DNA from: Macrostomum lignano
Taxonomy: Eukaryota
DNA length: 40,813 nt
Assembly (NCBI GenBank): GCA_002269645.1
Contig: NIVC01003662.1
Location: 1-40,813, forward strand
Direction of reading: 5' to 3'
Shown: positions 1-40,813 of the stretch, piece after piece
Position numbering within the stretch: the first letter of the stretch is position 1
How the letters are laid out: every line of letters starts with the position of its first letter
The notes under the pieces: generated by a model
Told to the model about the DNA's origin: nothing
The model's input: only the letters and a program-made list of their open reading frames with translations
Databases searched by the model: none
Made by a program: the position numbers and the translations under genes

Positions 1-300
1 CACGTGTTCATATGGGCTGAAGACCAAGGTTCATAGGGCTGAAGACTATGGGTTCATTGGCTGAAGACTATGGGTACATTGGGCCTGAGGACCACTGTGT
101 TCATTGCGGGCTGAGGACCAATGGACATTGGGCTGAGGACCACGTGTTCATTGGGCTGAGGACCATGGGTACATTGGGCTGAGGACCACGTGTTCATTGG
201 GCTGAGGACCATGGGTACATTGGGCTGAGGACCACGTGTTCATTGGTGAAGACCAAGTTCATGGTTTGAGGACCATGACTTTCATGAGAACTGAGGACCA
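1..300. repeat. Degenerate 23-nt tandem repeat (CATTGGGCTGAGGACCA-CGTGTT / -TGGGTA), partly alternating as a 46-nt dimer
   Basis: Units read directly; the best-conserved part is about 125-245. The array runs off the left edge of the window. Confidence 0.9.
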
Positions 301-1187
301 ATAATGTGTAGCGTGTGGCGTGTGTCTGGGTGTTTGCATGGTGCTAGTTTGGTTTGCGTGTGTTTATCGAATATCGATTGTTCGTGCCGAAGGCTTCTAA
401 CGTTTCGGCTTTGATAAATCTAAAGACAAAATATGTCAATAAATAAACTTTATCTGACATTTTCCAATATGCGAAATTTCCTCCACTCAATTGGCAGTGA
501 AATTGATAGCGAAGCTGCTATTCTAGTATGATGCTCGAATTTGACGAAGCAATTGCTTCTCTTTCGACACCTAGATTTCGCCTCGAATAGTAAATTAATT
601 TCACAAAAATATCAAAGCAGTCACGAACCTATAGAGTAAACACCTGAGCCATTTTTTACACAGACATGTATAATGCATGACACCTGAGGTATAGGCCGTG
701 GGATATTTCGAATCTCTTTTAGGTTATTATTGTCATCTGGATCGGTATCTGCCAGTCAAGGTCAACTGATTATAGCTTTTAGCCTGTAGTCAGTTCTGCA
801 AAGCCTGTTAGACAGTCTGTAGAGATCTCTAAAAACATAGTATAAGCAGACTACTTAGAAGTGGAAAGATAAAATATTTAAGACAAATTTTACATGCTTG
901 GGTTCATACTCAATTTTTAATAGTAATCACGAAAACAGTAAATGTCTATTCCACTATGCGAAAAACCGGTTCTCAACATCTAATTTTAGAACTTCCAAAT
1001 ATGGTAAATGTTGACCTGAATGCTCTTTGCCGCCTCTCCTTTGGATATCAATTACCGGAGGAGGGGCACAGAGGAAGCATTCATGCCTTCAAAAGGAGTA
1101 CAGGGTGGAGCGCCCATAGTCATGCGTCAGGCTCTGCCCTGGATTTTGTAGAGATTACCGAAATTCCAAAATGCCGAAAGTGCTAGA

Positions 1188-2800
1188 TGACCGCTAGCCC
1201 ACACGAGGCTGGCTAACAGATTGAGGTGCGCATAATGGCAGTGAAATCCACCACAGTTTTCTGGGGTGAGCCTAGGTGGTTCCTACGGCGCGCCTGATCT
1301 GAGCCAGGACAGCCAGGGCTTTTTGGCTTTGGTTTGGATGTGCGGAGTCCAGTTAAGCCTGTGGTCCAGAGTGAGGCCCAGCCGCGGACGTGCTTCTCCA
1401 TGGAAATATCCTTTCCATAGAGGGCGAGGGGCTTAATGGTCCAGAGCAGTTTGTTGGTAAACATGACCGCTGTGGTTTTCGACTCTGAGAGTCTAAGGCC
1501 ACATTGGTTTGCCCAAACGCTCCGCTCGTCCCAGAAAGCCCTCAGAAGATCTCTGAGGTATCAAAACGAGGACCCTCGCATATGGTGGTCACATTATAGG
1601 CAAGCCCACCTTGAGAATGGTGTCATGGAGATCACTGCAAAGCAACTCATCCATGCGTCCTTTCTGGACAGGCGCCGTTAGAGAGCTGCTGTTCAGGTGG
1701 ACCACGACAGTGCGGTTCCGGATCATGAACATGATCCACCGGACAAGGGGAGGGTGCGTGGCCCTGGAGTCCAGGGCTCTGCAAAAGGCCTCGAAGATGA
1801 CATTGTCAAAGGCCCCCTCAATCTCCAGGAAAAGCGAGAGGGCAAAGCCGCTGCCAAGAACGGCCCTCTTCAGGAAGTCAACGATGACATGGAGGGCACT
1901 CTCAGTGGACCTGCCCGCGCGGAAGGCGTGCTGGTTCTGCGAGAGTGGGAAGCGCTTTAGCTCGATTGAAAGTAAGCGCCAAAGCACCAGTCTTTCGAGG
2001 AGCTTAAGGCAGAAGGAGGTAAGGCTGATAGGCCTGAATGCCTTCACCTATTCGTAGTCGCAATATCCAGGCTTGGGGATAAAGACCACCCGGGCCTCTC
2101 TCCATGCAACTGGTACATAGCCCAGCTCCACACAAGCTCGGAGGAGACGACAGAGCAGGTCCAGGAAGCGGTGGTTTTTCACTGCCTCGTGCAAGAACGC
2201 TTAGTAGATGCCATCGGGCCCAGGCGCCTTGAACGGGTTGAAGGACCTTGCCGCTCTAATAATGCGGTCTTTGGTGATCATAGACTTTGCTTGGCCTTGC
2301 CCTCCCACGGTGTGGTCAGGCGGCCCTGCTGAGTCGGAGATTTAGGGAAGAAACTGTTGAGCATGAGCTCTAGAGTCTCTTCAGAGCTCTCTGTGACCGA
2401 GCCATCAGGTCTCTTATCAACAGAGAGTTTAGAAAAACGGTCGTTCGTGAGTGCCTTTACCACGTGGGCTACGGGGCGAGAGCCCTCAAGCCCTTCGCAA
2501 TATTGGCGTCACTTGGCCGCCTTGGCCCTTCTGACTTGGCCCTTAAACTCGTGGATAGCACGGGTATAGGCCTCTCTATCAGATGGGTCTTTGGTTTTGA
2601 ACGCTCGTCTTTGGAGGGTCCTGGCTCGGCGCCGAAGGCTCTGGGTTTCACCAGGGAGCAGATTTCTTGCCTTTGAAGGCCTTAAGAGGGCAGGCTGCCT
2701 CATAGGCAGTGGTGATCGCCCCGTCCAGGGGGGAGGCGTGATCATCCACAACCCGGCAGTCAGAGAGGTCACTGGGGACTGCTAGATCGGAACCCAACCA
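1188..2800 (-). mobile_element. Decayed non-LTR retrotransposon fragment (LOA/Lian-like RT, R1/LOA group)
   Basis: ORF 1589-2047 reads KAFRPISLTSFCLKLLERL...QHAFRAGRSTESALH...FLEIEGAFDNV. It is flanked by 'RPDGSVTESSEETLELMLNSFFP' and by frameshifted MFTNK..WTIKPL and LWWIFTAIMR segments. Multiple stops and frameshifts. Confidence 0.88.
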
Positions 2801-2835
2801 TTCGATGGATGGAGTTGCCCTAGCTCCAGAGGCTT

Positions 2836-2963
2836 ATTCTCTGGCGGCTGCTTTCATGCGAGCTGACAGCAATGCCCCTCAGCAATAATCAGCACGCCTT
2901 CCGTACCGAGAGAACGACTGACAGCGCCCTGCATGCGATAGTCGAGAAGATTGAACGGGCGGT
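2836..2963 (+). mobile_element. 5' part of a second LOA-like RT fragment (continues at 5815)
   Basis: Translates ...LSNNQHAFRTERTTDSALHAIVEKIERAV and joins in frame to (V)LGDGYALALFLDI at 5815 once the insertion is removed. Confidence 0.85.
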
Positions 2964-4212
2964 CCCGGTGTAAAAAGTAGGGTCAAGCGGACGTCTTTCG
3001 GACCCCGACGGGTCCTCATTGGGGTTGCGTCTGCTTTGAGAAAAAAATGTCTAGTTTTTACATTAAATCACTCTAAAGGGCCATATTTCAGTTACTTCAT
3101 GGCTAAAAAGTTTGTCACTTTGTACTTATGTGGGTCCGTTATTCGTCCCCAATGGTCCGTTTAGATCCGATCGACTCCTAAAAAATGCAAGTTTTTTCTA
3201 ACGCCGTATAAATGTCCCTTTTGCTGTGATTTCGGTTAGTTTTGGGTTTATTTTCAAGTATTCACCTTTGTGTACTGACAACTAGCACTTTTTGACAGTC
3301 CGATTTAAAAAGATACGTCAGATGAAAAATGACCCTTGTCATTCTCCAGTTGCATAATTTACTACTTGTGATAGTAGAAAAGTTGGCGAAGTTTCTTTTC
3401 AAACTTTTCAAACTTTTCAAACTTTAGTCTTTTGTGTTTTGGGGCTTCTAGATTGCAGTCGCTTGACATTAGCCTTTCAGTTGAAAACAAATTAATCTTT
3501 TGTGTGAATGTTATATTTTCGTTTTTCATAGACTAATTTTTACGCTATCTTTTAAAGCTACATTTTGGTTGGGGTGTCGCGTAAAATACGTATCAACAGT
3601 AAGTCTGATCATGCCTTACTACTTTCGACAGTAGGGTTCACCAGAAAGGACTATACCCTGAGTGATAACTGCTTTTTATTAAAAATACCAAATTACCTGG
3701 TTATTAATTGCGTACAATCACTTTGATTATATAAATATTTTGCAGTGCCAGAGCTTTTGAATTTGGAAAAGAAGTTGGTCAAATTTTCAGTGCGCACCTT
3801 ATCCGTGTGAATAAGAGTTTAGCAACGTTGGGCGTGGGTGGGTTAAAACTCAAGAATTTCGGGAAAACAGAAAGTGAATGAGCTCAATGTAGCACTGAGC
3901 CGCCGAAGGGCTGGCGCCAGATTTTGGTGGACCAGGGCCCCGAAGCCCTAACTAAGATCAGTAGCGCAACGAGAAATTTTTAGGGGGGGGATTCTGGAGG
4001 GTAAAGCCCGGGAGGAAGCGGAGGGGTGTCAGGGTTGCTTTCACAAGGTCGAAATTTCATATCCTCGAAAATACATATCTCACATAGCACCCTATCCTTT
4101 CTTATCTCCCATTATCTTCTTATTTTTACCATCTCTTATCTCCTCGCTTCTCTCGTTTCTCTCCTCTCCATTTTCTCTACTCTCAGCTCCTTTCCTAGAG
4201 AAATTTCATATA

Positions 4213-4600
4213 TTGTTTGGGAGCCTGCTGTTTGGGAGGGGACCGCTTGCTGTTTGGGAGGGGACCGCTTGCTGTTTGGGAGGGGACCGCTTGCTGTTTG
4301 GGAGGGACCGCTTGCTGTTTGGGAGGGAACCGCTTGCTGTTTGGGAGGGGACCGCTTGCTGTTTGGGAGCCTGCTGTTTGGGAGCCTGCTGTTTGGGAGG
4401 GGACCGCTTGCTGTTTGGGAGCCTGCTGTTTGGGAGGGGACCGCTTGCTGTTTGGGAGCTTGCTGTTTGGGACCCTGCTGTTTGGGAGGGGACCGCTTGC
4501 TGTTTGGGAGCTTGCTGTTTGGGACCCTGCTGTTTGGGAGGGGACCGCTTGCTGTTTGGGAGCTTGCTGTTTGGGAGGGGACCGCTTGCTGTTTGGGAAC
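4213..4600. repeat. G-rich minisatellite, 22-nt unit GCTGTTTGGGAGGGGACCGCTT mixed with 15-nt GCTGTTTGGGAGCCT units
   Basis: Read directly; it explains the three overlapping repetitive ORFs at 4026-4621. Confidence 0.95.
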
Positions 4601-5020
4601 TTAGAAAGAATTAGAAATTAAAGAATACGTAAAATACGCATTTAGAGAGATTTAGAGTTATATAGCGACAGGTACAGGGAGGCAGATAAACATGTTCCAG
4701 GTCCTCTCTAACCCTGTGTGCAACCCACCCAAACCTACATTTACAGAGGACGACCCTCTGAGCGCGATGTAGAAGTCGCCGTTATTCAGGTGCTGAAACA
4801 CGCTGCCGAGAGGGAGGCCGCACGCCAACGTAGAAAATCCCTACGTGAAGAGCACCACGAAATGCCAGGAGACACCAGCGAGGCGCAGCAAGGGATGAGA
4901 AAGCGGGCCAGAATTGACTCTGATTGAGATGTCGAGGAGTAACTGTTTATTTCTTTTCACCACAAAAACATTAATTTTCTGGATACGCACCAGAATATCC
5001 TATGTATTAAAATTCAGATA

Positions 5021-5345
5021 GAGATAATTAGGATTCAGGTAAGAGATAATTAGGATTTAGGTAAGAGATAATTAGGATTTAGGTAATAGATTAGGATTCA
5101 GATAAGAGATTAGAATTCAGGTAAGAAATTAGGATTCAGGTAAGAGATAATTAGGATTCAGGTTAGAGATTAGGATTCAGGTAAGAGATAATTAGGATTT
5201 AGGTAATAGATTAGGATTCAGATAAGAGATTAGAATTCAGGTAAGAGATTAGAATTCAGGTAAGAGATTAGGATTCAGGTAAGAGATAATTGGGGTTCAG
5301 ATAAGAGATAATTAGAATTTAGATAAGAGGTTATTAGGATTTAGG
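5021..5345. repeat. Minisatellite, 22/19-nt units GAGAT(AAT)TAGGATTCAGGTAA
   Basis: Read directly; lies inside the CACTA-like element. Confidence 0.92.
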
Positions 5346-5814
5346 TATTAGATCAATAGAATTCGGGTATTTGATAATTAGGACTATTTCGGCCACTGCT
5401 GCCAAACCTGCTGCTCAACGACCCTGCCCCGTTCTGCTAATGTTGCGCTAAGTGATGTTATATATTTCATACTTTCTATTTTACCCGTAAACTATATGTA
5501 ACTACGTAAACAGGAAATAAATGATAACTAAAATGCATTTTTCATTTCGCTCTTCAAAGTCTTCGTATACGTGATATAACTTTAACAAACTGAAACACTG
5601 CACGCAATGCAACCTACTGAAAGTAGTGTGTAAATACTGGGGTCGAATAAAAGATTGCAAGTAGGAGTCATGAGGACCCCTACTGAACAGGGTCCGGTCT
5701 GCGTCTGAATCAGTCCTACATCAGCGTCTGGCGGACTCGATTTCAGTAGGACATAAGCACCCTACCCAGACGGCCCAAAACTGACGCCCGATGGACGGCT
5801 TTTTTTACACCGGG

Positions 5815-7030
5815 GTACTGGGTGACGGTTACGCCCTGGCTCTTTTTCTCGACATTGTTGGCGCCTTCGACAACGTTATCTTTGAAGCGTTTCAGAGGAC
5901 CCTTCAAAACCACAAAGCTCACGCTACCCTCATACGGTGGATCATGTACATGATCTCTAACCGTACGGTCACTGCCCAACTTCTCGGGCAAACTACCTCC
6001 GCCAGAGTCTGTAAGGGTGGACCCCAAGGCGGAGTCCTCAGCCCGACGCTCTGGAATCTGGTCATGGACGCTCTTCTGGGTGACTCCCGACCTGATCCCG
6101 TTTTCAAAGTCGGGTATGCTGACGACGTCACTGCCATTGTGGCAGGGCCGTCCCCCAGCACGCTCAGGGATCTGATGCAGAGCTTTATCCGCAAAGCAGA
6201 ATCCTGGGCCAATGACAACGATCTGGAACTCTCTGAGCCCAAAACCGTTGCCATTATGTTCACCAGCAGAATACGCTGAAACATACGACCTCTGCAGTTA
6301 TAAGGCAGAGATATTGCCTTCGCGCACCAGACCAGATGTCTCGGGGTCATAATTGACCACCGGCTCAACTGGTCCTTTCACGTGAAAGCAAAAGCCAAGC
6401 GTGCCTCAACCATCCTGGCCCAGCTCCGACGAGCACTTGGCACCTCTTGGGGTCTATCCCCAAAGCGACTTTGGTGGATCTACAATTCCGTAGTTAGACC
6501 TGCCATTACGTACGCCTCGGTTGTCTGGGTTAGCGCTACCCAGGTCAAAAGTCATGCAGATTTGCTCAACGCAATCCAGGGCAGAGCGTGTAGGCTTATC
6601 TGCAACGCCACCAGGTCCACGCCCTTTGCCGGCATGGGGGCCTTCCTTAATCTACCGCCTCTCGACCTCTTCGTCAGGGGTGAGGCGGCTAGAACGACGC
6701 GGCGTTTACTTGATGCCGGTGTCAAATTCCTTTGCATGAGGGCACCTGCTAAGCGGAACCTCGTCCCGCATAGCGACCTGTGCCTCAACATTCTTAACGA
6801 GTGTCAGGCCAATCGCGTCTTCACCGATGGCATTGCCTCAACGCTCAACATATTGCTAAAAACTTTGCTTTCCTGACCCTCAACCGCAGTGGCTGACTCT
6901 GGACATATTCGTCACAGCTGGCTGGTCCCTGCCATCCTGCGATTCTGCCAGAAAGTCGGATTTTAGCCATAAGCGATAGTGTATTCAGTACACCCCTGTA
7001 CGCCAATTAGCACTGCGCCTTAGTGCAGCC
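5815..7030 (+). mobile_element. Remainder of the second LOA-like LINE (RT core to 3' region), inactivated
   Basis: Motifs FLDIVGAFDNV, GGPQGGVLSPTLWNLVM, GYADDV and WGLSPKRLWWIYNSVVRPAITYASVVW. Premature stops at about 6279 and 6300. The 3' boundary is approximate. Confidence 0.9.
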
Positions 7031-7960
7031 TTTTCAAGCCTCCAAATTTCATCAGCACGTCGATCACACGCGGCTGCATCAGCTCTGACTTCTTTAGTCA
7101 CTGGCCTTCATCCAGGCGGAGCTTCTGAACCTTCAACAGGTGGCACCAGGTGAGTTTGAGAAGTTGCACAACAAAAAGTTAGCCCGTGCTCTTGAATTTC
7201 GTGTGCCTGCGTTGATCCGTTCAAGCGCATTAAAAAATTGTCAGAGGGGGGGTAAATTCCCCCCTTGGTAGTTCTACTGATAATAGTAGCAAGTAGAGTG
7301 TAGTCTCATTAAATTTTAATTCAGTTTTAGCTAAGCAACGACCAAACAATTTTCGCAGAGTACTTCAAGCGAGTTGCCTTGCTGTAAAGCTGTTTACAAA
7401 CCAAATACTTCGTGGTGATCGGCAAGAAAAATCATCCAATAATCGACGAGATAAACAAAATCAACCTGCTGTCACTGAATAATCGAGGCAAGTCGTTGCT
7501 ATGGATACAACAGAATGCATCTTAGGACAGGATGCATATTTAGAACAAATTACTTGAATCGACTTCAAATGTATCACTGCAAAGTAATTTTTTATCAAAC
7601 TTTGGTAATCACGATTTATAGTACCGCATAAACAGCCTACTTGAGTCAACAAATATACTCTGAAGCTTTTAAGCCGTTTATATGCGAGAGGAAACATATT
7701 TCGAGGTAAAATAACAAAACAGAATAAATTACAATGTCATATAGTTAATTACACAACCGACTCTAAAAATGATAGAGCCAAGTCAATTAGACATGAAAGC
7801 TCGTTGAAAAATACGCACGAAACTAATAAAAAGATTATTTACATTAATTAATTTCCAAGGCAAACGCACTGTCAGGACAAATCAACCTACGAGTAATCAA
7901 ACACAGACGCAAATGATCCATCAATTTATGAGTTAGCCAATAGCACTAAATGGGATGGCG

Positions 7961-8006
7961 ATTCAATTATTCAATTATTCAATTATTCAATTATTCAATT
8001 ACTCAA
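7961..8006. repeat. (ATTCAATT)n 8-nt repeat about 200 bp upstream of receptor gene 1
   Basis: Five to six units read directly. Confidence 0.9.
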
Positions 8007-8212
8007 ACGGGTATTTGCTATGCCCCGATAGCAAATAACCACGATTGCTTCCCATGAACACTGCTTAGTTTGGACTATATGCAATCATAAAACGCATACC
8101 GGATGCAATATTGTCTGCTTCTATGCATCCATGTAGCATCCAGAGATTACATATACCGGCATCGAAGCAGTGTATTAGTCGAATTAGAGGCATCTAAGTC
8201 GAATCTTTCGCG

Positions 8213-9541
8213 ATGGCTGTCGAAGGGATGAAGTTGCTTGCAATATTGCTTCTGTTCTGTTCGATCCTGGCAAAGGAATGCCTCGCCAAGCGGAGAGACT
8301 ATCAAGCCGAGCTGTTCAAATACTTGAAGAACAACATTACTGACTACAGTCCGAAACTGCGACCTACGCTCGACCCAGACCAGGAGGTAGAAGTACACGT
8401 CATCGCCTCACCAGGAATGATTGTATCCGTGGACAGTGCCAAGCAGAGCATGACAATAGCTGGTATGTTTTTTGCCAGCTGGTACGAGGAGCGACTGGTC
8501 TGGGACCCCCGGCTTTTCGGAAATGTCACCGCGATGGACTGGGACGGCAACCAGCTCTGGTTCCCGGTCATATTTGTCTACAACGGCATGGGAGACAATC
8601 AACTACTCAGTCCTCAGTTTCCGCCGTACATCACTTCCGTGCAGTCCAATTTGTCTGTGGTATCGACAACCTGGAGACAGGAGTGGGAGTTCTCTTGCGA
8701 GTTTAATATGACCCGCTTCCCTCTGGACCGTCACATCTGCGACATGGAGCTGTTCATGAATTCCCGCGAATCGGACAAAATCGTCCTAAGAAAAGGCTTA
8801 TTATTGGCAAACTCATCCTTTGAATACAACGAAGGCGTGGCTTTTGCTCGTAACAGCGAATGGCGGGTGCTGAACCTCAGCACATTCATACGGTACAACG
8901 ACTTCAAAATGTTCAAAAATCTGCCGCCAGTGAAAATGCCGAACTTCGTGATGCGACTGGAGATTGAGCGAGTGTCCACTTACTACATGCTCAACGTGGT
9001 GACTCCCCTAATGCTGCTCACGCTGCTCCAGGTGCTCGTCTTCTTCGTGCCCGTCGAGTCTGGAGAGAAGCTGGGCTTCGGCATCACCATCATGCTGAGC
9101 TACACGGTGTTCCTGCTGCTGCTGGACGGCCTGCTGCCCAAGTCGCAGTCGATGCCGGCCGTGGCGTCGTTCATCACGGCGGCCATGGTGCTGTCGACGT
9201 CGTCTCTGCTGCTGACGTCGGTGTCGATTCGGTTCCACTTCGCTGCGGAGTCTCAGCCGATGCCGTCGTGTCTCCGGGTCGTGTTCGTGAGCTGCCTGGG
9301 CCGCGTGATGCTGTGCGGTGAGCGGCGAGGCGGCAGCAGGACGGCACCGGAGGGAGACCTCGATGATTCTGCTGTGAACAAACCGAGCCGTGACGATGTG
9401 AGGACCGGAGAGACGTCCGGAGAGCCGAGGCGCTCGGAGTGGCAGGTCGCAGAGGTCGCCGTGGAGCGGCTGCTGATCCTCCTAGGCTGTCCGGTCACTT
9501 TGGCCATCACGTTTTGTTTCCTTATTTTTCCGTTTCTTTGA
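8213..9541 (+). CDS. Atypical nicotinic-type Cys-loop ligand-gated cation channel subunit (gene 1), intronless, 442 aa
   Basis: Signal peptide, Cys-loop CEFNMTRFPLDRHIC (C-x13-C), M2 SGEKLGFGITIMLSYTVFLLLL, and EWQVAEVAVERL before M4. No loop-C CC. An alternative ATG lies at 8228. Confidence 0.95.
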   Translation: MAVEGMKLLAILLLFCSILAKECLAKRRDYQAELFKYLKNNITDYSPKLRPTLDPDQEVEVHVIASPGMIVSVDSAKQSMTIAGMFFASWYEERLVWDPRLFGNVTAMDWDGNQLWFPVIFVYNGMGDNQLLSPQFPPYITSVQSNLSVVSTTWRQEWEFSCEFNMTRFPLDRHICDMELFMNSRESDKIVLRKGLLLANSSFEYNEGVAFARNSEWRVLNLSTFIRYNDFKMFKNLPPVKMPNFVMRLEIERVSTYYMLNVVTPLMLLTLLQVLVFFVPVESGEKLGFGITIMLSYTVFLLLLDGLLPKSQSMPAVASFITAAMVLSTSSLLLTSVSIRFHFAAESQPMPSCLRVVFVSCLGRVMLCGERRGGSRTAPEGDLDDSAVNKPSRDDVRTGETSGEPRRSEWQVAEVAVERLLILLGCPVTLAITFCFLIFPFL

Positions 9542-10009
9542 AAAAACATTCGGTGGCACCTTCACGGAGATGGGTTTTCTGATGGGTTAAAAATTCTCGT
9601 GTCTGACGAGAGTTTCGATATCTAAGCACCAAATTAACTTTGAAGATGATACGAAAACATTTTAATAGTATAATAAAGTCGGTTACTAATATATAGTTGC
9701 ACTGAGTGAGGTGAAGAGTAAGTATCACGCTTCGACGTCACTAGTAAATTTTTTGGCGAACTGAATGTATACATGTATACGGACACTGTACTAAAAAATT
9801 ATGATTGCTCTTTTCTAGGCCAAGTTTTCATATGGTAAGACCCTCTTGGCACAGCGCAAAAAGCTTAAAAAGATCAGAATAAACAACTTTTCTATGCATT
9901 GCCGCTATCCAATAAGATTCTTTTAAGTTTTCGATTAAAGCTTGTCAAAAAACGCATGCTTGCTTCAGGTGTTATTTATAATATAAAGTAGTACAATCAT
10001 ATAATGATA

Positions 10010-10288
10010 GATAAAACCTGCCCTAATGGGCAGATTTGCAACCGACAGCTCAGCCGCAGCTATTGCGTGTCGCATCTGAAGGCTGCGTACGGCTGTTCAG
10101 TCCGAGGACTGGGGGGGGGGGTTCATACACACCCTCAATTACCCCCAGCTAATGCTGGCACCCATTTTACAGCTGGGTGAACTGAAGCGTGTCAGTGTCT
10201 TGCTCGAGGACACAAATTGTTCCAAGAGGGTCGAGAATCGAACCCCAGACCTTTCAGTCGTGAGTCCGACGCTCTGACCACTAGGCTA
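10010..10288 (-). mobile_element. tRNA-derived SINE with CORE/Meta-like central domain
   Basis: The minus strand shows A box TAGCCTAGTGG, B box GGTTCGATTCT, then GTGTCCTCGAGCAAGACACT...CACCCAGCTGTAAAATGGGT, which resembles conserved SINE central domains. The 3' boundary is approximate. Confidence 0.75.
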
Positions 10289-11196
10289 GATTTAACTACA
10301 TCCAATAATAAGACAGTTCAGATGACGCAAGTGCAGGAAGGTTCCGTGGGAATCGGCCAGAATTGCAAGTCTGAAAACGGCGCAGTATTATTTGATGCAA
10401 ACATTTTGAAGGGACTGCGTGCGGAAAACTTATTATAAATCACGCATGGGTTTCATCATATATTCTTTACCTTTTCATCCATATACATGTGAAAAATACT
10501 TGCTTGCTGTTATTTATTTTAAGTTACGCGTCCTAAAGCGCGTCTGCTGCCCCTTGAGGATCAAGGGAAAGACTGAGCACTACCGTGACTTATTGATATG
10601 TAATGTTTAAGGGTCTTTGACCTTAACTATGTATATAAGCTAGGACACAATGGATCAATGGTACAAGCTAAAATTAAATTGGGCATTAGTTATTATTATA
10701 CGCTATCGTATCTCAGATGAATCACATGTAAGTTCTTAGTTTGCGGCCGATTAGAAACTTATAGCTGCATTTAGTCATTCTACATTAGATGTCCACACGC
10801 TCCTCGAGCGAGCTTTATCCAGAGGCAAATATCAGCAGAGGAGCTGCGTAGAATCCGCAAATATCAGTCATACCTGGCAAAGTCAATTTAGAAAATGAAT
10901 CGCAAATAATACTAATTTTCTGATGAGACGAAAGTCACACAATGAGATATACCTGGCTCAGTGCTGCATCAGATTAATTACGAGATACTCAGTGACTGCA
11001 ATTCACAGATGCTCGTAGCAACTAAATAGGCAGACTATGCAAACTTCAGAATTTGATAGCCTACTGCAGTGTCAACATGTAAAACGCATTTACGCTTGTA
11101 TAGCTTAAAGGCTCGGGTTCAACAGGATCTGGGGATTTTATTGTCCAAGCTTAGCACGCTGCTCATCATTGAGACGGCTAACTCAACTACATCCAC

Positions 11197-12497
11197 ATGC
11201 CACAGTTCAGCCTTACCCGCTTCTGTTTGGTCTTCAGCGCCATCGCTAGTGTTCAGGCGGCTCAGGCTAGAGACTTTGAAGCGGAATTGCTCGATTACTT
11301 GAAGACTAACAACTCTCGGCATAGCCGTGCGCTCAGGCCGAAACTAGATCCACATCAGGTGATTGAAGTGTCGCTCGGTGCTTGTCTGCTGAAAATTCTG
11401 GACGTAGACAGCGCCAAGCAGAGGGTCACCATAGCCGCAACGGTCTACGCGATGTGGTTTGATGAACGCTTCGTCTGGGACCCGACCCAGTTTGGGAACA
11501 TCACAATATTGGAATGGGACAACCAGAAAATCTGGTTTCCTCCAATCGTTATTCTGAATGGTCTCGGCGACAATCAGCTGCTGAAGCCGGAGTTTCCATC
11601 ATTTTTGGCCTCGATGTCATCGAACAAGACATTGGTGTCGACTATTTGGCGACCAGATTTCGAGTTCACCTGCCAATTAAGCATGTACCGATTTCCAATG
11701 GATCGACACGTATGCAATTTTAGTTTGTATATGGAGGACCAGGCTCAGCTATACAAAAGTATCGTTCCAAGCAAGAAATTTTTGTGGAATGCGGAGAATG
11801 AGCAAGATGTGGAGTTAAATGAAATTGGTGCGTATAAAAACAGCAGCGAGTGGCGACTGCTAAGTTTGAGTACTTCGGTAGAATATGGACTTGTCAACTT
11901 TTTTAAGAATTCACCACTGATGCTAATACCAGCCTACAATATGCAAATGGAAATCGAGCGAGTGTCCACTTACTACATGCTACTACTGCACTACTGCTGC
12001 TCACGCTGCTCCAGGTGCTCGTCTTCTTCGTGCCAGTCGAGTCTGGAGAGAAGCTTGGCTTCGGCATCACCATCATGCTGAGCTACACGGTGTTCCTGCT
12101 GCTGCTGGACGGCCTGCTGCCCAAGTCGCAGTCGATGCCGGCCGTGGCGTCGTTCATCACGGCGGCCATGGTGCTGTCGACGTCGTCTCTGCTGCTGACG
12201 TCGGTAGCGATTCGGTTCCACTTCGCTGCGGAGTCTCAGCCGATGCCGTTGTGTCTCCGGGTCGTGTTCGTGAGCTGCCTGGGCCGCGTGATGCTGTGCG
12301 GTGAGCGGCGAGGCGGCAGCAGGACGGCGCCGGAGGGAGACGCCGATGACTCCGTGGTGAGCAAGGCGAGCGACGTCGGTGAAAGGCGCTCGGAGTGGCA
12401 GGTCGCAGCGGTCGCCGTGGAGCGGCTGATGATTTTCTTGGGCTGTCCTGCCGCAGTGGCCATTGTGGTTGCATTTGTCATTGTTCTATCCTGTTAA
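11197..12497 (+). pseudogene. Cys-loop receptor gene 2 with a net 7-nt deletion at the ECD/M1 junction; yields a 294-aa ECD-only ORF (11197-12081)
   Basis: Signal peptide and Cys-loop CQLSMYRFPMDRHVC. The M1-M4 region is intact in another frame (12015-12497). The lesion at 11982-11988 is seen by alignment with gene 1. Confidence 0.88.
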
Positions 12498-13040
12498 TTT
12501 TAACTCGGCTAGACAAAAAATCGAAGCACAGTGATAGAGCGCTCTGTAGTAATATGAACTTATTAAACGTAATTTAAAAAAGCAGTCTCTCTTGTCTAAT
12601 AGTTATTCTCTTTTACGTTCTCTAAGAAATGCCTCGCTGCTGAAGCCTTGGGGTCCAAAATTAAAGGTCACATTTGCTTAAACTATTTACACTAATGGGC
12701 AATGCTTAAAATACAAAATCCAACTTTAAAATCGACGTGGTCGCATTCGCTCTGAATGCACCAATTTTATCCTTTTTGTGAATCTTTGTGGTCTAATTTA
12801 TTTTTTAACCTCTTTTGCGACTAAGGGCTCGGTACTCCAAAACTGAGGCTGTTTTTACTTTATGTACCGGTATGGAAAAGCTTGAGTTTACACGGCACCT
12901 ACGGATTCAGAACGGCGAGTTGGAGACTGTCACCAATTGGGACATCCCAAATCTGAAGCGATCACTGATTTGACTTCTGCAACTTTAACTTTCAGAAACT
13001 TTTAGGCTGCACCTTCGTCCCGCATACTGCCGTCCGGGGC

Positions 13041-13047
13041 TATAAAA
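13041..13047 (+). promoter_or_regulatory. TATA-like element (TATAAAA) immediately upstream of the 23-nt repeat module
   Basis: GGGC-TATAAAA-GGC consensus match only; no transcript evidence. Confidence 0.25.
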
Positions 13048-13055
13048 GGCACACA

Positions 13056-13320
13056 GTGAGGACCAAGGGTTTATTGGGCTGAGGACCATGGGTTCATGAG
13101 AATGAGATCCATGGGTTCAATGAGCTGAGGACCATGATTTCATGAGACTGAGGACCATGAATTCATGAGACTGAGGACCATGATTTCATGAGACCGAGGA
13201 CTATGAATTCATGAGACTGAGGACCATGATTTCATGAGACTGAGGACCATGATTTCATGAGACTGAAAACAATGGGTTCATTGGGCAGAAGAACAAGGCT
13301 TCGTTGTGCTGAAGACCAAT
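13056..13320. repeat. 23-nt tandem repeat (CATGAGACTGAGGACCATGA-ATT/TTT), related to the array at 1-300
   Basis: Shares the CTGAGGACCATG core and the period with the first array. A further degenerate patch lies at about 13530-13590. Confidence 0.88.
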
Positions 13321-14601
13321 GATGTCGTAGCGTGGGGCATGTGTCGCGTTTCTGGGGCGTTTGGTGCTGGTATGAGGTTTCGTTTGATTGGTATTTAGTT
13401 GGCGTGGGGGCTGCTCTCTTATTACTTGCAGCTTGCTTCACTTGCATCTCGCCACGCCAGTTGGGTGAGAGTCTATTTATAACCTTTCTATCGCTTTCTA
13501 TCGCTAACAGAGACAGTGACAGTTCATTAGGTTAGAGACCATGATTTTATTTGTGCTGAGGATCATGGCTTCATGAGACTGGGGATCATGGTGTGGTGGC
13601 GTGTGTCGCTGTTTGCATATACAAAATGTCCTCTACTCGTTGACAGCGAACCTCGACAGCAAAACTGCTATTCCAGTGTGCCGCTTAGAATTTCGGACGA
13701 AACAATTGCATCTAGGTCGTATTTTGGCACCCCGAATAGCTTTTTGCTTTTCTTCCAGCTTTCCAATCTAAAGCAATAATAAATCCACAGTCACAGGCTC
13801 AGAGCGATAGCTAATGCATCCGCAAACACTGGATGAAAGCAAATTATTGTCATAAAAATCTCGAAGTAGTCACTGACCTAGAGTAAATACCTGAGCTATG
13901 TTTACACAGATATGTAAACACGAACACTTGAGTTCAGACCAATGGAATATCTTTGAATCATTTTTTAGGATAAATATAGCTATCTGGATTGATATCCGCC
14001 AGTCAAAGCCAATGGATTATATGGCTCTGGTTCCAGTGCTGTCCGTTCAAACAAAACCCATCACAGGCAGGCTGGTCGCAAAGAAATTTGTTCTACACAG
14101 TGACCTGGCGCTGTTTGCCCTGTGCATTAGCCTAATTGCATTTCGGAGGAGTGTATTTACAAATAGGACTATAGAAACGTATGATTATTAGTGTCCAAAT
14201 ACCAAGTTTTCGGACAAAGCAAAGTTTGTCACGGTATAGATTGGAGTGCTTTCAGTTCCAGGCGTTCAATAAAGTCTTTTTCAGGAAAATCGAGTGTTTA
14301 GTTTATTTCTAATCCAGTTATTAATGTTTGTGATTAAGTGAATAATTAATCTGTCAAATATCTTGTGTGTCCTCTAACGAATGTTTATCAATCTGCCGTG
14401 TTACTCACATTGCCAGTAGTTTATCCAATTACCGCATTAGCAGTTTCATGCTGCAGCATAAATCTGATTAGCTTCAGCCAATAACTACTCACCAGGGAAG
14501 TGAAAAAGCAGCCGAACTCTAAAAAAAGATGAGCCTGCTCACATAAAACCTGCGATTCACCAACCGGAGTTCACTGCTTACTGGTCTCAAATAAGAGCGA
14601 A

Positions 14602-15924
14602 ATGCTGTGTAAAATATTCATTAAAGCTCTTGCTCTTGTCGCCTTGCTGACCACTGAATATCAGTTAGCAGCAGGTGCTGAAGACTACGAGGCCGAACTG
14701 TTGCACTACTTAAGGCACAACATCACCGGCTACAGCCCGACTCTCCGACCATTGCTGAATTCAAAGCAGACTGTCTTTGTGTCAGCAGACATTATAATTG
14801 GTCAGATAATCTTGGTTGACAGCTCAAAGCAGAGTGTAACAATTTCCGCAATTATCTCAGCCAGCTGGAGCAACGAGCGGTTAATCTGGGACCCGGCCAA
14901 GTTCGGCAACATCACCGTGATGGACTGGGACAGCAGTCAGCTCTGGTTCCCTGTTGTGGTCGTCTACAACGGCCTTGGAGACAACCAGCTGCTGAGTCCT
15001 CAGCTTCCGACATTCATCACGTCAGTGTCGCCCAACAGATCTACAGTGTCCACCGGCTGGATCGGGCAGTGGGAGTTCTCCTGCAAGTTTAACATAAATC
15101 GGTTTCCGTTCGATCGGCACTCCTGCGAGATGGAGCTGTTTGCGAATGACCAGAGCCGCGGGTTGCCCAGCACTGTTATAAAGAAAGGGGTCATTTCTAC
15201 TGATGCGCCATCGGAGCCAACGGAGTACAACAATAAGGGTGCCTATAGGACCAATGGCGAATGGAACTTGGTCAACTTGACCACTTATATAAAGAAAATA
15301 CCCTATGAGGTGCTTAAGGGAGCATCAAAGGTTAATCTGTCTACGTTGGCTTTGCACATGGAGCTCGAGCGAGTGCCCACTTACTACATTTTGAGCGTAA
15401 TGACCCCCCTGCTGCTGCTCACGCTGCTCCAGGTGCTCGTCTTCTTCGTTCCCGTTGAGTCTGGAGAGAAGCTGGGCTTCGGCATCACAATCATGCTGAG
15501 CTACACGGTGTTTCTGCTGCTGCTGGACGGCCTGCTGCCCAAGTCGCAGTCGATGCCGGCCGTGGCGTCGTTCATCACGGCGGCCATGGTGCTGTCGACG
15601 TCGTCTCTGCTGCTGACGTCGGTGTCGATTCGGTTCCACTTCGCTGCGGAGTCTCAGCCGATGCCGTCGTGTCTCCGGTTCGTGTTTGTGAGCTGCCTGG
15701 GCCGCGCGATGCTGTGCGGAGTCAAGCGACGAGGTGGCAGCAGGACGGCGCCGGAGCGAAACCCCAACGACTCCGTGCTAAGCAAAGCGAGCAGCGACGG
15801 CGAGAGGCGCTCGGACTGGAAAGCAGCTTCAACCGCCGTGGAGCGGTGCATGATTGTCGTAGGCTTGCCAATCACCGCAGCGCTTTTGATCGCTTTGGTC
15901 GCGGTTCCTTTTGCTGAATTTTGA
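14602..15924 (+). CDS. Atypical Cys-loop receptor subunit (gene 3), intronless, 440 aa
   Basis: Signal peptide, Cys-loop CKFNINRFPFDRHSC, the shared M1-M3 cassette, and DWKAASTAVERC before M4. Confidence 0.95.
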   Translation: MLCKIFIKALALVALLTTEYQLAAGAEDYEAELLHYLRHNITGYSPTLRPLLNSKQTVFVSADIIIGQIILVDSSKQSVTISAIISASWSNERLIWDPAKFGNITVMDWDSSQLWFPVVVVYNGLGDNQLLSPQLPTFITSVSPNRSTVSTGWIGQWEFSCKFNINRFPFDRHSCEMELFANDQSRGLPSTVIKKGVISTDAPSEPTEYNNKGAYRTNGEWNLVNLTTYIKKIPYEVLKGASKVNLSTLALHMELERVPTYYILSVMTPLLLLTLLQVLVFFVPVESGEKLGFGITIMLSYTVFLLLLDGLLPKSQSMPAVASFITAAMVLSTSSLLLTSVSIRFHFAAESQPMPSCLRFVFVSCLGRAMLCGVKRRGGSRTAPERNPNDSVLSKASSDGERRSDWKAASTAVERCMIVVGLPITAALLIALVAVPFAEF

Positions 15925-16520
15925 ATCCGCTTTATTTGCCCCTCTTGAGAGCAGCAAATATTAATTGATAGACCATAGCAAACATGTTTATCAAGCACCT
16001 GATGAGCTTAAAGATCTTTAGTGTTGTCTCTAGTTTAATGCTTTACAATCTGTCATGACTCACAAATGCTACTATTCAAAAGCTATTAATCAACTATCTC
16101 GGATATTTATTTGTCTTTGGACTAAAAATATGTTTTATGCCCATACTATGATATTAATCTTCTGATTCGATAGTGTCATTTTATGATTCAATGTTTTATT
16201 TTTATTCTTTGGATTTATGAGTACAAGGCTACCGTTATAGCTTAGGGGCTGTCTGGTGACTAATAAAAGGTTAAATAATGTAACTCTATGCATTAATTTT
16301 GTTGCAAATATTTATTAAGTGATCTGTGCGATTACTGAAAGGGTTGAGATGTATGAATTTAATGAACTTTACAAATTCGGGTCGCTTTCACAAGACGAAA
16401 CTAAACTTCATAACACAGAAATTTCACAACGACGAAAAATACCGCGCGGCACTTCATAAGACCGAAATTTCACATCATAGAAAACCTAATAAAACAAGGA
16501 CCATGCAGAATTTTGGCCGC

Positions 16521-17210
16521 TGTGAAGTTTCGGTCTTGTGAAGTTTCGGTCTTGTGAAGTTTCGGTCTTGTGAAGTTTCGGTCTTGTGAAGTTTCGGTCT
16601 TGTGAAGTTTCGGTCTTGTGAAGTTTCGGTCTTGTGAAGTTTCGGTCTTGTGAAGTTTCGGTCTTGTGAAGTTTCGGTCTTGTGAAGTTTCGGTCTTGTG
16701 AAGTTTCGGTCTTGTGAAGTTTCGGTCTTGTGAAGTTTCGGTCTTGTGAAGTTTCGGTCTTGTGAAGTTTCGGTCTTGTGAAGTTTCGGTCTTGTGAAGT
16801 TTCGGTCTTGTGAAGTTTCGGTCTTGTGAAGTTTCGGTCTTGTGAAGTTTCGGTCTTGTGAAGTTTCGGTCTTGTGAAGTTTCGGTCTTGTGAAGTTTCG
16901 GTCTTGTGAAGTTTCGGTCTTGTGAAGTTTCGGTCTTGTGAAGTTTCGGTCTTGTGGAGTTTCGGTCTTGTGAAGTTTCGGTCTTGTGAAGTTTCGGTCT
17001 TGTGAAGTTTCGGTCTTGTGAAGTTTCGGTCTTGTGAAGTTTCGGTCTTGTGAAGTTTCGGTCTTGTGAAGTTTCGGTCTTGTGAAGTTTCGGTCTTGTG
17101 AAGTTTCGGTCTTGGGAAGTTTCGGTCTTGTGAAGTTTCGGTCTTGTGAAGTTTCGGTCTTGTGAGTTTCGGTCTTGTGAAGTTTCAGTCTTGTGAAGTT
17201 TCGGTCTTGT
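16521..17210. repeat. 16-nt minisatellite (TGTGAAGTTTCGGTCT), about 43 copies
   Basis: Nearly homogeneous units; the array explains the 250-aa periodic ORF 16470-17222. Confidence 0.97.
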
Positions 17211-17710
17211 TAACAGTGACAAAGAGGTACCGCTTCTATGCTATCAAATCGTGTAACGCTGAATGCAAAACATCGCTAAAAATCATTTTTTACTACTATT
17301 ATCAGTAGTTGAACGGATGAAGAACAGGTTGTTTGTGTTTGGCCGTTATAAAATAACTGAGAGAGTGCTACGGTTGTGTATTTCGGTGTTTTCGTTCACT
17401 GCTGGATAGATTTCATGATTTCTTGCTACTTGATTGTGGCGATTGGCAGAAGTGGTCACCAGGTACATGAATGTTATCGACAGTGCATGTTTGGTTTCGC
17501 TGTTTTGCTAATTTTTATTTTGTTAGTATGATAGCGCTGATACCTTCATTACCCAGTATTTCATAGGATATTTTCGAGCAGAAACTTTCCAAGAGTGTCT
17601 TCAAAACCGAAATCAAAAAAACAAAAATTAATTTGATGAAGGACGTCAGCATCTCTATTTTAGCCACTTCATGAACAGAGGCATCAGCATACTAACCAAG
17701 AGAGAGTTAT

Positions 17711-18535
17711 GCCCACCGAGAGACAGTGCCGCACACCGAGAGACAGTGCCGCACACCGAGAGACAGTGCCGCACACCGAGAGACAGTGCCGCACACCGAG
17801 AGACAGTGCCGCACACCGAGAGACAGTGCCGCACACCGAGAGACAGTGCCGCACACCGAGAGAAAGTGCCGCACACCGAGAGACAGTGCCGCACACCGAG
17901 AGAAAGTGCCGCACACCGAGAGACAGTGCCGCACACCGAGAGACAGTGCCGCACACCGAGAGACAGTGCCGCACACCGAGAGACAGTGCCGCACACCGAG
18001 AGACAGTGCCGCACACCGAGAGACAGTGGCGCACACCGAGAGACAGTGCCGCACACCGAGAGACAGTGCCGCACACCGAGAGACAGTGCCGCACACCGAG
18101 AGAAAGTGCTGCACACCGAGAGACAGTGCCGCACACCGAGAGAAAGTGCCGCACACCGAGAGACAGTGCCGCACACCGAGAGAAAGTGCCGCACACCGAG
18201 AGACAGTGGCGCACACCGAGAGACAGTGGCGCACACCGAGAGACAGTGGCGCACACCGAGAGAAAGTGCCGCACACCGAGAGACAGTGGCGCACACCGAG
18301 AGAAAGTGGCGCACACTAAGAGACAGTGGCGCACACCGAGAGACAGTGGCGCACACTAAGAGACAGTGGCGCACACCGAGAGACAGTGGCGCACACTAAG
18401 AGACAGTGCCGCACACCAAGAGACAGTGCCGCACACCGAGAGAAAGTGCCGCACACCGAGAGACAGTGCCGCACACCGAGAGACAGTGGCGCACACTAAG
18501 AGACAGTGGCGCACACCGAGAGACAGTGGCGCACA
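17711..18535. repeat. 20-nt minisatellite (GCACACCGAGAGACAGTGCC), about 41 copies
   Basis: Read directly; it has no stop codons in any frame, which produces six periodic ORFs. Confidence 0.97.
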
Positions 18536-19110
18536 TCAGTGGCATTGCGACGGTTTTTTCACACACAACTTTGGCATGAAATGACGAAAATACACGCGAC
18601 TGAATTCGTTGTAAAGAAGAGATGTGCCGCTTTAGAATGACACCAAAGCTGTGCTTGCAACTGCTACTGTTTTTGCTCTGTGATTAAAAGTGTCAGGACT
18701 TTGCGGAGACCCCTCGTATATTTAAATTGGATCCACATAACTAAAATTTATCGCGCGCGCCATACCTAGTGTAATGTTACAGTTTGGTATAATTCGCAGA
18801 AGCTTCTAGAAAGTTCCGGTTGGACTATTTTCTATGTGCGACGTATAAGTATACGGTACGTGTCTCCACGATTTTCAAGTTACTTTTCTCTTACGGGAGA
18901 CTCAACAATAAAACAAAAACCACTGCCTCGCTCTGCTTTATTCTCTTCATCGCTGCTATACCAGCACTGCTGATCCAGGAAACCGAGCTGCCATTGTTGA
19001 TAAGGGAGACTGTTCTACGTGACCAGGGGGCACATTACAAGTTAGGTAGTTAGATTCCAAGATAAAATTAACATTTTACACTTTCTACTTTTTTAAAGTA
19101 GACTTCAAAA

Positions 19111-20430
19111 CAGGGTTCGGCAAACTCCGGCTCGAGGACCGCATACAGCTTGCGAAGCATCCGGCCCTCGGGTCCTTTGAAACTTGACAAGCAATTCGGT
19201 CCCGCTCAAGGTTTGTGTCGCTTTGCAGCTCTCCTCTAATAATCTCTTCTCTGTAATAAATCTCTTATCTGTAACAAATGTCTTCTCTATTAAGTCTCCT
19301 TTCTAATAATCTTTTCTCTCTAATAATCTCTTCTCTCTAATAATCTCTTCTCTCTAATAATCTCTTCTCTCCAATAATCTCTTCTCTCTAATAATCTCTT
19401 CTCTCTAATCATCTCTTCTCTCTAATAATCTCTTCTCTCTAATAATCTCTTCTCTCTAATAAATCTCTTATCTGTAACAAATCTCTTCTCTATTAAGTCT
19501 CCTCTCTAATAATCTTTTCTCTCTAATAATCTCTTCTCTCTAATAATCTCTTCTCTCTAATAATCTCTTTTCTCTAATAATCTCTTCTCTCTAATAATCT
19601 CTTCTCTCTAATAATCTCTTCTCTCTAATAATCTCTTTTCTCTAATAATCTCTTCTCTCTAATAATCTCTTTTCTCTAATAATCTCTTCTCTCTAAAAAA
19701 TCTCTTGTCTGTAACAAATCTCTTCTCTATTAAGTCTCCTCTCTAATAATCTCTTCTCTCTAATAATCTCTTTTCTCTAATAATCTCTTTTCTCTAATAA
19801 TCTCTTTTCTCTAAAAAATCTCTTGTCTGTAACAAATCTCTTCTCTATTAAGTCTCCTCTCTAATAATCTTTTCTCTCTAATAATCTCTTTTCTCTAATA
19901 ATCTCTTCTCTCTAATAATCTCTTTTCTCTAATAATCTCTTCTCTCTAATAATCTCTTCTCTCTAATAATCTCTTCTCTCTAATAATCTCTTCTCTCTAA
20001 TAATCTCTTCTCTCTAATAATCTCTTCTCTCTAATAATCTCTTCTCTCTAATAATCTCTTCTCTCTAATAATCTCTTCTCTCTAATAATCTCTTTTCTCT
20101 AATAATCTCTTCTCTCTAATAAATCTCTTATCTGTAACAAATCTCTTCTCTATAAAGTCTCCTCTCTAAAAATCTTTTCTCTTCCTTCTCTCCTCTTCAC
20201 TTCTTTCACTTCTCTTCCCCTCTCGCTTTTCTCCTCTCTCTTCTCTCTCCTCTCTCGTCTCTACTCTCTCCTCTCTCCTCTCTCGTCTCTCGTCTCTACT
20301 CTCTACTATCTTGCCTCCTCTTTTCCTCTGACCCTCTTCCCTATCCCCTCCTCTATCCGGCAGTCATGCACTATGACTAAATTCTCTATCTACATGTAGC
20401 CCTTGAGGCAAAAAAGTTTTCCAACCCCTG
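19111..20430. mobile_element. hAT (Buster/Charlie-like) non-autonomous element filled with a CT-rich minisatellite
   Basis: Imperfect TIRs CAGGGTTCGGCAAACT and AGTTTTCCAACCCCTG (13/16 match). The 8-bp flanks CTTCAAAA and CTTTAGAA match at 6/8, and the right flank fits nnnTAnnn. Confidence 0.7.
19236..20356. repeat. 17-nt minisatellite (TAATAATCTCTTCTCTC) with a recurring interrupting block, followed by a polypyrimidine tract (20161-20356)
   Basis: Read directly. The block AAATCTCTT(A/G)TCTGTAACAAAT recurs five times. Confidence 0.93.
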
Positions 20431-21099
20431 CTTTAGAAAATATGATTTCTTTAAAATCAGCTAAAATCGTACAAAAATTTAAATCATACCTGACTCGCGG
20501 TGTGTCCGACTCCGGACGGCTAAAGTAACTCCGTTATCTGCCTAGAAAAATACACACAGGAGCAGCACTGTTAAGTAAACAGCAAATTCGACTCAGTATA
20601 AGAGTTAAATGTATTAGCAATGTCCACACCAGAAAGTCAGGTCTTACTGTCACACGCAGGTGCACAATGCATGCAGGACAACATGTATGCACATGTGCGA
20701 GTAGTTTGAACAGATATGTTTACTCGTAGCGTCCAAAGCACGCAAAAGACCCAGGGAGGGAACCTAGCTGCATATCAGATATATGGATATGTATTCACCG
20801 CGACTCCATTTCTATCTACCTAATAAAGTACTGTTTAATCCTTGCAAACAAAAGCTGCCAAAGCAGTCGCCTTGTCATTCGATACAATCACGCAAATGAT
20901 ATGGTTCCTCACGGTAAATGCATCAAGTCTCTTGTAAACAATTTCGTCCCTATACCCGCTGCTTGGATTGGTTCGGCATGAAAGGATTTATTACCAGCTA
21001 ATATTAAACGCTGGTGGACGACGCACAACAGTAGGTAAAAAGCCCTGACTATCTAGAAAGCTTATCAAAACTTCAAGACGTTAACAGCACAATATCCAA

Positions 21100-22431
21100 A
21101 TGAATACGCCCTGGCAACTACGGCCTGCCGCGCTCCTTCTGCTGACGTTTGCGTTTGGCGGAATCCAACAGGCTCAGTCGAGAGGCTTTGAAGCTGAACT
21201 GCTCAAGTATCTGAAAAACAACATCACCGATTTCAGCCGAACACTTCGACCAAACATCAATCCCGAGAAGGTAGTTGAAGTGTCAATAATGGCGTTTCCT
21301 TTCCAAATTGTGTCAGTGAACAGCGTTAAACAAAGCATGACAATAAACATAATTTTGCAACTCAGCTGGTTCAATGAGCATCTGGTTTGGGATCCTGCGA
21401 AATTCGGACGTCTGTCTGTCATAGAATGGGAAAACCAGCAGATTTGGACTCCTCCGATTGTGATTTTTAATGGCATCGGTCAAAACCAGTTCCCCGTGCT
21501 TCGGTTCCCTTTGCACTTATTATCAACTACTAGAAACCTTTCAATAGTGGCCACCTCCTGGAGAGATGAAGTGGAATTCTCTTGCAAGCTCGACATGCGC
21601 CGTTTTCCATTTGACCGACACAGCTGCGATATGGAGCTGTACATGGAGGACCAAGCCCACATGTACAATTCAATAGTTCCTACAGTTAAAAATCTGTGGA
21701 ATGAATCAAAAGAATTCAATGAAAAAAGTGCCTACCAAGAGAGCAGTGAGTGGAGAATGTTGAACTTGAGCACAAGTGTACACACGCGACAGTTTCAAAC
21801 ATTCAAAAACTCGCCGCCGACTCTTTTACCGATCTACACGGTTCACATGGAGATCGAGCGGGTGTCGACTTACTATGTGTTGAATGTATTGACTCCCCTG
21901 CTGCTGCTCACGCTGCTCCAGGTGCTCGTCTTCTTCGTGCCCGTCGAGTCTGGAGAGAAGCTGGGCTTCGGCATCACCATCATGCTGAGCTACACGGTGT
22001 TCCTGCTGCTGCTGGACGGCCTGCTGCCCAAGTCGCAGTCGATGCCGGCCGTGGCGTCGTTCATCACGGCGGCCATGGTGCTGTCGACGTCGTCTCTGCT
22101 GCTGACGTCGGTGTCGATTCGGTTCCACTTCGCTGCGGAGTCTCAGCCGATGCCGTCGTGTCTTCGGTTCGTGTTCGTGAGCTGCCTGGGCCGCGTGATG
22201 CTGTGCGGTGAGAGGCGAGGCGGCAGCAGGACGGCGCCTGAGGAAGACGCCGACGACGCCGCGGTGAGCAAAGCGGGCCATGAAGACGAGAGGCCCGTAG
22301 AGACCTCCGGAGACCCGAGGCGCTCGGAGTGGCAGGTCGCAGCGGTCGCTGTGGAACGGCTGATGATTTTCTTGGGCTGTCCGACTGCAGGGGCCATTTT
22401 GGTTGCATTCGTCATTGTTCCTGTGCTGTGA
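21100..22431 (+). CDS. Atypical Cys-loop receptor subunit (gene 4), intronless, 443 aa
   Basis: Signal peptide, Cys-loop CKLDMRRFPFDRHSC, the shared M1-M3 cassette, and EWQVAAVAVERL. Confidence 0.95.
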   Translation: MNTPWQLRPAALLLLTFAFGGIQQAQSRGFEAELLKYLKNNITDFSRTLRPNINPEKVVEVSIMAFPFQIVSVNSVKQSMTINIILQLSWFNEHLVWDPAKFGRLSVIEWENQQIWTPPIVIFNGIGQNQFPVLRFPLHLLSTTRNLSIVATSWRDEVEFSCKLDMRRFPFDRHSCDMELYMEDQAHMYNSIVPTVKNLWNESKEFNEKSAYQESSEWRMLNLSTSVHTRQFQTFKNSPPTLLPIYTVHMEIERVSTYYVLNVLTPLLLLTLLQVLVFFVPVESGEKLGFGITIMLSYTVFLLLLDGLLPKSQSMPAVASFITAAMVLSTSSLLLTSVSIRFHFAAESQPMPSCLRFVFVSCLGRVMLCGERRGGSRTAPEEDADDAAVSKAGHEDERPVETSGDPRRSEWQVAAVAVERLMIFLGCPTAGAILVAFVIVPVL

Positions 22432-23451
22432 TCAGCTGGCACCGAAATGAAATTGTTGAACAAATGATTCGCGTCAGTATAATTCAATTTTGGCTTAAGC
22501 ACAATGCTTTAGTCTGACTGCCCGCGTTTCCTGCAACTCATTTTTGGCCTCTCTGGACGGAAAGCCATGGAGCGGTGCGTGCGCGTGAAGTGTCTGGTCA
22601 CAGCGCGAATATCAACTTCTACTGAAATCAATTTCGTCAGTAGTATCTGCAGTGCATGCATCGGTCTTAGTTTGTTTGAGTAGCTTTTTTAATTCGTGAG
22701 AAGTTCTATCATTTACTCAAAAAATAGCGTCTATGTCCCTAAGCTACTGAACTCAAAATTTAAGCAACCCATGTCGGCTTTTTTTCTCACAAGTGGCGAA
22801 AATCAGCAGTCCCACTTTTCCTGTTGCCGCCATACAAAGTGGCCTATCTAGGCAAGACATGTGGCCTAGAACACGACTGCGCGTTAGCCCTCCATAATTT
22901 TATGACTAAACTCAGACGCTTTTAGGGAAAAAAAGCCTCTTTGTTCTCTTTGGGTGAGCAAGCTACGTCTAAAAAATCGATTGGAATTCTGAGGACCAAA
23001 GCAAACAGCAAACACAGAGACTTCTCTGTCTCTTGGCTCAAATTCCTTGCAAAATGATACTATCAATATTTTGCTTAGCTATACCAGATCTACAATGAAG
23101 AATTGATGCAATTGAATCAACAGTCAGTATCGTGTTTTACCTCAAGCGTGAGTAGCGTGTAGCTACAGGAAAGTTGTCAGGTGTTACGACAGAGAGATTC
23201 GAACACTAAACTTGGCTGGGGATAAAGACAAGGTTGGTGGGGGTTAAAAAAGTGACGCGCAAAGAAATCAATAAACACGTAAAACAGATGAAAAGAAAAG
23301 TTATTCTGCATAAAAAAAAGGATCTGAATTTCGCGAGATAATCCGACGATTTTCAAAATCTAAAAATTTTCATTGCTGTTACTTAACAGTAGTAAGATGT
23401 CACATGCGTATCTAAAAAACTGCAAAACAAAGTCGGGCAATCAGAAAGCAG

Positions 23452-24754
23452 TTATTCGACGAAGGGCAGAACCAGAAACGCAAAAAAATGGCGACAATCG
23501 CCACGCAGCCCACGACGGCTATCAGCCGCTCCACGGCGGTTGAAGCTGTTTTCCAGTCCGAGCGCCTCTCGCCGTCGTCGCCCGCCTTTCTCACCACAGC
23601 GTCGTCGGCGTCTTCCTCAGGCGCCGTCCTGCTGCCGCCTCGCCTCTCACCGCACAGCATCACGCGGCCCAGGCAGCTCACAAACACGAACCGAAGACAC
23701 GACGGCATCGGCTGAGACTCCGCAGCGAAGTGGAACCGAATCGCCACCGACGTCAGCAGCAGAGACGACGTCGACAGCACCATGGCCGCCGTGATGAACG
23801 ACGCCACGGCCGGCATCGACTGCGACTTGGGCAGCAGGCCGTCCAGCAGCAGCAGGAACACCGTATAGCTCAGCATGATGGTGATGCCGAAGCCCAGCTT
23901 CTCTCCGGACTCGACGGGAACGAAGAAGACGAGCACCTGGAGCAGCGTGAGCAGCAGCAGGGGAGTCACCACATTCAACACATAGTAAGTGGACACCCGC
24001 TCGATCTCCAGTCGTACCACGTAGGTCGGCAGTTTCATTTTCGGTTGTCCCTTGAAAACCGCATATTCTTTGTAGCGCACGAACGTGCTCAAGTTCAGCA
24101 GATTCCATTCGCTGTTCCTAACATAGGCCCCCACTTCATTGAATTCCACTGATGGGCCATACTGAAGGCTGCCCTTTTTTACAGCAGGTTGTCCTTTCCC
24201 CGCCCCTGGTCGTTAGCGAACAGCTCCAAGTCGCAGGTGTGCCGATCGAACGGGAACCGACGCATGTCGAATTCGCAGGAGAACTCCCATTCACGCCTCC
24301 AGATGGCTGATACCACTGACTTGTCTGGTGCCACGGATGTGATGAACGGCGGAAACTGTGGACTTAGCAGCTGGTTGTCTCCGATGCCATTGTACACAAA
24401 TATCACAGGAAAGTAGATCTTGCCGATCTCCCAATCCATCACGGTGATGTTGCCAAACTCCTTAGGATCCCAGACCAGTCTTTCCTCATACCAAGTTGCA
24501 AACATCAGGGCAGTAATTTTAATACTCTGCTGTACGCTGTCCACCATCACAATCTGACCCATCACGGTGGACAAGTAGACGCTCATTGACTGACTGTCCA
24601 AGGCTGGTCGCAGAGTCGGGCTGTAGTCCGTGATGTTGTTTTCCAGATACTTCAGCAAAGCCGCTTCGAAATCTTGCTTAGGCATCTTGGAGTAGCAGCT
24701 GGTCAGCTGGGTTGCGATGGCAACAAAAAATAATAATTTGCTGAGTCCTAACAT
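23452..24754 (-). CDS. Atypical Cys-loop receptor subunit (gene 5); two apparent 1-nt deletions in homopolymers; 434 aa if corrected
   Basis: ATG at 24754 (MLGLSKLL...) and Cys-loop CEFDMRRFPFDRHTC. One added base in the C-run at 24198-24201 joins the two ORFs. One added base in the A-run at 23482-23488 restores a paralogue-like end, IFFAFLVLPFVE*, with the stop at 23452-23454. The gene could be a pseudogene or the shifts could be assembly errors. Confidence 0.82.
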
Positions 24755-26239
24755 TTCGGCAAAACTATTAGTCAAAGGCTCGCGTGACGAGTGCATTAAT
24801 TCCACGAGAGTGAATGTCTTTTATGCTGCATCTCGACAGTCTCAACTGTTTCTACACAGCCAATGGAAGTGCAGTTTAACAAAAGCTTTTCCCACCGAAC
24901 AGGTTTGGCAAACATAAGGTTCAGTTGGGTTGAGAGGGTTGGCTGCATATCGAGTTTCTGGATTGCAAAAGCTACAATTTGGAGCGTTCTACCAGTGCGT
25001 TTTACCTTAGGCAAATTTTAACTAGAACTTAATGCCACTCAAACAGTCACACATCGTTGCTGGGAGCTTCCAGTAAGCTTGAAGACAAGAAATTTTACAC
25101 TCAAAGAGCCCATTGCTGAGCCTAGCTGCACATGCCTCTACCACAATGAATCTCTCGAGATCTCTCTCCCATCCCGCGCCGGTAGCTTCAGTCCCAACTA
25201 CTTCTGTTTTGCTAATTCAAAAATCCGTTGTCATGGACGCTAGCGCAAGCTATTTACGGAAAGCAAGTGATATTTATTATTCATGCAGCTGAGTCCACTT
25301 CTCAACAGTGAATTGGAGGGAGGACAATTTTGAATTTCTTCTGAGGCAGTAAAACACAGGTTCTCGCCCACGGACTACTTAAGTAGAAGGACGCGACACG
25401 CGCAAAACGTGCAAATTTTATTGGAGGCTGAATATTCAATTTTATGTAGCTCGACTCCAGAAACTCGCCGAAGTGTAGTTTTTTCACATGATACAAATAA
25501 TTTAGTCCTTGTTCATGTAACATATGTAATGCATGATTAAAACGATGCAGAAACCTTAGAAATTAGTTTCAAGCGACGAAAACTAACTTTTTCTGGTGAG
25601 TTTCGAGTCTCGACGTGCGGCATTTGTAGCACAAAATATAGCTCTTCATTTTGATATAGCACTTATTTTAAGTGATTCTTTTAGCTGTTCATTGTTACTG
25701 TGAAGCGGACCTTTTTGACCTGGTCATAAGAAAACCTATCGCAAGATGTACAGACATAAAACAGATACCACTGATTCTGCGCCAATCGTATCGGATAAAT
25801 AGAGTCAAGACGAACTAAGACGAAAGATTTTAAGAACACGAATTTTGAGTCTTAGTAGCCATTCAATATTTTTATGCCATATTAATATTATTGGCCTTTT
25901 TAAAATGTATGCAAAAAGTATATATCAAAGTGGTATAAGATAGCTAGCAGGTTTCTTGTAGAAAGCAAATGCGAAAACATGCAGTTTAAACAGTATCCAA
26001 CAAAAGCGTACAACGAAATATTTTACAACAAAATGATCTATTGTATCAAGACAACTTGCTATAACATTGCATCAAAAAAACTAACAGTACGCAGTTCTGG
26101 CAAGGCACCACTCATAGTGATCTTCATCATGCAAAGCCAGCTGAATGAAATGCATGTAGTCAATAAGAATAACAAATAGAAATGAGGATAAAGTGCACAA
26201 TCTTGCACCTGGACACGAGTTGGTGGCAAATGATCAGGT

Positions 26240-26490
26240 GTAGTAGGTAAAGTAGGTAGGTAGGTACTAGCTACTTGTTGTAACAGCAGTACAGTGACAG
26301 TTGTAACAGCTCAGCCTTGGACACTTCATTGTCACAACAGTTCTGGAGCATCCTCCTTAAGATGTGTGTACACTTGTTTGTGAGGAAGCCAACCACTCGA
26401 GTATTTGTTCCATGTATACAAAATAGCAACCTCCATGGCCTTGCCTATAGATAGAGAATTCTTTCTCCAGACCATCCAATTGAAAGTCAC
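26240..26490 (-). mobile_element. Decayed P-element/THAP9-like transposase exon
   Basis: After a splice-acceptor-like TCCTTTTCAG the frame reads DFQLDGLEKEFSIYRQGHGGCYFVYMEQILE. From memory, this resembles the QxDxLExxFxxxRQxxGxxY C-terminal catalytic motif of P-type transposases; not verified by search. Confidence 0.5.
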
Positions 26491-27620
26491 CTGAAAAGGA
26501 TAAGGAAAATAGCTGCATAGCATGAATACTTAATGATACACAACCTAAATAAAACAAGTTAATACTTATAATATTATTCATACCTAGCATGACATTTAAA
26601 TTGGAAGTGAGATAAATTGAATTTATTAATTAAGTGAGTTAAATTGAAAGTGGATAGGCCTATATTGTGACATCTGAATACAATACTTCCATGGGTGACC
26701 ATCTAACTGCTGCCCCCCCCCTTAACCAGAGATACTGTGCCGCCATTGAATTTCTATATATTAACAGAAAAACTGATTAAAACAATTTAGGCCCTATATG
26801 CCTCTGAAAGAATATAAGATGAGTAAGTTCTTAAAAACATAAATATCTATAAGTTCTATAGCAAAAATATTAATGCAGTATATATTTTTGAAGCATGGGG
26901 CTATAATTATAAATAGACTGACATCAGTCATAAAAAATATATAGGTTTACCAGTAAAATGATTAATAAGAATAGAATACTTAAAGTTAAATACTTATATT
27001 AATAGGCCTATATTTTATAAATTATCTTAGTCTAAGCCTAGCTAAGTCAATAATAGATAGAAGAGATAGCTTATAGGTTTACCAAGAATACCAACTAATG
27101 CCAATGGTAATGATATACAATAGTTAGCTAGGCCCTATACCTAGATAATGTAGATATAGGCCTATGCCTAATAGTTTAATAATGAAATACTGCAGGCCCC
27201 TATGCTGTAATAACAAATAGCTACATTATATTTTATCATCGCCAGGGTAGTAGCAGTGGGCCCTGACTAGCAAATGTTGATAAATTTCCAAAAAGTATAC
27301 TTGCATAGATGGCCTATGCCTCCTATGGTCTACATACAAATTCTAATTTAAATTAGGTTAGGCTAGCTATGTATAAACGATACATTTCTAAACAGTACTA
27401 AGCTAGACGGAAATTATGTATTGATAAAAAATGGGACAAAAACAAAAAACACTCTAAAAACTAAAAAGATCTGCATTCTATGATAAAAACATTTCAATGC
27501 CCTGCTAAATCTATAGTATACGCTAAGGGAAATTCAGCCTCCAAAAAAAATTACACGAATCGTGCGTGTTGCGTCCTATATAAACGACAATTAAGTAGTC
27601 CGTGTTCTCGCCGTGCGAGT

Positions 27621-28315
27621 CACACCCATTAGGGCCTAGCATCCATTAGGGCCTAGCACCCATTAGGGCCTAGCACCCATTAGGGCCTAACACCCATTAG
27701 GGCCTAACACCCATTAGGGCCTAACACCCATTAGGGCCTAACACCCATAAGGGCAGCTAACACCTATTAGGGCCAAACACCCATTAGGGCCTAACACCCA
27801 TTAGGGCCTAACACCCATTAGGGCCTAACCCCCATTAGGGCCTAACACCCATAAGGGCAGCTAACACCTATTAGGGCCTAACACCCATTAGGGCCTAGCA
27901 CCCATTAGGGCCTAGCACCCATTAGGGCCTAGCACCCATTAGGGCCTAACACCCATTAGGGCCTAACACCCATTAGGGCCTAACACCCATTAGGGCCTAG
28001 CACCCATTAGGGCCTAACACCCATTAGGGCCTAACACCCATTAGGGCCAAACACCCATTAGGGCCTAACACCCATTAGGACCTAACACCCATTAGGGCCT
28101 AGGCACCCATTAGGGCCTAAACACCCATAAGGGCAGCTAACACCTATTAGGGCCAAACACCCATTAGGGCCTAACACCCATTAGGGCCTAACACCCATTA
28201 GGGCCTAACACCCATTAGGGCCTAACACCCATTAGGGCCTAACACCCATTAGGGCCTAACACCCATTAGGGCCTAACACCCATTAGGGCCTAACACCCAT
28301 TAGGGCCTAACACCC
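27621..28315. repeat. 17-nt minisatellite (ACACCCATTAGGGCCTA), about 41 copies, with recurring variant units
   Basis: Read directly. The variant ACACCCATAAGGGCAGCTAACACCT occurs three times. Confidence 0.96.
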
Positions 28316-28508
28316 AGAGTACATGTCTGACGATTAGAAAGTCTGTGCCGCTGTACACGAGTCTAACATAAAGGCTAACTAAGCCGCTCTAACAATAGGA
28401 AAAACTTGAAAATGTACATTTAGTTACGTTTAAATAAAGTAAAAAGTACAATTTAACAGAAGCGTTGACTATCTGTACGACTGCAAATATTATTGCTTGT
28501 TAGTAATG

Positions 28509-29273
28509 TACGAGGGGTGTACCAGAAGTAGTGTCACTTTTGCTTGCTTCCACAAGTATTAATGTGTGTTTAAAAAATCATATGCCCTAAAAGTTAGCAG
28601 CTTATTTTAGCTTTCATGCCACGAAAGTCCGATATTTACAGTATAAGTGCTTCCTGCTGTAAGCAGCATGCATTTGTTCGCATACCCTTAGCCATAGAAA
28701 TACACACCGCATAGTGCTTCTATGCTCACTCAGAACAAAGCCACAAGTACAGCTGATCAAGCACAGAGGTGCAAGACAGCAGCTGCAAGATTTGTTCCAG
28801 TCATGGACCCTAACATTCACTCTACAGAAGGGGAGACATGCAATTTTTACACTTTGGAGTCTTGGTCTGAAATGCCCTGAAATTCGCGAAAACTTGACCC
28901 GCATTCACGGTCCCGATTCCATCAGTTGACGAACAGTTTACAGGTGGATCGAACAGTTTGAGGCTGGCTGTAGATATCAAAGGCCAACCACCTTTGGGTA
29001 AGTTGGCAAAACATACTGCCGGTCAGCCTCGAGCTGGTGTCTTACAACTCTGTGCTTAATCAGCTCTACTTGTGGCTTTCTTCTGAGTGAGCATAGAAGC
29101 ACTATGCGGTGTGTATTTCTATGGCTAAGGGTATGCGAACAAATGCATGCTGCTTACAGCAGGAAGCACTTATAAATATCGGACTTTCGTGGCATGAAGG
29201 CTAAAATAAGCCGCTAACTTTTAAGGCATATGATTTTTTAACACACATTACGTCGTAATACACCTTTTCACGT
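28509..29273 (+). mobile_element. Mariner-derived foldback element: 5' TIR, N-terminal HTH fragment and an inverted copy of its 5' region
   Basis: Starts TA-CGAGGGGTGTACCAGAAGTA. Encodes MDPNI...RHAIFTLWSLGLKCPEIRENLTRIHGPDSIS*RTVYRWIEQFEAG, a mariner HTH-like sequence. Inverted arms lie at about 28560-28785 and 29032-29250. Confidence 0.82.
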
Positions 29274-29300
29274 TCAATTTTGATCAATGTCCAGTTCTAA

Positions 29301-29436
29301 AAAAACTAGCGGAAATTCAATTCAGATTGAATATGATTTTGTGTATGGCTAAACCCTACTTCGGTTAGAATGTTTTGAGCTGGGGTTAGACTGGGCCCCA
29401 GTCTAAATTGTCTGAATTGAATTTCCGCTAGTTTTT
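29301..29436. repeat. Small inverted-repeat element (MITE-like) with perfect 26-bp arms and an internal hairpin
   Basis: AAAAACTAGCGGAAATTCAATTCAGA (29301-29326) is the reverse complement of 29411-29436. An internal TAGACTGGG-C-CCCAGTCTA hairpin lies at about 29387-29405. Confidence 0.75.
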
Positions 29437-29589
29437 CCGCTAGAAGCCACAACAGCACAAGATGTCCTACCGAAAGAAGGTTGCGAGGCGTACAAAAGGC
29501 GAGTTGAAGACCTAGGAACAGAGGAGAACGTTATCAATCTTAGTTTTTATGTCTAGTTCGATCAACTTATTGAAAAACCTGTTGCAAAT

Positions 29590-30915
29590 TCAGTCAACGA
29601 AAGGCCGAACCAGGAACACGCAGAAGATAGCGACGGTGGCCACGCAACCCACGACGGCCATCAGCCGCTCCACAGCGACCGCTGCGACCTGCCACTCCGA
29701 GCGCCTCGGGTCTCCGGAGGTCTCTACAGGCTTCTCGCCGTCATCCCCGCTCGCCTTGCTCACGTTGTCGGCGTCTCCCTCTGGCGCCGTCCTGCTGCCG
29801 CCTCGCCGCTCACCGCACAGCAGCGCGCGGCCCAGGCAGCTCACGAACACGAACCGAAGACACGACGGCATCGGCTGAGACTCCGCAGCGAAGTGGAACC
29901 GAATCGCCACCGACGTCAGCAGCAGAGACGACGTCGACAGCACCATGGCCGCCGTGATGAACGACGCCACGGCCGGCATCGACTGCGACTTGGGCAGCAG
30001 GCCGTCCAGCAGCAGCAGGAACACCGTATAGCTCAGCATGATGGTGATGCCGAAGCCCAGCTTCTCTCCGGACTCGACGGGCACGAAGAAGACGAGCACC
30101 TGGAGCAGCGTGAGCAGCAGCAGGGGAGTCACCACGTTGAGCATGTAGTAAGCGGACACTCGCTCGATCTCCAGTCGCACCACGTAGGTCGGCAGCGGCA
30201 TTTTCGGTAGTTCTTTGAAAACTTTATAAAAGCGGAAGTGCACGAAGGTGCTCACATTTAGTATTCGCCATTCACTGTTTTCTCTATAGGCAGACAACTC
30301 ATTGTATTGCAGACCCTGTGCGAGCATGTTGCCCTTGTGCGGCATCACCAGCTCGTTTCCGCGGCCCATGTCGTACATGTAGAGCTCCAAGTCACAGGTG
30401 TGCTGATCGAACGGGAACTGCCTCATGTCGAACTCGCAGGAAAACTCCCAGCTCCGTTTCCAACTAGCGCTTACTACGGTGGAATTCGGTGACACGGAAG
30501 TCAGGAATGTGGGAATCTGGGGCTTCATCAGCTGATTGTCGCCGATACCATTGTACACAAAAATGATGGGGAACCAGATCTGGCTGGTGCCCCAGTCCAC
30601 GACCGACACTCCCCCGAACTCGGACGCGTCCCACACCAGGCGCTGCTCCTCCCAGGTGGCCAGGAGCAATGCGGAAATCTTGAAGCTCTGGCTGGCGCTG
30701 TCAACATACACAATTTGATTCACCATGACGGCCACAGAGATGTTCACAACCTCCGTGTGGTTAAGTCTTGGTCTGACCATCGGATGATAGTCGGTAATGT
30801 TGTTCTTCAAGTACTTCATGAGCTCGATTTGTGGATCAGATGCGTTGCACAGTGGCAGAGCAGCAACGAGAGCCACTGCTGGCAAAAGCAGCAGGTCCAC
30901 TCTTGGATGAAGCAT
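29590..30915 (-). CDS. Atypical Cys-loop receptor subunit (gene 6), intronless, 441 aa
   Basis: The first ATG is at 30915 (the ORF track begins at a TTG, 30927). Signal peptide, Cys-loop CEFDMRQFPFDQHTC, shared cassette, and EWQVAAVAVERL. Confidence 0.95.
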   Translation of the reverse strand: MLHPRVDLLLLPAVALVAALPLCNASDPQIELMKYLKNNITDYHPMVRPRLNHTEVVNISVAVMVNQIVYVDSASQSFKISALLLATWEEQRLVWDASEFGGVSVVDWGTSQIWFPIIFVYNGIGDNQLMKPQIPTFLTSVSPNSTVVSASWKRSWEFSCEFDMRQFPFDQHTCDLELYMYDMGRGNELVMPHKGNMLAQGLQYNELSAYRENSEWRILNVSTFVHFRFYKVFKELPKMPLPTYVVRLEIERVSAYYMLNVVTPLLLLTLLQVLVFFVPVESGEKLGFGITIMLSYTVFLLLLDGLLPKSQSMPAVASFITAAMVLSTSSLLLTSVAIRFHFAAESQPMPSCLRFVFVSCLGRALLCGERRGGSRTAPEGDADNVSKASGDDGEKPVETSGDPRRSEWQVAAVAVERLMAVVGCVATVAIFCVFLVRPFVD

Positions 30916-31421
30916 TGCCAAACTCAAAATAAGAAAGTGTTTGCCGAAACTCAGCCCCTCTCTGGATAAATATCAGCTTTTGTAGGATCTTTTTCCTTAG
31001 TTCAACACAATTTATTTTAACGTCGATTTTTATCGATCGGCCTTAAATTTAACGAACCAACAGCAAAAATTTCTCAAATTGATTTCTCAACCACCACTAT
31101 GTAGTTGCCAGAATTCTTCCCGCTAATTGGCTAGGCACCTAGATACCAATTAAAAAGAGCATGGGATGTGGCACAAGAAATGATTGACACTTGTAGTAAA
31201 ATCCACTCTCGACAAAAATTTAGCATTCAGCCAAAAGAGCGAAGCGTGGAAATTGATTCTCAAGATCTGTTTAGCAACTATGTTAACAATTACGTTTTGG
31301 ATTTGGCAAGGATTCTGTTTACCTCAGAGGATAATATTCAGCATTACTTTTAGTAGAAGAGACGATATTTTAATCTCAAAAATGCTTTACGCGAGCAATC
31401 TACGTTTTATAATCGTCTCAT

Positions 31422-33614
31422 TGATGTAACCGTCCTTGTCGCCTGTCCGCTCCGTAGAGAGACGAACGCATGACTAGAGGGGGCAATGATCGTAGGCTGC
31501 CTATGACCGGGCAATGACCTGACGGACCTCCAGCACCAGACTGTCCCGCCCACATGACTAGTAGCTTTGGTAGCGCTTCGTGACCAGAGGGCCAAGGACC
31601 CACATGGACCCCACCTGTAGCCAAGGTGCAATAGTTGGTCACTCGGTCATGGTATGACCGAGTGGCTGCCACCACTCTATGTGACCTGGCGCACCTGGAT
31701 CTTGCTACCAGACCTCTCGAGGTTAGAGCCCCGCCTGGGATGGTTACCAGGGGATTTAGGCTAACAGGGGAGACGCATGCAGCCGAGTACAGGGACTCTG
31801 CTTGGGGCATGATCGGGAACTCTGGGCTCAATCCTGGAGGATTTCTCAGCAGGGGATCCTTTGTGGCTGTGAGCGAGGCTGACTTGCGACTTTGATTACT
31901 AAGAGTAGTATGAGGCGAACATGTACTGTCTCTAGTTTAGATTGCTCAGGGCGAAGGGACGCGTTAGCATGGGGTTGCAACCTTCCTACTGCCATTCTGT
32001 GCCAAGACTCGCCAATACCCTCTACTGCACGCACTCACGGACCCGCGGCACGCACTCACACAGGCGGGCGTTGCGCGGGGAGAGGCCATTAGCTTACCCA
32101 AACTTCCTTATGCTTTGCCACCCCGGGAGAAAGGCTTAGCAAGCCATGAGTGAAATGATGGTGAAAGAGTGAATAATGATGAGGTTAGTTAATAGTTAAT
32201 AATTAGGCCCTAAGGCAAATAATCAGGCAATTAGGCGGCTTCACTATTGAGTAAAAATACAGCAAAAGATACGGTATCACAACTGGCTCAGCTCTCTAAC
32301 CAGACAATGGAAAAATAGGCAAACCCCGGATAAGCAAGGGCAATTAGAGCACAAATTAGTAATAGGAACTTACCGGCAGCTGCACAGAGAGAGAGAGGCG
32401 GAGTGACCGGTGGCGGCTGTAGGCTGCAGTCAGGCAGACAGTGAAGCGGCGAGGCGCTGATGTAGATCAGGCAAAGCTGATGATGCTGGGCGGTATCAGA
32501 CCGCTGGCCAATAGGCGAGCTCACTTGGGGAGCTGAAGATAACTTGGCGGTAACAGACCGCGGATCGGCAGGGATTCGTCTTATAGACGAATGGGTCAGA
32601 AGTCAGTCTGACGGCAAGTCTAAAGAAAGACTAGGAGCCCGAAGGTTGAGGATTCTCATGCCGAAAACCGCTTCCTTTTATAGCCTTCCCAGCCGCCGCT
32701 CCAAGGTCGTTTCCATGACTTTCTCTCTCTGATTGGCTGCCGGCCGAATGACGTCAGAATGAGTCATGATGAGAAACATGAGACCGGCATAGCAACATGA
32801 GAAATAGGGAAATTGCGCAATCCGGAGGTGGGTTGGGGGGATAATTGGCGCAGCGGGTGGTCGCGAAAGTGTTGCGCAAGCAAAAATTGAGAACAATAGG
32901 GCTGGGGTCGAGAACAAAGGAATTGGAAATCGGGGATAACTGGGGAGAATTGAGAACAATAGAAAAGCAAACATTGGAGAAAAGGTGATAATTAGGTGCA
33001 AAAACGAGAACAAAAGAAAGAGAAAATCGGAGAAAATGTGATAATTGGTGGGGGTAAAGAGAACAAAAGAATCAAAAACGAGAACAATAAAAGCGGAGGT
33101 GGGGTGGGTGCCGCATGAGAAATTTGGGGAGAAGAACAATAGCATGAGAAAAGGTTGCGCAAGAGAGGGGGATGAGTCATCGATGAGTCATCGAGGGGAA
33201 GAAGGGGTCACACGACTTGCGTCACCGTTTGGGAGCTTGGGAGGGATGGGAGACGGTGAGCACACAAAATACTGTAAGTAGACGCAGAGAAAGAGGGGAC
33301 AGCGCAGGAAAAGAGTGCAGAGAGAGACAAAAAGAGGGGGGATAGGGAAAGTACAAGAAGAATAGGGTGGAGCGCAGAGGAGATAAGGTAGAGGGGGAGC
33401 TACAGAGAGGGATAGGGAGCTCCGGAAAGGCAGGTGTGACGGCAGGGGAGACGGAGCCAAGGCAGCAGGGGGGTGCAGCAGAGCGGGAGTCTCTAGGCCT
33501 GGTCGGAGACCTGGCCGAGTCTCGACAGCTCTGTGCAGGGGAGGTGCACGGGATAGGAGGCACTTTCGAAAAAGTTCCCATGCCCTATCCCGCGACCAGA
33601 GCGTGGTTACATCA
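31422..33614 (-). mobile_element. Solo LTR (Gypsy-like), 2193 bp
   Basis: 10-bp terminal inverted repeats TGATGTAACC and GGTTACATCA, a 4-bp TSD TCAT (31418-31421; 33615-33618), no coding domains, and an internal promoter oriented leftward. Confidence 0.8.
32676..33190 (-). promoter_or_regulatory. Pol II promoter/enhancer in the solo LTR
   Basis: TATA CTATAAAA (32676-32683, minus strand), CCAAT (32732-32736), CRE TGACGTCA (32749-32756), AP-1 TGAGTCA (32760, 33173, 33184), and C/EBP-type TTGCGCAA (32813, 32872, 33155). Confidence 0.65.
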
Positions 33615-34094
33615 TCATCTGATACTTATGTCTTAAACAAGGACGACTTAAGTAGAATGACGGGAAACCTCGTTTCTTGGAAAACTTTTGAAGGCAGTCT
33701 TTTCCGAAAAAATACACAACGGAAAAATCTGAATATAATAAGGTTGACGTCATTAATTTTGACGGTTTATTTTGTAAAATTGTTTACCCGAGACTGATCA
33801 GAAGTGATATTTTTATTTATATAATATGACGAAATTGTCGGGCATTAAAAACTGCCTAACCATGCACTTAAATTCTGTGGGACAACTAAAGACTCGGACA
33901 ATCGAACATGTAGTCGTCATGTTGCCGTCGAAAGCCATTGAAAAAAGAATGAAAGTTGCTTAGCTTAGCTTAGTAGCTTGAGTAGCTTAGCTCTGTCTGT
34001 AGGATAGCAGCTAGGCTTGTCATTCTCGTCCAGGACCTCTGGACCTCGTCACGCTGCAGGAGGTTTCTATCGTGGCTAAGTGTCTATGGCTACT

Positions 34095-34235
34095 CTTTCT
34101 CCTAATTTGTCAATTAAGGACCATAGACATTATAGGCATACGTCATTAGATGATGGGTCATAGGTCATAGGGCATATATGTCATAGATGACCTATGCCTA
34201 TACGTCTATGATCCTAAATTGACAAATTAGGAAAG
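34095..34235. repeat. Inverted repeat / hairpin with about 43-45-bp arms
   Basis: CTTTCTCCTAATTTGTCAATTAAGGACCATAGACATTATAGGCAT pairs imperfectly with ATGCCTATACGTCTATGATCCTAAATTGACAAATTAGGAAAG. Confidence 0.8.
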
Positions 34236-34744
34236 CACATGTGGCTCACATGTGGCTCAGTAGAACAGCAGAAACCGACCTAGATTTTGTTGACTCAGTC
34301 CAGTGGCTCGCATTGCCTCCTGCACTGTTCGGACGAACCTTTCTGCGAGCCCGTTGCTTTTCGGATGGTACGGCGGTGTTGTTACATGCTGGCAACCAAC
34401 ACTCTTGAGCCAATTGGTTGTGTCGCGACTTTCCTAGTCATTTCTTTAGTTCACTTTTACTTGTCCGTGTTTACTCCCTTTTCTCTCTCTCTGTCTAGCT
34501 CAATCTTGTTATTCTCATCTCTCTCTCCCTCGCCGCCTTCTGATTGGCTCTCCATTCTAGCCTCCCTCTTTAGTCGCGCACACCACCCCTCCTTTTATTA
34601 AATTGGAGTCAACCCCCTCTAAGATAGTCGGATAAATATACTGGTTTGGGCCCTGCGCCCACTTACTTCCTCTCTGCTCTTCTGTCTCTGCAATTTAATT
34701 ATAGTTTATACTCTTATTTTCTCGATAGGTTGTAACCAACTGCG

Positions 34745-37700
34745 TCTATTGTCAGTCACCAGAGTCCTAGGAATTCCGAGCTGCGAAAAAGTTCGTCGTA
34801 GCCGAGACACCCTGTGGCTGATTCCCTGTCGTTAGTCAGATGGACTTCTGGGTAGCTTGAGAAAGACTCTACCAACACCAATAAGTACAGCCAATTGATT
34901 GGTCCCGCAGTCGGGACGATTCCATGACTCTGTAGTCTGTGGCCAGGAACTGAGGTGATTCCGGTTGCTCGATTTGACCATCTTGTACATTGTACACCTG
35001 CTGATGTAGTCCATGACTTTGTAGCGTATTCACTAATATTATAAAAGTATTGCAGCTAGCGTATTATAATTACTGTATTCTAGAAACTTCCGCGTAAACA
35101 CGCACTTTCCATATTTGGCGTTTTGAATTCCCGCGCACCCCTTTCTAGAAATGCTTCTCGAACTTTCCGGATTCCGGAATGTTCCATCAACACGAATATA
35201 AATATACAGCACCCTAGCACGCAATTACTCAAGCCCATTCTCTCTATTCTTTTCCACACGGAAACAATCAAAGAAAAATTAAAGCAAACGAACCACCGCT
35301 TTCCACGCCTCAATTATTTTCGCTATTCTACAACTGGTCCGGTGAGGCGTCCAAAATTCATCTGAGTCCCCAGCAAGGGGCTAGGCCGTCGAAGTGCGTG
35401 TAAATATCCGTGTAAATACTGCCTGAATGTAGCATAACGCCATCATCGACATTGCCATCAACGCCATGCCTCATCGTCGTCTGCACGCGCCCGTCGTCCA
35501 CGCCACTACTGGATATAGCTACCGGATGCATCATACGTGTACGACACGATATTAACCTGATCGACGTAATTCTACAAACGTGGTATCGAAGTTGACACGG
35601 AACTCATCGACGACAGACAGACAAATGCCTACACGGGTATTACCAGGCCGTTCGATAGAGTCTTCCGTGAACCCCACCAAATTCTACGCCAAAATAAGCC
35701 GAAATATCACCAGTCAACCAAGCTGCTATTGACCAAGGAACGCGCGGCTGAAACCTTCGGCGATCGTCTTTATATGACACCTTCCACGAGGTGATCGACA
35801 TCCCGAGGGGCAACCCAGCCTGTCAATCGGTTCGCCTTGTGCGCTCCATCAGCCATGCCCAGCAATATTCAGCGACCGCCCGCCGTCGTCCTCATATTAG
35901 TCTCGGGAGTCTGTCTGCAATTCGAAAGGTCGTCCTGCCTGACGATCCGTCGTCCTGGAGTGTGGCTGAGCGTGCCACAAGCATCCCAAGTTCTCCTACC
36001 AGAAGCGCGTTGCGTGTACACCTGCTACGAGATGCCTACCGGAGCAGAGCGACAGCCCGCCTCGACTCACGGTGCACCGATCTTGTTCCGGGTGTCGTCT
36101 GTCTGCATCCTGGCACATTCCGTCTATGTACATTGCTATTCGGCCAACCGGGGGCATCGCAGTAAGGTCTGATTTGCGAAATGACTAATTAATCAAGCAG
36201 CTTGACTTCACCAGTAATAACGTTTCACTTATTATTGAATATGTACATCATCGCCCCTATGCTGTAACAGTTTGAAATCTGCATGTACAAACGTACATGT
36301 CCACGCCCCCCCCCAATTCATCATCTAATGTATATATTTTTTTCCGGTACTTCTCCAGGTGACTCCGTCTCCGGCGGGGGAACTGTTGTAGCGTATTCAC
36401 TAATATTATAAAAGTATTGCAGCTAGCGTATTATAATTACTGTATTCTAGAAACTTCCGCGTAAACACGCACTTTCCATATTTGGCGTTTTGAATTCCCG
36501 CGCACCCCCTTTCTAGAAACTGCTTCTCGAACTTTCCGGATTCCGGAATGTTCCATCAACACGAATATAAATATACAGCACCCTAGCACGCAATTACTCA
36601 AGCCCATTCTCTCTATTCTTTTCCACACGGAAACAATCAAAGAAAAATTAAAGCAAACGAACCACCGCGTTCCACGCCTCAATTATTTTCGCTATTCTAC
36701 AACTTCCTTGTCCAAAGCTGGCCACCAGTATTGTGAGCGTATTAAAGACTTAGTCCTTTCCATGCTCAGGTGCGTCGAATGAGCTTTCTCCATGATCGTT
36801 TGTCTCAACGCACGCGGTGGAACTACTCTCAATCCTCTAATAACCATTCCGTGTCCCATAGTTAGTTCGCTGGACACCATCTTGTAAGGCCGTAGGTCCT
36901 GGTGGTTGAAATTTCCAGTTCGGATCGTTTCTTGGAGTCGTTGTAACTCCGGACATTGCTCGGACTGAATCCGCAACTGCTCAATAGTTGAAGTCGGGTG
37001 AGCCAGCTCAACACTGCCAATGCTGAGTGTTTGCCCCTGTCAAAAAATGCAAGAAGTCGAGACAATGCATCGGATTTCATCAGGCCAGACCTCTGATACC
37101 TCTGCGGATCAGGCCGTCCTCCAGTACGAAGCCTAGAAATCGCATCTTTCGCTGAGAGATTTGGCAATTCCTGTCGTTAATTTTGAGATTGTGCTGCTGA
37201 AGCCTCGCTCTGACCAGCGCTTCCCTTTGTTTCAACTGCTCCTTAGTCTGGTCGCCAATTAGTATGTCATCAATAATAGGCTACGGCTCTTTCAATTCCC
37301 TGCACGAGCTGTGTGTTATCTTTGAAATATGTTGGGCGCTTTAGTGATACCAAAAATCAGCCGATTATATTGAAAATTTCCAAATGGAGTCGACATAACA
37401 GTCAATGGTTTCGAGTCGTCCTCCAACTCGATCTGATTATAAGCTGGCTCTAGATCCAGGATAGTATACCAGTGACACCCTGAAACTGCACTGAAGGCTT
37501 CTTCGGCCGTTGGCATAGGATGGCTGTCCCTTACCATCTGGGGGTTTAATGTCTTTTTATAATCGACACAGAGTCTGATGTGTCCATCCGGCTTTGGCCG
37601 GAAAATATGAAATGGTAGTTCGTGAAGCTTGTCTTGAAACTGGACTGTTCCTTTGAACTGACCAAGCGTCTGGAACTCGTATGTGTCCACGTAACCTGTC

Positions 37701-38946
37701 AGTTTCAGTTCACTGGTCTGTAGCCGTGGCCTGCCGATTAGTCCAGACTGCATCCGACATCACGGACCCCCGTGTCCAGTTGACACTGAATCGGGATTTT
37801 CTTGTCTTCGTGCACAAACTGTAGGGTGACGCAGATGGCATCCTGAGTCGGGCCTATAATTGCTCCAATTGTGAACTGGTCTCCATTCATCGCTAGGGAC
37901 TTGCTGGACACAAACTGCACTGAGTCGACACGGCCTGCAGCGTCTATCTTCGTCTGGCACGCCTTTTGAAAGTGGTTCAGCTTGCCGCACTTGCGACAAG
38001 CCTTCCCAGTTGCCGGTCACTGCATTTTTCCATGCGGTGGCCCACATCGAGGACAGGTGGTACTAGTGCTACGTTTGAACTTGCCTCGACTTTGTCCTTT
38101 CGACGATTGTCCTTTGGACTTGAGCACGCCGATCTTCATGACGGCCGTACTCTCTCCTTTCGGTGCGCTCTTCATGATCTCCGTGGCTATTAAGGTGGAA
38201 TGAGCCTTAGTCTCGGCAACCGCATCCTTGAAGGTCAAGATATGATGGTCCTTGACCAAAAGCTTGCCTATGATCTGTTGATCCATCAGAACGAAGATTA
38301 GTTAGTCCCGCAGGCGCTCATCCTTGTTATCAAATTTGCATTTCTCCGCCGCCCGCAGAAGCCGTTCAGCGAACGCCCGCACTGACTCTCCAGGCGTGCG
38401 CGTGCACTGTTGGAACGGGTACCGTTTAGCCAATACAAAGGTTGCCGGTACCAACAGTTCCTTTTAGGCAGCCTCCAACACCGCAGCTGACAATGACTCG
38501 GCTTTGCTGGAGCCACACGATCGGCTACTCGGTCATATAGGGCCGGAGACAGTTTCATGAGCAGCATCTGCGTCTCGGCATCCCAGCGGTAAAATTTTCC
38601 GCAATTTCAAAGCGGTCCAACCATCGGGCGAAATTATTTCCGACGTCCAGCCGCTCGATCTCCATGGAGCCTCCTCCGGTGCGCCTTGCTGCACCAGCAA
38701 CTTCATAGACTGGAGTCTTGACAACAGAGACTGCTGTCTTGGTCGACAGGCTAGCCGGTGGACCTGCTCCTGTTTTTGTAGGGGAGCCAAGTGTTTTCTC
38801 GCCTTGCCTACTTATGCCTGTAGCTGATCATGCTTGCGACGCCACTGTTACATGTATATTGCGGTCTTTACCAGGGGATTATTAGCTCCCAAGTACTGTT
38901 TATTCTCTTTTTTATTTAACAGCCAGCTTTTCGTTTCAACATAAGC
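34745..38946 (-). mobile_element. Decayed Gypsy (Mag-like) LTR retrotransposon: partial 5' LTR, PBS, gag, protease, RT, integrase
   Basis: LTR end TGTAACA (38846) followed by G-TGGCGTCGC (PBS-like). Gag has CPRCG..H and CRKCGKLNHF knuckles; protease has LDTG; RT has KPDGHIRLCVDYK, FGITKAP and a frameshifted YxDDILI; integrase has HSTHLSMERTKSLIRSQYWWP and GIPRTLVTDN. RNase H is largely deleted. Confidence 0.88.
35020..36701 (+). mobile_element. Young non-autonomous LTR element (1682 bp) inserted in the Gypsy integrase
   Basis: LTRs at 35020-35332 and 36387-36701 (TG...CA; 1 substitution and 2 single-base indels seen). 4-bp TSD ACTT. PBS-like CTGGTCCGG after LTR1 and PPT-like GGCGGGGGAAC before LTR2. 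The interior has only decayed gag-like traces (CYS-x-NRGHRSKV knuckle remnant). Confidence 0.92.
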
Positions 38947-40155
38947 CAAGGAATTCTAAATCTAGAAACTGGAATGACAACTGAAATATCAGCTATACAA
39001 GATGAGGCAAAGATTAGAGATCAAGTAGGCACAGGAGTATGTCAAGCAAGCAAAGCAGCCGGACTCACAAAAAAGAATATAAGAGAAAACGATCAACTCG
39101 GGTGAATAGCGTCGAGCATGCTTTTCCACATTAACGAGCTTGAGCTGCTCAGTAATAAAAGCCGGGCAAGACGGCGCACTGCCGTCTGACGGACAATTGT
39201 CCTGCTGGAGCAACTGTTTGAGACTTCTAGAGCAGCTCTTTGTGGTCAAATTGGAATGCATTGGATTCAGTTGCAAGACTTCACAGAGGCCATTTAATTT
39301 ACAAGCTGCGTGCTGAACTCAGAGTTGAGGACACGGGAATGATGTAGCTGTACTGTTTTGGCGATTCTGCCCGACTGCCATAAAAACTAGGACTTCCAGC
39401 TTACAATTCACGACTATGCTGAGAGTGTCTGCTCATTGATGCGCAGCAAATCCGGACGGCTTCTTCTCTTCGAAAACTTAGCGACCAGATCATCAAGTGA
39501 GCGAATTCTTTCACTGGCAAAATAATCTCTTGTTGTTCCACCTGTGCGACATCAATCTCGTGACGCCGTTGCGACGATGCGTTTTCTGATCGCGAAGCTG
39601 GTGGAGTGTTTGTGAAATATGATGGCATGCTGGTCGTGCTGTATTGGGGGAACTGCATCTTCTCCTAATCTTCTTTTTACAAGATTGGCACCTTCTTCGT
39701 GTTGTTTCGTTTTCCGATATGCATTGCTGTCCTGATTCTCAGTAATAAAATCTGATTCCGTGAAGTGAAGAGAGCAAATTCGAGTGGGCTTCGATGGCTT
39801 GAAAGTTGCTTCTCGGGAAATGCTCTTTAACCATTTTCCAGCAGGTCGTCTCGATTCGGAAACTTTTGGAATGAAATCCTCGCTGACCCTGCGTTGCCGA
39901 CTTTTTTTGGCATGCAGAGGTCTCAAAACTTCTGCAGAGGACGCAGAGACTTGGCTTCAGGAAAGTCACTCTGGCATATTAGTGCTTACAGGCTAAGACA
40001 AAATAAGGCGAACGAAGCTGATTCTTCTTAGTGGCAATTTAAGTTGATGCGGCAAACAAACCCTATGTCTGTGACAATCGCAGTAAGCCTTATCTTGTAT
40101 AAAAAGTCATCACCGCTATTTCAGTTGTCATTCCAGTAGGATTTAAAAATCCTTG
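38947..40155 (-). mobile_element. Internally deleted THAP/P-element-like transposon remnant
   Basis: THAP motifs KWLKSISRE..FKPS..TRICSLHF and DAVP (39552-39926), and the P-type N-terminal motif FITEQLKL...RRYSPELIVFS (38989-39276). Inverted terminal sequences at about 38944-39007 and 40089-40159. A perfect 19-bp inverted match CAAGGAATTCTAAATCTAG lies at 38947-38965 and 40512-40530. No TSD found. Confidence 0.68.
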
Positions 40156-40454
40156 GCTTGACGAATAGCCACAGCAGCAGACCCACAGCAGTTGAGCTGC
40201 AACATTTCGCTGAAACTGACAGTTCTGTGGGTAAATTCATTTAATGCAGCTCGCGTGACCAGCAGTAATTCGACGATAGTCAATGTAAAAGTAAAGAACG
40301 GATACAATTAAGAGCACCAATTTTTTTGGTGTGCCCTCGGTCATAAACATTTGGTGCACGAGTAGCCGTTCTTCACCGGTATTGTATGCTTTTGAAGGCG
40401 TTTGGACCGCAGATATTTGAAGCGTGCGGCAATCAGTTTGGGTCAGCGTGCACC

Positions 40455-40503
40455 AATGATTCATATGATTCAATGATTCAATTCAATGATTCAATGATTC
40501 AAT
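40455..40503. repeat. (ATTCAATG)n-type short repeat
   Basis: Read directly; imperfect. Confidence 0.75.
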
Positions 40504-40813
40504 TCTAAATCCTAGATTTAGAATTCCTTGATTCATTGTATTATTTTGGAGCCCGGTTTCTAGGGTTCCACCAATGAAGCCAAATTGCTGCACGCTTCAA
40601 ATGTCTATGGCCAAACCGCACTGAGCAAAACACTTCAGCAAAAATCCAAGGGAGCCAAAATCTAAACTCAGTCAATAGGCCTGCGAGCAAAAGTGGATAG
40701 CTACCAGTAGCACGTAGTACACCTCCTGTTGAAGAATGGATCATTTCGGTCCATTCGGTCCATTTCGGTCCACAAGGGATCACTTCGGTCAAAGTAGCGG
40801 CGTTGCTTTTCCA

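What the first reader, a model, noticed from the sequence alone, without database searches (positions are those of the whole stretch)
8966..30165. Variable sensor / constant pore: ~99% identical M1-M3 DNA cassette joined to ~50% identical ligand-binding domains
Seen: genes 1 (9017-9322) and 4 (21907-22212) differ at only 2 of 306 nt, synonymous sites included. Their first 160 mature ECD residues are only about 51% identical (82/160 by hand count). All six copies switch abruptly to the shared sequence at about ERVSTYY. Purifying selection cannot keep synonymous sites identical while the ECD of the same gene diverges this far. Inference: domain-restricted gene conversion keeps the assembly/pore module interchangeable while the binding domains diversify. 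This resembles the logic of protocadherin or antibody variable/constant regions, but is achieved without splicing.
Basis: partly seen in the sequence, partly recalled or inferred. Interest (0 to 1): 0.92.

Follow-up and report, generated by a model that had tools for sequence, protein, structure and literature searches.

The report
Gene conversion homogenises receptor pore cassette
Six neighbouring nicotinic-receptor-like ion-channel genes of a flatworm-like animal share a nearly identical ~360-base pore-encoding stretch, although the rest of each gene is anciently diverged; the cause is most likely repeated copying between the genes (regional gene conversion), a process already known from other receptor gene clusters.

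Summary
The window holds six intronless nAChR-like Cys-loop channel genes: four intact, two with one frameshift each. All six share a ~360-nt block running from pre-M1 through M1-M3 into the start of the intracellular loop. The block is at least 90% identical on average, and 110 nt are identical in all six. Four-fold degenerate sites differ at 6% in the block core and at 65% (saturated) in the ligand-binding domains. Flanking DNA does not align.

Codon bias cannot explain this: expected codon mismatch is 0.37 and observed is 0.06. Block GC3 is 0.88-0.91, against 0.51-0.72 in the ligand-binding domains. A tandem array of the same family in Macrostomum lignano has equally divergent ligand-binding domains but ordinary M1-M3 divergence (72-78% nt identity, dS about 1).

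Best explanation: recurrent, GC-biased, regional interlocus gene conversion, confined to the segment still similar enough to recombine. The adaptive gloss of an "interchangeable assembly/pore module" is untested.

The same pattern is documented in teleost protocadherin variable exons and in TLR1/TLR6. I found no report of it for pentameric channels. Verdict: a new member of a known kind, of moderate interest.

The parts
8213..9541 (+). g1: intact intronless nAChR-like pLGIC gene, 442 aa
   Evidence: ORF. Pfam Neur_chan_LBD and Neur_chan_memb.
11197..12497 (+). g2: the same kind of gene, broken by one frameshift (probable pseudogene or assembly indel)
   Evidence: Two ORF pieces carry the LBD and the membrane domain respectively.
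14602..15924 (+). g3: intact pLGIC gene, 440 aa, with the most divergent copy of the block
21100..22431 (+). g4: intact pLGIC gene, 443 aa. The AF2 model gives M1 at residues 256-278, M2 at 286-308, M3 at 317-343 and M4 at 410-442.
23412..24805 (-). g5: pLGIC gene broken by one frameshift. ORF bounds are given; the first ATG codons are at 24796 and 24754.
29590..30927 (-). g6: intact pLGIC gene. ORF bounds are given; the first ATG is at 30915.
9000..9358 (+). Homogenised block in g1, covering M1 through M3 and the first part of the intracellular loop
   Evidence: At least 90% mean pairwise identity in 30-nt windows.
11983..12341 (+). Homogenised block in g2
15401..15762 (+). Homogenised block in g3
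21890..22248 (+). Homogenised block in g4
23610..23968 (-). Homogenised block in g5. It forms an inverted repeat with the g4 block about 1.3 kb away.
29773..30131 (-). Homogenised block in g6
22318..22369 (+). Second, smaller island of similarity before and into M4, shown here for g4. Equivalents: g1 9428-9479, g2 12384-12435, g3 15805-15856, g5 23516-23567(-), g6 29655-29706(-). It comes in two haplogroups, {g1,g2,g4,g6} and {g3,g5}.

Best explanation
The six genes are old tandem and inverted duplicates of an intronless nAChR-like subunit gene. Their extracellular domains, signal peptides, M4 ends and all flanking DNA have diverged to saturation.

A ~360-nt segment encoding M1, the M2 pore helix, M3 and the first residues of the intracellular loop has been overwritten repeatedly from one copy to another. 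The process is non-reciprocal homologous recombination, that is, interlocus gene conversion, between copies in both orientations. Conversion needs long stretches of near-identity. It therefore persists only in the segment that purifying selection had kept most similar, and each event restores the identity that permits the next. Tracts end where similarity collapses, in the extracellular domain on one side and in the variable loop on the other. GC-biased repair has driven third codon positions in the block to about 90% G+C.

Shown here: the identity pattern, the synonymous-site contrast, the GC3 shift, the mosaicism, and the absence of the pattern in the M. lignano array.

Inferred: the recombination mechanism itself, that conversion is still ongoing, and that its limits are set by homology rather than by selection.

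Consequence, also inferred: every subunit of this array carries the same pore (GEK ring, 9' Leu, cation-type) and the same M1-M3 surfaces, behind very different extracellular domains that lack the canonical ACh-binding residues.
For: - Contrast in divergence. Core dS is 0.02-0.12 and ECD dS is saturated. Four-fold sites differ at 6% against 65%.
- Old duplicates. Flanks and signal peptides do not align, and self-BLAST finds similarity between copies only within coding sequence.
- Not codon bias. Expected codon mismatch from the block's own codon usage is 0.365 and observed is 0.059. In 15 columns all copies share the same minority codon.
- GC bias. GC3 is 0.88-0.91 in the block, 0.51-0.72 in the ECD, and 0.54-0.79 in the M. 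lignano core. Among third-base differences between g4 and mB, 26 are GC in the window and AT in M. lignano, against 4 the other way.
- Control array. In M. lignano contig NIVC01000059.1, three tandem intronless paralogues have ECD amino-acid identity of 38-50%, like the window. Their core is only 72-78% nt identical, with dS 0.9-1.3.
- Mosaicism. Shared variants inside the block fail the four-gamete test. An example is the pair of sites carried by {g3,g5} and {g5,g6}. A 27-nt indel and the pre-M4 island are distributed across copies differently from the ECD tree.
- Both frameshifted copies keep an intact, homogenised block.
- The block extends beyond the region that is conserved at protein level in M. 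lignano.
- Exact shared runs of 110-262 nt remain available as recombination substrate.
Against: - No raw reads were available, so assembly or polishing effects cannot be excluded directly.
- The ECD tree is star-like and the six window copies are weakly monophyletic. The classical proof, orthologues closer in the unconverted part and paralogues closer in the converted part, could not be made.
- The source species is unidentified. The comparison array may be paralogous rather than orthologous.
- Four-gamete failures among about 10 informative sites could in part be recurrent mutation at GC-rich third positions.
Confidence: 0.85

Rival explanations
1. Conversion is selected for. Identical M1-M3/pore modules are advantageous because the subunits co-assemble combinatorially into heteropentamers, so selection keeps the module interchangeable while the sensor domains diversify. 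It concerns why the pattern persists, not how it arises.
For: The block coincides largely with a structural unit, M1 through M3 plus the post-M3 helix. dN inside the block stays low, 0.004-0.02. The most variable ECD segments are those that align with binding-site loops B, F and C: 29-41% identity, with indels in the loop B and loop F segments. TLR1/TLR6 authors argued for an analogous co-evolutionary need (PMC2077338).
Against: The related M. lignano array works with M1-M3 at 75-84% amino-acid identity and no homogenisation. The block overruns into non-conserved loop sequence, and its 3' end differs between pairs. Two of the six copies that keep the block carry frameshifts. There is no expression or co-assembly evidence. 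From general nAChR knowledge, assembly specificity lies mainly in the extracellular domain.
Confidence: 0.2
2. Assembly or polishing artefact: reads from paralogous blocks were cross-mapped, and consensus polishing made truly divergent blocks look alike.
For: Short multi-copy repeats can be homogenised by short-read polishing. No reads were available to check.
Against: The blocks are not identical. They carry private and shared substitutions and copy-specific indels. Boundaries are graded and specific to each pair. The strong GC3 shift relative to both the ECDs and the M. lignano core needs long evolutionary time. Polishing cannot turn about 75% identity into about 97%. The contig runs through many minisatellites, which implies long reads far longer than 360 nt.
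Confidence: 0.05
3. Nucleotide-level constraint without conversion: extreme codon bias, an mRNA structure or an overlapping element holds synonymous sites fixed independently in each copy.
For: GC3 is very high, and long antisense ORFs overlap the block.
Against: Codon usage predicts 36.5% codon mismatch and 5.9% is observed. Minority codons are shared at the same positions in all copies. The same protein segment in M. lignano tolerates dS of about 1. Frameshifted copies keep the block. Rfam finds nothing in the window. The antisense ORFs are the expected by-product of GC-rich third positions.
Confidence: 0.03
4. Recent whole-gene duplication followed by hyper-fast divergence of the ECDs, through positive selection or targeted mutagenesis, with the block simply retaining the ancestral state.
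For: The ECD loops that align with ligand-binding loops are the most variable segments.
Against: ECD four-fold sites are saturated. Signal peptides, UTR-proximal DNA and intergenic DNA do not align either. Selection on protein sequence cannot saturate synonymous and non-coding sites.
Confidence: 0.02

Closest known systems
Regional gene conversion among variable exons of teleost clustered protocadherins (fugu and zebrafish; PMC1852091, and Noonan et al. 2004 as cited there)
   Same: Tandem receptor paralogues with divergent 5' (recognition) parts. Paralogues within a subcluster share a 3' part more than 99% nt identical across a discrete boundary. Synonymous sites are included, GC3 is raised in the homogenised part, and the pattern is lineage-specific (absent in coelacanth, as it is absent here in the M. 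lignano array).
   Different: The protein family differs (cadherins against pentameric channels). The protocadherin tracts are much longer and sit next to spliced constant exons. Here the genes are complete, intronless and in both orientations, and the converted part is an internal segment rather than running to the 3' end.
TLR1/TLR6 gene conversion (PMC2077338)
   Same: The ligand-recognition part diverges while a block encoding the transmembrane and signalling region is kept alike by independent conversion events. That paper already states the idea that conversion limits divergence of a functional module while other domains diversify.
   Different: Two genes rather than six.
Lineage-specific expansions of intronless, tandemly arrayed nAChR-like genes in lophotrochozoans (PMC6896357)
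   Same: Intronless nAChR-like genes in tandem arrays. Many lack alpha-type Cys-Cys and ACh-binding residues, LBD diversity is high, and some copies are pseudogenes.
   Different: That study does not mention gene conversion (0 occurrences) or any nucleotide-level homogenisation of the membrane domain. The closest relatives of the window genes are flatworm (Macrostomum) genes, not molluscan ones.
Cephalopod chemotactile receptors (nAChR-derived chemoreceptors; reviewed in PMC11526382)
   Same: Intronless nAChR-derived channels that have lost ACh binding and show diversification at the ligand-binding pocket. They form homo- and heteropentamers.
   Different: No orthology is indicated: apart from the Macrostomum proteins P0002 (50%) and the fragment P0005 (61%), nearly all listed hits are no more than 34% identical. 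A chemosensory role for the window genes is pure speculation. I found no report of DNA-level homogenisation of the pore in chemotactile receptors.

Membership tests
Cys-loop pentameric ligand-gated ion channel, nAChR/5-HT3 (cationic) branch | Neur_chan_LBD and Neur_chan_memb domains | tested here: met
   Both Pfam domains are above their cut-offs in all four intact genes and in the matching pieces of g2 and g5.
Cys-loop pentameric ligand-gated ion channel, nAChR/5-HT3 (cationic) branch | Two cysteines 13 residues apart (the Cys-loop) with the FP-x-D motif | tested here: met
   C162 and C176 of g4, together with P170 and D172, are invariant in a 31-sequence alignment. The pattern is visible in all six translations.
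Cys-loop pentameric ligand-gated ion channel, nAChR/5-HT3 (cationic) branch | Beta-sandwich ECD followed by four membrane helices; fold match to solved receptors | tested here: met
   The AF2 model has mean pLDDT 80.6 with M1-M4 helices. The top Foldseek hits are alpha4beta2, muscle and alpha7 nAChRs at E of about 1e-27. By sequence, nAChR alpha is the best PDB hit at E = 5e-43.
Cys-loop pentameric ligand-gated ion channel, nAChR/5-HT3 (cationic) branch | Cation-type pore: Glu at -1' (GEK) and Leu at 9' of M2 | tested here: met
   SGEK followed by a Leu at the ninth position is present and identical in all six copies. The position assignment comes from the alignment to the alpha subunit and from general knowledge.
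ACh-binding alpha-type nAChR subunit | Vicinal Cys-Cys in loop C | tested here: not met
   There is no Cys-Cys in the loop C region of any copy. The alpha subunit's CC aligns to non-Cys residues.
ACh-binding alpha-type nAChR subunit | Loop B tryptophan (alpha1 W149), the cation-pi partner of ACh | tested here: not met
   In the HMMER alignment the alpha-subunit Trp aligns to His in g4. The other copies have no Trp in that segment.
Regional interlocus gene conversion (concerted evolution of part of a gene) | Paralogue identity at synonymous sites far higher in one segment than in the rest of the gene | tested here: met
   Four-fold sites differ at 6% against 65%. dS is 0.02-0.12 against saturated.
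Regional interlocus gene conversion (concerted evolution of part of a gene) | Not explained by codon bias | tested here: met
   Expected codon mismatch is 0.365 and observed is 0.059. Minority codons are shared in 15 columns.
Regional interlocus gene conversion (concerted evolution of part of a gene) | Raised GC3 in the converted segment (GC-biased conversion) | tested here: met
   GC3 is 0.88-0.91, against 0.51-0.72 in the ECD and 0.54-0.79 in the M. lignano core. The substitution asymmetry is 26:4.
Regional interlocus gene conversion (concerted evolution of part of a gene) | Mosaic or incongruent ancestry between adjacent segments | tested here: met
   There are four-gamete failures inside the block. 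The pre-M4 island haplogroups and the 27-nt indel disagree with the well-supported ECD clade g2+g4. The number of informative sites is small.
Regional interlocus gene conversion (concerted evolution of part of a gene) | Paralogues closer than orthologues in the converted part and orthologues closer in the unconverted part | tested here: inconclusive
   The block clusters by genome: the window copies are 94-99% identical to each other and 67-75% identical to M. lignano. The ECD tree is star-like, with no one-to-one orthologues.
Regional interlocus gene conversion (concerted evolution of part of a gene) | Pattern verified in raw reads or independent assemblies | not testable with these tools
   The window's genome is absent from all searchable collections.

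The most novel reading that the evidence does not exclude
The array is a modular receptor repertoire. Many different sensor domains, possibly chemosensory and not cholinergic, sit on one obligatorily identical pore/M1-M3 module. Selection favours conversion so that any mixture of subunits forms a symmetric, uniformly conducting heteropentamer. This would be a DNA-level equivalent of the variable/constant design, not previously described for ligand-gated channels.
Probability: 0.15. Interest if true: 0.7.

Novelty: new member of a known kind. Interest (0 to 1): 0.5.

Why it matters
The finding extends regional gene conversion to pentameric ligand-gated channels. This evolutionary mode is well known from protocadherins, TLRs and MHC-type receptors.

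It carries a practical warning. Whole-gene or membrane-domain trees of expanded invertebrate nAChR-like families can be misled by homogenised segments, inflating apparent 'lineage-specific expansion'.

It also provides a natural set of subunits with the same pore and about 50% divergent extracellular domains. That is useful descriptive material for asking which parts of a pLGIC tolerate divergence. Contrasting this array with the M. lignano array, which has escaped conversion, may show how arrays enter or leave concerted evolution.

Tried and rejected
- Identifying the source genome failed.
  - Exact-product look-ups for g4, P0001 and P0002 returned nothing.
  - The JGI metagenome scan found no relative.
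  - A search with a retroelement RT ORF gave only 62-66% identical unnamed hits.
  - BLAST of the window against the M. lignano locus found no shared non-coding repeats.
  - The species therefore remains 'a relative of, or possibly another locus of, Macrostomum'.
- One database query failed on time-out.
- A Mercenaria locus fetched as a molluscan control proved multi-exon and was dropped.
- A GENECONV-style permutation was considered and not run. All six copies are homogenised, so the block holds too few polymorphic sites. The synonymous-site contrast and the outgroup array are more informative.
- Site-model dN/dS on the ECD was rejected because dS is saturated.
- Rfam found no RNA family in the window.
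- Template switching during retroposition, as a source of chimeric genes, was considered and rejected. It would not replace six resident tandem copies in place.


Full report
WHAT IS THERE

The window is animal-type DNA of about 46% G+C. It is rich in minisatellites and retroelement remnants. It contains six intronless genes of about 440 codons:
- g1 8213-9541(+)
- g2 11197-12497(+)
- g3 14602-15924(+)
- g4 21100-22431(+)
- g5 23412-24805(-)
- g6 29590-30927(-)

There are no further copies or fragments. Four genes are intact. g2 and g5 each carry one frameshift.

All six have the Pfam ligand-binding and membrane domains of neurotransmitter-gated channels. By sequence the best solved relatives are nAChR alpha subunits, at E = 5e-43. 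An AlphaFold2 model of g4 has mean pLDDT 80.6. It shows the beta-sandwich, M1 (256-278), M2 (286-308), M3 (317-343), a post-M3 helix, a disordered loop (372-405) and M4 (410-442). It matches alpha4beta2, muscle and alpha7 nAChR structures at E of about 1e-27.

The Cys-loop and a cation-type M2 (GEK, 9' Leu) are present. The loop C Cys-Cys and the loop B tryptophan of ACh-binding alpha subunits are not. These are therefore nAChR-like subunits with an unknown ligand.

THE OBSERVATION

The stretches 9017-9322 and 21907-22212 differ at 2 of 306 nt.

Identity along the aligned genes:

| Region | Mean pairwise identity |
|---|---|
| Flanks | 25-35% |
| Most of the extracellular domain | about 42-67% |
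| The block | 93-100% |
| Downstream of the block | falls again |

Block coordinates and exact runs:
- The stretch with at least 90% mean identity is about 360 nt: g1 9000-9358, g2 11983-12341, g3 15401-15762, g4 21890-22248, g5 23610-23968, g6 29773-30131.
- 110 nt are identical in all six copies.
- Exact pairwise runs reach 262 nt.

In protein terms the block runs from within M1 to about 17 residues beyond the post-M3 helix. Identity already rises over the pre-M1 ERVSTYY codons.

Divergence measures:
- NG86 dS is saturated in the ECD and 0.02-0.12 in the core.
- Four-fold degenerate sites differ at 382/584 (65%) in the ECD and 63/1034 (6%) in the core, p of about 1e-148.

Outside the coding sequences the copies share nothing detectable. 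The duplications are therefore old, and only this segment looks young.

WHY IT IS NOT SELECTION, CODON BIAS OR AN ARTEFACT

Codon bias. Independent draws from the block's own codon usage would mismatch at 36.5% of degenerate codons. The observed figure is 5.9%. In 15 columns all copies share the same minority codon.

The control array. The most useful control came from the only close public relatives, which are Macrostomum lignano proteins:
- In a library of 1.84 billion representative proteins, apart from the Macrostomum proteins P0002 (50%) and the fragment P0005 (61%), nearly all listed hits are no more than 34% identical.
- The M. lignano contig NIVC01000059.1 carries a tandem array of three intact intronless paralogues plus an M3-M4 fragment.
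- Their ECDs are as divergent as the window's (38-50% amino-acid identity). Their M1-M3 core is only 72-78% nt identical (75-84% amino-acid), with dS 0.9-1.3.

Purifying selection on this protein segment thus yields dS of about 1, not about 0.05.

Artefact. The blocks differ by private and shared substitutions and by copy-specific indels. Their boundaries are graded.

SIGNATURES OF GENE CONVERSION

- GC3 is 0.88-0.91 in the block, 0.51-0.72 in the ECDs and 0.54-0.79 in the M. lignano core.
- Among third-base differences between g4 and M. lignano mB at otherwise identical codons, 26 are GC in the window and AT in M. lignano, against 4 the reverse. This is the classical footprint of GC-biased conversion and needs evolutionary time.
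- Variants inside the block are shared in incompatible combinations: {g3,g5}, {g5,g6}, {g2,g5,g6}, {g4,g5,g6}, {g1,g2}, {g3,g6}. They fail the four-gamete test.
- Downstream, a 27-nt indel is present in g1, g4 and g6 only.
- A 52-nt pre-M4 island comes in two haplogroups, {g1,g2,g4,g6} and {g3,g5}. The ECD tree supports g2+g4 at 93-97% bootstrap.
- The pairs most alike in the core are not simply neighbours: g1/g4 and g5/g6 each differ at 4 positions, and g4/g5 and g4/g6 at 5. Exchange has crossed between strands.
- Both frameshifted copies retain an intact block.

MECHANISM AND ITS LIMITS

The best-supported account is recurrent non-reciprocal recombination, confined to the stretch still similar enough to serve as substrate. 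In the M. lignano array, M1-M3 is also the most similar part of the genes. This suggests that conversion took hold where constraint had slowed divergence and then became self-sustaining.

At the 3' side the block overruns into loop residues that are not conserved in M. lignano, and its end differs between pairs. That fits mechanical tract ends better than selection-defined ends.

Whether selection additionally favours an identical module is open. I put this at about 0.2. It would need co-expression and comparative data.

From general knowledge, nAChR assembly specificity resides mainly in the extracellular domains.

COMPARISON WITH WHAT IS KNOWN

Fugu protocadherin variable exons show exactly this set of features (PMC1852091):
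- divergent 5' parts;
- 3' parts more than 99% identical;
- a discrete boundary;
- raised GC3;
- lineage specificity.

TLR1/TLR6 show conversion of the transmembrane and signalling part while the ligand-binding part diverges, with the same functional argument (PMC2077338). Intronless tandem nAChR-like expansions are known in lophotrochozoans, but that study does not mention conversion (PMC6896357). Full-text searches combining Cys-loop, ligand-gated channel or chemotactile receptor terms with gene conversion found no description of this in pentameric channels. The library is incomplete, so this is absence of evidence only.

The finding is a new member of a known kind.

WHAT COULD NOT BE DONE

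The window's genome is in none of the searchable collections, so read-level validation was impossible. So were species identification and a true orthologue/paralogue test. The ECD tree is star-like, with the six copies weakly monophyletic.

VERDICT

The gene-conversion mechanism is supported, with confidence of about 0.85. The adaptive interpretation is unproven. Interest is moderate (0.5).

Noticed in passing
window 36400-39950 (-): Degraded LTR-retrotransposon-like remnant. Short ORFs carry reverse transcriptase (RVT_1) and integrase zinc-binding (Integrase_H2C2) matches, and a neighbouring ORF carries a THAP domain. The coding capacity is split over about ten short ORFs in more than one frame, so there are several breaks. 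They were not counted exactly or analysed further.
   Followed up: partly
window 1589-2047 (-) and 5791-6876 (+): Two reverse-transcriptase fragments (RVT_1), probably of non-LTR retrotransposons, lie upstream of the array. The best database relatives are only 62-66% identical and unnamed.
   Followed up: partly
window 16521-17210, 17714-18535, 19234-20182, 27622-28316; also 1-275 and 13057-13318: Large minisatellite arrays (units of 16-20 nt, 40-56 copies) fill the spacers between genes. The same 23-nt unit occurs both at the window start and between g2 and g3.
   Followed up: no
window 21829-22294 (+) against 23564-24029 (-): g4 and g5 lie tail to tail. Their blocks form a 466-nt inverted repeat of 95% identity about 1.3 kb apart. 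Crossing-over there would invert the spacer and swap the loop/M4 tails of the two genes, which is a possible source of the mosaic 3' ends (inference).
   Followed up: no
L002 7863-9188, 12783-14105, 16333-16674 (M. lignano NIVC01000059.1): Two intact pLGIC paralogues and an M3-M4 fragment flank the one gene called in the collection's gene table. None of the three is a called gene there. The family is therefore under-counted in protein databases.
   Followed up: partly
L003 17009-17247 against 38276-38514 (Mactra antiquata CM103827.1): Two adjacent multi-exon nAChR-like genes, fused in the prediction KAL4222471.1, have M1-M2 exons that are 91% nt identical over 239 nt. Their other exons are no more than about 73% identical or not alignable, and ECD pieces are 41-56% amino-acid identical. 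This may be an older, independent exon-restricted conversion in a bivalve.
   Followed up: partly
protein P0016 (MetaClust UPI00078A240E): A distant pLGIC whose M2-M3 segment is present twice in exact tandem. This is either an internal duplication or an assembly artefact.
   Followed up: no
window 21826-22281 (-), 22064-22408 (-), 12157-12474 (-), 9253-9549 (-): Long antisense and off-frame ORFs overlie every copy of the block. They are the expected by-product of about 90% G+C at third positions, not evidence of further genes.
   Followed up: no

What the first reader, a model, noticed from the sequence alone, without database searches (positions are those of the whole stretch)
8213..30915. 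Six-gene array of intronless nicotinic-like channels that cannot bind acetylcholine canonically: candidate chemoreceptor family
Seen, aligned by eye to vertebrate alpha7 recalled from memory. The loop-B Trp (W149 equivalent) is N/E/N/E/N/Y in genes 1-6. The loop-D Trp is M/T/I/I/L/L. The WxPD Asp is lost in all six. The loop-A Tyr is kept in genes 1, 3, 5 and 6 but is L/F in genes 2 and 4. Loop C has no vicinal CC and is about 4 residues longer. The Cys-loop, signal peptide and four TMs are intact, and the M3-M4 loop is very short. Established: octopus and squid chemotactile receptors are tandemly arrayed, divergent nAChR relatives that lost the ACh cage and sense environmental chemicals. Inference: this is an independent (or related) expansion used for chemosensation in another invertebrate.
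Basis: partly seen in the sequence, partly recalled or inferred. Interest (0 to 1): 0.9.

Follow-up and report, generated by a model that had tools for sequence, protein, structure and literature searches.

The report
Flatworm orphan nicotinic-like channel gene array
Six tandem, intron-free copies (four intact, two frameshifted) of a nicotinic-receptor-like cation channel that has lost the acetylcholine-binding residues, from a clade so far seen only in Macrostomum flatworms; the pore-encoding part is kept almost identical between copies by gene conversion while the ligand-binding part has diverged, and a chemosensory role is plausible but untested.

Summary
The window holds six single-ORF pentameric ligand-gated channel genes. 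One correction: only four copies are intact. Gene 2 has a 7-nt deletion in M1. Gene 5 has two 1-nt deletions in homopolymer runs.

The family is an isolated clade. Its only close relatives among 1.84 billion representative proteins are from the flatworm Macrostomum lignano (about 45-50% identity). M. lignano carries its own intronless tandem array. Everything else is at most 34% identical. Octopus chemotactile-receptor structures do not appear among the best sequence or fold matches, so this expansion looks independent of the cephalopod one.

The pore is of the cation type (GEK, 9' Leu).

One new finding: a 335-338-nt stretch encoding M1-M3 is 95-100% identical between copies, synonymous sites included (dS 0.04-0.14). 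In the extracellular domain synonymous sites are saturated. The M. lignano array lacks this pattern, so it reflects gene conversion rather than selection.

Intronless tandem nAChR-like expansions with lost ACh residues are already known in molluscs and annelids. This is a new member of that kind. A chemoreceptor function remains an inference.

The parts
8213..9541 (+). g1: intact single-exon pLGIC subunit gene, 442 aa. It has a signal peptide, extracellular domain (ECD), Cys-loop, M1-M4 and a short intracellular loop.
   Evidence: ORF. Pfam LBD 1.4e-25 and TM 3.8e-18. Best PDB sequence match is muscle nAChR alpha at 1.6e-32.
11197..12497 (+). g2: disrupted copy. A 7-nt deletion at 11981/11982 (start of M1) shifts the frame. 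Frame 1 stops at 12081, and the rest of the protein continues in frame 3 from 12015.
14602..15924 (+). g3: intact copy, 440 aa
21100..22431 (+). g4: intact copy, 443 aa. Its ECD is sister to that of g2.
   Evidence: g2+g4 bootstrap 295/300.
23452..24754 (-). g5: disrupted copy. One 1-nt deletion lies at the A-run 24175-24181 and gives a premature TAA at 24181-24179. A second lies in the T7 run 23482-23488, in M4. It is either a pseudogene or the product of homopolymer assembly errors.
29590..30915 (-). g6: intact copy, 441 aa from the ATG at 30915. In window coordinates: Cys-loop 30394-30438, M1 30088-30156, M2 29998-30066, M3 29893-29976, M4 29596-29697.
   Evidence: AlphaFold2 model with pLDDT 75.9. 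Coordinates.
9014..9348 (+). Homogenised pore module (end of M1 to just after M3) in g1. This is a gene-conversion tract.
11997..12331 (+). Homogenised pore module in g2
15415..15752 (+). Homogenised pore module in g3
21904..22238 (+). Homogenised pore module in g4
23620..23954 (-). Homogenised pore module in g5
29783..30117 (-). Homogenised pore module in g6

Best explanation
The window carries a tandem array (four genes on +, two on -) of six intron-free paralogues of a nicotinic-receptor-like, cation-selective pentameric ligand-gated channel subunit. The subunit belongs to an orphan clade known so far only from macrostomid flatworms.

Shown:
- The proteins keep what is needed to fold, assemble, gate and conduct cations: signal peptide, Cys-loop with FPxD, M1-M4, the SGEK -1' Glu, and 9' Leu.
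- All members, including the M. lignano relatives, lack the loop-B and loop-D tryptophans, the loop-C vicinal cysteines and the WxPD aspartate. The loss of the ACh cage is therefore ancestral to the clade.
- The array evolves in mosaic fashion. The extracellular domains are old duplicates, with synonymous sites saturated and 39-59% amino-acid identity. They differ most in loops C, F, D and B.
- A 335-338-nt block encoding the end of M1 through M3 is kept 95-100% identical at the DNA level. Repeated gene conversion explains this, and the block's high GC3 fits GC-biased conversion.
- Two copies carry frameshifts, consistent with birth-and-death turnover.

Inferred:
- The subunits form homo- or heteropentamers with one common pore and different ligand-binding domains.
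- They are gated by something other than acetylcholine.
- The most likely role is detection of diverse small molecules. I put roughly 0.35 on external chemosensory cues, as with cephalopod chemotactile receptors, and a similar weight on internal transmitters or metabolites.
For: - Domain and fold: Pfam LBD plus TM in all copies. The best PDB sequence hits are nAChR alpha, beta and alpha7 at 1e-32 to 1e-26, ahead of 5-HT3 at 1e-22. The AlphaFold2 model matches nAChR structures with TM-scores of 0.61-0.81.
- Binding residues.
- Cation-type pore: the sequence SGEKLGFGITIMLSYTVFLLLLD. The GEK versus PAR rule is taken from PMC9874803.
- Clade restriction: only P0001/P0023 (M. lignano PAA92206.1), P0002, P0029 and P0038 are close. 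The next hits are at most 34% identical and taxonomically mixed.
- The M. lignano locus L001 has three intact single-ORF copies plus a fragment, in tandem.
- Monophyly of the ten family members is 300/300. Monophyly of the six window genes on the ECD alone is 239/300.
- Conversion, by dS: ECD pS is 0.63-0.86, against core dS of 0.04-0.14.
- Conversion, by codon use: at amino-acid-invariant degenerate codons, all six genes share the codon at 3 of 37 ECD columns and 87 of 103 core columns (Fisher p = 6e-17). The M. lignano trio shows 0.45 versus 0.58 pairwise codon identity. Cross-species values are 0.44 versus 0.50.
- GC3 is 0.86-0.91 in the tract and 0.51-0.72 in the ECD.
- The paralogues share no flank homology.
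- ECD dN/dS is about 0.2 where it can be estimated, so the ECDs are under constraint.
Against: - No expression, ligand or electrophysiology data exist for any member, so function is inferred from anatomy and analogy.
- Two of the six copies are disrupted.
- The trees are neighbour-joining on very divergent sequences, not maximum likelihood.
- Cephalopod CR sequences could not be obtained for a direct joint tree.
- dS in the ECD is saturated, so dN/dS there is only approximate and positive selection on the pocket could not be tested.
- Higher variability of loops C and F is common to pLGICs in general.
- The loop-B position is polar or acidic (N/E) in five copies, unlike the very hydrophobic pocket reported for octopus CRT1.
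- Short-read polishing of a long-read assembly can artificially homogenise similar paralogous segments. Paralogue-specific synonymous variants survive inside the tract, which argues against this but does not exclude some inflation.
Confidence: 0.75

Rival explanations
1. True chemosensory receptors. The channels are expressed in peripheral sensory cells of the flatworm and gated by environmental chemicals, a convergent counterpart of the octopus and squid chemotactile receptors.
For: - They share the genomic hallmarks of CRs and of chemoreceptor families in general: intronless genes, a tandem array, lineage-specific expansion, pseudogenes, a conserved pore and a divergent ligand-binding domain (PMC11526382).
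- The ACh cage is lost.
- The pore is of the cation type.
Against: - No expression or ligand data exist.
- The family is small: six copies here, and three intact copies plus a fragment in the one 21-kb M. lignano locus read.
- The pocket is not uniformly hydrophobic; the loop-B position is N/E.
- Similar orphan nAChR-like proteins such as Alpo4 remain without a sensory role (PMC10338036).
Confidence: 0.35
2. Internal transmitter- or metabolite-gated channels. The subunits form synaptic or extrasynaptic receptors for another endogenous small molecule, such as an amine, betaine, choline, protons or a metal ion.
For: - pLGICs have repeatedly switched ligands. The nematode DEG-3 choline receptor appears among the PDB hits, and ZAC is discussed in PMC11536092.
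- An acidic residue at the loop-B position in g2 and g4 would suit a cationic ligand.
- The ECD is under purifying constraint, with dN/dS about 0.2.
Against: The ECDs of the paralogues are only 39-59% identical, and the expansions appear species-specific. That is more turnover than is usual for transmitter receptors.
Confidence: 0.3
3. Non-binding structural or accessory subunits that co-assemble with canonical ACh-binding alpha subunits, as vertebrate beta1, beta3 or alpha5 do.
For: - Loop C lacks Cys-Cys, as in non-alpha subunits.
- The identical TM modules would fit a common assembly partner.
Against: - Complementary-face determinants are lost too, including the loop-D Trp.
- The whole clade is very distant from canonical subunits (NJ distance at least 1.6).
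- It has a remodelled beta5-beta6 region and loop-F insertions.
Confidence: 0.1
4. The near-identity of the pore module is not gene conversion. It would instead reflect purifying selection plus codon bias, or an assembly or polishing artefact.
For: - The M1-M2 amino-acid sequence is also highly conserved in M. lignano.
- GC3 is high in the tract.
- Multi-copy segments are prone to consensus polishing.
Against: - With the same amino acids conserved, M. lignano paralogues share codons at only 0.58, and cross-species pairs at 0.50, against 0.93 within the window.
- Paralogue-specific and subgroup-specific synonymous variants persist inside the tract.
- The shoulders show patchwork sharing between different gene pairs: g4/g5 and g4/g6 with 0 of 2000 permutations reaching the observed run, g2/g4 with 3 of 2000.
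Confidence: 0.07

Closest known systems
Macrostomum lignano uncharacterised Neur_chan proteins (PAA92206.1 / A0A267H1R5; A0A1I8GG98; UniParc UPI0007A21CAE, UPI0007A18BAA) and their tandem array on NIVC01000059.1
   Same: - They belong to the same clade (family bootstrap 300/300).
- They show the same loss of the ACh cage.
- They share family motifs: NNIT, VD(S/T)AKQ, WRxEFEFxC, and an SGEKLGFGITIMLSYTVFLLLLDG M2.
- They are also intronless and tandemly arrayed.
   Different: - They are only 31-47% identical in the ECD.
- The M. lignano array does not show strong synonymous-site homogenisation of M1-M3.
- Only one of its three intact copies is annotated.
- No function is known.
Cephalopod chemotactile receptors (CRs, e.g. 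octopus CRT1)
   Same: - They are nAChR-derived cation channels that no longer bind ACh.
- They are intronless with lineage-specific expansion.
- They combine a conserved pore architecture with a diversified ligand pocket (PMC11526382, PMC13174522, bioRxiv 10.1101/2025.10.28.685082).
   Different: - The window family comes from a different phylum.
- No specific sequence or fold affinity was found. CRT1 structures are absent from the best 60 sequence matches and the best 50 fold matches, which are all vertebrate or Torpedo nAChRs.
- CRs have a markedly hydrophobic pocket, whereas the loop-B position here is N/E/Y.
- Sensory expression and ligands are demonstrated for CRs and unknown here.
Expanded intronless tandem nAChR-like genes of molluscs and annelids (Jiao et al. 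2019, PMC6896357) and orphan Alpo4 of Alvinella (PMC10338036)
   Same: - They are lophotrochozoan, lineage-specific, intron-poor tandem arrays of divergent nAChR-like genes.
- Many lack the loop-C Cys-Cys or other ACh residues.
- Their ligands are unknown.
   Different: - Flatworms were not part of those surveys.
- Alpo4 keeps the aromatic residues (loop-B and loop-D Trp), which this family has lost.
- No report of a conversion tract confined to the pore turned up in my searches.
Schistosome nAChR, ACC and 'Cys-less' LGICs (PMC9874803)
   Same: They are flatworm pLGICs. The GEK motif here matches the cation-type nAChR class.
   Different: The window family has an intact Cys-loop, so it is not 'Cys-less'. 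It has GEK rather than PAR, so it is not an ACC. No neodermatan sequence was found close to the family in the exhaustive search.

Membership tests
Pentameric ligand-gated ion channel (Cys-loop receptor) superfamily | N-terminal ligand-binding domain (PF02931) followed by a four-helix transmembrane domain (PF02932) | tested here: met
   All six copies score above the Pfam gathering cut-offs. The AF2 model shows a beta-sandwich plus M1-M4.
Pentameric ligand-gated ion channel (Cys-loop receptor) superfamily | Cys-loop: two cysteines 13 residues apart enclosing F/YPxD | tested here: met
   For example g6 CEFDMRQFPFDQHTC. It is present in all six copies and in the M. lignano members.
Pentameric ligand-gated ion channel (Cys-loop receptor) superfamily | Fold similarity to solved pLGIC structures | tested here: met
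   Foldseek E-values from 1.1e-26 to about 2e-24 and TM-scores of 0.61-0.81 against nAChR chains.
Acetylcholine-gated nicotinic receptor (functional nAChR) | Aromatic cage: loop-B Trp (W149), loop-D Trp (W55), loop-A Tyr, loop-C Tyr residues | tested here: not met
   Loop B is N/E/N/E/N/Y and loop D is M/T/I/I/L/L. Only the loop-A Tyr is kept, in four of the six.
Acetylcholine-gated nicotinic receptor (functional nAChR) | Vicinal Cys-Cys at the tip of loop C (alpha-type subunits) | tested here: not met
   No CC in loop C of any copy.
Acetylcholine-gated nicotinic receptor (functional nAChR) | Cation-selectivity motif (G-E-K, -1' Glu) and 9' Leu gate | tested here: met
   SGEK followed by ...IMLS... 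in M2 of all copies. The rule is as described in PMC9874803.
Acetylcholine-gated nicotinic receptor (functional nAChR) | Currents evoked by acetylcholine | not testable with these tools
   Needs oocyte or HEK electrophysiology.
Cephalopod chemotactile receptors (CR) | nAChR-derived, ACh-binding residues replaced, intronless genes in expanded arrays | tested here: met
   features as described in PMC11526382 and PMC13174522.
Cephalopod chemotactile receptors (CR) | Phylogenetic membership of the CR (or molluscan CR-like) clade | tested here: inconclusive
   CR sequences could not be retrieved for a joint tree. Indirect evidence points against membership: the nearest relatives are only Macrostomum, all other proteins are at most 34% identical, and no CR structure is among the best PDB matches. 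The CR clade is reported as predominantly cephalopod (PMC13174522).
Cephalopod chemotactile receptors (CR) | Expression in peripheral sensory cells and activation by poorly soluble environmental molecules | not testable with these tools
   Needs in situ hybridisation or scRNA-seq, and electrophysiology.
Flatworm acetylcholine-gated chloride channels (ACC) | Anion-selectivity motif (PAR/PAK) before M2 | tested here: not met
   The family has SGEK instead (PMC9874803).

The most novel reading that the evidence does not exclude
A flatworm-specific family of ionotropic chemoreceptors that arose from nicotinic receptors independently of the cephalopod chemotactile receptors. It would evolve in modular fashion: one shared pore module kept uniform across paralogues by gene conversion, so that any combination of subunits can co-assemble and conduct alike, while the ligand-binding domains diversify freely.
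Probability: 0.3. Interest if true: 0.75.

Novelty: new member of a known kind. Interest (0 to 1): 0.45.

Why it matters
- If the family proves sensory, it would be a second, independent case of nicotinic receptors recruited as chemoreceptors. The relative that carries the family, M. lignano, is, to my knowledge, a transgenic laboratory model. That would make the question 'how do neurotransmitter receptors become chemoreceptors?' testable outside cephalopods.
- The pore-restricted conversion tract is a clear example of modular concerted evolution inside a channel gene. It also warns that trees built on full-length or TM sequences of such arrays will be misleading.
- If the family is not sensory, it is one more orphan lophotrochozoan nAChR-like clade.

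Tried and rejected
1. Exact look-ups of the window proteins in the contig and cluster collections found nothing. The source species could not be named.
2. I tried to identify the species from transposon ORFs (LINE 6382-6876, gypsy RT 37316-37753). Neither had a hit in the 5.8-billion-protein database. This argues weakly against M. lignano itself but gives no name.
3. Rfam found nothing in the window.
4. I tried to obtain cephalopod CR sequences for a joint tree.
   - The key papers are not held.
   - CRT1 never appeared in the PDB top lists, even when queried with another Trp-less nAChR-like protein.
5. A GENECONV-style test on the longest identical run of variable sites is ill-suited here, because the tract is homogenised in all six genes at once. 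It was significant only for the shoulder patches g4/g5, g4/g6, g2/g4 and g2/g6. I replaced it with the synonymous-codon test, using M. lignano as the control.
6. Recent segmental duplication was rejected as the cause of the TM identity. The flanks share no similarity and ECD synonymous sites are saturated.
7. The long alternative-frame ORFs inside the TM region (for example 21750-22211 and 23647-24108) were dismissed as by-products of GC-rich codons.
8. No paper mentions the M. lignano gene id, and none describes pore-restricted conversion in pLGIC arrays.

Full report
**What is in the window**

A six-frame ORF scan and a tblastn of two of the proteins back onto the window find exactly six copies of one gene. 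They are g1 8213-9541 (+), g2 11197-12497 (+), g3 14602-15924 (+), g4 21100-22431 (+), g5 23452-24754 (-) and g6 29590-30915 (-). No further fragments are present. Every copy matches Pfam Neur_chan_LBD and Neur_chan_memb above the curated cut-offs. Each coding sequence is one uninterrupted stretch, so the genes are intronless within the CDS.

The best solved-structure relatives by sequence are muscle and neuronal nicotinic receptor subunits (E about 1e-32 to 1e-26), ahead of 5-HT3A (1e-22). An AlphaFold2 model of g6 (mean pLDDT 75.9) has the expected beta-sandwich, M1-M3, a short post-M3 helix and a long MA-M4 helix. Its 50 best Foldseek matches in the PDB are all vertebrate or Torpedo nAChR chains, with TM-scores of 0.61-0.81 and 19-26% identity.

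I aligned the six proteins with frog alpha1, fish alpha7a and beta2, and a hemichordate alpha7-like protein. The alignment reproduces each residue call (also visible in the HMMER alignment):
- The alpha7 W55 position (loop D) is M/T/I/I/L/L.
- The Asp of WxPD is V/P/V/P/V/I. In g5 the Trp of that motif is also Tyr.
- The loop-A Tyr is Y/L/Y/F/Y/Y.
- The loop-B Trp is N/E/N/E/N/Y.
- Loop C has no Cys-Cys and is about four residues longer than in alpha7.

The Cys-loop (C-x13-C with FPxD) is present in all six. In the g6 model the M3-M4 loop is about 65 residues, and it is 9 residues shorter in g2, g3 and g5.

- g2 has a 7-nt deletion at 11981/11982, at the start of M1. The frame then runs to a stop at 12081, and the rest of the protein continues in another frame.
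- g5 has lost one base at the A-run 24175-24181, which creates a TAA just after the Cys-loop.
- g5 has lost a second base in the T7 run 23482-23488, in M4.
- The g5 lesions lie in homopolymers and could be assembly errors. The g2 lesion is unlikely to be one.

**Where the family belongs**

A word-indexed search of 5.8 billion proteins found only a handful of close relatives, and so did an exhaustive HMMER scan of 1.84 billion cluster representatives. They are P0001/P0023 (50% identity), P0002 (46-49%), P0029 (a TM fragment, 60%) and P0038 (an ECD fragment, 40%). Below them there is a gap: every other protein is at most 34% identical.

The named relatives are Macrostomum lignano proteins (PAA92206.1, A0A1I8GG98). 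The unnamed ones carry neighbouring UniParc numbers.

The next-nearest proteins are a taxonomic mixture: amphioxus alpha10-like, a tubeworm protein, catfish alpha7 and brachiopod beta3-like. Their NJ distances are at least 1.6, against 0.7-0.85 to M. lignano.

The M. lignano gene lies in its own array. Locus L001 (NIVC01000059.1) has three intact single-ORF copies on one strand (7881-9188, 10001-11305, 12825-14105) plus an M3-M4 fragment. Only one of the three is annotated.

On the extracellular domain alone:
- the ten family members are monophyletic in 300 of 300 NJ bootstraps;
- the six window genes group together in 239 of 300;
- g2 and g4 are sisters in 295 of 300.

All M. lignano members also lack the loop-B and loop-D Trp and the loop-C Cys-Cys. 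The ACh cage was therefore lost before the two lineages split.

The source organism is therefore most likely a macrostomid-like flatworm. The window's proteins and its transposon ORFs are absent from the databases. That suggests a species other than M. lignano, but I could not name it.

**Pore and selectivity**

The M1-M2 linker and M2 read SGEKLGFGITIMLSYTVFLLLLD. This gives a -1' Glu, 6' Thr, 9' Leu and 13' Val, which is the cation-channel pattern. It is not the PAR/PAK pattern of anion-selective flatworm ACCs or GluCls (rule as summarised in PMC9874803). That these are cation channels is an inference from established structure-function knowledge, not a measurement.

Nucleotide identity between paralogues is about 45-70% over the extracellular domain. 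It jumps to 95-100% from the end of M1 to just past M3, then falls again. The contrast shows in four measures.

| Measure | Extracellular domain | M1-M3 core |
|---|---|---|
| Synonymous divergence | pS 0.63-0.86 (saturated) | dS 0.04-0.14 over 113 codons |
| Amino-acid-invariant degenerate columns where all six genes share the codon | 3 of 37 | 87 of 103 (Fisher p = 6e-17) |
| Pairwise codon identity at such columns, window genes | 0.47 | 0.93 |
| Same, M. lignano trio | 0.45 | 0.58 |
| Same, window versus M. lignano | 0.44 | 0.50 |
| GC3 | 0.51-0.72 | 0.86-0.91 |

The M. lignano array is the decisive control. It conserves much the same amino acids, yet its codons are not homogenised. Amino-acid constraint and codon bias therefore cannot explain the window pattern. 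The explanation is recent or ongoing gene conversion confined to a 335-338-nt block. The blocks are at 9014-9348, 11997-12331, 15415-15752, 21904-22238, 23620-23954 and 29783-30117.

Other observations fit this:
- The high GC3 of the tract is what GC-biased conversion predicts.
- The shoulders (pre-M1, the intracellular loop, MA-M4) show patchwork sharing between different gene pairs. These groupings conflict with the ECD tree.
- The flanks of the genes share no similarity, so recent segmental duplication is excluded.
- The disrupted g2 and g5 still carry the homogenised block, as expected for a mechanism that does not depend on function.

One caveat applies. Consensus polishing of multi-copy segments could inflate the identity. 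Paralogue-specific synonymous variants do survive inside the tract, which argues against a pure artefact.

**What it most likely does**

Shown:
- The family has a folded, assembly-competent, cation-type pLGIC architecture.
- It lacks the canonical ACh-binding determinants on both faces of the interface.
- Its extracellular domains are under constraint (dN/dS about 0.2 where estimable).
- Those domains are very different from one another (39-59% identity).
- The greatest variability lies in loops C, F, D and B. Mean column entropies are 1.93, 1.82, 1.67 and 1.61, against 1.35 for the rest of the domain and 1.01 for loop A.

Inferred:
- The subunits build pentamers with a common pore and different binding sites.
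- They are gated by ligands other than ACh.

Whether those ligands are environmental (chemoreception) or internal (transmitter or metabolite) cannot be decided from sequence.

In favour of chemoreception, the genomic syndrome matches that of the cephalopod CRs and many other chemoreceptor families: intronless genes, a tandem array, lineage-specific duplication, pseudogenes, and a conserved pore with a diversified ligand domain (PMC11526382). Against it:
- The family is small.
- The loop-B position is polar or acidic rather than hydrophobic.
- Comparable orphans such as Alpo4 have resisted assignment of a ligand or role (PMC10338036).

I put about 0.35 on the chemosensory reading.

**Comparison with what is known**

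Massive, largely intronless, tandemly arrayed expansions of nAChR-like genes are documented for molluscs and annelids (PMC6896357). A phylum-wide molluscan survey reports clades with substituted ligand-binding residues and places CRs as a predominantly cephalopod clade (PMC13174522). My searches found no such description for flatworms. The schistosome LGIC survey describes only nAChR, ACC, GluCl and Cys-less clades (PMC9874803).

The window family is not a member of the CR clade on the evidence available. It has no specific similarity to CRs, and CR structures are absent from the best sequence and fold matches. I could not run a joint tree because CR sequences were not obtainable here.

The family resembles CRs in its genomic and structural syndrome. 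Whether it also works as a chemoreceptor is untested, and it is not one of them.

**Verdict**

This is a real feature and the residue observations are correct, with two of the six genes disrupted. It is a new, macrostomid-restricted member of the known class of divergent lophotrochozoan nAChR-like orphan channels. The most distinctive result is the pore-restricted gene-conversion tract.

The chemoreceptor interpretation is reasonable but unproven. The general phenomenon is already known, so I score interest as moderate (0.45).

Noticed in passing
window 16521-17210, 17714-18535, 19234-20182, 27622-28316: Four long minisatellite arrays lie in the intergenic spaces of the channel array: 16 bp x 43, 20 bp x 41, 17 bp x 56 and 17 bp x 40 copies, at 86-98% matches. 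They generate the long repetitive pseudo-ORFs seen in all frames. The stretch around 19-21 kb also has strongly negative GC skew and low GC.
   Followed up: partly
window 1-275, 13079-13266, 4214-4598, 5006-5383: Shorter tandem arrays. The units at 1-275 and 13079-13266 share the motif CTGAGGACCA, so one satellite family occurs both outside and inside the gene array.
   Followed up: no
window 1589-2047 (-), 5791-6279 (+), 6382-6876 (+): Fragments of non-LTR retrotransposon reverse transcriptase (Pfam RVT_1, 1.3e-9 and 4e-19) lie upstream of g1. The 6382-6876 ORF has no relative in the 5.8-billion-protein database.
   Followed up: partly
window 36692-38047 (-), with direct repeats 35019-35335 and 36386-36704: A degraded LTR-retrotransposon pol: RVT_1 at 37316-37753 and an integrase H2C2 zinc finger at 36692-36976. 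Next to it is a roughly 320-bp direct repeat pair spaced 1.37 kb apart at 95-99% identity, possibly LTRs or a small tandem duplication. The RT ORF has no database relative.
   Followed up: partly
window 39552-39926 (-): An ORF with a THAP zinc-finger domain (Pfam 5.3e-8), probably derived from a transposase.
   Followed up: no
L001 7881-9188, 12825-14105, 16333-16674 (M. lignano NIVC01000059.1): Two intact family members and one M3-M4 fragment flank the single annotated M. lignano gene. They are not annotated as full genes in the NCBI record; one exists only as a 255-aa fragment prediction (P0038). The public annotation therefore under-counts this family.
   Followed up: yes
window g1-g6 (binding-loop residues): The copies fall into residue types that alternate along the array. 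g1, g3 and g5 have loop-A Tyr, loop-B Asn and WFPV (YFPV in g5). g2 and g4 have loop-A Leu/Phe, loop-B Glu and W(F/T)PP, and are ECD sisters (295/300). g6 has Tyr and Tyr. This hints at duplication of a two-gene unit, or at alpha/beta-like partner subunits.
   Followed up: partly
window 11960-12000: The g2 frameshift sits right at the 5' edge of the conversion tract and is a complex indel. About 19 nt are replaced by a 12-nt stretch containing the direct repeat ACTACTGC-ACTACTGC, which looks like a slippage or recombination-junction scar.
   Followed up: partly
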